DNA of 64,000 nt, from contig JANJGN010000385.1 in assembly GCA_026770705.1 (NCBI GenBank), forward strand, positions 310,001-374,000, in the 5' to 3' direction. Source of the stretch: Isurus oxyrinchus. Its lineage: Eukaryota. Positions within the stretch are counted from its first letter, which is position 1, and every line of letters begins with the position of its first letter. Both the position numbers and the translations under genes were made by a program. The notes beneath the pieces were generated by a model. It made no database searches and was not told the DNA's origin. It saw only the letters and a list, made by a program, of their open reading frames with translations. Positions 1 to 64,000 of the stretch are shown piece after piece.

Positions 1-1355
1 AATCCAACTTTGCCATTCTATCTTCTGCCAATAATTTCTCTGCCTTCCAGGTTCATTTGCTCTCTCTTCTAATTTTGGCTGTGCATCTCCCTTTGGTCAA
101 CCTCTTCTTGGGATCCCATCCCCTGCCATGTTAGTTTAAAGCCTCCCCAGTTGCATCAAGGGTAAAATGCCAATTGAAACAAGTGGCAACATCGAAGAAT
201 GACAATCCCACAGATCAATTTGAGCAATTAAAGACACCTCCAGACAAGGTTCCCACCACAAGACCTGGGCGTAACAGCAGATTACCTCTATGCTTTAGAG
301 ACTTAAATATTCAACAGATCTATACATTTATGTAATTGTCAAGAATTATGAAAATGATACCAGAAACCTCTTGTTCCCTGTCCTTGTCAAAGATCCATCC
401 CTGCAGCGGGAGCCTGAAGAGTTATTGATGTGGGGCTTAATTTGTCAGATTGTAGAATGATCTGGAACAGAAGGAAGCCATTTGGTCCATCGAGCCTGCG
501 CTGGGCCTTTGAAAGATCTGTCCAATTAGTCCCACTCTCACCTCTGCTCTCTCCTCCACAGCCCTGCAAAATGTCTCCTTCAAGTATTTATCCAGTTCCC
601 CTTCTGAAAGTTCCTGTTGAATCTGCTTCCACCGCCCTTTCAGGCAGTGAGTCAATGGTCTCTCTCTGAGCTGCAAAGTGATAATATTCTGTGAAATTTA
701 AACTCTGCAGCAGATCAGAAACAATCATGATAACTCAGAATATTTGACAGTTTTACACACAGACAGCTTTACCTTCCTTCCCTCTTTCAGTTATCTTGCT
801 CCCTTATTGAAGTATCTAGCAAGGTGAGAATGGACAGGAAGTGTGACACTGAACAGCCTGTCTATTCTAGGAGCTGCTGTGTTGTCTTCATGGGAAATTC
901 TGATTAAAATCAGCAAAAGACACAAAATTTCAGGGCATTGTTATCCGAGTCCCAGCATCAGGATAGACCTCATCCCCCAGTTGGTATTCCTGATTCTCTA
1001 TTCAGCGGATCGCTCCCCTGTCACTGGCTGAACTACACTGACTCCCAGTACAGCAATGTCTCAAATTTCAAATTCTCATCATCGATTTCTTACCCCACCA
1101 TCCCCCCTCTACACTCTCTATCTGTGTAACCTCCTCCAACCCTAAAACCCTCTGAGATCTCTGCTCTCCTCCAATTCTGCTGTCAGACAGGGAGTCAGTG
1201 TATATCAGTGAGCACAGGGGTGATGGGTGAATGGGACTTGGTGTGTGTTTGTACACTGGCTCACTGCTGAATCGTTTCCCAATCACAGCTCAATAAGAAT
1301 GATCTTTTACAAAGACTATTAACCATAAATCTGTCCAAGCTGATGATGTTATTAC

Positions 1356-1395
1356 CTTGGAGAAGTGACAGGAGGAAGTAAGATTTCCCGATCAT
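1356..1395 (-). CDS. Siglec-like gene E, signal-peptide (leader) exon; gene continues left of the window
   Basis: Reverse strand reads ATG ATC GGG AAA TCT TAC TTC CTC CTG TCA CTT CTC CAA G|gtaat = MIGKSYFLLSLLQ, phase-1 donor. Acceptor tttcag lies at 1438. One of five near-identical copies. Confidence 0.85.
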
Positions 1396-1626
1396 TGTCC
1401 ACTCCCAGATATTTCATTAGCTTCTGACTCTCAAACTCTGAAAGAGAAAGGAGTTAATGAGACCTCACCTCTTGTCCGACAGCTCTCAAGAGATCAGAAC
1501 TGCTTTTGGACAATGTCTTGACAGACTAATTTAATTCTCTGTGGGATGATAAGTGCTCTGCAGAGAGTTACAAGGCTTTAAGAAAGAAAAACATTGAAGG
1601 ATTTGCATTTCTAAAGCACCTTTCAG

Positions 1627-1911
1627 CGATCTCCCTGAGGCAGCACTTAGCCTCAGGGTGATGTGGGCTTTATCATGCGCATGTGTGACAGAGCGCACTC
1701 ACGCATTTGGGGAATGTCCCCACCCCCACCCCCCACCCCCGGCCCACACAGGAAGGGCATAGCCCTTCCCGCCGGACATCATGCTGGGTGGGCCTTAATT
1801 GGCACGCCCGCTTAAAATGGCGGCGGGTCCCGCTTCTCCGGTGGGGATTGGCTCCCCGCCCGCTGGAGATTGGGTCAGGCCCACCTGCTCGACAGGCTGG
1901 AAATTCAGCCC
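1627..1911. mobile_element. GC-rich insertion (probable non-autonomous DNA transposon fragment) flanked by a ~115 bp direct duplication
   Basis: ~1512-1625 is repeated at ~1912-2025. The insert is absent from the four paralogous introns and ends in GGAAATTCAGCCC. Confidence 0.5.
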
Positions 1912-2245
1912 AATGTCTTCACAGACTAATTTGATTCTCTGTGGGATGATAGTTGCTCTGCAGAGAGTTACAAGGCTTTAAGAAAGAAAAACAATGAAAG
2001 ACTTGCATTTCTATAGCACCTTTCACCACCTCAGGACGCCCCCAAGCTCATGTCTCTGCACTTCCCTCATCCCTTGAGCTAGAAAGATTTTCTGTACAAC
2101 AGACTTGAGCCTCACACCCTGATCTCAATAATCAGTAGAAATCTTTCAAAGGCATCAATCATTGGAATCTGTCTTTATAAAGTCACAACATCAACAAAGG
2201 ACGGTGTTGGTGGTGGAAGTGAATTCCAATCGTTCCGTTACTTAC

Positions 2246-2386
2246 CCAGTACCTGTCCGACTGCTCGCCTGGGGAGGAACTGCCCACACGCTCTGCTTGG
2301 GCTGAATGACCTCTTCCTGTGCTGCTCCCTCTGTGTGTTTAATTAGAAAGGGTGGATGTGTCACTGTGAGACAAAATGAGGAAGTG
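2246..2386 (-). promoter_or_regulatory. Gene E non-coding 5' exon plus conserved upstream ETS/PU.1-like block
   Basis: Conserved in all 5 genes and ends in a strong donor TGG|gtaagt. GAGGAAGTG at 2378-2386. Confidence 0.55.
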
Positions 2387-2614
2387 GGTAACCAGTGAGA
2401 AGATCGAGGATGTTTTGTGCTCTCAGCAAAACGTTTACCATCTGATGATCTGTCAGCTCATATATGGGCATCTATAGTCATGAAGCTTCTCCATTGGCTC
2501 CGTGGGATTAGACTCCTCCCCCTCACCTCGGAGGCTGAAACTCAGGCGATAAGAGTTCCCAATACAGCTCTCTGGCCTTATGATTCATTTCAACGATCCC
2601 TGTTATCATTACGG

Positions 2615-3592
2615 AGGGAGTGCTGCACTGTCAGTGGGACAGTATTGTGGGAGTGCTGCACTGTGGGAGGGTCAGTACTGAGGGAGTGCTGCACTAGCAG
2701 AGGGTCAGTAATGTGGGGATGCTGCAATATCAGAGGGTGAGCAATGTGGGAGTGCTGCATTTTCAGAGGTTCAGTAATGAGGGAGTGCTGCAATGTAGGA
2801 GGGACAGTAGTGAGGGAGTGCTGCACTGTCAGAGGGTCAGTAATGTGGGAGTGCTGCACTGTCAGAGGGTCAGTAATGAGGGAGTGCTGCACTATCAGAT
2901 GGTCAGTAATGTGGGAGTGCTGAACAGTCAGCGTGTCTGTACTGAGTGAGTTCCACACAGTCGGAGGCTCAGTATTGAGGGGGTGCCGGACTGTGGGATG
3001 GTTAATACTGAGGTAGAGCGGAGTAAGAGCAGATATCCTTTCATGGCAAAGTTTAACTGGAATTTATTTAAACAGAGATTCTTGTACTGTGTGTTATTGC
3101 AAAAGAAAGGATTTGAGGAACTAAGTCTTGTTCCCGTAAGCCTAAAAATAATTTTCACTGATTTCAATGATGTAGCAATGAAACCTCCCTCTTTGGGCAC
3201 CAATCTTGATTGAAACAACTTGCGCAGCACAGTGGGAGTACTGATAGAGTGCTGCACTGTGGGAGGTTGAGTACTGAGGGAGTGCTGCACTGTCAGAGAG
3301 TCTGTACCGCGGGAGTGCTGAACTGTCGGAAGGTCAGTAGTGAGGGAGGGATACAGTGTCAGAGAATCAGTACTGAGGGAGTGCTGTACTGTGGGTGGGT
3401 GAGTACTGAGGGAGTGCTGCACTGTCAGATTGTCAGCCATGAGGGAATGCTGCACTGTCAGAAGGTTAGTGCTGACGGGGTGCTGCACTTGAAAAGGGTC
3501 AATAATGAGGTTGTGTAGCACTGTCAGAGGGACAGTAATGAGGGAGCGCTGCACTGACGGAGGGTCAGCACTGAGGAAACGCTGCACTGTCA
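2615..3592 (+). repeat. 33-bp minisatellite (CAGTACTGAGGGAGTGCTGCACTGTCAGAGGGT)n in two blocks
   Basis: Tandem units are directly visible and produce the 'TVQHSLSTDP' ORFs. Mirrored at ~30860-31845. Confidence 0.9.
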
Positions 3593-4309
3593 GTTCTGAT
3601 TGTGGTCCGCAATGTCCTAAGTGCATTCTAGGCACTGCCCAAGATTCCGCCTGATGTCTGTGTAACAACAACATCATGTACAAGTCAAGAATAATTCTCA
3701 CTGTGTCAGTGCAGCAAGACAGCTTTGGAATGGCACCACCACTGGCAGGAGTGTGCAACTACAATGTGACATGTTTACATTGGAAATTTCTATTATAAAG
3801 ATGGGCAATGGAATTCATATAATGGAGAAAATGTGACAACAGGAAGTAATGTCTTTGAGCCAAGAATTTGGCTGCAAAATAAGAATTTTAATCTTTAAAT
3901 ATCTACAGAACAGGCTGAGCATTTTAATCACTTGAGTTAATCAATGTAATTTTATTCATAACCCAAATGCCTCCTACAATCTATCGCAGCATGAAAAAGG
4001 TGCAGTATTCAGAAAGCACATTCCAATCAGAGAACAGAGTTTAGCAACGTCACAGTTCTGTTCATTCCTATTTGACCATGTTGGCTGCACACAGCCAGAT
4101 AATGCCGTGGTTATGATGTGTCCACACAGCAGGACTGGGGAGCACCAGGTATAAGGAAAAGTTTCAGCTTGCTGAGGAGAAGAAGGAGAATCTCTCGTTC
4201 CAGGTTTCTCTCCGTACGTTAAGAAGCAGGCATGCCGATGTTTCATTGCACTCTGTCTGCTGATGGGAGTCCGCTTGGAAATTGCTGTTTGTGCTGATGG
4301 AAAGAATAA

Positions 4310-4910
4310 GCTTTTCATAAATCGAGGGATTGAGAACAAACACAGGGAGGTTATGTTGAACATTTATAAAGCTCTGGTTAGGTGACAACTAGAGTATTGT
4401 GTCCAGTTCTGGTCTCCTCACTTTGGGAAGGAAGTGAGGGTCCTTGAGAGGGTGGGGAGGAGATTGAGCAGAATGGGTCCAGGGATGAGGGATTTTAGCT
4501 ACAAGGTTGGGTTGGCGAAGCTGGGGTTGTTCTCCTTGGAGCAAAGGAGATTGAGGGGGGATCTGATCGAGGTGTACAAGATGATGATGGGTTTAGATAA
4601 CGGTAGACAAAGAGAAGCTGTTGCCATTAGCTGATGGTACAAGGACTGGGGGACACAGATTGAAGGTTTTGGGCAGAGGGGGGATGTGAGGAGGAACTTT
4701 TTTACACAGCGAGTGGTAATGAGCTGGAACTCGCTGGCTACGAGGATGGTGGAAGCGGAGACGATGAACGATTTCAAAAGGAAATTGGATGGACACTTGA
4801 GGGGAAATAAACTTGAAGAGATACAGGGATAGAGTGGGGGAATGGAACTGACTGGATTGCTCTACAGAGAGACAGCATGGAGTCGATGGGCCAAATGCCG
4901 TTCTTCTGTT
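4310..4910 (+). mobile_element. CR1-like LINE 3' fragment
   Basis: Translates to LVRxQLEYCVQFWSP...LGLFSLEQRRLRGDLIEVYK, typical of the CR1 ORF2 C-terminus. Mirrored at ~29550-30140. Confidence 0.85.
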
Positions 4911-4939
4911 CCATGATGAGATTGTTGCTGTACAATGCT

Positions 4940-5079
4940 TCAAACAGTCTGTCGACTTCCTTTCACTGTTTGTTCCTCCCAGACACAGACTCCAGCGATA
5001 GTGATAACCACAGCCACAAGGAATATCACAGCTCGTATTCCCAGGATCAGGATCACGTGCAGAATCTCTCCTCCACTGT
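4940..5079 (-). CDS. Gene A terminal exon: transmembrane segment with intramembrane Arg and short tail (activating type)
   Basis: Acceptor ttctctag|, phase 1. Reads SGGEILHVILILGIRAVIFLVAVVITIAGVCVWEEQTVKGSRQTV* with no Tyr. Not in the ORF track. Confidence 0.8.
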
Positions 5080-6761
5080 CTAGAGAACACACAGAAAGAA
5101 ATCATCACTGACTCTCCGCTTTCAATCTCTCACTCTGGCTGAACAATCAAGCTTCATATCACTGCAACATTTGCTGTAATATTGAACCATCCACTGGGAT
5201 TCAATGTGGAATGAATGTTTTCATTGTAAACACTCTAAGAGTGGACAATCGGAACTTTCCCCTTAGCGTGGAACATTGGTGAGAATGGATCATTGTGCTG
5301 TTGGACTCCCTGTCCAATGTTTCTCTCCATCGCTGTGTACAGGATTGTGCTGTAGAAAATTCTGGAAACGTTTTGTGAAGGATGGAAATCCATCTCGGAC
5401 GCGTGTGCGAATCGGGCAGGATCGAGATGGACTCCCCCATGGACTTACACCCCCCGCTTAATAAACAGTTCCAATCTTTACCCAGAGAGAGGGGAGAATG
5501 TGGAACTCGCTCCCACTGGGAGGGGTTGAGGTGAACAGTATCGATGTATTTACGGGGCAGGAGGGTCAGTAACCAGAGGGACACAGATTGACGAACTGGA
5601 GGGGGAGATGAGGAGAATTTGTTTTGACAGAGCAAGTTGTTGTGATCTGGAAGGTGCTGCCTGAAAGGGCGGTGGAAGCAGATTCAATAGGAACTTTCAA
5701 AAGGGGAATTGGATAAACACTTGAAGGAGGAAGATGGGGTAAAGTGGAGTGATGGTTAGTGGATCTGATGGGATAGAACATTGAAAGACCTGGCACAGGC
5801 ACAATGGGCTGAATGGCCTCCTCCTGTGCTGTATCATTCTCCGCTTCCATGATCTCTCCCCCAGTCAGTAACCACTCCAGATCCCTCTTGAAGGCAACAG
5901 AGAAACAGCAACCACCACACCCACAGACAGCACATTCTCGAGGATCACTGCTCTCTGGGAAAAGATGAACTCCCCAACATCCAGCCTATTCCTGCTTCCC
6001 GGAGAGTGTAAACCCTTCAGGGAGGCGCTGAGGAAGTTTTCAATAAAATGACATCAAATCTATCGTTTGAGAAATAATTGAATTCCGATGAACTCACAGC
6101 TTGTGAGGCAAACTGGGAAGTGGATTTGCTTGAAAAGCTGAGAGATGCAAGGGTTAAGTTCTACTGTGCACCACTGGTGGTACAGTGTAACTACAGCGTG
6201 ACGTTTACATAGGCAATCCCTATTATAAACAAGGACATTGGACATCAGGTGAAATAAGGGCAGTGGAAAAGTGAGAACATGATGTAAGCTTTTCACCAAC
6301 AGGAATTCCCTTCCTAAACCTCTCCACCTCTCTCTTACTCTCAGATACTCAAACAAAATTTCACACAGATTCACGTAAGGAGGAGTTGGGACAATTGACT
6401 GGTCAAAGGGTTAGGTTTCAGGAAGCTTCTTAAAGTAGGATAGAGAGTTGGAGAGACAGAGAGTATCTGTGAGTGTCTCTATGCATCTGAGTGTCTGTAA
6501 TAGACTTTGCAATTTCCATATTCTTCCATAAACATGAAAGGGAACAGAAATCTCAGAATCCAGGTCAACTCTCCGGTGCAGCACTGAGGGAGGTCAGGTA
6601 ACCCGCTGGGGAGTATTGTGCTAGTGTGTTTGTTTGTGTCTTTGTGTGTGCTCATATACGAGGGATTGTGTATCTGCAGGTGTCTATTTAGGTCTGTATA
6701 TTTGTGTGTGTTTGTGTCATGTTTCAATCTGAGACAGATGATGAAATCTGTGTGCACTCAC

Positions 6762-6914
6762 ATTCCACAGTGATGGTTATGAATCCCTCCACTGCTCCAT
6801 GTTCATTCTCTGCCAAACACTGATAGTCTCCAGTGTCCCTGGATTTAACGTGAGGAATCACCAACCACAGCTCATTGTTGGAACTTGTTCTGTTCATTGT
6901 GATATTCAGATGTC
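6762..6914 (-). pseudogene. Gene A C2b exon remnant (3' half only, acceptor lost)
   Basis: Homologous to the 3' half of the intact exon at 61850-62131 (NRTSSNNELWLVIP...DTGDYQC..ENEHGAVEGFITITVE), donor retained. The 5' half is replaced by ~190 bp of unrelated sequence. Confidence 0.8.
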
Positions 6915-7225
6915 AGGGCAGGACTCAGCAAGACAGATTGCAGGTTTACCAACAGAAAGTGAACAATAATTTATATTTAAAGGGAAGAGAGTGCTGATAG
7001 ATTGGCAAGTGGTCTCGGAGGTGTTGCCATGGAAAATAATGTGTGTGAGATTTAAAGTTTAAACAGCTTGTCTCTTCATTCAGCAACAATCAAATAAAGA
7101 TCAATTAACTTCTATCGACTGTGAAGCTAATTGAGAGGCATGAGAATGTGGACACTGAGAACGGGCTGCACTGTCAGAGGGTCAGCGCTGAGGGAGTGCT
7201 GATGTAGAAGGATTTCTCAACTTAC

Positions 7226-7522
7226 CTTGTACAGTTAGTACGAGAGTCCGCTCCGATGAAACAGATGGATATCTCACTCTGCAGCTGAGAGTGTGTCCGT
7301 GGTGTTTGAGTGATGGGATCAGGGTCAGAACAGAAGTATGGGTCAGAGTGACACCATGCTGAGTTACAGTGTTTGAGACTGATCCACGTACGTCAGTGGG
7401 AGTGTCCCAGGTTAAGACAGGTGCTGCTGTTCCATTGCACGTTGTGTTGAAGGTGCAGCTTACATCCACACGCTTTCCTGCAATAATTTCAGCAGGGAAT
7501 ATCATGGGTTTATCTGTGAAAT
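7226..7522 (-). CDS. Gene A C2-set exon (C2a, Siglec domain 2)
   Basis: 297 nt, phase 1-1, ag/gt ends. FTDKPMIFPAEIIAGKRVDVSCTFNTTCNGTAAPVLTW...HGHTLSCRVRYP, with the extra Cys of Siglec domain 2. Confidence 0.9.
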
Positions 7523-8250
7523 CTAACAGACAGAGAATGGATCCTTTTAGAGAAATATAACGTGAAGCATCAGTTCAAATAGAAATCACAGTCCCACAAG
7601 AGAAAGCACTTTTACAAGGATGATATCAGAACTGAGAGATTACAATGATCAGGAGAGAATTTCCTGCTTTGAGACTTTGGTGTTTCTGTCTCTCAGCGTA
7701 ATACACGTTCACTCCGAGACACTTGAACTGATAATAGTGGGTGAGGGTGGAGGAGCAGACCAGAGTTTGGAGTGCACTACCCCATCATTCACTCAGTGAT
7801 CTGGGCCATTTAGTACTTTGCAATTTGTGGGAGCTAGCTGTGCGCAAATTGGCTGCTGTGTTTCTCACATTACAACAGTAACTACAATTCAGGAATCAGC
7901 TCATTGGCTGTGAAGTGACTTGGTACATATTGAGGTGGTGAAAGGCTCCATAGAAATGTGAATCTTTCTTTTGTCGATATGTCAGACTTCGAGACAGGAT
8001 TAGAGAGATCGATGGGAGTGGATAACCTGATAACATTGATGGACACAGTCAATACATTTAATCATTGATATTAAAGTGAGTATTAGAGGTTGCTTTAGGA
8101 CTGAACTGGAAGCTATCACCAGGTTATTGAGAATCAGACAGTGTGTTATAATAAGCTGTGTTTTGTGTTAATATGTAAACGTCACAGTTTGTGTTATTTC
8201 CCATTGAGTGTTGGATGTGAACTGTTGAGTAATTATAACACAGCACTTAC

Positions 8251-8619
8251 CAGAAACGTGAAGCCGGGTTACAGGGTAATAGTTATGGCTCGGACCATTG
8301 TCAAATTCTATTCTGAAAAAATAAGGTCCCGCATCTTCTCATCTGATGTTGTCTATGATCAAGGAACAGTCGCCATCTTTCAGGTCTCCAGACAGCCGGG
8401 TCCGATGGCAGAACCGTGGTAACTCGTGACTGTGATCCTTGGAGTGAAAGTCAATGGGAGCCCAGGGAATCTGTTTCTCATTATTAAACCAGACTCCACC
8501 TCGCGGTTGGTTTTCCAGACACGATGGATAACTGAAATGACATGGAATCTGTACACACGAACCTTCCTGTGCTGTCACCTCTCGTGGAGTGTCACCTTTC
8601 CACTCTTGTGACAGTCCAA
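8251..8619 (-). pseudogene. Gene A second V-set exon (V2) with in-frame stop
   Basis: 369 nt with splice sites intact. TGA at 8339-8341 (NIR*EDAGPYFFR), where the paralog at 41715 has TGG. Confidence 0.85.
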
Positions 8620-8684
8620 CTGGGGAGAGAAATATCAATATTTAACTCTGGATGGTTTGTGGATCCACTGAACCCGATATTTAC

Positions 8685-9480
8685 AGATGAGGCTGAATTG
8701 GGGGGATGGTCAATACTGAGGAGAATGGCAACAAATTATTTTGGCAGGAAGAATAGAAAAACAGGATATTATTTAAATGGAGACAGGCTGCAGAATGCAG
8801 TACAGAGGGATCTGGGTGTCCTTGTACATGAATCACAGAAAGTCAGCATTCAGGAACACCACAGAATGAGGAAGGCAAGTGGATTGTTGGCCTTTATTGC
8901 AAATGGATGGAGTATAAAAGGAGGGAAGTCTTGCAACAGCTGCACAGGGCGTTAGTGAGATTGTAACAGGATCATTGTGTACAGGCAGTTCAGAGAAACT
9001 TCACTGGGCTGATTCCTGGGATTAAAGGGTTTGTCCTGTGAGGAAATGTTGAGCAGGTTGGGCCTGTATCCATTGGAGTTTAGAAGAATGAGGGGTGACC
9101 TTATTGAAACATATCCGATTCCGAGGGGGCTTGACAGGGTGGATGCTGGGAGGATGTTTCCCCCTCGTGGGGGAATCTAGAACCAGGAAGCACAGTTTCG
9201 GAATGAGTGCTCTCCCATTTAAGACTGAGATGAGGAGGAATTTCCTCTCTCAGAGGGATGCTAGCCTGTGGAATTCTCTTCCCCAGAGAGCAGTGGAGGC
9301 TGGGCCATTGAATGGACTCAAGGCTGAGTGAGGCAGGTTTTTGATCGACAAAGGAGTCAAGGGTTTGGGGGACAGGCAGGAAAATGGAGTTAAGGCCACA
9401 ACCAGATCAGTGAGAGCAGGCTCGAGGGGCCGAATGGCCTGCTCCTGTCCCTATTTCTTATGTTCCTACATTCTTACCTT
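8685..9480 (+). mobile_element. CR1-like LINE 3' fragment
   Basis: QRDLGVLVHESQK...FKTEMRRNFLSQR...LWNSLPQRAVEA. Mirrored at ~40830-41655. Confidence 0.8.
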
Positions 9481-9999
9481 CTTAAAATATTAAAGCAGTA
9501 GAATAAACATGCAAGTGAATGACCCGCTCGACCCACCTTCCATCTGGGGGTCCCATGGGGAGGACCCTTCCTGAGCCAGATCCACCAGCCAACATGGTCT
9601 GGATCCGAGCACAGGAGACACGGGGGGGAGTGACTAACAGGCTCCTTGTGACAGGCCCCGTCTGTCCAATGGCTGGCTTTCAGCTGCCAAGGCCAGAGTG
9701 GTCCTTGCTAAAACCAGCTCAGGACAGGTCAGGACCCCTGTGCAGACCCCCTCCAGCGCTGCAGCCTCTGTACAAACCCCTCATGCGCTTATGGAGAGAC
9801 ACAAACAAGGCTGCACATTACCGAGGAGAATCCCCTCTACGGACTAAGGGGCTGACTCATCACCTTAAACTCAGCAAATGAGGAGGCTCTCGCTCGGTAT
9901 CGGGGCTTGGCATTCGCTCAATAAAAATAATCAAATTACATTTTGGTCAGAAATCTAAGGATGTTGTACATTCCCTCAAAAATAAGACTCAAGGCTGAA

Positions 10000-11530
10000 G
10001 GCACAACTGCCGATGTTGGAGTGATGGGATCGGGGGATGGTCAAGAGGCTTGGTTTGGAGGAGCGCAGAGACCTCAGAGGGTTGGAGTGACTGGAGGAGG
10101 TTACAGAGATAGGAAGGGTTGTACGGTCTGAAAAAGTTAAGAGAGATTGGGAGAGTGTAGGGTCTGGAGGAGATTACAGAGACAGTGAGGGTTGTAGTGA
10201 TTGGAGGAGTTACAGAGATAGCGAGGGTTGTAGCGGCTGGAAAAGTTAAGAGAGATTGGGAGAGTGTCGGGTCTGGAGGAGTTTGCAGAGGTCGGGAGGG
10301 TTGTAGTGACTGGGGCAGGTTACAGGGGCAGGGAAAGTTGTCGGGACTGGAGCAGGCTACAGAGATAGGGAAGCTTTTAGGGGCATGAGGAAGTTACAGA
10401 AATAGGGAGGTTTGTAGTGGCTGGAGGAGGTTGCAGAGATTGGTAGGTTTGTTGGGCAGGATGAATTTACAGATATAGGGAAGCGTTAGATACTTCAAGA
10501 GGTTACAGAGAATGGGATGGTTGTAGGTACTGGAGGAGGACGAGGAGATTACAGGGATAGAGAGGAAACAAAGATGAAAATTTGGACATTGAGACTTTGC
10601 TTGACCAGGAGCCAGTCTCGGTCATCGAGCAGAGCGGGTGATAAGGGAATGGGACTTGGTGTGAGTAAGGACGTGGTCAGCAGTTTTGGATGGCCTCAAG
10701 TTTATGGAGTGTAGACCGTGTGTTGGAACAGTCGAGACTGGAGGTAATGAAGGCGTGGATGAGGGTTTCAGCAGCAGATGAGCTGAGACAGGGTGAAGTC
10801 TTGCGATGTTACGGAGGTGGAAATAGACGGTATTAGTGAGGGCACAGATATGAGGCCGGAAGCTCATCTCAGGATCAAATGGGACAACAAAGCTGTGAAC
10901 AGATTGGCTTCAATCTCAGAGAGCTGCCAGGGAGAGGAATGGAGTTGGTAGCGAGGGAACAGAGTTTGGAGCGGGGAATGAAGGCAATGGTTTCAGTCTT
11001 TCCAATATTTAATTGGAGGGAATTTCTGCCCATCCAGTACTGGATGTCGGATAAGCAGCCTGATAATTTAGCAGCAGTGGAGGAGTCGAGAGAGGTGGCG
11101 GTGAGGTAGAGCTGGGGATCCTCAGTGGACAGGTGAAAACTAACACTGTTCAGATGATGCTGCAAAGCCATTGCAAGTGATTCTCTGGCTACGATGAGAT
11201 GGATAAGAATGGAGCCAGGGGAGAGCAGTCCCACCCAGCTGGACGACAGTGGAGAGGTGTTGGAGGAGGATGGTGTGGTCGAGCGTGTCAAAGGCTGCAG
11301 ACAGATCGAGAAGGACGAGGAGGGAAAGTTGACCTTTGTCACAGTCACACAGGATGCCATTTGTGACCTTGATAAGAGCTGTTTCAGCACAGTGGCTGGG
11401 GTGGGAACCTGATTGGAGGGATTCAAACATGGAGTTCCGGGAAAGATGGGAACGGATTCGGGAGATGGAAACACGTTCAAGGACTTTGGAGGTGAAAGAG
11501 AGGCTGGAGATGGGACGGGGGTTTACACGG
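10000..11530 (-). mobile_element. L2-like LINE RT fragment with internal ~38-bp purine-rich tandem repeat (10080-10560)
   Basis: RPISSLSFTSKVLE...QSG..P.HCAETALIKVTNGIL...LVLLDLSAAFDTLDH, an L2-clade RT. Mirrored at ~38650-40070. Confidence 0.8.
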
Positions 11531-11794
11531 ACAGTGTGAAGGGTGGAAGGTGTAGTGGGGAGGAGACACGTCACTCAGGGGGGAGGTGTCATCACCCCTC
11601 AGCTCGGTTTACCTTACAGCTATGATGTGGATTCAATCACACACAATAAGCTCATGGATCTGGGAGCAGAAATAGACAAATCATTAAAAATAGTGACGCT
11701 GGTTAACACGGCCAAAAAACAAGCAAATCAAACACTATTATTTCCCATTGAGTGTTGAATGTGAATTGTTGAGTAATTATAACACAGCACTTAC

Positions 11795-12172
11795 CAGAAA
11801 CGTGAAGCTGGGTTACAGGGTAATAGTTATGGCTCGGACCATTGTCAAATTCTATTCTGAAAAAATAAGGTCCTGCATCTTCCCGTCTGATGTTGTTTAT
11901 AATCAGGGAACAGTCGCCATCTTTCAGGTCTCCAGACAGCCGGGTCCGATGGTCGAACCGTGGTAACTCGCGACTGTGATCCTTGGAGTGAAAGGCTATA
12001 GACCATTTAAACCATTTGTTCTGTCTGTCCCTCCTCATATACCAGATTCCGACATGTGTTTTCTTTACCAAATGTGATGGGTAACTGTGATGACATGGAA
12101 TCTGTACACACGAACCTTCCTGCGCTGTCATCTCTCGTGGAGAGTCACCTTTCCACTCTTGTGACAGTACAA
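11795..12172 (-). CDS. Gene A first V-set exon (V1), Siglec-type
   Basis: 378 nt, open, phase 1-1. CVQIPC...VGIWY...GDLKDGDCSLIINNIRREDAGPYFFRIE, essential Arg present. Confidence 0.9.
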
Positions 12173-12802
12173 CTGGGGAGAGAAATATCAATATTTAACT
12201 CTGGATGGTTTGTAGATCCACTAGACTCGATATCCACCCCCTCCATCACTGTGGCACAGTGGCTGCAGTGTGGACCATCTGCAGGACACACAAGGAAGTC
12301 CACAAGGTATCACAATGGATGGAAGAGAATCCTGGACACAGGAGTGGACAAGTTCATTCTACATTGGCTCATGGTCCTCAGGACCCTGTTTGTGCACAAG
12401 CCTTGCTATCCAACAGAACTGAAGTTGGGGAAAATCCATTTAGAATTCCACTGTCCTGGGAATTGTCCTAACTTGCTGAGTTTGTTTTAAATCTAACATC
12501 TATTTTTGGTCTGTTGCCTTAAAAGGAGTGTAACTGGGAGTCAGGTTAATTAGGAATTTTAGGAGTTATTATAGCTGTCATTGTAGTCTTATGTATGTGC
12601 TTGAAATCTTTTATTTTGATGACAAATATTTTAATTTATTTTTTTAAATCTCTAAAGGTCTTGGTGTAATTATTGCTTCTGAATTCAGTGCACACATCTC
12701 ATAATAAATACAAATTGCAAATTCATTATGATCGTGTGACCACCTTTCTCTCATGGACTTGGTCTGCCTGGCACACATCACCTGCCAAGTGATAACACTG
12801 TT

Positions 12803-14112
12803 GTAATATGCCTTTCAGGGATAGCAGCATGACATCACTCAAGGGGAAGTGTGTCATGTGATTTTTCAGAACTGGGCTTGGCTTAAGGAAGTTCTCTGTG
12901 TATTTGTGTGTGTTAGGCATAACGTATATCTGTAAGTTGAAGTTTAGTTTGTATTTCTGTATTTGGGTGTTTTGAAAAGGGGGAACATGAGTTTTGGTTT
13001 CACTTTGGAAGAAGCCGCCTGTCTAATGAGTTTTTATGACTCTTGAAGGGAAGTCAAAACAAACACAAGGTAGAAGAAACTGTGCTGTTGCCTAGTAACA
13101 GTGATCCAGAGGGAAAGACCCACAGAGACCGAGAAAAACAGAAAAATACTTTCAGTTCTGTTGAAAGGAGTTGCCAGGAGAAGCAGCAAAGGAGCGGGAC
13201 AGATAGTCAGTCCCAAAGTAAAGATGAAGCCAAAACCATCGAGTGGAACAGGAGAATGGGCCCAAGAAAACCTTCTAGTCAAATCTGGGAAAGGCCCTGT
13301 TAAGTGAAGTTAAGAGTGAGGAACAGAAGAAGGCTCCAAACATAAAGGGAGAAAGCAGCAGGACACAGACCTAAAGCAAAATAGGCTTGCGAGAAGCCAG
13401 AAGATCCTAGGAGACACCACAGGTTGGTGACTCATTACTACGGCCATGTGAAGCCATGGTGTTCCATTGACACGGCTGAGCATTGGAGAGACAGGGCGTG
13501 GAAGGAAGGCTGAATGCACGTGGCGATCCAGGGGGCAGGAACATGGGAAGGAGAGTTTGAAATAGTGAAAGTGGACCCTTGTGGAAGGTGTCTGAGTGAA
13601 AGTGTCATGTTGGAGAAGATTCCAAAGCGAGTTCTTGGAGAGTGGAGATTGGAAACCCTCATATGGATATCTCAGTTCAGTGAGACTGGTTGGCTCACAG
13701 TGTAACAAGCGTCTGGGGTCTGATGAGGAGGGAGACATAGCATTTGTTCCAAGTGGGTTCTGTCAGTTTCTTTCAGAATGTGGTGTCCCTGACCCCAGGT
13801 CGTCTATTGGTTTACATCGACTGTGCACTTAGTGTGAACATGAGAGTATAAGATAGCTATTGTAACTTGTGTTCTACTTATGAATCTGCAAAGGTATAGG
13901 TCTGGGTGAAGGAGTAATGTAATATAGTTTGTCGTTCCTAGTTTAATAAATGTTTTATTCTTTAGTTAGAAGTTCATCAGATGACTCCTGTGACTCTGTT
14001 CAGTAGCCGCACTCCACATTCAAAAATAAAAAATAAAAGTTAGGACCTATCAAGCTGAGTTCCACCCTGGTATCTGACTTGCCCAGTAGTAACATCAGCT
14101 GGGATGATAACA
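12803..14112 (+). mobile_element. Putative solo LTR
   Basis: TGTAAT...GATAACA termini, AATAAA near the 3' end, non-coding. Mirrored at ~36070-37375. No clear TSD. Confidence 0.45.
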
Positions 14113-17100
14113 CCATCCAGTCCAAGTTTCTCTTTGGCCTGTGAGCAGAACACAGCTCACACAGTTTGGCTGCAGGTGTCTCCCAGCTTTCTATCCTTGT
14201 TCTCATCTCCCTATTCTAAATAACTGAACCCACAATGTATTTACCCAATTCCGTATCAGTGGCTGGTGCCTTTATATCATTATAAAAACACAACATGGTG
14301 ATCAGCGGTGGCCAAACATTCTGGCAGCAAGATTCAGTACAGGTATGACGTGGTGAACAGCCTTAGATCGAGCTACATGACATGAGACGACCCTCGACGC
14401 TTTGGTCAGACCACAACAGAGACACAGCATCAGAGAGGGTTGAAATCGCAGTGTACTGACTGCTCAGGAAACCTTTGAAGACACAGTGACGGGAAAGAGC
14501 TCAAGTAAAGAGCTGGGGAGCAGACGGATCCCTGGTGGTGAGATTACAGCACACGGCCTGTAGGTCAGTGAGTGGGACAGTGTGTATCGCCAGGACCAGC
14601 AGCGGGTTAGCTCAGTCAGGGAAGGCGAGTGACCAGGGTGTGGGCTGGATCGATAGTGAGCGAGGGAGAGTCAAACACACAAAAACAATTATAAAAATCA
14701 GCCCAGAGAAGTTAGTGATTATAACGGGCGGCTTCCAGATTGCTGAACAGCAAATTGAATAAAAAACAAAGACTCCATTACTCCGTGGTGTGTTCCTGCC
14801 ACAACCCGTCTTCGTGGGCGGAGCTTCGGAAAAGCACACAAAAGGGGCTAAAGCGACACTCATCCCAGGTCCTGTAGGAGAAGGAAGGTCAAAGGAATAT
14901 TGTCAGAATGTCCACGAAATTCCCCAGTTTGAACCGGGATGTAGCTGACCGACTATCTGAATTCAGAATGTTTAAACAGCGTACAGAACTCTGGTTTCCT
15001 GATTCAGGTGTGACTGAACCAGACGAACAAGCCATAAAAATTCACCTCACGATTGGGAATGAAGGTCTACCCAGGCTGAACACATCAGGATTAACAGCAG
15101 AAGAGCGAAAGGATCCCCAATAGATATGGACGACATTGGAAGACAGGTTCAGAATCACGTTAAACTCCACATTCATCAGCTAGAGTTTATGTCATTTCAT
15201 CAGCCTACACAATCCATAGACCACTTCATCAGCCGATGTAGAGAAAAGGGTACGCACTGTGATTTCAAACACAGAGTCTGCAGACACAGTTGTTGAGTTG
15301 GTGATCGCATCCACTCCCATGGAAGCCTTCCAGAAAGATCTGCTAGATAAGACCAAAACCTATAGCATTGAAGAGCTACTCAAGGATGGACATAAATACG
15401 AAGTGATCCTCGCAGGTCAACGAAGCTTACAGGTCCTCAGTACAACATCAATTGTTGACACACTCACTAGAACATCCAAACCTAGTGAGACGTGTGGAAG
15501 GTGTGGCCTTCTGCAGGCACCAAGGAAATGCCCAGCTTTCCACCAATCCTGCAAGGCTTGTGGCAGAAAGGGCCATTGACAGCGGCAGGGCACTAGAGCA
15601 AAGGCTGATGCAGCTACAAAGAGCCATGCGCTGATCCAAACAGACCCTACACAACGGGGAACCTTCAATCAATAAGAATGACCATCCGCTATCCCATCAG
15701 GAACATATACATGTGGTGACTGACAAACCAGGAAATGGCGATGATGTACACGGTGAGACGAGGAGCAGTGATCGATATTCCACCTCTCACACATATCCTG
15801 ACGTGGCTTGCCAATAAATTGTGGATTGTTGTCCTTAATGATCTCTCTGGGCACATCAAATAAACTGAAAATGTCCCATAGTGGTGGGATTTTCTGGCCC
15901 CACCCACTGCCAGGATTGTCCGGTCCGGCCGAAAGCCAATGGATTTATATTTGTCCCAATCTCCCAAGGCAGGTCCCACCATGACCGGGCCGGAAAACCC
16001 CGGCCTAGAGTTTGTGCAACATTTGTGCTCAATGTTTTGTGCAATTGTTGAACAATTTCACACCTTTTACACCATCAATCTCACGGAGAACAGATGCTGT
16101 CACATCACCCGCACTATTGGCCAAGATTCCAATTATCTGCCCTGAGAAAGTTGCTACCTCTCCTTTATTGGCCAAGATTGACACAAGGGCAAGTGCCAAC
16201 ATTCCCCTCCCCCAGACCACCCCAGTAAATTTTCAAAGACATGTATCCAAGGACATGGAAGTCCATGGGGAAACCTACTGCTGTGTACAACAATTTACCA
16301 ACTCCATGTGCGCAATACATAGTCCTGGGGTGCAAGTACAATCAATCCTCCTGGGTGTCACAGATGTTCTACATCGTGGAGACTAAAGGCTGAACAATTG
16401 CAAGTCTACCGGCATGCGGTGACCTCACACTAGTGACAATCCATGGAATCTGTCAGAACTGACATGGGTCAACCTCAGAAACTACCCCATCAACTCAGTT
16501 CATGGACATAACATTGAAATATGCAGAAAGTTTCAACAGTATTTGCAGTTTCAAGGGAGCTGCAACATTACACCTGCAGGAGAATGCAAGTCTGTCAATT
16601 GATCCAGTACATTTAGCACAACAGAAATGCCAGCAGCTACAAGAGGGGACAGTGAAAAAATCTACAGGAACTGTGGAAATATCATTGAAAGGGTGGCCTG
16701 ATTCAACTTGACGTCATCGGGATAAGCGAGGCATCTCCCAGGGAGTCATTTTTAATGGCAGGCATCGCATCATACCAGAACCTTTGTGATGATATATTCT
16801 TCAACAACTTCATCCTTCACACATGGGCACAGATCAGACAAGGAGACTCACAAGAGATACAGTCCCTGGCCGGGTATAAACAATGACCTTGAAGTCGTTG
16901 TAGGGAAGTTCGAGGCTTGTCAAGAGGATGAGCCAAGTCAAGACAAAGAACCACTGATTCCACAGGAAATTCCTGCCCATTCTTAGTCCAAAATCACATC
17001 TGAATCCTTTCATGTCCATGTCACTGACTTCATCATCATCGTCGACAGCTTTACCAGATATCCCGTTATTCAAAAATAGCACAACACACCGAGCACAACT

Positions 17101-18185
17101 GCTGCTTACACTCTAAGCACTATTTTCAGTTTATTTGGTGAGCCTAGGGACATGATTACAGATAATCTGGAATATCAATCACACTACTTCTTCTCCTCAT
17201 TACCCCAGATCTAACAGCCTAGCTGAATGAATGATTCACACAGTGAAATCCCTAATTCTCAAATGTAGACAGGCCAAGCAAGATCCACACATTGCAATGT
17301 TACATCTGAGATCGACACCTACAACTGCAACTTTGTTAAATTCATTCATGGGATGTGGGAGTCACTGGTCAGGCCAGGATTTATTACCCATCCCTAATGT
17401 AAGAGTTAACCACATTGACGTGGAATCTGGAGTCACATGTCGGCCAGACAATTTTGTTCCCTTAAGGGCACTGGTGAACAAGGTGGGATTTCCAACAATG
17501 GTTTTGTGGTCATCACTAGACTTTGAATTTCATCTTTTTATTAAATTCAAATTCCATCATCTATTATGACAGGATTTGAACCCATATGCTCAGGACATTA
17601 CCCTGGGTCTCTGAATTACTCGTCCAGCAACAATACCACTACACCATCACCTCACCTTATTCCATCACTGACAGAGAGCATGTTTGGTGGGCCAGTAGTG
17701 ACCAATTTCGCTATTCTTACCCATTCTACTCTCTCAGAAACCAGAGCGCAACTTTTAAAACTACAAGAGAAGATAAGGAATGTTCATGATAAAAATGGAG
17801 GTGCAGAGTTGCCAAGTTTACAGTTGGGACAAGTTCACATCCAGGATCCCACAGAAGGTTCATGACCACCAGCCGAGGTGACAAGGATTTGTGCAGAACC
17901 AAGGGCCTATGGAGTCAAACACACAAGGGCACAGCGGTGAGGCGGAACCGAGGATAAATCAGATCCATTCCCGCTCCTATTCCATCGAGGAGAAGATCCC
18001 ACATGAAATCAGGATCAGCATCCAAGGGTAACAATCCCACAGATCACTGTGAGCAGTTAAAGACACCTCCGGACAAGGTAACCAGCACAAGATCTGGGTG
18101 TACCAGAAGGTCAAATCCATACTTTAGAGACTCAAATATTCAACAGTTCCGTACACTTATGTAATTGTCAATAAATATGAACATG
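14113..18185 (+). mobile_element. Degenerate Ty3/Gypsy LTR retrotransposon (gag-pro-[RT largely deleted]-int) in gene A intron 2
   Basis: PBS-like ACAACA|TGGTGATCAGCG at ~14296. Gag zinc knuckles CGRCG...KCPA..Q.C..CG.KGH, protease-like KIDTRASAN, and integrase WPGINNDLE...CQ and SSPHYPRSN.LAE. Many stops and frameshifts. Absent from the gene D intron. Confidence 0.85.
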
Positions 18186-19183
18186 ATATGAGAAACCGCT
18201 TGCTCCCTATCCTTCTCAAAGATCCATTCCTGCAGCAGGAGCCTGAAGAGTTATTGAAAAGGGACTTAATTTATCGAATTGTAGAATGATCCGGAACAGA
18301 AGGAAGCCATTTGGCCCATCGAACCTGTGCTGGGCCTTTGAAAGATCTGTCCAATTATTCCCACTCTCACCTCTGCTCTCTCCCCCACAGCCCTGCAAAA
18401 TGTCCCCTTCAAGTATTTATCCAGTTCCCCTTCTGAAAGTTCCTGTTGAATCTGCTTCCACCGCCCTTTCAGGCAGTGAGTCAATGGTCTCTCTCTGAGC
18501 TGCAAAGTGATAAGTTTCAATGAAATATAAACTCTGCAGCAGATCAGAAACAATCATGATAACTCAGAATATTTGACAGTTTTACATACAGACAGCTTTG
18601 CCTCCCTTCTCTCTATCAGTTATCTTGCTATCTTATCGAATTTTCTAGCATGGTGAGAATGGACAGGAAGTGTGACGCTGAACTGCCTGTCTAATCTAAG
18701 AGCTTCTGTGTTGTCTTCATGGGGAATTCTGATGAAAATCAGCAAGAGAGAAAAATTTTAGGGCATTGATATCGGAGTGCTTGCGTCAGGATAGACTTCA
18801 TCCCCCAGTTTTTATCCCTGCTTCTCTATTCAGCCGATCGCTCCCCTGTCACTCGCTGACCTACACTGACTCCCAGTCCAGCAATGACTCAATTTTCAAA
18901 ATCTCTTCATTGATTCCTTATCCCTCCATCCTCCCTCTCTACTCCCTATCACTGTCACCTCCTCCAGCCCTGAAACCCTTTGAGGTCTCTGCTGTCCTCC
19001 AATTCTGCTGTCAGACAGGGAGTCAGTGTATATCAGTGAGCACAGGGGTGATGGGTGAATGGGACTTGGTGTGAGTTTGTACACTGGCTCACTGCTGAAT
19101 CGGTTCCCTATCAGAGCTCAATAAGAATGATCTTTTACAAAGACTATTAGCCATAAGTCTGTCCAAGCTGACGATGATATTAC

Positions 19184-19223
19184 CTTGGAGAAGTGACAGG
19201 AGGAAGTAAGATTTCCCGATCAT
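19184..19223 (-). CDS. Gene A leader exon
   Basis: MIGKSYFLLSLLQ + G|gtaat, intact. Confidence 0.85.
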
Positions 19224-19673
19224 TGTCCACTCCCAGATATTCCTTTAGCTTCTCACTCTTAAACTGTGAAAGAGAAAGGAGTTAATGAGACCTCACCTCT
19301 TGTCCGACAGCTCTCGAGAGATCAGAACTGCTTTTAGACAATGTCTTCACAGACTAATTTGGTTCTCTGTGGGATGATAGGTGCTCTGCAGAGAGTTAAA
19401 AAGCTTTAAAAAAATAAATCAATGAAGGACTTGCATTTCTATATCGCCTTTCACTTCCTCAGGATGTCCCAAAGCTCATGTCTCTGCACTTCCCTCATCC
19501 TTTGAGCTAGAAAGATGTTCTGTACAACAGACTTGAGTCTCACACCCAGATCTCAATAATCAGTAGAAATCTTGCAAAGGCATCAATCATTGGAATCTGT
19601 CTTTATAAAGTCACATCATCAACAAAGGACGGTGTTGGTTGTGGAAGTGAATTCCAATCGTTCCGTTACTTAC

Positions 19674-19814
19674 CCAGGACCTGTCCGACTGCTTGCCTGG
19701 GGAGGAACTGCCCACACGCTCTGCTTGGGCTGAATGACCTCTTCCTGTGCTGCTGCCTCTGTGTATTTAATGAGAAAGGGTTGATGTGTCACTTTGAGAC
19801 AAAATGAGGAAGTT
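19674..19814 (-). promoter_or_regulatory. Gene A non-coding 5' exon and ETS-like block
   Basis: Paralog of 2246-2386. Donor TGG|gtaagt, GAGGAAGT at ~19806. Confidence 0.55.
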
Positions 19815-20049
19815 GGATCAAAGTGACAGAACAGGTCGTGTTTTGAGTTTTTTGAAGCTGTTAACCCTTTGCGTTCTGGACTTGTGATGATATTTCTGCT
19901 CAAAAGTGGAAAGTCATTGACCAGGAATTTCTCCTGTGTGTCACTGGATTTCGAATCCTCTCTCTCTCTCTGAGTGAGAAGGTCATCAGTTCGAAATTCA
20001 TTTGGCAAAATTCAGGCTGGCAAACCAGACCGGCACTCGGTGTCAGGAC

Positions 20050-20355
20050 TGAGAGTCCTGCACAGTCGGAGAGTCAGTACTGAGGGAGTGTTGCACTGTT
20101 GGACGGTCAGCACTGACTTAGTGCTGCACTGTCGGAGGTTCTGTACTGCGAGTGTTGCACTCTGGGTGTGCCAGTACTGAAGGAGTGCTGCACTGTCAGA
20201 TGGTCAATGCTGAGGGAGCGCTACACTTTTCAAGCATCAGCACTTAGGGGCTGCTGCACTATCAGGGGGTCATGACTAAGGGACCACTGCACAGTCGGAG
20301 GGTCCGTACCCAGGGAATGCTGCACTGTCGCAGGCTCAGTACCGAGGGAGTGCAA
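20050..20355 (+). repeat. Degenerate 33-bp minisatellite
   Basis: Same unit as 2615-3592. Confidence 0.75.
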
Positions 20356-22679
20356 ACTAAAGTAGTGACAAGCGTTGAATAAACTGGCGATGAGGTGAAA
20401 AACAAGGAAGAAAAAGCAAGGAATGAGAGCAAGGGAACTGAAATCGGGCTGTGCCTCACGCAGTGATTATAAATATAATTTCCATAAGGAAACCCCCCAG
20501 AAAGACTGAATTTGTAAATTACTGATCTGTGTAAATCATTTGATACTTTGAGAAAATTGTAAAAGTAAGTGTAAAATGTATTTCTGAGTAAAGGGGGAGG
20601 GTGGTGGTAATCTGATGTGTGATATACCTTTAAGAAGAAGGTTACAATGGAAGATAACATGAGCTCAGTGTTGTGGTGTGTTCTCAGAATCAACCTCAGG
20701 CCTGGCTAAAAACAGAACTCTACCCATTACAGGGAAACCATCTTTTTTGTTCACAGAGTTAGTCACGTACACATTGGGTTATTTAAATTCAAATCTTGTC
20801 AGTACATAATCACATAATAAGCAGATGTTCCCAGTCCCAGGTACATATCTGCTCCTTACCCAAGCAAGAGCTGTTTATCTCGTTCTAGCCTGGTGCTGTT
20901 TGCCTTTACCTTATCTGTTTACCCTCAGAATCTCTTTATGTCTCTTCTCAAGTTAATCCCTCGTGATCTTCAAGGCCTTTCTGGAGAGTTCTGCTGATGT
21001 CAGCCCCATGGTGCACAAGATTCACCTGGAGAATTCTGCTGACCTTTGGTTTTCACTAATAGAAGTCCCTGTTTAACTCTTATATCAGTGTCCAACAGCC
21101 GAGTGGCGCAGGTACCTCAGTAGTCGGTCACCTTTGGTTAGAGCCTGTAATGCGGAGACAGGGCTTGAGTTGAAAGCACACAAGTGTAGCTGCTGAGTTC
21201 CTTTGTAAATAAGCAGAATGTGTTTCATCTAAGAACTGTCTGCTGATCTACTCTGTCTATTGTACCTACTCAGCCTCTCCAAAACAAGCCTGGATCCATA
21301 AGTCCCAACAAACTCGTGACCAGCATCCAACAGTATCAATAATTAATGTATGTATTGTGGGTGGAATTTTCGATTTGGATCAATAATACTAAACACTGAT
21401 CACTCTGATTGTCACTCTGATCATTTCTGTTTCTATTACAGAAGAAAGATGAGAAGGATCTGGAAATGAAATCTAACCGCGGAGTCAATCCTGATACAGA
21501 TGATGATCTTTACGCAAACTGTGATTTTGCCAAGGATTCTGTTTATGGGAATTTATAAACTGAGTAAGAATGAGACACACACAGTGTGGGGAGAATACAG
21601 AATGGGAGAATCATTCAAAACTCCAATTTACCTTCCTAATATCCACAGGAACTCACTCCCAGGAAATAGATTTAAACCTCTTGTTACAATCTGATGGAAT
21701 TTCTTTGGAATGATCTATCCAGGATGATTGTCTGTGGGTTTCAATTCAAACATCCTCCTTCAGATTTGTCCCTCACTGTTGGAAACATCCTTCTCTCCAA
21801 TCTGATTGTAAATGTCTTTAGATATCGTTCGATGATGTACCAGGACAGAACGGACAAATTCAATCCCGTGTCCTTGATTATGAGTTAATTTTCATTCTGT
21901 TATTCACCTTCCTGTCTGTCAGTGTTTACAGAATATTCATCAGCCAGTGTAGACTTCAGGAAATGCAGGATCGGTGGATAATTGGAGCAGAAGAGATTGG
22001 TAAAATTTACTCAGCATTTTGTAGTCAAATGTATTTTCAGATATATATTTGGATTTTACACTTCATCGTTAAAGAGCAAAACCATCAGCAATCCCGGAAA
22101 CAGGGAAACAATTTGATTGGAGATTTGAGAAATTCTCTGCAGCTCAGAGGATAACAGATGTGATACAGTGCCACCACTGGTGGCAGGACATCATTTCAGC
22201 GTGACATGTTTACATTGATGTTGCCAATGAACATAGGAAATTATGATGTGAAAAATTGGTTGCAGGTTTACCTTCTTCAATATGTCATGGATGGATGAGA
22301 CAGCTTTGACAACAGAATGAGATATAGCTGCAATAAACCATCATTTTAGTCTTTCACACTTGGAGAGTACAATGAGCATCCATCCTGAAGGCTGAGTGGA
22401 TGGGTGGACTGTGCGATGTGTTACAGATCACAGAGACCAACATCCTTGATCCTGGTTCTGCTCTGTGTTTGATGAGATACTTGGATAAAAGATTGGGAAA
22501 ATAAATAATCCTCCGGCATTAACCTGTAACTGGTCTCTCCTTCTGTCAATGTCCTGAGGACAGAATTGGGTTCGAGGTCCAAAATCAGACATTCTTTGAC
22601 TGCCCATTGAATAGGAACAGGAGGAGGCCATTCAGCCTCCTCGAACCTGCTACACAGGAACAAGAGGGCACCTGATACA

Positions 22680-22885
22680 AAAACAGAAAATGCTGGAGAA
22701 ACTGAGTTGGTCTGGCAGCATCTGTGCAGAGATAAACAGAATTAACATTTTGTGTCCTTATGACCCTTCTTCAGAGTCTATAAGCAAGAAGTCTGTTTCT
22801 CTCTCCACAGCTGCTACCAGACCTGCTGAGTTAATGCAGCATTTTCTGTTTTTATTTCAGATTTACAGCATCTGCAGTATTTATT
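22680..22885. mobile_element. Fold-back element made of two opposed Penelope-like terminal fragments
   Basis: AAAACAGAAAATGCTG...CAGCATTTTCTGTTTT inverted arms, similar to the termini at 26455-26588 and 43783-43860. Confidence 0.55.
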
Positions 22886-22892
22886 TTTAATG

Positions 22893-24180
22893 ACAGGAGG
22901 ACATTCAGCCTCTTGATCCTGTTACACAGGAACAGCAGGAGGCCATTCAGCCCCCTCGAGCCTGTTACACAGGAACAGGAGGAGGCACATTCAGCCCCTC
23001 GAGCCTGTTACACAGGAACAGGAGGAGGCCCATTCAGCCCCCTCGAGCCTGTTACACAGGAACAGGAAGAGGCCCATTCAGCCTCTTGATCCTGTTACAC
23101 AGGAACAGCAGGAGGCCATTCAGCCCCCTCGTACCTGTTACACAGGAACAGGAGGAGGCCCATTCATTCCCTCGAGCCTGTTACACAGGTACAGGAGGAG
23201 GCCCATTCAGCCCCCTCGAGCTTGTTACACAGGAACAGGAGGAGGCCCATTCATTCCCTCAAGCCTGTTACACAGGAACAGGAGGAGGACCATTCAGCCA
23301 CTCAAGCCTGTTACATGAGGACAGGAGAAAGCCCATCAGCCTCTTAAGCCTATTATACAGGAACAGGAAAAGGACATTCAGTCCCTCAACACCCTTCCAC
23401 AGGAACAGGAGAGAGTCTCAGCTCCTCGAGCCTGTTACCCAGGAACAGGAAGAGGACATTCAGTCTCTCAACCCACTTCCACAGGAATAGGAAATCCATT
23501 CAGTCCCTCGTGCCTGTTACACAGGAAAAGGAGGAGGCCCATTCTGTTCCCTCGAGCCTGTTACACAGGAACAGGAGGAGGCCCATTCTGTCCCCTTGAG
23601 CCTGTTACACAGGTACAGGAGACCCATTCAGCCTCCACAAGCTTGTTACACAGGAACATTAGGGGCTCCATTTAGCCCCATCAAGCCTGTTACACAGGAA
23701 CAGGAGGAGGCCCATTCAGCCACTCAAGCCTGTTAGATAGGAACAGGTGGAGGCCCATTCAGCCCCATGATGCTGTTACACAGGAACAGGAGGAGGCCCA
23801 TTCTGTCCCCTTGAACCTGTTACACAGGAACAGGAGGCGGCCCATTCAGACCATCTAACCTGTAACACAGGAAAACAAGGAGATCCATTCAGCCTCTTGA
23901 GCCTGTTACACAGGAACAGGAGGAGGCCGATTCGGACACTCGAGCCTGTTACACAAGGACAGGGGGAGGGCATTCAGCACCTGGAGCCTGTTACACAGGA
24001 ACAGGAGGAGGCACATTCAGCCCTGCCAAAGACTGTTACACAGGAACAGGGGGAGGCTTAATCAGCCACACAATCATGTCACACTGGAACAGGAGGAAGC
24101 ACATTTAGACCCCTCGAGCCTGTTACACAGGAACAGGAGGAGGCCCATTCAAACCCTCGAGCTTGTTGCATATGAACAGT
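22893..24180 (+). repeat. ~42-bp minisatellite (CCTCGAGCCTGTTACACAGGAACAGGAGGAGGCCCATTCAGCC)n, about 30 units
   Basis: Tandem units directly visible, no unique spacers. The unit resembles the reverse of a CR1-type 3' tail (compare 40850-40880). Confidence 0.9.
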
Positions 24181-24272
24181 CGATGGCCCTTCAACCACAT
24201 TATTGGCACGCAAAGGGTTAACAGTTTTCTAACAGTGCGAGGCAAAGAGTTGCTTTCTCACTTGGTACCAAG

Positions 24273-24413
24273 CACTTCCTCATTTTGACTCACAGTGACA
24301 CATGCACCCTTTTTAATTAAACACAAATAGGGAGCAGCACAGGAAGAGGTCATTCAGCCCAAGCAGAGCGTGTGGGCAGTTCCTCCCCAGGCGAGCAGTC
24401 GGACAGGTGCTGG
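24273..24413 (+). promoter_or_regulatory. Gene B non-coding 5' exon and ETS-like block
   Basis: CACTTCCTCATTTTG...TGG|gtaagt. Confidence 0.55.
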
Positions 24414-26454
24414 GTAAGTAACGGAACGATTGGAATTCACTTCCACCACCAACACTGTCCTTTGTTGATGTTGTGACTTTATAAAGACAGATTCCAATGA
24501 TTGATGCCTTTGAAAGATTTTTACTGATTATTGAATTCTGGGTGTGAGACTCAAGTCTGTTGTACAGAACATCTTTCTAGCTCAAGGGATGAGGGAACTG
24601 CAGAGACATGAGCTTTGGGATGTCCTGAGATAGTGAAAGGTGCTATAGAAATGCAAATCAATCATTGTTTGTCTTACTTAAAGACTTGTAACTCTCTGCA
24701 GAGCACCTATCATCCCACAGAGAATCAAATTAGTCTATGAAGACATTGTCTAAAAGCAGTTCTGATCTCTCGAGAGCTGTCGGACAAGAGGTGAGGTCTC
24801 ATTAACTCCTTTCTCTTTCACAGTTTGAGAGTGAGAAGTGGATGGAATATCTGGGAGTGGACGATGATCGGGAAATCTTACTTCCTCCTGTAACTTCTCC
24901 AAGGTAATATCATCGTCAGCTTGGACAGATTTATGTTTAGCAGTCTTTGTAAAAGATCATTCTTATCTCTTTATCTCTGTAACCTCCTGCAACTCACCCA
25001 AACAACTTCCCAGATCTCTGTGTTACTCCAATTCCGGCCTCTTGACCATCCCCCGATTCCCATCACTCCAATACTGGCGGCCGGGCCTTCAGCTGCCTGG
25101 GGCCTGAGCTCTGGAATTCACTCCCTAAACCTCGGGATGGAGGAGATCAGAGGGTTTCATTTTACTGAGAATCACCACGACCACATCACAGCTGCAGTGA
25201 GAATAGACAGAGAGTCCAGCCCTCACACTTCCTGCACAGTTTCACCATAGCAACCACAATATGGAAATTTAAAAATACTGAAAGTTAAACTGAAGCTCAA
25301 ACCAGTCAGTGTAGAGAGATGAGATGTTTACACAGTTTCCCTGTGTATCTTGTAGACTCTGTGTTGGGTGGAAGACTGGCTTCACTAAACAGGGTCCTGA
25401 GGACCATGAGCCAATGTAGAATGAACTTGTCCACTCCTGTGTCCAGGATTCTCTTCCCTCCATTGTGAAACCTTGGGGAGTTCCTTGTGTGTCCTGTAGA
25501 TGGTCCACACTGCAGCCACTGTGCCCCAGTGATGGAGGGGGTGGATATCGAGTCTAGTGGATCTACAAACCTTCCAGAGTTAAATATTGACATTTCTCTC
25601 CATAGTTGGACTGTCACAAGATTGAAAAGGCGACACTTCACGAGAGGTGACAGCGCAGGATGGTTCGTGTGTACAGATTCCATGTCATTACAGTTACTTA
25701 TCAAATTTCATAGGGAGATCACGTGTCGGAATCTGCTTGAAAGGAATAGATGGGAACCCACAGCCGAAATGGTCTATAGCCTTTCATTCCGAGGGTCACA
25801 GTCACAGGGATCAAAGATTCCACCATCGGACCAGGCTGTCTGGAGACCTGAAAGATGGCGACTGTTCCCTGATTATAAACAACATCAGACGGGAAGATGC
25901 AGGACCTTATTTTTTCAGAATAGAATTTGACAATGGTCCGAGACATAACTATTATCCTGTAACCCAGCTTCACGTTTCTGGTAAGTGCTGTGTTATAATT
26001 ACTCAACAATTCACATTCAACACTCAATGGGAGATAACACAAACTGTGACGTTTACATATTAACACAAAACGCAGCTTATTATAACTTGCTATCTGATTC
26101 TCAATAACCTGGTGATAGCTTCCAGTTCAGTCCTAAAGCAACCTCTAATACTCACTTTAATATCAATGATTAAAAGCATTAACTGAATTATCAGGTTATC
26201 CACTCCCATCAATCTCTCCTGTCCTGTTTAAAAGTCTGATGTATCGATAAAAGAAAGATGTGCATTTCTGTAGCGCAATTTACCACCTCAGGAGGATCCA
26301 AATCCCTTCACAGCCAATGAAATTATTCCTGAATTGTAGTCACAGATGTAAAACACAGCAGGCAGTTTGTGCACAGCAAGATCCAACAAACCACAAGGTG
26401 ATAAATCACCCAGATCACTGAGGAAATGAGAAGCCAGTGAACTCAAACCTCTGG

Positions 26455-26588
26455 TCTGATGAAGAGTCATACGGACTCGAAACGTTAACCCTGTCTTCCT
26501 CTCCACTGATACTGTCAGACCTGCTGAGTCTTTCCAGCAATTTTTGTTTTTGTTTCAGATTTCCAGCATCCGCAGTATTCTGCTTTTA
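26455..26588 (+). mobile_element. Short Penelope-like terminal fragment with hammerhead-type core
   Basis: CTGATGA-AGAGTC atacg GACTC-GAAACGTT, flanked by an imperfect duplication ACTC.AA.CTCTGGTCTG (26441, 26590). Absent from the paralogous intron near 7760. Confidence 0.6.
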
Positions 26589-29283
26589 ACTCCAATCTCT
26601 GGTCTGAGCCTCTTCTCTCATCCAGTGTTCTCAATTCACATGTCTCGGAGTGAACGTGTATTAAGCTGAGAGACAGAAACACTACTGCCAAAGAGCAAGA
26701 AAATCTCTCCTGATCATTGTAACCTCTCAGTTCTGATATCATCCTTGTAAAAGTGCTTTCTCTTGTGGGACTGTGATTTCTATTTGAACTGATGCTTCAC
26801 GTTATATTTCTCTAAAAGGACCCATTCTCTGTCTGTTAGATTTCACAGATAAACCCACGATATTCCCTGCTGAAATTATTGCAGGAAAGCATGTGGATGT
26901 AAGCTGCACCATCAACACAACGTGCAATGGAACAGCAGCGCCTGTCTTAACCTGGGACACTCCCACTGATGTACCTGGATCAGTCTCAAACACTGTAACT
27001 CAGCATGGTGTCACTCTGACCTATACTTCTGTTCTGACCCTGACCCCATCACTCAAACACCACGGACACACTCTCAGCTGCAGAGTGAGATATCCATCTG
27101 TTTCATCGGAGCGGACCCTCGTACTAACTGTGCAAGGTAAGTACATACACCTTTCATTCTACATCAGCACTCCCTCAGCGCTGACCCTCTGACAGTGCAG
27201 CCCGTTCTCAGTGTCCACATTCTCAGACCTCTCAAAGTGCTTCACAGTCGATTGAAGTTAATTGATCTTTATTTGATTATTACTGAATAAAGAGACAAGC
27301 TGTCTAAAGTTTACATCTCGCACACACCATTCTCCATGGCAACACCTCCACCTATCAGAGACCACTTGCCAACCAATCAGCACTCTCTTCCCATTAAGTA
27401 TAAATTGTGGTTCACTTTCTGTTGGTAATCCTGCGAACGGGCTTCTTGATTCCTGCCCTGACATCTTAATGTCCAAATGAACAGAACAAGTTCCAACAAT
27501 GAGCTGTGGTTGGTGATTCCTCCCATTACATATCGGGACACTGGAGACTATCAGTGTGTGGCAGAGAATGAACATGGAGCAGTGGAGGGGTTCATAACCA
27601 TCACTGTGGAACGTGAGTGTACACAGACATCAACATCTCTCTCAGATTCAAACATTGCACAAACACACACAAATATACAGAACTAAATAGACACGTGCAG
27701 ACACACATGTATGAGCAATTACAAAGACACACTCACGAACAAACACACTAGCACACACTGCCCTGTGGCTTACCTGAGTACTGCACTGGAGAGTTGGCCT
27801 GAATTCTGGGATTTGTGTTCCCAATCATGTTTATGGAAGAATATGGAAATTACAAAGTCTATTACAGACACTCAGATGCATAGAGACACTCACAGATACT
27901 CTCTGCCTCTCCAACTCTCTCTCTCCCTTTAAGAAGCTTCCTGAAAGCTAACCCTTCGAACAATCACCGGCCCCAACTCCTCCTTATCTGATTCTGTGTG
28001 ATTTTGTTTGTGTATCTGAGAGTAAGAGAGAAGTGGAGAGGTTTAGTTAGAGAATTCCTGCTGGTGAAAATCTTACATCATTTACTCACCTTTCCAGTGC
28101 ACATATTTCCCAGTATGTCCAATGCCCCTGTTTATAATGATGACTGCCTATGTAAACGTCACGCTGTAGTTACAGTCTCCCACCAGTGGTGGCATTGTAG
28201 CACTTAATCCTTGTGTTTCCCAGCTTTTCAAGCAACTCCACTTCCCAGTTTGCTACACAAGCTGTGAGTTCATCAGAATTAAATTATTTCTCAAATGATA
28301 GATTTGATAATTCATTTTATTGAAAACTTCCTCAGTGCCTCCCTGAAGGGTTTACACTCTCTGGGAAGCAGGAATAGGCTGGATGTTGGGGAGTTCATCT
28401 TTTCCCAGAGAGTAGGGATCCTTGAGAATGTGCTGTCAGTGGGTGTGGTAGTTCCTGTTTCTCTGTCGCCTTCAAGAGGGATCTGGAGTCATTACTGACT
28501 GTGGGAGAGATCATGGAAGCGGAGAATGATACAGCACAGGAGGAGGCCATTCAGCCCACTGTGCCTGTGCCAGGTCTTTCAATGTTCTATCCAATCAGAT
28601 CCACTAACCACCACTCCACTTTACCCCATCTTCCTCCTTCAAGTGTTTATCCAATTTCCCTTTTGAAAGTTCCTATTGAATCTGCTTCCACCGCCCTTTC
28701 AGGCAGCACCTTCCAGATCACAACAACTCGCTCTGTCAAAACAAATTCTCCTCATCTCCCCCTCCAGTTGGTCAATCTGTGTCCCTCTGGTTACCGACCC
28801 TCCTGCCCCTTAAATACATCGATACTGTTCACCTCAACCACTCCCTGTGGGAGTGAGTTCCACATTCTCCCCTCTCTCTGGGTAAAGATTGGAACTGTTT
28901 ATTAAGAGGGGGGTGTAAGTCCGTGGGGGAGTCCATCTCGATTCTGCTCGATTCGCACACGCGTCCGAGATGGATTTCCACCCTGCACTAAACGTTTCCA
29001 GAATTTTCTACAGCACAATCCTGTACACAGCGATGGAGAGTAACATTGGACAGGGAGTCCAACAGCACAATGATCCATTCTCACCAATGTTCCACGCTAA
29101 GGGGAAAGTTCCGATTGTCCACTCTTAGAGTGTTTACAATGAAAACATTCATTCCACATTGAATCCCAGTGGATGGGTCAATATTACAGCAAATGTTGCA
29201 GTGATATGAAGCTTGATTGTTCAGCCAGAGTGAGAGATTGAAAGCGGAGAGTCAGTGATGATTTCTTTCTGTGTGTTCTCTAG

Positions 29284-29423
29284 ACAGTGGAGGAGAGATT
29301 CTGCATGTGATCCTGATCCTGGGAATACGAGCTGTGATATTCCTTGTGGCTGTGGTTATCACTATCACTGGAGTCTGTGTCTGGGAGAGACAAACAGTGA
29401 AAGGAAGTCGACAGACTGTTTGA
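29284..29423 (+). CDS. Gene B TM/terminal exon with intramembrane Arg (open, but in a pseudogene)
   Basis: ttctctag|AC AGT GGA... = SGGEILHVILILGIRAVIFLVAVVITITGVCVWERQTVKGSRQTV*. Confidence 0.75.
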
Positions 29424-30859
29424 AGCTTTGTAAAGCAACAATCTGGTCAGTCAGTGCGGACAAATAACGTGTGATGTTGTGTTAAGTTGTAATCAAACTG
29501 GTCAGTGTCCTGGTTAGAATCACCTTCGTATCAGAGAGGCATTCCAGCACAGTAGGAGACCATTCAGCCCATTAAGTCTATGCTGTCTCTGTGTAGAGCA
29601 ATCCACTCAGTCCCATTCCCCCGCTCTATCCCCGTATCCCTGCAAGTTTATTTCCAAGTGTCCATCCAATTTCCTTTTGAAATCGTTCATCGTCTCCACT
29701 TCCACCATCCTCGTAGGTAGCGAGTTCCAGCTCATTACCACTCGCTGTGTAAAAAAGTTCCTCCTCACATCCCCCCACTGCCCACAACCTTCAATCTGTG
29801 TCCCCCAGTCCTTGTCCCATCAGCTAATGGCAACAGCTTCTCTTTGTCTACCGTATCTAAACCCATCATCATCTTGTACACCTCGATCAGATCCCCCCTC
29901 AATCTCCTTTGCTCCAAGGAGAACAACCCCAGCTTCTCCAACCCAACCTTGTAGCTAAAATCCCTCATCCCTGGACCCATTCTGCTCAATCTCCTCCCCA
30001 CCCTCTCAAGGACCCTCACTTCCTTCCCAAAGTGAGGAGACCAGAACTGGACACAATACTCTAGCTGTGACCTAACCAGAGCTTTATAAATGTTCAGCAT
30101 AACCTCCCTGTGTTTGTACTCAATCCCTCCATTTATGAAAAGCTTATTCTTTCCATCAGCACAAACAACAATTTCCAAGCGGACTCCCATCAGCAGACAG
30201 AGTGCAATGAAACATCGGCATGCCTGCTTCTTAATGTACGGAGAGAAACCTGGAATGAGAGATTCTCCTTCTTCTCCTCAGCAAGCTGAAACTTTTCCTT
30301 ATACCTGGTGCTCCCCAGTCCTGCTGTGTGGACACATCATAACCACGGCATTGTCTGGCTGTGTGCAGCCAACATGGTCAAATAGGAATGAACAGAAATG
30401 TGACATTGCTAAACTCTGTTCTCTGATTGGAATGTGCTTTCTGAATGCTGCACCTTTTTCATGCTGCGATAGATTGTAAGAAGCATTTGGGTTATGAATA
30501 AAATTACATTGATTAACACAAGTGATTAAAATGCTCAGCCTGTTCTGTAGATACTTATGGATTAAAATTCTTATTTTGCTGCAAGATTCTTGGCTCAAAG
30601 ACATTACTCCATGTTGTCACTTTTTCCAGTCAGATGAATTCCTGTGCCCATCTTTATAATGGAAATTTTCAATGTAAACACGTCACATTGCAGCTGCACA
30701 CTCCTGCCAGTGGTGGTGCCATTCCAAAACTGTCTTGCTGCACCAACACAGTGAGAATTATTCTCGACATGTACATGATGTTGTTGTTACACAGACATCA
30801 GGCGGAATCTTGGGCTGTGCCTAGAATGCACTTAGGACATTGCAGACCACGCACAGAAC

Positions 30860-31845
30860 TGACAGTGCAGCGTTTCCTCAATCCTGACCCTTGGTCAGTG
30901 CAGCGCTCCCTCATTACTGTCCCTCTGACAGTGCTGCACTACCTCATTATTGACCCTTTTCAAGTGCAGCACCCTGTCAGCACTGACCATCTGACAGTGC
31001 AGCACACCCTCATGGCTGACAATCTGACAGTGCAGCAATCCCTCAGTACTGATCCTCTGACACTGTATCCCTCCCTCACTACTGACCTTCCGACAGTTCA
31101 GCACTCCCACGGTACACACCTTCTGACAGTGCAGCACTCCCTCAGTACAGACTCTCTGACAGTGCAGCACTCCCTCAGTACTCACCCTCCCACAGCGCAG
31201 CCCTCTCTCAGTACTCACCCTCCCACAGTGCAGCACTCCCTCAGTACTCACCCTCCCACGGTGCTGTTCGAGTTGATTCAATCAAGACTGGTGCCCAAAG
31301 AGGGAGGTTTCAATGCTAAATCATTGAATCGGTGAAAATTATTTTTAGGCTTACGGGAACAAGACTTAGTTCCTCAAATCCTTTCTTTTGCAATAACACA
31401 CAGTACAAGAATTCTGTTTAAATAAATTCCAGTTAAACTTTGCCATGAAAGGATATCTTCTCACACTCGGCTCTACCTCAGTACTAACCCTCCCACAGTC
31501 CGGCACCCCCTCAATACTGACCCTCTGACTGTGCGGAACTCACTCAATACAGACCCGCCGACAGTTCAGCACTCCCACATTACTGACCCTCTGACAGTGC
31601 AGCACTCCCTCAGTACTGAACCTCTGACCGTGCAGCACTCCCTCATTACTGACCCTCTGACAGTGCAGCACTCCCACATTACTGACCCTCTGACAGTGCA
31701 GCACTCCCTCATTACTGACCTTCTGACAGTGCAGCACTCTCCCATTACTGACCCTCTGATAGTGCAGCACTCCCACATTACTGACCCTCCCACAGTGCAG
31801 CACTCCCACAGTAGAGTCCCGCTGACAGTGCAGCACTCCCTCCGT
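30860..31845 (-). repeat. 33-bp minisatellite, mirror of 2615-3592
   Basis: Reverse-complement units with the same internal unique spacer. Confidence 0.9.
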
Positions 31846-32067
31846 AATGATAACAGGGGTCGTTGAAATGTATCATACGGCCCGAGACCTGTATTGGGGA
31901 CTCTATCGCCTGAGTTTCAGCCTCTGTGGTGAGGGGGAGGAGTCTAATCCCACGGAGCCAATGGAGAAGCTTCATGACTACAGCTGCCCAAATATGAGCT
32001 GACAGATCACACATGGTAAACGTTTTGCTGAGAGCACAAAACATCCTCGATCTTCTCACTGATTACC

Positions 32068-32208
32068 CACTTCCTCATTTTGTCTCACAGTGACACATCC
32101 ACCCTTTCTAATTAAACACACAGAGGGAGCAGCACAGGAAGAGGTCATTCAGCCCAAGCAGAGCGTGTGGGCAGTTCCTCCCCAGGCGAGCAGTCGGACA
32201 GGTCCTGG
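32068..32208 (+). promoter_or_regulatory. Gene C non-coding 5' exon and ETS/PU.1-like block
   Basis: CACTTCCTCATTTTG at 32068, donor TGG|gtaagt at 32209. Confidence 0.55.
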
Positions 32209-32658
32209 GTAAGTAACGGAACGATTGGAATTCACTTCCACGACCAACACCGTCCTTTGTTGATGTTGTGACTTTATAAAGACAGATTCCAATGATTGAT
32301 GCCTTTGAAAGATTTCTACTGGTTATTGAGATCTGGGTGTGAGACTCAAGTCTGTTGTACAGAACATCTTTCTAGCTCAAGGGATGAGGGAAGTGCAGAG
32401 ACATGAGCTTTGGGACGTCTTGAGGTGGTGAAAGGTGCTATAGAAATGCAAATCCTTTAATGTTTTTCTTTCTTAAAGCCTTGTAACTCTCTGCAGAGCA
32501 CCTATCATCCCACAGAGAATCAAATTAGTCTGTAAAGACATTGTCCAAAAACAGTTCTGATCTCTTGAGAGCTGTCGGACAAGAGGTGAGGTCTCATTAA
32601 CTCCTTTCTCTTTCAGAGTTTGAGAGTCAGAAGCTTATGAAATATTTGGGAGTGGACA

Positions 32659-32698
32659 ATGATCGGGAAATCCTACTTCCTCCTGTCACTTCTCGAAG
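32659..32698 (+). CDS. Gene C leader exon
   Basis: MIGKSYFLLSLLE + G|gtaat. Joined to V1 it gives MIGKSYFLLSLLEVGLS|QEWKG, a plausible signal peptide. Confidence 0.85.
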
Positions 32699-33696
32699 GT
32701 AATAACGTCGTCAGCTCGGACAGTTTTATGGCTAATAGTCTTTGTAAAAGATCATTCTTATTGAGTGTGATAGGGAACTGATTCAGCAGTGAGCCAGTGT
32801 ACAAACTGACACCAAGTCCCATTCACCCATCACCCCTGTGCTCACTGATATACACTGACTCCCTGTCTGACAGTAGAATTGGAGGAGAGCAGAGATCTCA
32901 GAGGGTTTTAGGGTTGGAGGAGGTTACACAGATAGAGAGTGTAGAGGGGGGATGGTGGGGTAAGAACTCGATGATGAGAATTTGAAATTTGAGTCATTGC
33001 TGGACTGGGAGTCAGTGTAGTTCAGCCAGTGACAGGGGAGCGATCGGCTGAATAGAGAATCAGGAATACCAACTGGGGGATGAGGTCTATCCTGATGCTG
33101 GGACTCGGATAACAATGCCCTGAAATTTTGTGTCTTTTGCTGATTTTGTCAGAATTTCCCATGAAGACAACACAGCAGCTCCTAGAATAGACAGGCTGTT
33201 CAGTGTCACACTTCCTGTCCATTCTCACCTTGCTAGATACTTCAATAAGGGAGCAAGATAACTGAAAGAGAGAAGGAAGGTAAAGCTGTCTGTGTGTAAA
33301 ACTGTCAAATATTCTGAGTTATCATGATTGTTTCTGATCTGCTGCAGAGTTTAAAGTTCTCAGAACATTAGCACTTTGCAGCTCAGAGAGAGACCATTGA
33401 CTCACTGCCTGAAAGGGCGGTGGAAGCAGATTCAACAGGAACTTTCAGAAGGGGAACTGGATAAATACTTGAAGGGGACATTTTGCAGGGCTTTGGGGGA
33501 GAGAGCAGAGGTTAGAGTGGGACTAATTGGACAGATCTTTCAAAGGCCCAGCACAGGCTCGATGGGCCAAATGGCATCCTTCATTTCCGGATCATTCTAC
33601 AATCTGATAAATTAAGCCCCACATCAGTAACTCTTCAGGCTCCTGCTGCAGGGATGGATCTTTGAGAAGGACAGGGAACAAGAGGTTCCTGGTATC

Positions 33697-36070
33697 ATTT
33701 TCATATTTCTTGACAATTATATAAGTGTATAGATCTGTTGAATATTTGAGTCTCTAAAGCGTAGAGGTAATCTGCTGTTATATCGAGATCTTGTGGTGGC
33801 AAAATTGTCTGGAGGTTTCTTTAATTGCTCACATTGATCTGTGGGATTGTCATTCTTCGATGTTGTCCCTGGTTTCAATTGACATTACACCCTTGATGCA
33901 ACTGAGGAGGCTTTAAACTAATATGGCAGGGGATCGGATCCCGAGAGGAGGTTCAACAGAGAGAGATGCACGGCCAAAATTAGAAGAGAGAGCAAATGAA
34001 ACTGGAAGGCATAGAAATTATTGACCATTTAAGGCTCAAGATAGTGTGGCAAAGTTGGATTGTATTAATTTTAATGCAAGGAGTCTGACAGACTTGCATT
34101 CTCCTGCAGGTGTAATGTTGCAGCTCCCTTGAACCTGCCAATATTGTTGAATCTGTCTGCATATTTCAATGTTATGTCATGAACTGAGCTGATGGGATAG
34201 TTTCTGAGACTGGGACAGACATAAATCCATTGGCTTTCGGCCGGACCGGACAATCATGGAAGTGGGTGGGGCCAGAAAATCCCACCCCTATGGGAACATT
34301 TTCAGTTAATTTGATGTGCCCAGAGAGATCAATAAAGACCACAATCCACAATTTATTGGCAAGCCACGTCAGGATATGTGTGAGAGGTGGAATTTCGATC
34401 ACCGCTCCTAGTCTTGTCGTGTACATCATCGCCATTTCCTGGTTTGTCAGTCACCACATGTATATGTTCCTGATGGGATAGCGGATGGTCATTCTTATTG
34501 CTTGAAGGTTCCCCGTTGTGCAGGGTTTGATTGGATCAGCGCACGGCTCTTTGTAGCTGCATCAGCCTTTGCTCTCGTGCCCTGCCGCTGTCAATGGCCC
34601 TTTCTGCCACAAGCCTTGCAGGATTGGTGGAAAGCTGGGCATTTCCTTGGTGCCTGCAGAAGGCCACACCTTCCACACGTCTCACTAGGTTTGGATGTTC
34701 TAGTGAGTGTGTCAACAATTGATGTTGTACTGAGGACCTGTAAGCTTCGTTGACCTGCGAGGATCACTTCGTATTTATGTCCATCCTTGAGTAGCTCTTC
34801 AATGCTATAGGTTTTGGTCTTATCTAGCAGATCTTTCTGGAAGGCTTCCATGGGAGTGGATGTAATCACCAACTCAACAACTGTGTCTGCAGGCTCTGTG
34901 TTTGAAATCACAGTGCGTACCCTTTTCTCTACATCGGCTGATGAAGTGGTCTATGGATTGTGTAGGCTGATGAAATGACATAAACTCTAGTTGATGAATA
35001 TGGAGTTTCACCTGATTCTGAACCTGTCTTCCAATATCGTCCGTATCTATTGGGGATCTTTTCGCTCTTCTGCTGTTAATCCTGATGTGCTCAGCCTGTG
35101 TAGACCTTCATTCCCAATCGCGAGGTGAATTTTTATGGGTGGCTCGTCTGGTTCAGTCACACCTGAATCAGGAAACCAGAGCTCTGTACGCTGTTTAAAC
35201 ATTCTGAATTCAGATAGTCGGTCAGCTACATCCCAGTTCAAACTGGGGAATTTCGTGGACATTCTGACAATATTCCTTTGACCTTCCTTCTCCTACAGGA
35301 CCTGGGATGAGTGTCGCTTTAGCCCCTTTCGTGTGCTTTTCCGAAGCTCTGCCCACGAAGACGGGTTGTGGCAGGAACACACCACGGAGTAATGGAGTCT
35401 TTGTTTTTTATTCAATTTGCTGTTCAGCAATCTCGAAGCCGCCCGTTATAATCACTAACTTCTCTGGCCTGATTTTTATAATGGTTTTTGTGTGTTTGAC
35501 TCTCCCTCGCTCACTATCGATCCAGCCCACACCCTGGTCACTCGCCTTCCCTGACTGAGCTAACCCGCTGCTGGTCCTGGCGATACACACTGTCCCACTC
35601 ACTGACCTACAGGCCGTGTGCTGTAATCTCACCACGAGGGATCCGTCTGCTCCCCAGCTCTTTACTTGAGCTCTTTCCCGTCACTGTGTCTTCAAAGGTT
35701 TCCTGAGCAGTCAGTACACTGCGATTTCAACCCTCTCTGATGCTGTGTCTCTGTTGTGGTCTGACCAAAGCGTCGAGGGTCGTCTCATGTCATGTAGCTC
35801 GATCTCAGGCTGTTCACCACGTCATACCTGTACTGAATCTTGCTGCCAGAATGTTTTGCCACCACTGATCACCATGTTGTGTTTTTATGATGATATAAAG
35901 GCACCAGCCACTGATACGGAATTGGGTAAATACATTGTGGGTTCAGTTATTTAGAACAGGGACATGAGAACAGATATACAAGGATAGAAAGCTGGGAGAC
36001 ACCTGCAGCCAAACTGTGTGAGCTGTGTTCTGCTCACAGGCCAAAGTGAAACTTGGACTGGATGGTGTTA
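33697..36070 (-). mobile_element. Second copy of the Gypsy relic with internal deletions and a CR1 fragment (~33900-34080)
   Basis: Gag ORFs near-identical to 14908-15579. Lacks the equivalents of ~15965-16470 and ~16600-18020. 33700-34060 mirrors 1-360. Confidence 0.85.
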
Positions 36071-37998
36071 CCATCCCAGCTGATGTTACTACTGGGCAAG
36101 TCAGATCCCAGGGTGGAACTCAGCTTGATCGGTCCTAACTTTTATTTTTTATTTAGGAATGTGGAGTGCGGCTACTGAACAGAGTCACAGGAGTCATCTG
36201 ATGAACGTCTAACAAAAGAATAAAACATTTATTAAACTAGGAAAGACAAACTATATGAAATTACTCCTTCACCCAGACCTATATCTTTGCAGATATATAC
36301 AGATTCACAAAGATAACACAAGTTACAATAACTATCTTATACTATCATGTTCACACTAAGTACACAGTCCATGTAAACCAATAGACGACCTGTGGTCAGG
36401 GACACCACACTCTTCAACCAAGTGACAGAGCCCACTTGAAACAAATGCTATGGTTCTCTCCTCAGCTGTCCCCAGACGCTTGTTGCACTGTGAGCCAACC
36501 AGTCTCACTGAACTGAGATATCCATTTGAGGGTTTCCAATCTCCACTCTCCAAGAACACACTTTGGAATCTTCTCCAACATGACACTTTCACTCAGACAC
36601 CTTCCACAAGGGACCACTTTCACTATTTCAAACTCTCCTTCCCATGTTCCTGTTCCCTGGATCGCCACGTGCATTCAGCCTTCCTTCCACGCCCTGTCTC
36701 TCCAATGCTCAGCCGTGTCAATGGAACACCATGGCTTCACATGGCCGTAGTAATGAGTCACCAACCTGTGGTGTCTCCTAGGATCTTCTGGCTTCTCACA
36801 AGCCTATTTTGCTTTAGGTCTGTGTCCTGCTGCTTCTTCCTTTATGCTTGAAGCCTTTGTCCGCTCCTCACTCTTAACTTCACTTAACAGGGCCTTTTCC
36901 AGATTTGACTAGAAGGTTTTCTTGGACCCTTTCTCCTGTTCCACTCGATAGTTTTGGCTTCTTCTTTACTTTGGGACTGACTATCTGTCCCGCTCCTTTG
37001 CTGCTTCTCCTGGCAACTCCTTTCAACAGAACTGAAAGTACTTTTCTGTTTTTCTCTGTCTCTGTGGGTCTTTCCCTCTGGATCATTGTTGCTAGGCAAC
37101 AGCACAGTTTCTTCTACCTTGTGTTTGTTTTGACTTCCCTTCAACAGACATAAAACCTCAATGGAATGCTGGCTTCTTCTTACGTCAAGTTCCCCCTTTT
37201 CTAAACACCCAAATACAGAAATACAAACTAAACTTGAACTTAAAGATAGACCTTATGCCTAACACACACAAATATGCATCGAACTTACTTAAGCCAACTC
37301 CAGTTCCTAAAAATCACATGACACACTTCCCCTCGAGTGATGTCATGCTGCTGTCCCTGAAAGGCATATTACAACAGTGTTATCACTTGGCAGGTGATGT
37401 GTGCCAGGCAGACCAAGTCCATGAGAGGAACTTGGTCTCACTATCATAATGATTTTGCAATTGGTATTTGTTATGATTGTGCACTGAATTCAGAAGCAAT
37501 AACTCCATCAAGACATTTAGAGATTTAAAACAATAAATTAAAATATTTGTCATCAAAATAAAAGATTTCAAGCACATACATAAGACTACAATGACTGCTA
37601 TAATAACTCCTAAAATTCCTAATTAACCTGACTCCCAGTTACACTTCCTTTAAGGCAACAGACCAAAAATAAATGTTAGATTTAAAACAAACTCAGCAAG
37701 TTAACACAATGCCCTGGACAGTGGAATTCCAAATAGATTTTCCCCAACTTCAGTTCTGTTGCAGAGCAGGTTTGTACACAAACAGGGTCCTGAGGACCAT
37801 GAGCCAATGTAGCATGAATATTTCCGCTTTTGTGTCCAGGATTCTCTTCTATCCATTGTGAAACACTGGGGAGATCCCTGTGTGTCCTGTAGATGGTCCA
37901 CACTGCAGCCACTCTGACCCCGTGAAGGAGGGGGTGGATATCGAGTCTAGTAGATCTACAAACCATCCAGAGTTAAATATTGATATTTCTCTCCCCAG

Positions 37999-38376
37999 TT
38001 GGACTGTCACAAGAGTGGAAAGGTGAAACTCCACGACAGGTGACAGCGCAGGAAGGTTCGTGTGTCCAGATTCCATGTAACTACAGTTATCCAGCACGTG
38101 TAGTACGGAGAGCACGTGTCGGAATCTGGTACGTGAAATGGTACACATGGAATACAAGGTCTAGAGGGACTATAGCTTTTCACTCCAAGGATCACAATCG
38201 CGAGTTAACACGGTTCCGCAATAGGACACGGCTGTCTGGAGACCTGAAAGATGGCGACTGTTCCCTGATTATAAACAACATCAGACGGGAAGATGCACAT
38301 TATTATTATTTCAGAATAGAATTTGACAGCAGCAATAGTTACAGCTACTATCCTGCAACCCAGCTTCACCTTTCTG
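37999..38376 (+). CDS. Gene C V-set exon V1 (sialic-acid-binding Arg present)
   Basis: 378 nt, ccccag|...|gtaagt, open. CVQIPC...DCSL...YYYFRIE. Confidence 0.9.
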
Positions 38377-41300
38377 GTAAGTGCTGTGTTATAATTACTC
38401 AACAATTCACATTCAACACTCAATGGGAAATAATAGTGTTTGATTTGCTTGTTTTTTGGCCGTGTTAACCAGCATCACTATTTTTAATGATTTGTCTATT
38501 TCTGCTCCCAGATCCATGAGCTTATTGTGTGTGATTGAATCCACATCATAGCTGTAACGTAAACCGAGCTGAGGGATGATGACACTTCCCCCCTGAGTGA
38601 AGTGTCTCCTCCCCACTACACCTTCCACCCCTCACACTGTCCGTGTAAACCCCCGTCCCATCTCCAGCCTCTCGTTCCCCTCCAAAGTCCTTGAACGTGT
38701 TTCCATTTCCCGAATCCATTCCCATCTTTCCCGGAACTCCATGTTTGAATCCCTCCAATCAGGTTCCCACCCCAGCCACTGTGCTGAAACAGCTCTTATC
38801 AAGGTCACAAATGGCATCCTGTGTGACTGTGACAAAGGTCAACTTTCCCTCCTCGTCCTTCTCGATCTGTCTGCAGCCTTTGACACGCTCGACCACACCA
38901 TCCTCCTCCAACCCCTCTCCACTGTGGTCCAGCTGGGTGGGACTGCTCTCCCCTGGCTCCATTCTTATCCATCTCATCGTAGCCAGAGAATCACTTGCAA
39001 TGGCTTTGCAGCATCATCTGAACAGTGTTAGTTTTCACCTGTCCACTGAGGATCCCCAGCTCTACCTCACCACCACCTCTCTCGACTCCTCCACTGCTGC
39101 TAAATTATCAGGCTGCTTATCCGACATCCAGTACTGGATGGGCAGAAATTCCCTCCAATTAAATATTGGAAAGACTGAGGCCATTGTCTTCATTCCCCGC
39201 TCCAAACTCTGTTCCCTCGCTACCAACTCCATTCCACTCCCTGGCAGCTCTCTGAGATTGAAGCCAATCTGTTCACAGCTTTGTTGTCCCATTTGATCCT
39301 GAGATGAGCTTCCGGCCTCATATCTGCACCCTCACTAACACCGTCTATTTCCACCTGCGTAACATCGCACGACGTCACCCTGTCTCAGCTCATCTGCTGC
39401 TGAAACCCTCATCCACGCCTTCATTACCTCCAGACTCGACTGTTCCAACACACGCTCTACACTCCATAAACTTGAGGCCATCCAAAACTGCTGACCACAT
39501 CCTTACTCACACCAAGTCCCGTTCCCTTATCACCCACTCTGCTCGATGACCGAGACTGGCTCCTGGTCAAGCAAAGTCGCAATGTCCAAATTTTCATCTT
39601 TGTTTCCGCACTATCCCTGTAATCTCCTCATCCTCCTACAGTACCTACAACACTCCCTATCTCTGTAACCTCTTCAATTGTCTACAACCATCCCATTCTC
39701 TGTTACCTCTTCAAGCTCCTATCACTTCCCTATAGCTGTAAATTCATCCTGCCCAACAAACCTACCAATCTCTGCAACCTCCTCCAGCCACTACAACCCT
39801 CCCTATTTCTGTAACTTCCTCCTGCCCCTAAAAGCTTCCCTATCTCTGTAGCCTGCTCCAGTCCCGACAACTTTCCCTGCCCCTGTAACCTGCCCCAGTC
39901 ACTACAACCTTCCTTCTCTCTGTAACCTCCTCCAGCCCCTCCAACCCTCTGAGGTCTCTGTGCTCATCCAATTCCAGCCTCTTGACCATCCGCCGATCCC
40001 ATCACTCCAACATCAGCGTCCATGCCTTCAGCTGCCTGGGGCCCGAGCTCTGTAATACCCTCCCTCAACCCCTCTCCATCCCTCTCTCTCACTCTCTCTA
40101 TCTCTCTCTCTCTGTCTCTTTGTCTCTTTCTCTCTGTCTCTCCACAACACCGAACTCTTCTGGTCAGCTGTTCCTAATATCTCCACACGTGTCTGGGTGA
40201 CATACTTTGTTTTATGACGCTCCTGTGTAGCACCTTGGGGTGATTTGTCATGTTCAAGTTGTTGTGTAAATATAAGTTGTTGCCCTTTGACCCTTGACCC
40301 CAGCTTGAGTCTTATTTTTGACGGAATGTACATCCTCCTTAGATTTCTGACCAAAATGTCATTTGATTATTTTTATTGAGCGAATGCCAAGCCCCGATAC
40401 CGAGCGAGAGCCTCCTCATTTGCTGAGTTTAAGGTGATGAGTCAGCCCCTTAGTCTGTAGAGGGGATTCTCCTCGGTAATGTGCAGCCTTGTTTGTGTCT
40501 CTCCACAAGCGCATGAGGGGTTTGTACAGAGGCTGCAGCGCTGGAGGGGGTCTGCACAGGGGTCCTGGCCTGTCCTGAGCCGGTTTTAGCAAGGTCCACT
40601 CTGGCCTTGGCAGCTGAAAGCCAGCCATTGGACAGACGGGGCCTGTCACAAGGAGCCTGTTAGTCACTACCCCCCCCGTGTCTCCTGTGCTCGGATCCAG
40701 ACCATGTTGGCTGGTGGATCTGGCTCAGGAAGGGTCCTCCCCATGGGACCCCCTGATGGAAGGTGGGTCGAGCGGGTCAGTCACTTGCATGTTTATTCTG
40801 CAGCTTTAATATTTTAAGAAGGTAAGAATGTAGGAACATAAGAAATAGGGACAGGAGCAGGCCATTCGGCCCCTTGAGCCTGCTCTCACTGATCTGGTTG
40901 TGGCCTTAACTCCATTTTCCTGCCTGACACAAACCCTTGACTCCCTTGTCGATCAAAAACCTGCCTCACTCAGCCTTGAGTCTATTCAATGGCCCAGCCT
41001 CCACTGCTCTCTGGGGAAGAGAATTCCACAGGCTAGCACCCCTCTGAGAGAGGAAATTCCTCCTCATCTCAGTCTTAAATGGGAGAGCCCTCATTCCGAA
41101 ACTGTGCTCCCTGGTTCTAGATTCCCCCACGAGGGGGAAACATCCTCCCAGCATCCACCCTGTCAAGCCCCCTCGGAATCGGATATGTTTCAATAAGGTC
41201 ACCACTCATTCTTCTAAACTCCAATGGATACAGGCCCAACCTGCTCAACATTTCCTCACAGGACAAACCCCTTAATCCCAGGAATCAGCCCAGTGAACCT

Positions 41301-41714
41301 CCTCTGGACTGCGTTCAATGCAGAGTCTATCCCTCCCTAAGTAAGGAGACCAGAACTGTACACACTGCTCCTGATACAATCTCACCCTGTGCAGCTGTTG
41401 CAAGTCTTCCCTCCTTTTATACTCCATCCCTTTGCAATAAAGGCCAACATTCCACTTGCCTTCCTCATTCCGTGGTGTTCCTGAATGCTGACTTTCTGTG
41501 ATTCATGTACAAGGACACCCAGATCCCTCTGTACTGCATTCTGCAGCCTGTCTCCATTTAAATAATATCCTGTTTTTCTATTCTTCCTGCCAAAATAATT
41601 TGTTGCCATTCTCCTCAGTATTGACCATCCCCCCAATTCAGCCTCATCTGTAAATATCGGTTTCAGTGGATCCACAAACCATCCAGAGTTAAATATTGAG
41701 ATTTCTCTCCCCAG

Positions 41715-42083
41715 ATGAACCCTCACAAGAGTGGAGAGGTGACATTCCACGAGAGGTGACAGCGCAGGAAGGTTCGTGTGTACAGATTCCATGTCATTAC
41801 AGTTATCCATCGTGTCTGGAAAACCAACCGCGAGGTGGAGTCTGGTTTAATAATGAGAAACAGATTCCCTGGGCTCCCATTGCCTTTCACTCCAAGGATC
41901 ACAGTCACGAGTTACCACGGTTCCGCCATCGGACCCGGCTGTCTGGAGACCTGAAAGATGGCGACTGTTCCCTGATTATAAACAACATCAGATGGGAAGA
42001 TGCAGGACCTTATTTTTTCAAGATAGAATTTGACAATGGTCCGAGCCATAACTATTACCCTGTAACCCAGCTTTACGTTTCTG
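41715..42083 (+). CDS. Gene C V-set exon V2 (essential Arg->Lys, extra Cys)
   Basis: 369 nt, open, phase 1-1. Begins (D)EPSQEW, contains YPSCLE and YFFKIE. Confidence 0.85.
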
Positions 42084-42896
42084 GTAAGTGCTGTGTTATA
42101 ATTACTCAACAATTCACATTCAACACTCAATGGGAAATAACACAAACTGTGATGTTTACATATTAACACAAAACACAGCTTATTATAACACACTGTCTGA
42201 TTCTCAATAACCTGGTGATAGCTTCCAGTTCAGTCCTAAAGCAACCTTTAATACTCACTTTAATATCAATGATTAAATGTATTGACTGTGTCCATCAATG
42301 TTATCAGGATATCCACTCCCATCGATCTCCGTAACCCTGTTTGACAGTCTTACATATCGACAAAAGAAAGATTCGCATTTCTATAGCACCTTTCAACATC
42401 TCTGTACGTCACAAATGGATTCACAACCAATGAAATAATTCTTGAAATGTAGCCCTTGTTGTAATATGGGAAACACAGCAGCCAATTTATTCACAGCAAG
42501 CTCCCAGAAACAGCTATGTGATCAATAACCTGATCATCTGCTTTTGATGCCGGTTCAGTGATTGGTTCAAATGGATTCTCTCCTGCTGGGGACAGGATAG
42601 AATTTAAATCTGGCAGATTTCGGAGAAAGTAACAAGCCAGTGTGCCAGGAACTGTGAGCTGCTCCCCCACCCTCACCTGGGATTGTCAATTCAATTGTCT
42701 CAAAGTGGAAATGAATTCATCTGAGTGACAGAAACTCCACTAAGTCTGAAAATAGGAAATTCTCTCCTGATCGTTGTAACCTCTCAGTTCTGATATCATC
42801 CTTGTAAAAGTGCTTTCTCTTGTGGGACTGTGATTTCTATTTGAACTGATGCTTCACATTATATTTCTCTAAAAGGATCCATTCTCTGTCTGTTAG

Positions 42897-43193
42897 ATTT
42901 CACAGATAAACCCACGATATTCCCTGCTGAAATTATTGCAGGAAAGCGTGTGGATGTAAGCTGCACCTTCAACACAACGTGCAATGGAACAGCAGCACCT
43001 GTCTTAACCTGGGACACTCCCACTGACGTGCCTGGATCAGTCTCAAACACTGTAACTCAGCATGGTGTCACTCTGACCTATACTTCTGTTCTGACCCTGA
43101 CCCCATCACTCAAACACCACGGACACACTCTCAGCTGCAGAGTGAGATATCCATCTGTTTCATCAGAGCGGACCCTCGTACTAACTGTACAAT
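42897..43193 (+). CDS. Gene C C2a exon
   Basis: 297 nt, open, ttag|...T|gtaagt. Confidence 0.9.
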
Positions 43194-43390
43194 GTAAGTA
43201 TGGACACCCTTCATTCTATATTAGCGGTATTAGGATATAATGTGCTGGGCAAGATCCCACAAACTTCACTGGGTTGAAGACAAAACTGGTCCTTTTTTAA
43301 TGAGTGATATTGAGCAGGGAGAGCTGTTCCTTGTATTGACCCTTGGGATTGTTTATCCCAACCTGATAGGGCAGAGGGGGCCCAGGTTGT

Positions 43391-43457
43391 GACTATCAGT
43401 GTGTGGCAGAGAATGAACATGGAGCAGTGGAGGGGTTCATAACCATCACTGTGGAAT
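43391..43457 (+). pseudogene. Gene C C2b exon remnant (last ~67 nt only)
   Basis: DYQCVAENEHGAVEGFITITVE + donor. The breakpoint differs from genes A/B. Confidence 0.8.
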
Positions 43458-43469
43458 GTGAGTGTGGAG

Positions 43470-43783
43470 ATACATTTGTTTGGTTGTTGTCTCCGTGGTC
43501 TCCGTGGAGCCATTGGGATCGTGTTGTTTTTAATCCAGTTTTCTTCAATCCTCGCTCAGTCCACGTTATCCACACATCCAATTTTTCCTCTCCCTTTCTG
43601 TTTTTGCTCTCAGTTTCTCCTTCAATGGTTGTGAGGACAAGGCTGTCAGGTCTTCGTTTCCAATCTCCGTACTTGATGAACTTTCTCTCTCTAACTGCCC
43701 TGAACAACCCTTTTAATTGCTGAACATCTCCTCTTGATCTAAGCCACTCATTGGTCTTTCTGTCCATCCAGCTGATTCTGAGC
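43470..43783 (-). mobile_element. RTE-like LINE 3' fragment
   Basis: MLRISWMDRKTNE...RERK..YG.WKRRPDSLVLTTIEG resembles the RTE ORF C-terminus. Confidence 0.6.
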
Positions 43784-44840
43784 ATCTGGCAGCATCTGTG
43801 GAGAGAAAGACAGGGTTAGCGTTTGGAGTCTGTATGACTCTTCTTCAGAGCTAAAGGGAAGTAGACATGTGGTGAAATATATCCTGTCCAAGGGGGGGCG
43901 ATGGGACAGGTGGAGCTGGATAGAAAACCAGCGATAGGTGGAGGCAATGGAGAGATTGTGGAAGATGTCATAAACAAAAGGTCAAAGGGTTGTTAACAGT
44001 GGTGGTATTGGATAAAGGAGGTGCTAATGGTGACATTAAGCAGAGTGTGATAATGGGCGGACCAGGGTAAGCACTCTGGAAAGAGACAGATGGCCCTCGT
44101 GGGGGTGTGGCAGGGGGAGGGGACGGTGGAGGGAATAAAGATCGAAAATAGACTAAAATCTGTGGATAAAACAATCAATAAAAATGGAAATGAATTTCAA
44201 ATAATAATAATAAAAATAAGGGGAAAACAGTTAACAAAAAATACAATTAAAATGAATACATAAAAAAGGGTTCAAAAAGCAGTGAAGATCGAGGAGCGAG
44301 TTCGTGATCTGAAATTGTTGAACTCAATATTCAGTCGGGAAGGCTGTAAAGTGCCAGGTCGGAAGATGAGGTGCTGTTCCTCCAGTTTGTGTTGGGCTTC
44401 ACTGGAACAATGCAGCAGGCCAAGGACGGACATGTGGGCATGAGAGCAGGGTGGGGTGTTAAAATGGCAAGCGACAGGGAGGTCTGGGTCATGCTTGTGG
44501 ACAGACCGAAGGTGTTCATCAGAGCGAACACCCAGTCTGCGTTTGGTCTGTCCCATGTAGAGGAGACCACATTGGGAGCAGTGAATGCAGTAGATTAAAT
44601 TGAAGGAAGTGTACATGAAGCGCTGCTTCACCTGGAAGGAGTGTTTGGGTCATTGGACAGTGAGGGGGGAGGAAGTAAAGGGGCAGGTGTTGCACCTTCT
44701 GTAAATGCATGGGAAGATGTCATCGGAGAGGGTTGAGGTGCTAGGGGTGATGGAGGAGTGGACCAGGGTGTCCTGGAGGGAATGATCCCTGTGGAATGCC
44801 AACGGGGTGGGAGTGAAGGAAAGATGCTTTTGATGGTGGT
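43783..44840 (-). mobile_element. Penelope-like retroelement 3' part with GIY-YIG endonuclease
   Basis: ORF 44272-44631: NLIYCIHCSQCGLLYMGQTKRRL..R..EH...PVACHFN...LEEQHLIF..GTLQP..LN. Confidence 0.85.
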
Positions 44841-44984
44841 CACATTTTGTCCGAAGGAGGTGAGAAATGAGGGAGGGAATTCCAGAGGTTAGGATCCAGG
44901 CAGCTGAAGGCACGGCTGCCAATGGTGGAGCGATAGGAATCGGGGGAAGGTCAAGAGGCTGGAATTGGAGGTGCATCGAGATCT

Positions 44985-45510
44985 CGGAGGGTTGTAGAGG
45001 CTGGAGGAGTTTACAGAGATAAGGAAGGTTATAGGGGCTGGAGGAGGTTACAGAGATAGGGAGGGTTGTAGGGGCTGGAGGAGGTTACAGAGATAGGGAG
45101 TGTTGTAGGGGCTGGATGAGGTTACAGAGATAGTGAGGGTTGAAGGGTCTGGAGGAGGTTACAGAGATAGGGAGGGTTGTAGAGGCTGGAGGAGTTTACA
45201 GAGATAGGGAGGGTTGTGGGGGCTGGAGGAGGTTACAGAGTTAGGGAGGGTTGTGGGGGCTGGAGGAGGTTACAGAGGTAGAGAGGGTTGTGGGGGCTGG
45301 AGGAGGTTACATAGATAGGGAGGGGTGTAGGGATGGAAGGTGGTTGCGGAGTTAGCGAGTTTTATATGGGCTGTAGGAGGTTACAGGGATAGGGACGGTT
45401 GTGGGGGTTGGAGGAGGTTACAGAGATAGGGAGGGTTATAGGTGCTGAAGGAGGTAACAGAGATAGGGAGGGTTATAGGGGCTGGAGGAGGTAACAGAGA
45501 TAGGGAGGGG
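44985..45510 (+). repeat. ~37-38-bp minisatellite (GGCTGGAGGAGGTTACAGAGATAGGGAGGGTTGTAGG)n inside an L2-like 3' fragment
   Basis: Tandem units directly visible. Confidence 0.85.
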
Positions 45511-45803
45511 GTAAGGAGGGATTTGAAACGATGTGAATTTTAAAATTGTGGCATTGTCGGACCGGGAGCCAGTGTAGCTCAGTGACCAACAGGGAGTGAT
45601 GTGTGAGTTAGGACATGGGGACAGCAGAGTTTAGGATGAGCTGATGTTTATGGAGAGTGAAAGATGGGAGGTCGGGCAGGAGAGTGTTGGGATAGTTGAG
45701 TGCAGAGGTAACAAAGGCAGGAATGAGTGTTTCAGTGTGAAGATTCTATCTTACGCTCTAACTTTGCTATGACGTTGTCTCATTGTTGTCCTTCCCTCCT
45801 CAG

Positions 45804-46097
45804 ATAAGCCGGAGATTTCCCAGCAGTCGGAGTGCACTCGGAGATCAGAGGGGGTCACCTGCGTCTGTGTGGCCACCTCCAACCCACCGGGAGACCTCAC
45901 CTGGCACCTGCCCAGTGCCAACATCAGTGGTAACCAAACACACGGAGATTTTGTGTCGTGGCAGGTCAGAGATGGGCATCTGGTGACTGGTTCCCTCACT
46001 CTGATGAGACCCCAGGATGAGGGGGGAGTGATTGCATCCTGCTCGGTTCAAAACCCACACGGGGAAGCCATGTTCAAGGTGTATCTGTGGGTCAAAG
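45804..46097 (+). CDS. Gene C membrane-proximal C2 exon (C2c)
   Basis: 294 nt, phase 1-1. KPEISQQSECTRRSEGVTCVCVATSNPPGDLTW...SCSVQNPHGEAMFKVYLWVK. The C-x8-CxC pattern resembles MAG domain 5 and the last domain of Siglec-5/10/11. Confidence 0.85.
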
Positions 46098-46448
46098 GTG
46101 AGAGACTCGCTCAGGTTCGATCTCCACTCAGCTGGATTGATCCCTAAACTCGAGAATTCCCTCCCTCAACCTCTCCACCTCTCTCTCTACCTCCTCTAAG
46201 ATGCTGTGTACAACTTCCCCCTTTGACCAAGCTTTGAATCACCTGACCTCATGTGACAATGGCAACACTTGGTCAAATTGGAGCCAGGCCGTTCAGGGGG
46301 TGATGTCAGGAAGCACTTCTTCACACAAAGGGGAGTGGAAATCTGGAACCCTCTCCCCCAGATAAGCTGCTTCATTGGGTGCAAGACAGAAAGCTTTGAC
46401 AAAATGTCCTTTCTCAGCAATACTCAGGTTCTCCCCCCAAACGACTAA

Positions 46449-46740
46449 ATATTATATATAAACATTACATAGATTACATCGAGAAACATTATATATAAAT
46501 ATTACATAGATTACATCGAGAAACATTATATATAAATATTACATAGATTACATCGAGAAATATTATATATAAATATTACATAGATTACATTGATAAATAT
46601 TATATATAAATATTACATAGATTACATCGAGAAAAATTATATATAAATGTTACATATATTACATTGCTAAATATTATACATTAATGTTATAGGGATCACA
46701 TTGATAAATATATATAAATGTTAAATTGATTACATCGAAA
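46449..46740 (+). repeat. AT-rich ~37-bp tandem repeat (ATTATATATAAATATTACATAGATTACATCGAGAAAC)n
   Basis: Directly visible. Confidence 0.85.
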
Positions 46741-47236
46741 TGCAAGACTCGATAACCAATGAAGCAGTTTCGAAGTGAGCTCACTGTTGTCATGTAGGAA
46801 ACGCAACAGTTGATTTGTACACAGCAAGATCCCACAAACAACAGCGTGCAATTGAGGTGATAATTGATTATTTTAGTGAGGTTATTTGATACATATATAT
46901 ATAGAAATTACATATATAATGTGGGTCACTAATGACCCTTAAGGGAGGGAAACCTGTCCATTTTAACAGGTCTGGGTGTATATGTGACTCCAGTCTCAGA
47001 CACCATCATGGTTAACTCTTACCTGCCCTCTGAACTGGTCTCCCAGTTTGGGACAAACCAGTGGTTCAGGAGGAAGACCCCCCACCACCATCTCAAGGGG
47101 AAACTAGGGATGGACAATAAATGTCAGCATTGCCCGAGAATGAGTATTTAAACACTGAGTGAGTGTATCGCTTCTCGAGATACATCGGAGCATCATTGTA
47201 AACCTGTAGTGCAGTAATTAATGACTGTTTTTACAG

Positions 47237-47333
47237 GTAGAGACTCCAGTAAATGGACAGTAGGATTGTTCACGGCTGGGATCATGTTGAGTGTTTTCCT
47301 GGCTGGAATCTTCATCTTCATCTGTGTGAGAAA
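47237..47333 (+). CDS. Gene C transmembrane exon (uncharged)
   Basis: ttacag|...AA|gtaagt. RDSSKWTVGLFTAGIMLSVFLAGIFIFICVRK, homologous to 63383-63479. Confidence 0.85.
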
Positions 47334-47499
47334 GTAAGTCTGAAGATTTAACTTGATTTTAATATAAACATTTGTTGAGGACTATTTGGACAGTTTTTAC
47401 AAAGGGCCAGCACGGGCACGATGGGCTGAGTGGCTTCCTCCTGAGCTGTGAGATTTTAAATTCTTTAATCAAATGTGACTGTCACTGGTGAGGCCGTTA

Positions 47500-47920
47500 T
47501 TAAATTGCCCATCCCTAATTGCCCCTTGAGAAGGTGGTGGTGAGCTGCCTTCTTGACCCGCTGCAGTCCATGTGGTGTAGGTACACCCACAGTGCTGTTA
47601 GAGAGGGAGTTCCAGGATTTTGACCCAGCGACAGTGAAGGAACGGTGATATATTTCCAAGTCAGGATGGTGAGTGACTTGGAGGGGAACTTCCAGGTGGT
47701 GGTGTTCCCATGTGTCTGCTGCCCTTGTCCTTCTAGATGGTAGAGGTCGTGGGTTTGGAAGGTGCTGTTGAAGGAGCCTTGCTGAGTTGCTGCAGTGCAT
47801 CTTGTAGATGTTACACACACTGCTGCCACTGTGTGTTCATGGTGGAGGGAGTGAATGTTTAATGTGGTGGATGGGGTGTAGATCAATCGAGCTGCTTTGT
47901 CCTGGATGGTGTCAAGCTTC
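47500..47920 (-). mobile_element. LINE 3' fragment; related copies at ~51400-52130 (+) and ~62160-63190 (-)
   Basis: KKLDTIQDKAARLI...HSLHH...SWNSL...VKKAAHHHLLKG, recurrent in the window. Confidence 0.7.
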
Positions 47921-48056
47921 TTGATTCTGTGCTTTGTGCAGATGTGATTTAAAGAGACAGTCCCAGTCATTGGTGTAAGTTACAGTGGGCTCTGTGTCTG
48001 TGCTGCACTGACTCTCTGCTATATGATAACCACAGTGTGATATTGTGTTATTGCAG

Positions 48057-48138
48057 GAGAAAGACAGCGATGGAGGAGAGAGTTTCAGGGACCAGTGACA
48101 TTGTATTGACTCCCAGTCCACTCTCTGTGAAGCACCAG
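48057..48138 (+). CDS. Gene C cytoplasmic exon 1
   Basis: ttgcag|, phase 2-0, links TM and last exon in frame: RKTAMEERVSGTSDIVLTPSPLSVKHQ|gtacag. Confidence 0.7.
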
Positions 48139-48273
48139 GTACAGGAGCTGTTTACACTCACTCCAAAGCTTCAATCTCAGTGTGTAGACAACACATGTCC
48201 CAGATTCCCAGCCCAGTTACCCACTGATTTGTACCTGTGGAGTCAGCAATGGTTCAGTATCATGCTGTCTCTC

Positions 48274-49025
48274 TATTATGACACAGCAACTGGTAAAGGC
48301 TGTTGTTTAAAATCCGAGAGGAAACTTTAAACAACTGTCATAACCTATATTTCCCAGTGGAATGTTTGAGATGCAGCTCTAAATTCAGGAATAAGAGCAC
48401 CAGTTCTCGACATCGGTGTTATATCAAACTACATGAGACATTTATTAATTTACACAAGTTAAACATATGCACATGGCTACAAGCGAGTATTATCATAACT
48501 TTTTAACAAATTCCCAAACTAATCTCCTCTAAGATAACCCATAGAATTTAAGCAGACACCCAGGCAAAGCATTTTCACCTCACAAATTCCAAATGAGGTT
48601 CCTTTCACTTTGGTTCCTTTGCAGACAGGTGTAGGCTTACAGCTGCTTTGATGTTACAAGCCTCTGCTCTGCACACACAAAACTGCTCAAGTTATACCCA
48701 GTGCTTCTCTTTGAATGTAAATTCTCATTGTATCATCAGGACCTTTGATCTCCATCTCTTCTAACAATAAATCCTCTGTCATAGTATCAATTTTATCAAC
48801 AAAATAAATGTTGATTGGTTTAAGATTTCACTCTCAGGCTTTGAATACTCTGTTTAAAAATACAAATTTTTATCTCTCAGTTTACATCTCAACACTACTA
48901 TACATCAAATACCCAGACTGGCTGGCTTTAATCCAATTAAAACACACACAGACACACCCACAGACTAAACCTCTTCTTAAATAGACAATTTCCAATTACA
49001 TTACATACATTAAAAGATTCATAAC
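48274..49025. mobile_element. Solo LTR-like element
   Basis: T.TTATGA...TCATAACA inverted termini. Clearly related to 53818-54645. Confidence 0.6.
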
Positions 49026-49043
49026 ACTCTGTCTCTGTCCCTT

Positions 49044-49075
<32 letters not shown>

Positions 49076-49164
49076 ATCCTCTCTGATTACAAGATTCATG
49101 TTATTGAGCCTCAGACCAGGCACCTGAGTGCAGAAACCAAGCCGTCACTCACCAGAGCCATTAC

Positions 49165-49412
49165 CGAGGGAGTGCGGGACTGACAGTGGGTCAGCACTGA
49201 GGGAGTGCCGCACTGTCGGAGGGTCAGTACTGAGGGAGTGCTGCATTGTCGGAGGGTCAGTACTGAGGGAGTGCTGCACTGACAGAGGGTCAGTACTGAG
49301 GGAGTGCCGCACTGTCGGAGGGTCAGTACTGAGGGAGTGCTGCACTGTCGGAGGGTCAGTACTGAGGAAGTACTGCACTATCAGAGGGTCAGTACTGAGG
49401 GAGCACTGCACT
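49165..49412 (+). repeat. 33-bp minisatellite amplified inside a SINE-like body
   Basis: Units followed by GGTGGTTTCTTTCAGATGA...TTAAACC, resembling my recollection of the DeuSINE core. Confidence 0.75.
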
Positions 49413-49556
49413 GCCATAGGTGGTTTCTTTCAGATGACATGAGGGAGGATTAAACCCACTGAGCCACGACTGACACTAACGACGCTGCACAATAATTTAA
49501 CCCTATCAGTGCCAGTAAATGATGTGAGGATGTCTTCTGTTTCCATTTCTCTGTAG

Positions 49557-49805
49557 GGTAAACAGAACGTGCTGATTACTGAGCCCCGGAACACAACCAG
49601 AGATACAACTAGCGAGGGGGAGACCCCAGCTCCCCGGGGACTTTCTGAATGTGCAGTGGGAGGTGATGCTGGACATGGGAACCCTGAGAATCCCGCGGAC
49701 TTTCTCTACGCCAATCCCCAAGTCTTCAGGGTGCCCAGTGGTGATGGGTCTGTCCACAGGGAAGAGGAGACGGAATACGCACAGATCAGATTCAAGCGAA
49801 ACTGA
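49557..49805 (+). CDS. Gene C terminal cytoplasmic exon with degenerate ITIM (FLYANP) and ITSM (TEYAQI)
   Basis: ctgtag|, phase 0. ...NPADFLYANPQVFRVPSGDGSVHREEETEYAQIRFKRN*, the two-Tyr layout of CD33-related Siglecs. Confidence 0.85.
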   Translation, partial: GKQNVLITEPRNTTRDTTSEGETPAPRGLSECAVGGDAGHGNPENPADFLYANPQVFRVPSGDGSVHREEETEYAQIRFKRN

Positions 49806-49993
49806 GTGTGAAACGGGGAGAGGGGGTGAGGAGGTTTGTGGGTGGGGGCAGAGATTAAGTTTCCTGGGAACACGAGACAACCCACTGGGGGAGAGGGGGA
49901 CAGAGGGAGGAAGGGACTGAATGGGTGTATGGTTGGTGTGGTTTGGAATGAAATGTTTCCCCAGTGACGACTTGATGCTAAGTCATTGGGGAC

Positions 49994-50122
49994 NNNNNNN
50001 NNNNNNNNNNNNNNNNNNNNNNNNNNNNNNNNNNNNNNNNNNNNNNNNNNNNNNNNNNNNNNNNNNNNNNNNNNNNNNNNNNNNNNNNNNNNNNNNNNNN
50101 NNNNNNNNNNNNNNNNNNNNNN
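49994..50122. other. Assembly gap (129 N)
   Basis: Run of N in the gene C 3' UTR region. Confidence 1.
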
Positions 50123-52129
50123 CTCTCTATCCTCCTTTAACGTGGTCCTTATTAACTGCCTTTGTTAACTCAGCTTTTGGTCACCTGTCCCTAATATCTC
50201 TTTATGTGTCTCAGCGATGGATTTATATGTGGTTAACAATCCCCTGAAGAGCTTTGGGACAGCTTGCTACATTATGTGTGCTATATAAATGCAAGTTGTA
50301 GTAAATTTGATCTGCCTTGATTCAGAATGGAACCATGGATACTCCTTCGACAGGGCGTGTGTGCAACAGGCTCGCAATAAATGCATTGCAGAGCAACAAC
50401 TAAGCATGTCCTTTGATGCTGATGCATCCCAGTCCTGCTGTGTGGACACATCACAACCGAGGGACTGCCTGACTGCGTGCAGCCAACATGGCCGAAGAGT
50501 AATTAGCAGAAATGTGACGTCTCTGAACTTTGTTAACATTTCAGAATGTGCTTTCTGAATTCTGCAACTTATTTATTCTGTGATAGATTACAAGAAGCTT
50601 TTGCATTTTCTATAATATTACATTTATTGTCACAAGGGATTGAAATGCCCAGACAACTCTGTACAGATATATTTTTATTAAATATCCTACTCTGGGACAA
50701 CCTCCCTGCTCCAATCTGTTAATTCATGTCATTGCATTTCCCCACCAAATTATGTAAATTCCTGTGTCCACATTTATCATGAAAATTTCCCATGTAAACA
50801 TGTCACACTGTACTTACACTCTCCTGCCAGTGGTGGTGCTGTAGGTGCACCAAATTCTTTCTCAGAGACTGCAGGATATCTCCCAGTTGTCTTTACAATA
50901 TTAAGATACAGGGAATGGGGACAATCTTCACACTGCGGTTATGATGTTGCAAAGACAGAGAGCTGGTGAAACCTACCCCCCTCCACAGTGTTGTGGGCAG
51001 GGTCAGTTCTGGCTGTGAGACCCCCACACTCATTCCACGCCCCCTGTTCATTTCTCCATCCCTGCTCTAACTTAGCGCTTTTACACATGAAGTGCGGGGC
51101 CCACAGGAAAGTGTGGAAGGGCTGCCCATCACAGCTGGAACAAGGTTCCTGGCGGGTCTCCCAGGAAAGAATGGCGGAGCGGGGGAGGGGGAGCAGTGGG
51201 GTCAATATCCACACCCTCCCCAACACCCCCATCACTGTCACTACCAAGAGGGAACATCAGTCTCGAGACAGAGGCCAGAGTGTGACCAACTGAGACAAAC
51301 TGAGACTGAAACCAGCATCAACCAGTGTCCCAGCAAATAAGGTCAGAGTAGGGGAAATGGGGAAAAGACAGAAAGGTTCTTAATCTGAATGCACGCAAGA
51401 GAGAATCTAACCATCTCCCCTTGACATTCAATGGCAGTACCATCACTGAATCCATGAATATCAACAGCCTGGGGGTTACCATAGGCCAGAGAATGAACTG
51501 GACCAGCCACATAAATGCTATGACTGTTAGAGCAGCTCAGAGGCTGGGAATCCTGCGGTGAGTAACTCACCTCCTGACTCCTCAAATCCTGTCCATCATC
51601 GACATAGCACAAGGCAGGAGTGTGAATGGAATACTCTCCACTTGCCTGGATGAGTGCAGCTCCAACAACACTCAAAAGCTTGACACCACCCTGGACAAAG
51701 CAGCCCCGCTTGATTGTCTCCCCCTCAATCACAGCAACACTCACTCCCTCCATCGTCAATGCACAGTGGCAGCAGTGTGTCCCATCTACAACATGAACTT
51801 CAGCAACTCAGCAAGGTTCCTTCAACAGCACCTTCCAAACCCACGACCTCTACCATTGAGAAGGACAAGGGCAGCAGGCATAGGGGAACACCACCACCTG
51901 GAAGTTCGCCTCCAAGACACACATCATCCTGATTTTGAAATATATCGCCGTCCCTTCACTGCCACTGGGTCAAAATCTTGGACTTCCTTCTCTAACTGCA
52001 TTGTGGGTGTACCTACACCACATGGACTGCAGAGGGTCCGGAAGGCAGCTCACCACCACCTTCTCAAGGTAATTAAGGATGGGCCATAAATGCTGGCCTA
52101 GCCAGTGATGCCCACTTCCCATGGAAGAA

Positions 52130-55060
52130 TGAATATATAAAATATAAATTTGGAACAAAATGAATGAAGTCATAGCACAAATAGAGATTAATGGGTACGA
52201 TAAGATGGACACTGCAGAGAGTTGGTTGCAAGGTGACCAAGGATGGAAATTGTAAATTGAAGGATATTTGGACTTTTTGAAAGGATAGGAAAAATGAAAA
52301 GGAGGTGGGGTAGCTCTCTTAATAAAAGATGAGACCTCTGAAGTAGTGAGAAATGATCTTGGCTCAGATGTCAAGATGCACAGTGAGTTTGGGTGAATAT
52401 AAGGAATTGCAAGGGAAAGAAATCTCTGATGGGTTGGTTTATACTCCCCCCTGACAGTAGTTACACTGCAGGGATAGATTATAAATCAATACATGAGGAG
52501 GTCTGTGAGAAAGGCACCACATTAATCATGGGAGTTTTCAATCGTCGTATGGATTAGACAAATCAGATTAGCAAATGTAGCTTTCAGCGAGATTATACAG
52601 ATTGTATTCAGGACAGTATTTGAGAACAATCCAACATGGAACAAACCAGCGAAGAGGCTGTTTTAGACCTGGCAATGTTTAATGAGACAAGACTAATTAA
52701 CATCTCATTGTAAAGGATCCTCAAGGGAAGAGTAATCATACGGTGTGGAAATTTAATATTCAAATTAGAAACTTGGGTCTGAAACTAGTGTCATAAACTT
52801 ATCTAAAGACAATTACAAGGGTTAAAAGCAGAGTCGGCCCAAGTAGGGTGGGACAGCAGGTTAAAGGGGGGATGGAGGTAGATGAACAGTAACAGGTGTC
52901 TAAAGAGATGTTTCATAAATTCCAATGAAGATATTTTCCAGTAAGAAAGAAAGAATCTATAAAAAGGATGGAGCATCGGCGGCTAACTCAGGAAGCTAAG
53001 GACGGTATCCAATTGTGAGATAAAGCCGGCAATGTTGGGACGCTTAGTGATAGGCTGGAGATTGGGAATATTTGAGAAACCAGAAAAGTGAGGGCAGAAA
53101 TATAAGGAGGCAGAAATGATGATATGAGAGTAAACTAGCAAGAACCATAAACAATGTCTGTGAGATGTTGTACATTAAAATAAGAGAGAAGCTACAGTAA
53201 TAATGGGACACATAGAAAATCAGACTGGGGAATTAATAATGGGAAACAAGGAAATGACAGAGACTTTCAACAAGAATTTTGTGTCTGTCTTCACAGTAAA
53301 AATCTCTAAAACCATCCCAATAGCAGGAGAAAGTCACGGTGCAACAAGGAGGGAGGAACATAAAACAATCACTATCACCAGAGAAAAAGTATTAAGAAAA
53401 CTAATGAGACAGATGCTGACAAGTCCCATGGAGCAGACGGCCTGAATGTGAGGGTCTGAAAGGAAATGGCTGCAGAGACGGTGGATGCATTGGTTGTAAT
53501 CTTCCAGAATTCCTTAGGTTATGGGAAGGTCCCAGTGGATTGGAAAAACATAAATAAAACATCTCTGTTCAATAAAGGGAGGAGGCAGAAAGCAAGAAAC
53601 CACAGGTCAGTTAGTCTAATATCTGTCATTGGGAAAATACCAGAATTCATTATGAAGGAGGTAGCAGCAGGACATTTAGAAAACCATAATTCAATCAGAC
53701 AGAGTCAACATGGGTTTGTGAAAGGGATATCATGTCTGAAAAAATTATTAGATTTCCTCGAGGATGTAACAAGTGGATTGGATAAAGGGGAACCTGTAGA
53801 TGTGGTGTATTAGGGACTATGACACAGCCAAGGGTAAAGGCTGAGTTGTTCAAATCCCAGAGGGAAAATTGAAACAACTGTCATAACCCAATTTTGCTGT
53901 TTGTAATTTCGAGATGAAGACTTTGAATTCAGTAGGAATTAGACCACCGAGGATTTTGAGTTTTTTTATATAAAACTAAATAAACCATTTATTAATTTAA
54001 CAACAAATTTAACACATACACATTGGCTACAAATAACTACTATAATAAATTTTTAACAAATCCCCCAATTAATCACCCCCATGTAAATCTCTACTAAGGC
54101 AACAATGAACCATTGACATAATATAGACACCAGGCAAAGCACATTTGACATTACGAGTTCCGAATGAGGTTCCTTTGCAAGTTGGTTGGAGGCTACAGGC
54201 TGGTTAGGTCTGAAATGCTCCTGCCTCACACACACAAACTCCTTCCTTTATATAGCTAGCTTTCCCTTTGAATGTAAATTTTCCATTGTATCACTCGGAC
54301 TTCTGAACTCCAGCTCTTCGAACAATAAAACCCCCTTTCACAGCACCAATTTCATTAGTAAGTTCAAGAAAAAACACATCTTTTGGCTCCTTCTAACTAG
54401 GTGCAAGATTTTACCCCCAGTCTGGAATGGTTTATTCAACAATTGCAAATGAACACTTTACTGTTCTCCTCACAATTCACCCAATTAACATCTCAAAACT
54501 ACTAAACATCAAAGCACACAGACCAGCTGGCTTTAATCCAATTAAGACACACACAGACACACACCTATACATGGACCACCACAAGAATTCTATTTGAAAA
54601 TATAATTTCCAAGCACATTTTACACACAAATATCTCTTCATGACATTGGATTTCCAAAAGGCTTTCGATAAGGTGCCACATCAAAGGATACTGCACAGGG
54701 TGAAATTGGATGGTGTTGGGGGGGATATATTAATACGGATAGAGGACTGGCTAACTGACAGGAAACAGAGAGCCAGGATAAATGGGTGATTTTCAGCTTG
54801 GTAAACTGTAACTAGTGGAGAGCCACAGGGATCAGTGCTGAGGCCTCAACTATTCACAATCTACATTAGTAACTTGGATGAAGGGACTGACTGTACTGTA
54901 GGCAGATTTTCTGACTGTATGGTGAAGATAGGTAGGAAATATATAAGCTGAGCAGGAAAGCAAGTTGTGAGGAGGACACAAAGAGGCTGCAGAGGGAGAT
55001 AAATAATTTCAGTGAGTGGATAAAAAAATGAGTGGATGGAATATAAGGAGGGAAAATGTC
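52130..55060 (+). mobile_element. Degenerate CR1 LINE ORF2 (APE-RT), interrupted by a solo LTR
   Basis: VPVDWK...SLISVIGK..E...SQHGFVKGISC..LLDF.EDVT..LDKGEPVDVVY, resuming as LDFQKAFDKVPH at 54646. Confidence 0.85.
53818..54645. mobile_element. Solo LTR-like element nested in CR1
   Basis: Splits the CR1 VVY|LDF motif. TATGACACAG...TCATGACA, homologous to 48274-49025. Confidence 0.7.
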
Positions 55061-55161
55061 AGGGTGTCCAGCTGATCCTACTTGTTCTGTTCTTATATTC
55101 TTATACAGACACAGGGTTTGCTGACAGTGCACAGCAAAGTGCTGTTCACTCACTTTGTTCC

Positions 55162-55302
55162 AACTTCCTCATTTTGGCTCACAGTGACGCATCAGCCTTT
55201 TCTAATTTAATACACAGATGGATCAGCACAGGATGAGGTCATTCAGCCCAAGCAGAGCGTGTGGGCAGTTCCTCCCCAGGCGAGCAGTCGGACAGGTCCT
55301 GG
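55162..55302 (+). promoter_or_regulatory. Gene D non-coding 5' exon and ETS-like block
   Basis: AACTTCCTCATTTTG...TGG|gtaagt. Confidence 0.55.
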
Positions 55303-55731
55303 GTAAGTAACGGAACGATTGGAATTCACTTCCACCACCAACATCGTCCTTTGTTGATGTTGTGACTTTATAAAGACAGATTCCAATGATTGATGCCTTT
55401 GAAAGATTTCTACTGATTATTGAGTTCTGGGTGTGAGGCTCAAGTTGTACAGAACATCTTTCTAGCTCAAGGGACATGAGCGTGGGGACGTCCTGAGGTG
55501 GTGAAAGGTGCTATAGAAATGCAAGTCCTTCATTGTTTTTCTTTCTTAAAGCCTTGTAACTCTCTGCAGAGCACCTATCATCCCACAGAGAATCAAATTT
55601 GTCTGTGAGGATATTGTCTAAAAGCAGTTCTGATCTCTCAAGAGCATTCGGACAAGAGGTGAAGTCTCATTAACTCCTTTCTCTTTCAGAACTTCAGAGT
55701 TAGAAGCTGAGGAAATATCTGGGAGTGGACA

Positions 55732-55771
55732 ATGATCGGGAAATCTTACTTCCTCCTGTCGCTTCTCCAAG
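55732..55771 (+). CDS. Gene D leader exon
   Basis: MIGKSYFLLSLLQ + G|gtaat. Confidence 0.85.
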
Positions 55772-56962
55772 GTAATACCATCGTCAGCTCGGACAGATTT
55801 ATGGTTAATAGTCTTTGTTAAAGATCATTCTTATTGAGCTCTGATAGGGAACTGATTCAGCAGTGATCCAGTGTACAAACTCACACCAAGTCCCATTCAA
55901 ACATCAGCCCTGTGCTCACTGATATACACTGACTCCCTGTCTGACAGCAGAATTGGTGGAGACCAGTGGTCTTGAAGGGTTGTAGGGGCTGGAGGAGTTT
56001 ACAGGGATAGGCAGGTTTGTAGCAGCGAGAGCAGAATCTTGAAATTCAGGTGCTGTCGGACGTTGGTCAGTGAGCGATGGGGAGTGATGGGTTGAGTAGA
56101 GAAGCAGGGATAAAAACTGGGGGATGAAGTCTATCCTAATGTTAGGTCTCCGATAGCAATGGCCTGAAATTTGTATCCTTTGCTGCCTTTATTCAAAATT
56201 TCCCATGAAGACAACACAGCAGCTCCTAGAATAGACAGGCTGTTCAGTGTCACACTTCCTGTCCATTCTCACCTTGCTAGATACTTCAATAAGGGAGCAA
56301 GATAACTGAAAGAGAGAAGGGAGGCAAAGCTGTCTGTGTGTAAAACTGTCAAATATTCTGAGTTATCATGATTGTCTCTGATCTGCTGCAGAGTTTAAAT
56401 TTCACAGAATCTGGGCACTTTGCAGCTCAGAGAGAGACCATTGCCTCACTGCCTGAAAGGGCGGTGGAAGCAGATTCAACAGGAACTTTCAGAAGGGGAA
56501 CTGGATAAATTCTTGAAGGGAAATTTGCAGGAATGTGCGAAAGGTGTTGGAGAGGAATTGGGAAAGAGTCAGCACATGCACGATGGGTCACATGAGCTCC
56601 TCCTGTGTTGTATCAATCAACAATCAGACAGTTTAAGACCCTTATCAGCAAATCTTCAGAATCCTGCTGAATCACAGATGTTTCAGAAGGACAGGGAACA
56701 CAAGGTTTTTGGTATCAACACTTCATGTGGGGCCCAGTTCAGTTGGAACAAAAAAAATGACAACACCATCTTTGAAAGTCATGAACCCACCACAGCGGCA
56801 CCTCCGACACATGCAGAGCTCAGGCTAGAGGCACTTTGTTAGTGTGTTTCACAGTGTCAGCTGGAGTAGGGTCAGTGCTGAGCTTGGGGACAAGTCAGTC
56901 TACAATGCTGCATCGGAATCAACAATACAACAATATGGGGTTTGGATCAGAAATAATCCCTT

Positions 56963-57131
56963 TGACAATGAGGATCCAAAGAGATTCCTTAGACAATGAG
57001 GATCCAAAGAGATTCCTTAGACAATGAGAATCCATAGAGATTCCTTAGACAATGAGGATCCAAAGAGATTCCTTAGACAATGAGAATCCATAGAGATTCC
57101 TTAGACACTGAGGATCCAAAGAGATTCCTTA
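56963..57131 (+). repeat. 28-bp tandem repeat (AGACAATGAGGATCCAAAGAGATTCCTT), about 6 units
   Basis: Directly visible. Confidence 0.9.
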
Positions 57132-58820
57132 TTCCATTGGTTGTCTAACTGGGGTTCATGATTTTCCAAGGGGTCCTTGGCAGAATCAAATTATCGAGCA
57201 ATAGTGTGTAAAATACCGGAGAGAACGGGAAAGGTGGGATCAATGGAAAACTGTTCACTCTGTTTACACTAATGGGAGTTAGTCTCAGTAATGGAGACCA
57301 TGAAACTATCATCGATTGTCATACACACCCATCTGGTTCACTAATGGCCTTTAGGGAAGGAAATCTGCCGTCTATATCTGGTCTGGCCTACATGTGACTC
57401 CAGACTCATAGCAACGTGGTTCCTCTGAAATGTCCGAGCAAACCATCCAGTTCTCACCATGCTAGAAACTTCAATAAGGGAGTAAGATAACTGAAAGAGA
57501 GAAGGAAGTCAAAGCTGTTCATGTGGATAGATGTCAAATATCCTGAGTGATCATGATTGTCTCTACTCTGCTACAGAGATTATGTCACGGGACATTAGAG
57601 ATGGGCAGCAAATGCTGGCCTTGGCAGCGACGCCCACATCCCATGAATGAATACATTTACAAAATCTTATTACTTGGAAGGTGCAAGTGCAGGTTGTTAT
57701 GATCCTTGAGCAGACCCTCTCAGCACTGACCCTACTCCAGCAGACCCTGTGAAACACACTAACAAAGCGCCTCTCGCCTGAGCTCTGCATGTGTCGGAGG
57801 TGCCACTGTGGTGGGTTCATGACTTTCAAAGATGGTGTTGTTTATTTGTTCAAACTGAACTGGGCCCCACACAAAACGCTGATACCAGAAAACTCTTGTT
57901 CCCTGTCCTTCTGAAATATCCGTGACTTCAGCAGGATTCTGAAGAGTTGCTGATGGAGGAACAGACACCCAATTTTTTTGAAAATTTATAGTTAGGAACC
58001 AATAATATTTTGTTTCAAGTAGACGAGGTTTGAGATTTAAGATGCTTGCAAAGAGAATAAAGCTACAAGATTCCATGGATTTTAAACAAACAAAAATAAA
58101 CTTGACTGCCCCAGTTCAGAAAGATAAAATAATTCACAATATCCACCTTATACCCTAACATTCTGGATTAACATGAGCTCATGTGAATTAACAGGCAAAC
58201 TGTGGTCTCACAGCCACATTACTCATTAAATTGTAAACGCGACCAAGATAGAGCCCATGGATTTCACAACAACCCACCCGGACATCAGTGAACACTGTCA
58301 GTCAACCAATCTCACTGAAACTCTGTTTCTCTCATGAGGGATTTCAGTCTTCAACTTCGAAGATCTTGCCTTGGAATTCTCTCCAAAAGTTGCTTCAACT
58401 CGGATGGCCTCAGTGACGTTCCACCTCACAGCGTTTCCATCTCTTCTCCTGAGTCTCCATTGCCCTGGATTCCCGACTATATACTCAAGTACCACTAGGT
58501 TTAGATGAAATGTTTTGATTGACTGGGTAGACAGAGAATGTTCCCTCTTGTGGGCAGGAGAATAACTAGAGGCCGAGTGATTGGTGATTCCTTAAACGTT
58601 GAAGAGGGAATGAACACCAATCAGATTGGCTAATCTGATTCAATCAGCTGTGTTGAAGAGCAGACAGGAATGTTAGGCTAATTAGTGATTCATGACGGTG
58701 ATAATGGGGGGAGTTCTGAGGGCTCCTAATCCATTGTCCTGTCTTGTAAATCAGCACTGAATGGATCTCAGTTGGTGTGTCTTGTAGACACTGTGTTGGG
58801 TAGAAGACTGGCTTCACTAA

Positions 58821-59090
58821 GGGGAAGCGGTAGCAGAGAGGTATTGTCACTGGGCTAGTATTCCAGAGACCAAGGGTGATGCTCTGGGGCCCTGGGTGTG
58901 AATTCCATCACGGCAGATGAATGGGATTAAAAAGCCTGGTTCACTGATCACCATAAGGGAAGGAAATCTGCGACCCTTACCCAGTGTGCCCTACATGTCA
59001 CTCCAATCCCACCGCAATGTGGTTGACTATTAAATGCCTCTGATGGACATGGGATGGGTAATAAATCCCATGAATGAATAATTTGAAAAA
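58821..59090 (+). mobile_element. tRNA-derived SINE-like insertion with ACTAA target-site duplication
   Basis: ACTAA at 58816-58820 and 59091-59095. The empty site is seen in the paralog at ~25384. A-rich tail. Confidence 0.75.
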
Positions 59091-59312
59091 ACTAAATAGA
59101 GTCCTGAGGACCAGGAGCCAAGGTAGAATGAACTTGTCCACTCCTGTGTCCAGGATTCTCATCGATCCATTGTGAAACCTTGGGGAGTTACTTGTGTGTC
59201 CTGTAGATGGTCCAAACTGCAGCCACTGTGCCCCAGTGATGGAGGGAGTGGATATCAAGAATTATGGATCGAAAAAACATCCAGAGTTAAATATTGATTT
59301 TTCTCTCCCCAG

Positions 59313-59678
59313 TTGGACTGTCACAAGAGTGGAAAGGTGATACTCCACGAGAGGTGACAGCGCAGGAAGGTTCGTGTGTACAGATTCCATGTCATTACAG
59401 TTATCCAGCACATTTGGAAAGCCAACCACGAGGTGGAGTCTGGTTTAATAATGAGGAACGGAGAAGATTGTCCATAGCCTTTCACTCCAAGGATCACCGT
59501 CACGAGTTACCACGGTTCCGCCATCGGACCCGGCTGTCTGGAGACCTGAAAGATGGTGACTGTTCCCTGATTATAAACAACATCAGACGGGAAGATGCAG
59601 GACCTTATTTTTTCAGAATAGAATTTGACAATGGTCCGCGCTATAACTATTACCCTGTAACCCGGCTTCACATTTCTG
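59313..59678 (+). CDS. Gene D V-set exon (Arg present)
   Basis: 366 nt, open. CVQIPC...GGVWF...DCSL...YFFRIE. Confidence 0.9.
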
Positions 59679-60708
59679 GTAAGTGCTGTGTTATAATTAC
59701 TCAACAATTCACATTCAACACTCAGTGGGAAATAACACAAACTGTGACGTTTACATATTAACACAAAACACAGCTTATTATAACATACTGTCTGATTCTC
59801 AACAACCTGGTGATAGCTTCCAGTTCAGTCCTAAAGCAACCTCTAATACTCACTTTAATATCAATGATTAAATGTGTTGACTGTGTCCATCAATGTTATC
59901 AGGTTATCCACTCACATAGAACTCTCTAATCCCTATTTAAAAGTCTGGCAAATTGACAAAGTAAAGACTTGCATTTCTATAGCACCTTTCACCATGTACC
60001 AAATCACTTCACAGACAATGAAGAAATTCTTGAAGTATAGTCACTGTCTAACGTGGCAGTGAGTTTGTTCACAGGAAGCTCCCACAGAGAGCAATGGGAT
60101 CAGTGACCCAGATCTCTGAGAGAATGATGAGCCAGGGTTCCATGAGCTGTGGACTGCTCCATCACCCACACCCCAGTGTTGGCAATTCAAGGGTCTGGGA
60201 GTGAAAGTGTATTGAGCTCAGTGACACATTCCCCACCAAGTTTGAAAATAAGAAAGTTGCTGCTGATTGTTGTTACCTCTCAGTTCCCATCTCATCCTTG
60301 GAAACCTGCTTTCAAAATACAAAAGCAAGTCTCACATTTCCATAGCGCCTTTCACCACCTCAGGACGATCCTAAACTGATTCACAGCCAATGAAGTGAAA
60401 CTGTGACGTTTACATATTAACACAAAACACAGCTTATTATAACACAATGTCTGATTCTCAATAACCTGGTGATAGCTTCCAGTTCAGTCCTAAAGCAACA
60501 TTTAAAACTCACTTTAATATCAATGATTAAATGTATTCCACTCCCATCGATCTCTCGAATCGTGTCTAACAGTCTATCAGGATCGTTAAAACATCTCAGT
60601 TCTGATATCATCCTTGTAAAAGTGCTTTCTCTTGTGGGACTGTGGTTTCTATTTGAACTGATGCTTCACGTTATATTTCTCTAAAAGGATCCATTCTCTG
60701 TCTGTTAG

Positions 60709-61005
60709 ATTTCACAGATAAACCCACGATATTCCCTGCTGAAATTAATGCAGGAGAGCGTGTGGATGTAAGCTGCACCTTCAACACAACGTGCAGTGGA
60801 ACAGCAGCACCTGTCTTATCCTGGGACATTCCCACTGACGTACCTGGATCAGTCTCAAACACTGTAACTCATCATGGTGTCACTCTGACCTATACTTCTG
60901 TTCTGACCCTGATCCCATCACTCAAACACCACGGACACACTCTAAGCTGCAGAGTGAGATATCCATCTGTTTCATCGGAGAAGACCCTCGTACTAACTGT
61001 GCAAG
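60709..61005 (+). CDS. Gene D C2a exon
   Basis: 297 nt, open, phase 1-1. Confidence 0.9.
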
Positions 61006-61129
61006 GTAAGAACAGACACCCTTCCATCTACATTAGCTAGAATGCTCTACATAGTACACTGCAAGATCCCACAACTGCATTGTGTTTAGCAACAAATCAA
61101 TAGTCTTTAACTGATACAAATCCGCCTCT

Positions 61130-61715
61130 GACACTGCAGCAGTCCTTGAATACTGACTCTCCAACACTGCAGCACTCCCTCAGTACTGACCCTTTGACAG
61201 TGCAGCACTCCCTCAGTACTGACCCTTCAACAGTGCAGTGCTCCCTCAGTACTGACCCTCTGACAGTGCAGCACTCCCTCTGTACTGACCCTCTAACAGT
61301 GCAGCACTCCCTCAGTACTGACCCTTCGACAGTGCAGCACTCCCTCAGTACTGACCCTTCAACAGTGCAGTGCTCCCTCAGTACTGACCCTCCCACAGTG
61401 CAGCACCCCCTCAGTAATGACTCTTCGACAGTGCAGCACCCACTCAGTACTGACCTTCTGAGAGTGCAGCACATCCTCATTTCTGACCCTCCGACAGTGC
61501 AGCAACCCCTCTGTACTGACCATCAGACAGTGCAGCAGTCCCTATGTACTGAACCTCTGACAGTGCAGCACTCCCTCAGTACTGACTCTCTGACAGTGCA
61601 GCACTCCCTCAGTACTTACCCACCGACAGTACAGCACTCCCTCAGTACTGACCCTCTGACAGTGCAGCACTCCCTCAGTACTGACCCTCCCACAGTGCAG
61701 CACACCCTCAGTACT
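61130..61715 (-). repeat. 33-bp minisatellite
   Basis: About 17 tandem units. Only a single unit is present at the paralogous sites ~7170-7200 and ~27165-27200. Confidence 0.9.
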
Positions 61716-61849
61716 GAACTGAGGTGTCTGGCTGGATTATGGGCTTTGTGGTGAAAGAACCTATATTGATATCACACCTTTCACATTCTCAGTGTCTTTC
61801 AAAGTGCTTCACAGTCAGTGTAACTTAATTGATGTTTATTTGTTTTTAG

Positions 61850-62131
61850 ATGGACCACAGAATCTCTCAATTACTTCTCTTGATGTGATTAACGCTTCAT
61901 CGATCAATATAATTGAGGGGAATTCTGCAGTGATAATCTGCTCTGTCGAGAGCTTCCCAGCTTCTAACCTGACGTGGCGACATCTTAATGTCCCAATGAA
62001 CAGAACAAGTTCCAACAATGAGCTGTGGTTGGTGATTCCTCACGTTACATCCAGGGACACTGGAGACTATCAGTGTGTGGCAGAGAATGAACATGGAGCA
62101 GTGGAGGGATTCATAACCATCACTGTGGAAC
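61850..62131 (+). CDS. Gene D C2b exon (only intact copy in the window)
   Basis: 282 nt, ttttag|...C|gtgagt. GPQNLSIT...VIICSVESFPASNLTW...DTGDYQCVAENEHG. Confidence 0.9.
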
Positions 62132-63382
62132 GTGAGTTACACAGAATTGAACATTCTGTTTTTATTAGCTCATGGGATATGGGCATTGTTGACAAGGCCA
62201 TCTGTAACTGCCCCTTGAGAAGGTGGTGGTGAGCTGCCTTCTTTAACTACTGCAGTCCATGTGGTGTAGGTACACCCACTGTGCTGTTAGGGAGGGAGTT
62301 CCATGATTTTGTCCCAGCGACGGTGAAGGTACGGCCGATATATTTCCAAATCTCATGGAAGACCAACACCACAAGTTCGCCTCCAAGTCACACACCACAC
62401 TGACTTGGAACTGTCTTGGTGGAAGAGGTTAAGGGTTTGGAAGGTGCTGTCGAAGGAGCCTTGGTGAGTTGCTGCAGCACATTTTGTAGATGGTGCACAC
62501 TGCGGCCATTGTGTGCCAGTGGTGGAGGGTATGAATGTTTATGCTGGTGGATGGGCTGTCGATCAAACAAGCTGCTCCTGGATGGTGTCGAGCTTCTTGA
62601 GTGTTGTTGGAGCTGCACTTATTCAGGCAATTGGAGATTATTCCATCACACTCCTGACTTGTGCCTTGTCCGATGGTGGACAGGCTTTGGGGGGTCAGGA
62701 GTTGAATTACTCACCGCAGAGTTCCCAGCCTCTTACCCGCTCTTGTAGCCACATTATTTCCTGTTGCCGGGTTGTTGCCAGGGCCATTAGCCTTTGCTGT
62801 ATCCAGTATCATCAGCTGATTCCTGATGTCACGTGGAGTCAATTGAATTGTCTGAAAGCTGACATCTGTGATGCTGGGACCCTCTGGAGGAGGCCGAGAT
62901 GGAGCATCCACTCAGCACTTCTGGCTGAACATGGTTGCCAATGCTTCAGCCTTGTCGTTTGCACTGATGTGCTGAGCTCCCCCATCGTTAAGGATGGGGA
63001 TATTTGTGGAACATCCTCCTCCTGTTAGATCTTTAATTGTCCATCACCATTCATGACTGGATGTGGCAGGACTGCAGAGCTTAGATCTGACCCGTTGGTT
63101 GTGGGATCGCTTTGCTCTGTCTATAGCATGTTGTTTCCGCTGTTTGGCGTGTATGTATTCCTGTGTGTCACCTCAGCAGCTTGGCACCTCTGTTATATGT
63201 GAATCCTCCTTATAGAAACCTGCATGTACATGGATATTATCAATAAATATTACATAGATAAATGTTATTTGTATAGACCTTTCATGCATAGACAATATCA
63301 CTTCACAAGTTCAGAATTACTACATGTACATAGGGAACCATTCTCAAACTGTACCGGAGTCATTCATTGGCTGATTTTACAG

Positions 63383-63479
63383 GGCGAGATTCCAATGAAT
63401 GGAAAGCAGGATTGCTTGGAGCTGGAATCTGTTTGAGTGTTGGACTGAGTGGATTCTTCATCTTCAAGTGTGTGAGAAA
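63383..63479 (+). CDS. Gene D transmembrane exon (inhibitory-type homolog); tail exons lie beyond the window
   Basis: ttttacag|...AA|gtaagt, 97 nt like gene C. RDSNEWKAGLLGAGICLSVGLSGFFIFKCVRK. Confidence 0.8.
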
Positions 63480-64000
63480 GTAAGTGTGAAGGTTTAATTG
63501 GTTGATTTCAAACATTTTTTCTTCAAACTTCTCTCCTTATAGAAAGAACTTGCATTTCTATAGCACCTTTCACAACCCAAAACCCTTCACAGCCCCTGAA
63601 GAGTTTTGATTTTCACATACTGTTTAACATCTCATCCAACACTCAATGTTTCACAACTCAGTCCTGTAACTGGCAGTGTTGACCCGCACCATAAGATACC
63701 TTGTGACCTCCTGAGGATGTGAAAGGTGCTATATAAATGAAAACTTTTCTTTTGTTAGTGAATGCAATCTCTTTCCTTTTTCCATGTTTCATTCACTCTC
63801 TCTTATCTCCACTAATGCTCTCCTTCTCATTCTCTCTCTCATTCACTCTCTCTCTTATCTCCACTAATGCTCTCCTTCTCATTCTCTCTCTCGTCCTCTT
63901 ACACATTGTTCAGTATCTCACATTTTTAAGGAGCGCTGAGCAACATCTGCTCCTTCAGAAGATCCACCTCAACATCTGGAGTGAGCAGTGAATTGAAACT

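Follow-up and report, generated by a model that had tools for sequence, protein, structure and literature searches.

A shark Siglec-like receptor cluster, probably recombined, with an intact inhibitory-type gene and an apparently decaying activating-type relative

The window, meaning the whole stretch of DNA that was analysed (64,000 nucleotides of Isurus oxyrinchus contig JANJGN010000385.1, positions 310,001 to 374,000), contained four Siglec-like genes, designated A, B, C and D, and the leader of a fifth. Gene B was located between genes A and C. All immunoglobulin (Ig) exons were phase 1-1. The nearest relatives of the window genes were automated shark gene models, those of the great white and basking sharks coming first. 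The features are given below as positions in the window, strand and description.

1356..1395, minus strand: leader exon of a further gene, whose other exons lie past the window start
4940..5079, minus strand: gene A last exon; arginine buried in the membrane segment (LGIRAV), 12-residue tail without tyrosine, stop
6763..6912, minus strand: gene A C2b remnant; 3' part of the exon only, in-frame stop upstream
7226..7522, minus strand: gene A C2a exon; C2-set, matching domain 2 of CD33 and MAG; Pfam C2-set_2 6.3e-10; contig joints at both ends
8251..8619, minus strand: gene A V2 exon; in-frame TGA at 8339-8341, acceptor and donor identical to those of intact copies
11795..12172, minus strand: gene A V1 exon; Siglec-type V-set with FFRIEF kept (key arginine); Pfam V-set 4.9e-13, Ig_CD22 4e-10
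19184..19223, minus strand: gene A leader exon, MIGKSYFLLSLLQ; phase-1 donor GTAA, frame open
24864..29423, plus strand: gene B, a pseudogene with an arginine exon (from exon map and reading frames)
24864-24903, plus strand: gene B leader; TAA at 24891-24893
25606-25980, plus strand: gene B V exon; TGA at 25623-25625, conserved Trp changed to Cys
26840-27136, plus strand: gene B C2a
about 27462-27647, plus strand: gene B C2b remnant
29284-29423, plus strand: gene B arginine exon
32659..32698, plus strand: gene C leader exon, MIGKSYFLLSLLE
37999..38376, plus strand: gene C V1 exon; Siglec-type V-set with YYFRIEF, matching sialoadhesin (3e-15), Siglec-5, MAG and CD33
41715..42083, plus strand: gene C V2 exon; V-set, lysine in place of the key arginine (FFKIEF)
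42897..43193, plus strand: gene C C2a exon; PDB matches to domain 2 of known Siglecs
45804..46097, plus strand: gene C C2c exon; membrane-proximal C2-set, top solved match MAG domain 5 (1.9e-11)
47237..47333, plus strand: gene C membrane exon; uncharged, WTVGLFTAGIMLSVFLAGIFIFICV
48057..48138, plus strand: gene C first cytoplasmic exon
49557..49805, plus strand: gene C last exon; FLYANP (degenerate ITIM position), TEYAQI (TxYxxI), stop at 49803-49805
55732..63479, plus strand: gene D, a fourth Siglec-like gene, extending beyond the window
55732-55771, plus strand: gene D leader
59313-59678, plus strand: gene D V exon
60709-61005, plus strand: gene D C2a
61850-62131, plus strand: gene D C2b, intact
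63383-63479, plus strand: gene D membrane exon, second uncharged type

Structure and profile matches indicated that these are Siglec-type receptor genes. For V1 of gene C, the top solved matches were sialoadhesin, Siglec-5, MAG, Siglec-10 and CD33, and its FRIE was aligned to the sialoadhesin FRFE, which holds the key arginine. Sialoadhesin scored highest, followed by Siglec-5 and MAG, and no single Siglec subfamily was singled out. The V exons matched the Pfam V-set and Ig_CD22 profiles above cut-offs; all of them encoded FFR or YFR except V2 of gene C (FFK), and every one contained SCVQIPC and GDCSLII, which correspond to the Siglec CxxxxC pair and DCSL cysteine pattern. By analogy with known Siglec structures, these cysteines are expected to pair. 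C2a matched domain 2 of CD33, MAG, Siglec-10, Siglec-8 and Siglec-5, C2b matched C2-set residues 317-385 of MAG and residues 247-322 of Siglec-8, and C2c matched MAG domain 5. The C2-set domains followed the V-set, collinear with known Siglecs. With a V-set carrying the key arginine and C2-set matches to CD33 and MAG, the earlier note's description of Siglec-like receptors in a probable cartilaginous fish held. Judging from their sequences, the shark receptors may bind sialic acid.

When the exons of gene C were joined, 601 open codons were obtained. Its membrane segment was uncharged, as the earlier note had described. An open stretch near 47960-48050 had been considered as the membrane exon and was rejected; the actual exon is 47237-47333. 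In the tail, TEYAQI was canonical, whereas the ITIM position read FLYANP, compared with LLYANI, LLYASI or ILYANI in relatives. The shark tail could be aligned with the turtle tail LHYASV...TEYSEI and resembles the CD33-related type. Gene C reads as an intact receptor with the layout V1-V2-C2a-C2c-membrane-tail, of a type that would be inhibitory.

Gene A had a different ending. The translation of its last exon finished with ILHVILILGIRAVIFLVAVVITIAGVCVW then EEQTVKGSRQTV, followed by a stop, in agreement with the arginine-bearing membrane segment and 12-residue tyrosine-free tail noted earlier. The C2b remnant is probably left out of splicing. With every exon joined, the reading frame was interrupted at codon 233 of 407 by the TGA in V2; the frame was open only when V2 was skipped, giving a 284-codon V1-C2a-arginine-membrane protein. 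The splice sites of V2 were normal, so inclusion of the exon and reading of the stop are expected. Because this in-frame TGA lies between normal splice sites, gene A of the assembled haplotype is most probably null or in decay. It may still be functional if the TGA is private to the assembled haplotype, which it could be, or if V2, a phase 1-1 exon, is skipped. Gene B, which also carries an arginine exon, contained stops at codons 10 and 20 when its exons were joined; it is a pseudogene, already dead.

The arginine exon was conserved beyond this locus, which the earlier note had named as a test of its reading. The ILILGIRA motif was kept in models from the catshark Scyliorhinus torazame and the bamboo shark Chiloscyllium punctatum, neither the arginine nor its flanks varied among four models (P0006, P0013, P0130 and P0157) of two further shark species, and the 12-residue tail (E..VKGSRQTV) was likewise kept across species. 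In P0130, a partial catshark model, the arginine membrane exon followed directly on C2a. A second test had been a transcript joining C2a to this exon. Contigs with a 5079|7226 joint at the exact predicted splice sites, with GT..AG ends, were found in three runs from two organisms; the runs are tentatively taken to be RNA, and the comparison covered part of gene A. They show that the C2a-to-arginine-exon splice occurs somewhere in the family. Gene A itself is marked by a T at 4974 and by 21 nucleotides at 4898-4918, and neither variant was seen in four runs, all of which read C at 4974 and lacked 4898-4918 (3' UTR). Since they differ from gene A at these positions, the contigs probably stem from another copy or allele, and they are no proof of gene A's own expression.

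Genes A and C were related by an inverted duplication, in which 7824-15963 on the minus strand corresponded to 34206-42510 on the plus strand with about 93% identity. The inverted block of about 8.7 kb comprised most of intron 1, V1, V2 and C2a. Identity was unevenly distributed: the introns were 93-95% identical overall, with most 300-nucleotide windows at 94-98%, C2a was 97% identical in DNA (96% in protein) and V2 95% (90%), whereas V1 was only 83% (73%). The V1 exons differed at 64 of 378 nucleotides (P about 2e-17 under a 5% background), and their synonymous divergence of 0.25 was far greater than that of the introns, indicating that the two V1 exons have different ancestry. Over its 3' part, the gene A V1 exon matched the V exons of B, D and C-V2 at 97-99% identity, against only 86% for V1 of gene C. 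Differences between the V1 exons were concentrated in the middle of the domain and immediately after the key arginine, a residue that both V1 domains retained. Inside or just after C2a, the similarity of gene A changed over from gene C to gene B. The claim of a near-identical block, introns included, was therefore correct for the inverted duplication and the common C2a, but it failed for V1. As similarity within the block was lowest in the membrane-distal V1, the same ectodomain attributed to the two genes was not found; a Gypsy element placed in intron 1 came down to a sub-threshold integrase-core match (E 0.026).

Collectively, we consider it reasonably likely that the window holds a recombined Siglec-like cluster in which gene C is an intact inhibitory-type gene, gene A a decaying activating-type gene and gene B dead, and in which A and C no longer have a common binding domain. 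The window would be a piece of a fast-turnover receptor cluster in a lamniform-type shark. Segmental duplication, with recombination in or just after C2a, would have put one 5' half, made of the leader, the long intron 1, V1, V2 and C2a, on two 3' ends. Patches of sequence from other members of the family would have replaced parts of the membrane-distal V1 exon in A and in C, so that a common binding domain was lost. By analogy, the activating-type ending of gene A would pair with an ITAM adaptor (DAP12 or FcR-gamma), and A and C would signal in opposite directions. The data support a recent, lineage-specific A/C duplication; if the two genes are paired, this pairing has an origin separate from that of the mammalian pairs, as had been suggested.

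The paired system originally proposed would require more than this. Genes A and C would form a working, ligand-matched pair, with gene A rendered functional by V2 skipping or by the TGA being a rare allele, and both receptors would see the same ligands and send opposite signals. A 5' half common to both genes, splice sites that are all intact, the open frame left by V2 skipping, the key arginine in both V1 domains and the C2a-to-arginine-exon splice in the contigs are in agreement with this, as are relatives with a single V and a V-C2a layout, including P0130. However, the V1 proteins are only 73% identical, with differences concentrated centrally and right after the key arginine, the normal V2 splice sites predict inclusion of the stop, transcripts with gene A's own variants were absent from the four runs, and the ITIM position of gene C is degenerate. 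We regard a working pair as unlikely. What stands of the proposal is one 5' half on an arginine/short-tail ending and on an uncharged/tyrosine-motif ending; the divergent V1, the TGA in gene A and the loss of gene B weaken it.

Less probable still is that the arginine-membrane, short-tail form is non-activating, serving as a silent decoy or as the partner of a non-ITAM membrane protein. The activating reading draws on sequence features only, and the conserved 12-residue tail hints at a function beyond being "tailless". Nevertheless, the usual mark of adaptor-coupled activating receptors is a basic residue buried in the membrane together with a short tail that lacks tyrosine (PMC6288428, PMC4042635), and the arginine and its flanks did not vary in the four models. 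It was also considered that one real gene appears as an inverted duplicate through faulty assembly, for example a misjoined haplotype; minisatellites and repeats abound in the region, and of the words sampled from 4900-8700 the best DNA run contained only about half. However, 5-7% of positions and several indels separate the two copies, their V1 exons are unlike and their 3' ends wholly different. In addition, the minus-strand copy is followed in tandem order by another leader exon, and relatives in other sharks have the same family organisation. These observations make an artefact very improbable.

The recombined cluster, with gene C intact and gene A decaying, also allows a broader proposal, which we put forward tentatively: cartilaginous fish may have evolved paired Siglecs independently, a movable arginine exon being repeatedly recombined onto inhibitory CD33-type ectodomains and the activating copies being quickly lost, as happens in humans, with A and C as a young example. 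Paired Siglecs have so far been a mammalian story. A shark cluster with Siglec V-sets, a CD33-like tail and an alternative arginine-membrane ending would imply that this receptor logic is more ancient or more convergent than assumed, and that local duplication, within-gene recombination and rapid loss of activating copies built it here too. If the independent shark pairing is true, the "counter-trap" logic and the CD33-type tail would reach back to the base of jawed vertebrates. The genes are already known as automated models in several sharks, none of which is described as a member of an activating/inhibitory pair. These existing models, the defective activating copy in the window and the inferred nature of all functional statements bound the value of the locus, which offers constructs for testing, in a jawed vertebrate of an early branch, the recognition of sialic acid and the use of adaptors.

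In human SIGLEC5/14 and SIGLEC11/16, the first two domains are kept alike by gene conversion, which leaves the ligand-binding domains nearly identical; Siglec-14, like Siglec-16, is an adaptor-coupled activating receptor with a buried basic membrane residue and a short tyrosine-free tail, and null alleles of both genes are common in humans (PMC4042635, PMC6288428). Similarly to these pairs, the shark cluster contains Siglec-type V-set receptors in which a gene with a tyrosine-motif tail neighbours one with a basic membrane residue and a short tail, the 5' halves owe their relationship to recent exchange of DNA, and the activating-type member is apparently defective. Unlike the human pairs, the shark A and C genes have two tandem V-set domains, and the N-terminal V1 is their most divergent part, less alike than the introns and bearing patches that match other family members instead of being homogenised between A and C. 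The lineage-specific duplication makes the origin independent of the human pairs.

A review of fish Siglecs, in which sharks and other cartilaginous fish are unmentioned, reported CD33-related Siglecs as absent from fish genomes (PMC7226832). Carcharodon carcharias XP_041037179 (CD33-like), Cetorhinus maximus XP_078389734 (Siglec-12), Scyliorhinus torazame XP_072326180, XP_072325011 and XP_072326181 and Chiloscyllium punctatum XP_072409577 share with the window genes the leader, V, C2a, C2b and C2c exons as well as the types of membrane segment and tail. All of them are predictions that have not been reviewed and whose names were taken over from mammals; those of the catshark and the bamboo shark finish with the arginine exon. 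The great white model starts at an upstream ATG, which supplies its first 20 residues; in the window's copies of that leader, this ATG and the signal peptide lie in different frames.

The LxYAS[IV]...TEYxxI tail of the shark relatives is like that of CD33-related Siglecs, from which gene C departs at its ITIM position, whereas the domain order, with C2a similar to domain 2 and C2c to domain 5, is like that of MAG/Siglec-4. KIR, LILR/PIR, PILR and the teleost NITR and LITR are paired families that arose via exon shuffling; their inhibitory and activating members have ectodomains in common, a basic membrane residue recruits the ITAM adaptor, and pseudogenes are frequent. As a general comparison, the shark cluster follows the birth-and-death logic of these families, but its ectodomain is made of a Siglec-type V-set and C2-set domains.

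Translation between stop codons, Pfam searches and shark homologues aligned to the window together identified five leader exons (MIGKSYFLLSLLQ), six V-set exons of Siglec type, four C2a exons and one C2c exon; C2b was present as exons or remnants. Uncharged membrane exons were of two kinds, and the membrane exon with a buried arginine (the arginine exon) occurred in two copies. Exons were searched singly, and spliced models were joined only in a local script, for a reading-frame check. The exons group into four genes, next to a fifth represented by its leader only.

Siglec-like genes in the window
19223 to 4940, minus strand, gene A
24864 to 29423, plus strand, gene B
32659 to 49805, plus strand, gene C
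From 55732, continuing past the window end, plus strand, gene D
1356-1395, minus strand, fifth gene, leader only

Self-comparison revealed a large inverted duplication and several smaller repeats; an assembly gap lies at 49994-50122. The nearest relatives were automated shark and ray gene models, a great white "CD33-like" and a basking shark "Siglec-12" being closest, so the earlier note was right in guessing a cartilaginous fish. Almost all of the 150 best relatives were non-mammalian. Shark and ray relatives commonly have V-sets in tandem, from two to five in a protein.

The best solved-structure matches of the first V-set domain (V1) of gene C were Siglec V-sets, with sialoadhesin first (3e-15), followed by Siglec-5, MAG, Siglec-10, CD33 and Siglec-8. 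Its FRIE motif aligned with sialoadhesin FRFE, which holds the sialic-acid-binding arginine, and its N-terminal Trp aligned with sialoadhesin Trp2. C2a matched domain 2 of CD33, MAG, Siglec-10, -8 and -5, C2b matched a MAG C2-set domain (residues 317-385) and residues 247-322 of Siglec-8, and C2c matched MAG domain 5. By these comparisons, the predicted membership of the window genes in the Siglec family is well supported, at the level of family rather than subfamily. We infer that the receptors bind sialic acid. In the second V-set exon (V2), the key arginine is replaced by lysine in gene C (41715-42083, plus strand; FFKIEF) and kept in gene A (8251-8619, minus strand; FFRIEF), where the exon nevertheless contains a stop codon. 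The tails of the relatives (LLYASI...TEYAQI) aligned with a turtle tail (LHYASV...TEYSEI); they presumably resemble the CD33-related type, a comparison with human tails that we take as a lead only.

Gene C was recovered as an eight-exon model of 601 open codons with canonical splice sites and matching phases. Its tail carries TEYAQI, and homologues placed its membrane exon at 47237-47333 and not near 48000. The open stretch 47953-48327 was rejected as the membrane segment, as it consists of intron and the first cytoplasmic exon. The ITIM position reads FLYANP in gene C and LLYANI, LLYASI or ILYANI in relatives. The membrane exon of gene D (63383-63479, plus strand) is of the second type, NEWKAGLLGAGICLSVGLSGFFIF, which in two related predicted proteins (P0014 and P0007) precedes a different tyrosine-bearing tail; the 3' ends in the cluster are thus of at least three kinds.

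The last exon of gene A (4940-5079) codes SGGEILHVILILGIRAVIFLVAVVITIAGVCVW, then EEQTVKGSRQTV, then a stop, as first described. An in-frame TGA lies at 8339-8341 in gene A V2, where gene C has TGG and the other copies CGG, and the full model terminates at codon 233. The acceptor and donor of this V2 are identical to those of intact copies, so V2 inclusion is expected. Since all Ig exons are of phase 1-1, V2 skipping would leave an open 284-codon protein made of V1, C2a and the arginine membrane segment. The activating copy is probably null. Gene B, the other gene with an arginine exon, is dead, with a TAA in its leader, a TGA early in its V exon and a conserved Trp changed to Cys in the latter. 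In three genes C2b survives by its 3' part only.

C2b remnants
6763-6912, minus strand, gene A
27462-27647, plus strand, gene B
43391-43489, plus strand, gene C, the shortest

The C2b exon of gene D is whole (61850-62131).

Genes A and C share an inverted block (7824-15963, minus strand, equivalent to 34206-42510, plus strand), and their C2a exons also match. The block had been called near-identical; this proved correct for the introns, where most 300-nt windows are 94-98% identical, for V2 and for C2a, and incorrect for V1.

Identity of genes A and C across the shared block
Leader, 95% DNA
Intron 1, shared part, 95% DNA
V1, 83% DNA, 73% protein
V1-V2 intron, 93% DNA
V2, 95% DNA, 90% protein
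C2a, 97% DNA, 96% protein

The two V1 exons differ at 64 sites per 378 nt, far above the intron background (P about 2e-17), with a synonymous divergence of 0.25 and a dN/dS of 0.59. The 3' part of gene A V1 matches gene C V2 and the V exons of B and D at 97-99% identity, and gene C V1 at only 86%, while the central segment of V1 is different in every copy. Positive selection as the sole cause of this divergence was rejected on the dN/dS value and because synonymous divergence lies well above that of the introns, which fits patchwise replacement better. The alignments point to V1 as a patchwork produced by exchange with other family members, not by homogenisation between A and C.

The intron-1 element shared by the genes had been labelled Gypsy. 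In two Pfam scans, covering 17 open stretches, the sole signal for it was an integrase-core match below threshold (E 0.026), and the label was not upheld. An RVT_1 match (5.5e-9) offers it no support, as it comes from a separate, LINE-like fragment that lies between V1 and V2 (38597-39028, plus strand, in gene C; 11143-11574, minus strand, in gene A); common to both introns, this fragment predates the duplication. Gene A intron 1 carries about 2 kb (15963-18004) absent from gene C, where about 180 nt (34023-34206) are all that separates the flanks. Open stretches resembling retroelements occur on both strands in and around this additional segment; Pfam gave no identification for them.

On the 3' side of C2a, gene A follows B and not C (4919-7773 equivalent to 26589-29444, at 91.5%), its best match switching within or just after the C2a exon. 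The order on the two strands fits inverted copying of a tandem array whose unit would comprise leader, intron-1 element, V1, V2, C2a, C2b remnant and arginine exon, with one member, gene C, bearing an inhibitory-type 3' end. The locus is best read as a Siglec-like cluster evolving by birth and death, where recombination set one 5' half on inhibitory-type and activating-type endings. Long minisatellite arrays, common to duplicated copies, sit in introns and intergenic stretches of the cluster and may promote unequal exchange.

Minisatellite arrays
2509-3668, 20117-20386, 30826-31923, 49061-49492 and 61062-61823, 33-nt unit
10184-10553 and 44875-45614, 37-nt unit
22875-24196, 43-nt unit

Three leaders have an upstream ATG (MKYL... 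or MEYL...), located 22 nt 5' of the signal-peptide ATG and in another reading frame, which might reduce translation; those of A and D have none.

Upstream ATG stretches
1396-1417, minus strand, fifth gene
24842-24863, plus strand, gene B
32637-32658, plus strand, gene C

The great white model XP_041037179 (P0028 among the related predicted proteins) begins at this upstream ATG, so that its 20 N-terminal residues (MKYLGVDNDREILLPPVTSP) have probably been annotated in error.

Expression of the arginine exon was examined by comparing 4800-8700 with four runs from two organisms, the RNA origin of the runs being a guess. Contigs of three runs contained a 5079-to-7226 joint with GT..AG on the gene strand, exactly the predicted arginine-exon acceptor and C2a donor, as well as the 7522-to-8251 joint of V to C2a. 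In the fourth, a 674-nt contig linked a complete C2b exon with the arginine exon. Position 4974 was C, not T, in every run (EEQ to EGQ), matching neither A nor B, and the gene A stretch just beyond 4919 was skipped or replaced in three of the four, the organism-A run lacking precisely 4898-4918; these transcripts thus derive from a different copy or allele. If the runs are RNA as guessed, messages with the C2a-to-arginine-exon joint proposed in the earlier note are expressed within the family, from a copy or allele that differs from gene A. Contig cover was very deep over a short minisatellite-type stretch (7165-7201). In the organism-A run, X7, cover was by far the deepest over the 3' part of C2b, which also had the deepest cover in X18; family members with many C2b repeats presumably account for this.

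Conservation of the arginine exon in related species was borne out: both the ILILGIRA motif and the short VKGS(RQTV) tail were present in four models, three from Scyliorhinus torazame and one from Chiloscyllium punctatum. One of the four is partial, with C2a reading straight into the arginine exon, and another is named pIgR-like. The last 50 residues of P0006, a related predicted protein, retrieved only one further arginine-exon model, P0157.

The genes of the shark cluster already exist as unreviewed automated models. Our literature search turned up no report of paired Siglecs from cartilaginous fish, and nothing on ITAM adaptors in sharks. A fish survey reported CD33-related Siglecs as absent from fish genomes, sharks and other cartilaginous fish being unmentioned there (PMC7226832). 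The arginine-exon form may couple to an ITAM adaptor, and A and C may signal in opposite directions. The placement of one 5' half on two opposite types of ending matches how paired receptors arise, and this part of the proposed A/C pair stands. Two features define the mammalian Siglec pairs, however, a near-identical ligand-binding domain and conversion that keeps the first two domains homogeneous (PMC4042635, PMC6288428); genes A and C have neither. The probable null state of gene A parallels the null alleles of SIGLEC14 and SIGLEC16 that are common in humans (PMC6288428).

What the first reader, a model, noticed from the sequence alone, without database searches (positions are those of the whole stretch)
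29284..29423. Hidden activating TM exon (ILHVILILGIRAVIFLVAVVITITGVCVW) missed by the ORF track
Seen: a 140-nt phase-1 exon behind a clean pyrimidine-rich acceptor, open in both copies (also 4940-5079). It encodes a hydrophobic stretch with one Arg in its N-terminal half, then a stop. It is unrelated to the C/D TM exon. Known: a TM Arg near the outer leaflet couples LILRA, GPVI, OSCAR, FcaRI and NKp46 to FcRgamma/CD3zeta, and Siglec-14 uses a TM Arg for DAP12. Inferred: this exon was recruited to convert an inhibitory gene into an activating one.
Basis: partly seen in the sequence, partly recalled or inferred. Interest (0 to 1): 0.8.

Follow-up and report, generated by a model that had tools for sequence, protein, structure and literature searches.

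The report
Shark Siglec-like arginine membrane exon
This is a real, spliced last exon that gives shark Siglec-like immune receptors a membrane anchor with a buried arginine and almost no tail, the usual build of an activating receptor, but the two genes that carry it here both contain premature stop codons.

Summary
The exon is real. 29284-29423 (+) and its copy 5079-4940 (on the minus strand) are 136/140 identical. Each lies behind a pyrimidine-rich AG acceptor and encodes SGGEILHVILILGIRAVIFLVAVVITI(T/A)GVCVWE(R/E)QTVKGSRQTV-stop. Contigs of 4 of 4 public runs join the C2 exon to it (27136|29284, GT..AG, phase 1).

It is not hidden in public data. Automatic models of seven shark species end with it, and the arginine is kept in 16 of 16 proteins. 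They carry Siglec/CD33-like, CD22/CEACAM-like or SLAM-like ectodomains. No non-shark hit was found.

The activating reading fits: an arginine in the membrane helix, a 12-residue tail without tyrosine, and inhibitory-type neighbours with 95-97% identical C2 exons. No adaptor was tested, and which one it would use cannot be read from the sequence.

New for this window:
- Gene B is broken (TAA in the leader, TGA in the V exon).
- Gene A has a TGA in its second V exon.
- Both carry only the 3' half of a third Ig exon.
- Gene A is a mosaic: gene C-like 5' part, gene B-like 3' part.

So the exon was inherited by duplication, not recruited here. This scan had already found the same exon on other pieces of this genome.

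The parts
29284..29423 (+). Gene B terminal coding exon: membrane helix with Arg (codon 29328-29330), 12-residue tail, TGA at 29421-29423. The 3' UTR runs on to at least 29558.
   Evidence: Sequence and translation. Joint 27136|29284 in 4 of 4 runs, and contigs on 29282-29429 and 29427-29558.
4940..5079 (-). Gene A terminal coding exon, the inverted copy; 136/140 identical to B's.
26840..27136 (+). Gene B C2-set exon, phase 1-1; its donor G|gtaagt splices to the TM exon.
   Evidence: Joints 25980|26840 and 27136|29284. Pfam C2-set_2, E 1.3e-9.
25606..25980 (+). Gene B V-set exon, with an in-frame TGA at 25623-25625 (codon 6) where paralogues have TGG.
   Evidence: Joint 24903|25606. Translation. 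Pfam V-set, E 3.2e-11.
24823..24903 (+). Gene B leader exon: ATG at 24864, TAA at 24891-24893 (codon 10). The other 4 of the 5 leader copies in the window have a Ser codon there.
   Evidence: Joints 24413|~24823 and 24903|25606.
27455..27613 (+). Remnant of a third Ig exon in gene B. Only the 3' half is present; the 5' half is replaced by unrelated sequence.
   Evidence: Alignment with gene D's whole exon, tblastn, Pfam I-set positions 49-90 of 90.
6754..6912 (-). The same Ig3 remnant in gene A.
7226..7522 (-). Gene A C2-set exon, open.
8251..8619 (-). Gene A second V exon, with an in-frame TGA at 8341-8339. Splice sites are intact; at 369 nt, skipping it would keep the frame.
11795..12172 (-). 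Gene A first V exon, open, with YFFRIEF.
   Evidence: Pfam V-set, E 1.8e-13.
19184..19223 (-). Gene A leader coding part (MIGKSYFLLSLLQ), intact.
47218..47334 (+). Gene C membrane exon of the other (inhibitory-type) kind; no basic residue in the helix. Listed for contrast.
63376..63480 (+). Gene D membrane exon of the C/D kind (69% identical to C's).
49557..49802 (+). Open stretch that holds gene C's cytoplasmic tail exon, with TEYAQI (ITSM/ITIM-like) and YANP.

Best explanation
The 140-nt segment is the last coding exon of an activating-type Siglec-like receptor gene of a lamniform shark (Carcharodon or a close relative). The window holds two such genes head to head: A on the minus strand and B on the plus strand.

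The exon is spliced in phase 1 directly onto the C2 exon. It supplies a type-I membrane helix with an invariant arginine, followed by 18 hydrophobic residues, and a 12-residue tail without tyrosine.

By analogy with all known receptors of this build, the arginine would pair with the aspartates of a dimeric signalling adaptor (FcR-gamma/CD3-zeta type or DAP12 type). That pairing would be needed both for surface expression and for signalling through the adaptor's ITAM. This step is inferred, not shown.

The exon is an old module of galeomorph sharks. It also closes CD22/CEACAM-like and SLAM-like receptor models. Genes A and B got it by segmental duplication, not by fresh recruitment.

In this assembly gene B is a pseudogene (two nonsense codons). 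Gene A can encode a receptor only if its stop-bearing V2 exon is skipped.
For: Splicing:
- GT..AG joints 24903|25606, 25980|26840 and 27136|29284 were found. The last is in 4 of 4 runs.

Conservation:
- 8 of 9 hits of the exon peptide among 1.84e9 proteins are shark receptor models that end with it.
- Region searches add 7 more proteins.
- The Arg is kept in 16 of 16, and LGIRA in 15 of 16.
- The junction ...LTVQ|DSGGE... stands in P0011, P0012 and P0014.

Build:
- The Kyte-Doolittle maximum covers ILILGIRAVIFLVAVVITI, mean 2.95.
- The tail ERQTVKGSRQTV has net charge +2 and no Tyr.

Paired setting:
- C2 exons of A, B, C and D differ at 8-14 of 297 nt.
- Genes C and D have another TM exon without a basic residue, and C has a TEYAQI tail.

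Duplication:
- A 7773->4919 matches B 26589->29444 at 91.5%.
- A 19500->7207 is collinear with C 32382->43212 at 89-97%.

Broken genes.

The rule that the depth of the basic residue chooses the adaptor comes from the Introduction of PMC8102735.
Against: - No adaptor was looked for or tested. A 2014 survey reported no FcR-gamma homologue in the shark data of its time (PMC4016189, passages).
- The joint contigs have short sides (21-30 letters) and were laid at 93% likeness. Those on the exon show 5 other letters in 148. They may therefore come from gene A or from paralogues elsewhere, not from gene B.
- All four runs are 'RNA?' by guess, and three of them also hold unspliced contigs across the acceptor.
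- Between A and B the exon differs at 4/140 (3 of the 4 differences change residues) against 4/300 in the intron upstream. There is thus no sign of constraint on these two copies.
- The shark protein models are automatic predictions. Some may join exons of neighbouring genes.
Confidence: 0.7

Rival explanations
1. Both copies in this window are dead relics. The exon type is functional elsewhere in the genome, but genes A and B make no receptor. The spliced contigs then come from intact paralogues or from transcripts that are degraded.
For: - Gene B has TAA at leader codon 10 and TGA at V-exon codon 6.
- Gene A has a TGA inside V2 with intact splice sites.
- Both carry a truncated Ig3 exon.
- The exon shows no more conservation than the intron between A and B.
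- The contigs on the exon differ from B at 5 of 148 letters.
Against: - Gene A's leader, V1, C2 and TM exons are all open. V2 is 369 nt, so skipping it keeps the frame.
- V-C2-TM proteins of that build are modelled in Carcharodon and Scyliorhinus.
- The stops could be polymorphic null alleles.
- Run X1 holds a 310-letter contig with 1 other letter over B's own intron/exon border, so B's locus itself may be transcribed. The run could also hold DNA.
Confidence: 0.45
2. The arginine does not recruit an ITAM adaptor. It could instead keep the receptor in the ER or make it unstable (a regulated or decoy receptor). It could also pair with a non-ITAM partner such as a DAP10-like chain or another receptor.
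For: - No adaptor is shown.
- FcR-gamma was reported missing in sharks in 2014.
- The hydrophobic run is long (29 residues), so the depth of the Arg is ambiguous: position 3-5 counted from the invariant inner end, 8-11 counted from the outer acidic residue.
Against: - The Arg is invariant across three ectodomain families and seven species, with a constant 18 hydrophobic residues behind it. That points to a specific partner at a fixed depth.
- Every well-studied receptor of this build uses an Asp-bearing adaptor (PMC8102735 Introduction; PMC13358205 section 8).
Confidence: 0.15
3. The exon is an alternative end of an inhibitory gene: one ectodomain with two membrane ends chosen by splicing.
For: Activating-type and inhibitory-type genes share nearly identical C2 exons.
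Against: - tblastn finds C/D-type TM exons only at 47218-47334 and 63376-63480, and the tail exon only at 49557-49802. None lies near A or B.
- Downstream of each Arg exon come repeats and then the next gene's leader cassette.
Confidence: 0.03
4. The hydrophobic C-terminus is a GPI-anchor signal, not a membrane helix.
For: Small residues (DSGG) lie just before a C-terminal hydrophobic run. One SLAM-like homologue has only 4 residues behind it.
Against: - Here a 12-residue charged tail follows the run.
- An invariant Arg sits inside the run.
Neither is usual for a GPI signal. That rule is recalled; no predictor was run.
Confidence: 0.02

Closest known systems
Human paired Siglecs: Siglec-5/Siglec-14 and Siglec-11/Siglec-16
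   Same: - A Siglec-type V-set plus C2 ectodomain nearly shared between an ITIM-type gene and a neighbour that has a basic residue in the membrane helix and a short tail.
- Clustered genes shaped by duplication and exchange.
- Activating members prone to null alleles.
Source: PMC13358205, passages of sections 4.3.4, 7 and 8.
   Different: - There is no detectable sequence relation of the membrane exon to any non-shark protein: 0 of the 9 hits were non-shark. This is an independent or very old module, not an orthologue. The names 'Siglec-12/13/14' in the shark records are automatic.
- V1 loops of A and C differ strongly, so the ectodomains are not near-identical throughout.
- The adaptor is unknown.
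Macaque activating KIR (KIR3DS), made by recombination of a KIR3D gene with the TM/tail part of KIR2DL4
   Same: - An activating receptor created by joining an existing ectodomain gene to a ready-made Arg-bearing membrane module.
- The depth of the Arg (position 4) decides for FcR-gamma against DAP12.
Source: PMC8102735, abstract and Introduction. Gene A here is likewise a mosaic, with a C-like 5' part and a B-like 3' part.
   Different: - Different families and lineages.
- In the shark the module is shared by at least three ectodomain families.
- Its partner has not been tested.
Leukocyte-receptor-complex receptors with an outer-leaflet TM Arg (Fc-alpha-RI, NKp46, GPVI, OSCAR, LILRA), coupled to FcR-gamma/CD3-zeta
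   Same: One Arg a few residues inside the outer end of the helix, some 16-18 hydrophobic residues behind it, an acidic residue at the inner end, and a short tail. The human sequences are recalled, not taken from a call.
   Different: - No sequence similarity was found.
- A 2014 survey reported sharks to lack C2-only LRC homologues and FcR-gamma.

Membership tests
Siglec family (sialic-acid-binding Ig-like lectins) | N-terminal V-set Ig domain followed by C2-set domain(s) | tested here: met
   - Pfam V-set: E 3.2e-11 for gene B's V exon and 1.8e-13 for gene A's V1.
- Pfam Ig_CD22: 4.5e-7 and 1.8e-10.
- Pfam C2-set_2: 1.3e-9 for the C2 exon.
Siglec family (sialic-acid-binding Ig-like lectins) | Conserved F-strand arginine that binds the sialic-acid carboxylate | tested here: inconclusive
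   YFFRIEF is present in B's V exon and A's V1. That this R is the canonical one rests on recall of the Siglec motif; no structural alignment was made.
Siglec family (sialic-acid-binding Ig-like lectins) | Binding of sialylated glycans | not testable with these tools
   Needs glycan-array or cell-binding assays.
Adaptor-coupled activating members of paired immune receptors | Basic residue inside the membrane helix | tested here: met
   One Arg lies within the 29-residue hydrophobic run, inside both the 19- and the 21-residue hydropathy maxima. It is kept in 16 of 16 homologues.
Adaptor-coupled activating members of paired immune receptors | Short cytoplasmic tail without tyrosine motifs | tested here: met
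   The tail is ERQTVKGSRQTV: 12 residues, 0 Tyr. Homologues have tails of 4-12 residues, 0 Tyr.
Adaptor-coupled activating members of paired immune receptors | Inhibitory counterpart with closely similar ectodomain nearby | tested here: met
   - C2 exons of A/B against C/D differ at 8-14 of 297 nt.
- Gene A's 5' part is collinear with gene C at 89-97%.
- C and D have another TM exon, and C has TEYAQI.
- V1 loops differ, and only one ITIM-like motif was found in C.
Adaptor-coupled activating members of paired immune receptors | Physical association with an Asp-bearing ITAM (or YxxM) adaptor | not testable with these tools
This needs co-expression and co-precipitation.
Adaptor-coupled activating members of paired immune receptors | Intact reading frame at this locus | tested here: not met
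   - Gene B: TAA at 24891-24893 and TGA at 25623-25625.
- Gene A: TGA at 8341-8339 in V2. The gene is open only if V2 is skipped.
Orthologue of mammalian Siglec-14, -15 or -16 | Detectable sequence relation of the TM/tail region | tested here: not met
   phmmer of the exon peptide against 1.84e9 representatives found no non-shark protein among its 9 hits at E<=0.001. Short helices carry little signal, so a distant relation is not excluded.

The most novel reading that the evidence does not exclude
One ancient Arg-bearing 'activating cassette' exon has been passed among at least three unrelated Ig-superfamily receptor families of galeomorph sharks: Siglec/CD33-like, CD22/CEACAM-like and SLAM-like. 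It is still being moved by segmental duplication, as the mosaic gene A shows. Because FcR-gamma was reported absent from sharks, its partner could be CD3-zeta or an adaptor not yet described. That would place modular adaptor-coupled activating receptors before the bony-fish FcR/LRC systems.
Probability: 0.4. Interest if true: 0.6.

Novelty: new member of a known kind. Interest (0 to 1): 0.38.

Why it matters
Paired activating and inhibitory receptors are well described in mammals and teleosts. I found no paper on activating Siglec-type receptors, or on a shared Arg-bearing membrane module, in cartilaginous fish. The five searches covered open-access papers and preprints only; subscription journals are not searched.

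If the module couples to an ITAM adaptor, sharks used the same charge-pair logic as mammals and reused one exon across receptor families. The window adds two things to that picture. It shows how such genes are built and lost: a mosaic gene, a truncated Ig exon, and nonsense codons in both activating-type copies but in none of the examined exons of the two inhibitory-type neighbours. It also gives concrete constructs for testing which adaptor is used.

Tried and rejected
- Selection test between the two copies. The exon differs at 4/140 (3 of the 4 differences change residues) and the 300 nt of intron upstream at 4/300. The differences are too few, so the test is uninformative.
- ESM Atlas search of the exon peptide. 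The best score was 0.84 with recognition 1874, both below the tool's own thresholds. It gave no lead.
- Pfam on the exon peptide and on gene C's TM and tail exons: 0 families.
Whether phase, borders and flanks are shared is open.
- Ig3 remnant as a used exon. The only obvious AG before it would be out of frame, and no joint into it is among the 15 joints shown of 45. It is not excluded.
- Alternative-end and GPI readings: see the rival explanations.
- Canonical proximal ITIM in gene C. A motif scan of 47200-53000 found only TEYAQI as a credible site. An N run (49994-50122) lies just behind the tail exon and was left alone.
- Adaptor genes. Two look-ups in this scan's notes found none. No sequence search was possible without a query from a tool.
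- PMC4536121 held none of my terms.
No such tool is on hand, and the joined product was not built. A hydropathy window on the exon alone stood in for it.
- Supplementary files of papers were not asked for. None seemed to bear on a claim.

Full report
**What is there**

The window (64 kb, GC 45%, one N run at 49994-50122) is a cluster of Siglec-like Ig-superfamily genes with many internal duplications.

At 29284-29423 (+) lies a 140-nt segment behind the acceptor gatttctttctgtgtgttctctag. In phase 1 it reads SGGEILHVILILGIRAVIFLVAVVITITGVCVWERQTVKGSRQTV and ends in TGA.

It is 136/140 identical, with one silent change and two amino-acid changes (T>A, and R>E in the tail). tblastn finds no third copy in the window.

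**Is it an exon?**

I laid Logan contigs of four public runs (three studies; all labelled 'RNA?' by guess) on 24220-29800 at 93% likeness. The contigs show a chain of GT..AG joints:
- about 24413|24823
- 24903|25606
- 25980|26840
- 27136|29284

The last joint is in 4 of 4 runs, one contig each.

Limits of this evidence:
- The sides are 21-30 letters.
- The contigs on the exon (29282-29429) show 5 other letters in 148. The joints therefore cannot be assigned to gene B rather than gene A or paralogues elsewhere.
- Three runs also hold unspliced contigs across the acceptor.
- Depth says nothing about expression level.

The same junction (...LTVQ|DSGGEIL...) stands in public protein models.

**Gene models, exon by exon**

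Gene B (+):
- Leader exon about 24823-24903, with ATG at 24864.
- V exon 25606-25980.
- C2 exon 26840-27136.
- TM exon 29284-29423.

Gene B's leader has TAA at codon 10, where the other four leader copies of the window have a Ser codon. Its V exon has TGA at codon 6, where paralogues have TGG. As assembled, gene B is a pseudogene.

Gene A (-):
- Leader 19223-19184, intact.
- V1 12172-11795, intact.
- V2 8619-8251, with an in-frame TGA at 8341-8339 and intact splice sites.
- C2 7522-7226, intact.
- TM 5079-4940.

V2 is 369 nt, so skipping it would keep the frame and give a V-C2-TM product.

Both genes also carry only the 3' half of a third Ig exon (27455-27613 and 6912-6754). The 5' half is replaced by unrelated sequence in both, whereas gene D has the whole exon.

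**Neighbours**

Genes C and D (+) have open leader, V and C2 exons. Their membrane exon is of a different kind (47218-47334 and 63376-63480) with no basic residue in the helix. Gene C has a tail exon with TEYAQI.

BLASTP of the two kinds of membrane exon gives no alignment. No C/D-type TM or tail exon lies near A or B, so the exon is not an alternative end of an inhibitory gene.

C2 exons of all four genes differ at only 8-14 of 297 nt.

Gene A is a mosaic:
- 19500->7207 is collinear with gene C's 32382->43212 at 89-97%, introns included.
- 7773->4919 matches gene B's 26589->29444 at 91.5%.
- The DNA beyond each Arg exon, up to the next leader cassette, is again an inverted duplicate (4897->29 against 29561->34023, 93-95%).

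So the Ig3-remnant/TM module was spread by segmental duplication after the Ig3 truncation.

**Relatives elsewhere**

phmmer of the 45-residue peptide against 1.84 billion representatives gave 9 hits at E<=0.001. One, P0008, is a low-complexity repeat protein and was dropped. The other 8 are shark proteins that carry the match at their extreme C-terminus. By their source names they are:
- CD33-like and Siglec-12 (Scyliorhinus torazame)
- Siglec-13 and CD22-like (Chiloscyllium punctatum)
- CD22-like (Hemiscyllium ocellatum)
- sialoadhesin-like with a single V domain (Rhincodon typus)
- an Ig protein of S. torazame from an independent annotation
- SLAM family member 9-like (Mustelus asterias)

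Three region-restricted searches added seven more:
- Siglec-12 and CD33-like of Carcharodon carcharias
- Siglec-13 and Siglec-14 of Scyliorhinus canicula
- CEACAM5-like and sialoadhesin-like of C. punctatum
- SLAMF9-like of S. canicula

The arginine is kept in 16 of 16, and LGIRA in 15 of 16 (one has LVIRA). Eighteen hydrophobic residues always follow the Arg before an acidic or basic residue.

That makes seven species. By my own knowledge they belong to three orders of galeomorph sharks. No skate, ray, chimaera or non-shark protein was found; this may reflect the databases or the short query.

The window's exons are closest to the Carcharodon models: 93-96% in the C2 and TM exons against 82-90% for catsharks. 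I therefore infer a lamniform source.

The exon is thus annotated in public automatic models.

**How it most likely works**

Shown:
- A spliced terminal exon.
- A strongly hydrophobic stretch (mean hydropathy 2.95 over 19 residues) with one invariant Arg.
- A short, basic tail without tyrosine.
- Inhibitory-type neighbours with almost the same C2 domain.

Inferred: the Arg pairs with the membrane aspartates of a dimeric adaptor, which is needed for surface expression and for ITAM signalling. This is the general rule for such receptors (PMC8102735 Introduction; PMC13358205 section 8).

Which adaptor it uses cannot be read off:
- Counted from the invariant inner end, the Arg sits 3-5 residues inside a 21-23-residue core. 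That is like KIR2DL4 and macaque KIR3DS, with Arg at position 4 and FcR-gamma as partner.
- Counted from the outer acidic residue, it is position 8-11, nearer the DAP12 pattern.
- A 2014 survey found no FcR-gamma in the shark data of its time (PMC4016189, passages).

My rough odds are FcR-gamma/zeta type 0.5, DAP12 type 0.3, other 0.2.

**What is known in print**

Five full-text searches found no paper on activating Siglec-type receptors or a shared Arg membrane module in cartilaginous fish. Subscription journals are not covered.

This scan had already met the same exon on other pieces of this genome, with like conclusions. I read those word-search notes after my own searches. They are not independent support.

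**Verdict**

- The activating reading is well founded as a build but untested as a mechanism.
- 'Recruitment here' is not supported.
- The two copies of this window sit in one broken and one doubtful gene.

Noticed in passing
window 27613 -> 24329 and 24903 -> 24329: 'Goes back' joints in the contigs. The Ig3 donor (runs X5, X6) and the leader donor (X1, 2 contigs) are joined to an acceptor at about 24329, the start of the 5' UTR exon. This probably reflects read-through or tandem leader cassettes in paralogous arrangements elsewhere.
   Followed up: no
window 41735-42082 (gene C, second V exon): This V exon has YFFKIEF where the other V exons have YFFRIEF, and IRWED where they have IRRED. Gene A's V2 has a TGA at that same W/R position. 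The second V domain may have lost the canonical sugar-binding arginine.
   Followed up: partly
window 2509-3668, 30826-31923, 49061-49492, 61062-61823: Arrays of a 33-nt tandem repeat, open in several frames (e.g. ...PLTVQHSLSTD...). Most lie in the stretch behind a gene's last coding exon.
   Followed up: no
window 22875-24200; 10184-10553 and 44875-45614: A 43-nt tandem array lies between the two head-to-head leaders of genes A and B. A 37-nt array lies in A's V1-V2 intron and downstream of C's C2 exon.
   Followed up: no
window 29765-30190 (-) and 38597-39296 (+): Open frames that look like reverse-transcriptase ends of LINE elements. One is just downstream of gene B's last exon, the other inside gene C's V1-V2 intron. 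This is by eye only, not searched.
   Followed up: no
window 12152-11796 vs 38019-38375: The first V exons of genes A and C differ far more in their loop regions than the surrounding introns do (about 93% nt over 5.8 kb). That would fit diversifying change in the binding face.
   Followed up: no
window 43391-43465: Gene C keeps only the last 25 codons of the Ig3 exon, an even shorter remnant than in A and B. Gene D has the whole exon (about 61850-62136).
   Followed up: partly
window 49994-50122: An N run lies about 190 nt behind gene C's tail exon.
   Followed up: no

What the first reader, a model, noticed from the sequence alone, without database searches (positions are those of the whole stretch)
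38090..38360. CDR-like hypervariability confined to ligand-facing loops of the V domains
Seen: frameworks are almost invariant in all six V exons (TAQEGSCVQIPC; RTRLSGDLKDGDCSLIINNIR). The B-C and C-C' segments differ radically: A-V1 HLVKKTH/MRRDRQNKWFKWS, C-V1 RVVRRAR/VKWYTWNTRSRGT, B NFIGRSR/KGIDGNPQPKWS, D HLESQPR/NNEERRRLS. F-G also differs in C-V1 (DSSNSYS versus DNGPSHN). The introns and dead transposons around A-V1 and C-V1 look more alike than these loops. Known: the C-C' loop sets Siglec glycan specificity. Inferred: strong diversifying selection or patchy gene conversion.
Basis: partly seen in the sequence, partly recalled or inferred. Interest (0 to 1): 0.7.

Follow-up and report, generated by a model that had tools for sequence, protein, structure and literature searches.

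The report
Shark Siglec mega-cluster shuffling binding loops
This shark genome assembly holds hundreds of near-identical copies of a Siglec-type immune receptor gene that differ mostly in their predicted sugar-binding loops, likely because copies overwrite each other's scaffold DNA while old, distinct loop versions are kept and swapped between copies.

Summary
Observation confirmed. Between V exons A-V1 and C-V1 the three loops differ at 37 of 93 bases, against 27 of 282 in framework and 2-11% in flanking introns. The exons belong to a very large shark Siglec-like cluster: 548 exact copies of a V-framework word and 560 transmembrane exons of three signalling types in this assembly; some may be haplotype duplicates. 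'Strong diversifying selection' is not shown: loop dN/dS is 0.7-1.5 and never significantly above 1 (best p=0.057). Gene conversion is well supported: PHI 0 of 2000 permutations, discordant segment trees, clean mosaics. Loop types are shared with other sharks, while frameworks group by shark order. Best reading: conversion homogenises scaffolds, old loop lineages persist as divergence peaks, likely under selection, and are reshuffled. Part of the B-C contrast is structural: a cysteine marking internal V domains. Sialic-acid binding is untested. The scan noted this family's paired tails and B-C cysteine before on other DNA; nine paper searches found no description of the expansion.

The parts
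37999..38376 (+). C-V1 exon: N-terminal V-set domain of gene C, WNT loop class, open frame
   Evidence: AG/GT ends
38091..38117 (+). B-C loop of C-V1
38133..38171 (+). C-C' loop of C-V1; a 9-nt unit occurs in one to three in-frame copies among paralogs
38313..38315 (+). F-strand Arg aligned with the sialic-acid-binding Arg of sialoadhesin
38325..38351 (+). F-G loop and start of G strand (S-S-N-S-Y cassette type)
32617..32698 (+). gene C leader exon (approximate start)
   Evidence: tblastn; leader-to-V splice in contigs of X2 and X5
41715..42083 (+). C-V2 exon: internal V domain, B-C loop Cys, Lys in place of the essential Arg
42897..43193 (+). gene C first C2-set exon
45804..46097 (+). gene C membrane-proximal Ig exon
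47237..47333 (+). gene C uncharged transmembrane exon (ITIM-type class)
   Evidence: GT..AG joints
48057..49805 (+). gene C cytoplasmic exons (48057-48138, 49557-49805) with two tyrosine motifs: the distal one ITIM-like, the proximal one non-canonical
11796..12173 (-). A-V1 exon, KK loop class, open frame
8252..8620 (-). A-V2 exon, internal type, premature stop
4943..5080 (-). gene A transmembrane exon with intramembrane Arg and short tail
25605..25979 (+). gene B V exon, premature stop (the leader also has a stop): pseudogene
29283..29420 (+). gene B Arg-type transmembrane exon
59312..59677 (+). gene D single V exon, short C-C' class; lies in a roughly 1.4 kb tract that differs from the otherwise collinear copy on C52
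63382..63480 (+). gene D transmembrane exon of the third class (tail with YxN motifs lies past the window end)
34206..39939 (+). 5.7 kb block duplicated in inverted form at 10269-15963 (93.4%), holding V1 of an ITIM-type gene and of an Arg-TM gene

Best explanation
The loops are peaks of old divergence inside a very large shark Siglec-like receptor cluster whose copies exchange DNA, and they likely persist because selection keeps different ligand-binding surfaces while conversion makes the scaffold uniform. Shown: hundreds of V exons and three classes of membrane/tail exon; about 2% divergence in C2 and D-E sequence against 35-50% in loops between classes; intragenic recombination and mosaics that pair one class's B-C/C-C' with another's F-G; loop classes shared with other sharks; spliced family transcripts. 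Inferred: that the domains bind sialylated glycans through the F-strand Arg, with C-C' and F-G/G setting preference; that Arg-TM copies activate and ITIM-type copies inhibit, so swapped V exons would re-wire ligand to signal; that selection, not only reduced pairing of diverged DNA, protects the loops.
For: Contrast. Family size: 548 exact V words; 227 + 225 + 108 TM exons. Recombination: PHI-type test 0 of 2000 permutations in all three sets and 0 of 20 false positives in no-recombination simulations with 4x faster loops; AU test rejects each segment's tree on the other; 15 of 103 exons are mosaics at nominal p<1e-4, 2 after Bonferroni; exon-sized swapped tract at gene D. Age: framework distance is 0.171 within an order across loop classes against 0.224 across orders within a class, and F-G type follows C-C' class in four shark groups; KK-, WNT- and VARS-like loops occur in Carcharodon and Cetorhinus proteins. 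Silent tree length is 0.31 in D-E against 0.8-2.6 in loops. Fold: sialoadhesin, TM-score 0.83-0.86. Precedent for divergence peaks under conversion: PMC3924837 passages.
Against: Selection is not demonstrated at codon level. Diverged DNA can resist conversion without selection. The loop tree also groups by order (13 changes against a shuffled minimum of 20), and the B-C loop shows no cross-order class signal (0.39 either way). The 5' framework also has long silent trees (0.99-1.33), so the peak is broader than the loops. 25 of 109 systematically sampled V places are broken or partial and 17 of 94 in-frame ones lack a called Arg. No binding or signalling data exist.
Confidence: 0.65

Rival explanations
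1. Rapid point-mutation diversifying selection on loop codons made the loops diverge since a recent duplication.
For: B-C and C-C' changes between A-V1 and C-V1 are mostly amino-acid changing (20.5 nonsynonymous against 3.5 synonymous). Omega is 1.50 against 0.42 in the 5' segment of the long-loop group. M2a beats M1a at p=0.031 and 0.044.
Against: No loop test is significant (p 0.057-0.72). Only 1 of 3 top sites in the long-loop group is in a loop. Recombination inflates such site tests (own knowledge). The loop classes predate this species.
Confidence: 0.17
2. Neutral mosaic: loops are relaxed surface sequence, and old variants survive because diverged DNA pairs poorly during conversion in a birth-and-death array; no selection for diversity is needed.
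For: Omega near 1 in loops; many broken copies (25 of 109); Arg lost in whole subgroups.
Against: Loop length changes among the open exons are in frame. The same loop classes are kept in open frames across families and, for two classes, across orders. Conversion demonstrably carries loop cassettes.
Confidence: 0.13
3. The array serves as a donor pool for somatic, antibody-like diversification (somatic conversion or mutually exclusive V-exon choice).
For: Tandem V exons of one phase, up to seven in a row; many pseudogene V exons.
Against: Most V exons sit in genes with their own leader and tail. A V-to-V splice joint shows tandem V exons used together. Internal V domains carry a position-specific Cys (34 of 35). 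There is no direct evidence of somatic change.
Confidence: 0.04

Closest known systems
Primate CD33-related Siglecs, with the paired Siglec-11/16 (PMC5701461, abstract and outline; PMC6288428, passages)
   Same: V-set plus C2-set layout, F-strand Arg, fast-evolving first domain, inhibitory and activating members linked by gene conversion, loss of the Arg in some copies.
   Different: There, conversion makes the paired V domains alike; here the scaffold is alike and the loops stay different. Humans have 15 Siglecs and teleosts regularly four (PMC7226832 abstract), against hundreds of gene ends here. The activating-type anchor has Arg, and a third tail class with YxN motifs exists. Orthology was not tested.
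Sialoadhesin (Siglec-1) and MAG (Siglec-4) V domains
   Same: Best sequence match (E 1.8e-15) and best fold matches; A-strand Trp and F-strand Arg align.
   Different: Those are single conserved genes; the C-C' loop here is longer and rich in basic and aromatic residues in the lamniform classes.
Divergence peaks under conversion: red/green opsin exon 5 (PMC3924837, passages); bovine CEACAM32 (PMC7042247, abstract and outline)
   Same: Low divergence in introns and scaffold, a peak at the functional sites.
   Different: Those are two-gene or one-gene cases with known or proposed function; here hundreds of copies, several peaks per exon, and cassettes recombined among copies.
Primate Siglec-12 (two V-set domains; recalled, and the name is used by database annotation)
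   Same: Tandem V domains.
   Different: Up to seven V exons in a row here, with a B-C Cys specific to internal domains.

Membership tests
Siglec | N-terminal V-set domain with the Siglec fold | tested here: met
   Pfam V-set and Ig_CD22; model pLDDT 87, top PDB hits MAG and sialoadhesin
Siglec | Essential Arg on the F strand | tested here: met
   Present in C-V1 and in 77 of 94 in-frame exons of the systematic sample; Lys in C-V2
Siglec | Aromatic residues on the A and G strands (recalled feature) | tested here: inconclusive
   A-strand Trp in 103 of 103; the G-strand position is Tyr in 41 and His in 61 of 103
Siglec | B-E cysteine pair, no F-strand Cys, extra Cys for the link to the next domain (recalled feature) | tested here: met
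   Cys in 101, 101 and 102 of 103 at the three columns; none on F. The bonds themselves were not observed
Siglec | C2-set domains, single TM, signalling tail | tested here: met
   splice joints
Siglec | Binds sialic acid in an Arg-dependent way | not testable with these tools
   No binding data
CD33-related Siglec subfamily | Orthology and synteny with the mammalian cluster | not tested
   No tree with bony-vertebrate Siglecs; the best hit is sialoadhesin
Paired activating/inhibitory receptors | Similar ectodomains with opposite signalling ends | tested here: met
   Arg-TM 227, ITIM-type 225, YxN-type 108; A and C share 5.7 kb
Paired activating/inhibitory receptors | Opposite signalling shown, same cells, shared ligand | not testable with these tools
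   Gene C's proximal tyrosine motif is non-canonical; relatives have a canonical ITIM
Antibody/TCR CDR-type diversification | dN/dS significantly above 1 confined to the loops | tested here: not met
Antibody/TCR CDR-type diversification | Somatic rearrangement or mutation | not tested
   Needs RNA and DNA of one animal; only assembled contigs were served

The most novel reading that the evidence does not exclude
Lamniform sharks carry a Siglec repertoire more than ten times that of humans: several hundred functional activating, inhibitory and adaptor-type receptors built combinatorially in the germline by shuffling ancient B-C/C-C' and F-G cassettes and whole V exons onto three signalling ends, a diversified innate glycan-sensing system beside antibodies.
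Probability: 0.35. Interest if true: 0.82.

Novelty: new variant of a known kind. Interest (0 to 1): 0.58.

Why it matters
Siglec expansions with paired receptors are described mainly from mammals, and a teleost paper says fish genomes lack inhibitory CD33-related Siglecs (PMC7226832, passage). A shark cluster with hundreds of gene ends would show that a diversified Siglec-type system exists in cartilaginous fish, at a much larger scale. It also offers a natural library for asking how C-C' and F-G loops set glycan specificity on a constant scaffold, and an unusually large test of selection acting against gene conversion.

Tried and rejected
Single-sequence fold was poor (pLDDT 54) and was replaced by an alignment-based model. 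IQ-TREE omega values were not parsed; own likelihood code was used instead. The first exon extraction failed on a pattern error and was redone. Pairwise counting gives pS above 1 in F-G because of multi-hit codons, so that figure is not used as a rate. The loop tree's grouping by C-C' class (2 changes) is circular and is not used as evidence. Run search: no RNA holder listed on record; the laid runs are contigs whose RNA status is a guess, used only for splice joints. 'All copies are haplotype duplicates' is rejected: C52 and C71 share no collinear run longer than 3 gene ends, and C52 repeats runs of 5 within itself; partial haplotype duplication is not excluded. The C25 hit is a 122-base fragment. 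Earlier-finding look-ups by words and by sequence returned nothing. PMC13358205 had no passage on sharks. No complex prediction was sent.

Full report
Observation. Six V exons with the quoted loops are in the window. A-V1 and C-V1 lie in a 5.7 kb inverted duplicate of 93.4% identity, and identity drops at the loops. The three loops differ at 37 of 93 bases and the framework at 27 of 282; intron bins differ 6.1%, 6.1% and 10.7% upstream and 2.3%, 1.7% and 3.7% downstream. Alignment to sialoadhesin and a model of pLDDT 87 whose best matches are MAG and sialoadhesin confirm the loop names and place the Arg at 38313-38315 on the F strand.

What the genes are. All 81 protein hits come from sharks and rays, mostly annotated as Siglec-like, the closest from Carcharodon and Cetorhinus (only proteins of 222-2000 residues were searched). 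Exon mapping over 164 kb gives four genes in the window. A has two V exons, the second with a stop, and an Arg-bearing anchor with a short tail. B is a pseudogene of the same anchor type. C has leader, two V, two further Ig exons, an uncharged anchor and a tail with two tyrosine motifs. D has one V and a third anchor class whose tail carries YxN motifs. Contigs of runs guessed to be RNA show leader-to-V and V-to-V joints and GT..AG joints across gene C's Ig-TM-tail introns; two X1 contigs match C-V1 with 0 and 1 differences over 109 and 119 bases. Paralogs cannot be told apart, so this shows family expression only. That Arg anchors recruit an activating adaptor is recalled knowledge.

Family size. 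A 32-base framework word occurs 548 times (control 0). Anchor patterns with one mismatch give 227, 225 and 108 matches, 153 of them on the 4.17 Mb contig C52. The window's 15.7-60.4 kb is collinear with part of C52 at 95-99%, so this contig may be a haplotype or a recent segmental copy. C52 and the first 2.05 Mb of C71 share no collinear run beyond 3 gene ends, and C52 repeats runs of 5 internally. The haploid number is therefore likely between about 280 and 560 gene ends, broken ones included.

Data set. I fetched 94 of the 100 listed places of the 548, the flanks of the window, and 60 BLAST neighbours of C-V1 and A-V1, which biases the set to those classes. Of 161 V places, 128 were open; 33 were dropped (15 frameshift, 9 stop, 5 splice, 4 partial), leaving 103 distinct coding sequences. 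In the unbiased part, 84 of 109 are open and 77 of 94 in-frame exons keep the Arg. Outputs were cut, and I use only what was shown. The exons fall into about six loop classes with 36 B-C, 36 C-C' and 25 F-G variants in 73 combinations, against 14 D-E variants.

Selection. Counting for the pair gives loop dN/dS 0.47; B-C plus C-C' alone have 20.5 replacement and 3.5 silent differences, on only 14 silent sites. With separate trees per segment, pooled loop omega is 1.25 (p=0.37) in the 47 long-loop exons and 0.74 (p=0.14) in the 56 others. With one silent rate for the 5' segment it is 1.50 against 0.42 in framework (p=0.057 against 1) and 1.22 against 0.45 (p=0.27). Site models are marginal, p=0.031 and 0.044, and the sites they pick are scattered. 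These are my own implementations, not codeml. Loops are less constrained than the 5' framework; strong positive selection is not shown.

Conversion. A PHI-type test gives 0 of 2000 permutations as low as observed in all three sets; 0 of 20 simulations without recombination were significant. Trees of the 5' and 3' segments reject each other. Fifteen of 103 exons are one-breakpoint mosaics at nominal p<1e-4, two after Bonferroni; the clearest joins a WNT-class 5' part (47 of 48 sites) to another class's F-G end (15 of 15). Gene D differs from its collinear C52 copy by up to 15% over about 1.4 kb around the V exon, in a background mostly of 0-4%. C2 exons differ 1.9% among 34 copies and D-E 2.6% between classes, while loops differ 34-51%.

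Age of the loops. KK-, WNT- and VARS-like loops occur in Carcharodon and Cetorhinus proteins and in no other order among the hits; PWAP and short classes occur across shark orders. Among 53 of 116 domains in those two classes (63 left out), framework distance is 0.171 within an order across classes and 0.224 across orders within a class; the framework tree needs 9 order changes (shuffled minimum 21) and 11 class changes (shuffled minimum 11). F-G type follows C-C' class in most domains of each group. Against this, the loop tree also groups by order and B-C shows no cross-order class signal.

A structural part. A B-C loop Cys is in 34 of 35 exons with another V upstream and 3 of 27 first exons, and in 30 of 38 internal against 4 of 64 first domains of other species. 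It likely accepts the inter-domain disulfide, so V1-versus-V2 differences in B-C are not purely about ligand.

Mechanism. Unequal exchange and conversion keep scaffold, introns and C2 exons alike; old loop lineages remain as divergence peaks and are moved as cassettes or whole exons onto different signalling ends. A review describes such peaks as a sign of selection against conversion (PMC3924837, passages). That C-C' sets specificity comes from a modelling paper on Siglec-8/9/3 (PMC10477811, abstract and passages). Binding, signalling and the role of selection are inferred.

Known and new. Fast first-domain evolution and conversion in paired Siglecs are known (PMC6288428 passages; PMC5701461 abstract). 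Nine searches, five of them aimed at sharks or fishes, returned no description of this expansion; the whale shark paper mentions Siglecs once (PMC8455134 passages). The library lacks most subscription papers and I read no supplements, where gene-family tables could list it. Automated annotation already names relatives. Earlier notes of this scan cover the paired tails, Arg anchor, B-C Cys and Arg loss on other pieces of this genome. Verdict: a real feature, a new variant of a known kind; interest 0.58, mostly for scale and cassette shuffling.

Noticed in passing
G000:C52:1871383-1886935 (L085, L086) and 602800-614477: Arrays of five to seven tandem V exons about 2.3 kb apart behind one long-loop V; several are near-identical.
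   Followed up: partly
window 38133-38171 and paralogs L004-L030, L062: C-C' length varies by in-frame copies of a 9-base unit (one, two or three); the longer form appears in contigs of X1 and X2.
   Followed up: partly
window 2246-2326, 19674-19754, 24333-24413, 32128-32208, 55219-55302: A copy of the first cytoplasmic exon of the YxN class sits about 400-500 bases upstream of nearly every leader exon, perhaps reused as a 5' untranslated exon or promoter element.
   Followed up: no
G000 whole cluster: Arg-type and ITIM-type anchors occur almost one to one (227 and 225).
   Followed up: no
L093 (C385 399-405 kb): An ITIM-type gene repeats its two cytoplasmic exons in tandem; Carcharodon proteins P0021 and P0033 show the same doubling.
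   Followed up: no
KK and VARS class exons, e.g. L042, L078: Subgroups replace the essential Arg by Thr or Ser in open frames while gaining basic and aromatic C-C' loops, which suggests another ligand.
   Followed up: partly
window 6763-6912, 27462-27611, 43391-43456: Truncated remnants of a C2 exon lie in introns of genes A, B and C.
   Followed up: no
G000:C34:15134620: A single match to the YxN-class anchor pattern on a large contig outside the cluster contigs.
   Followed up: no
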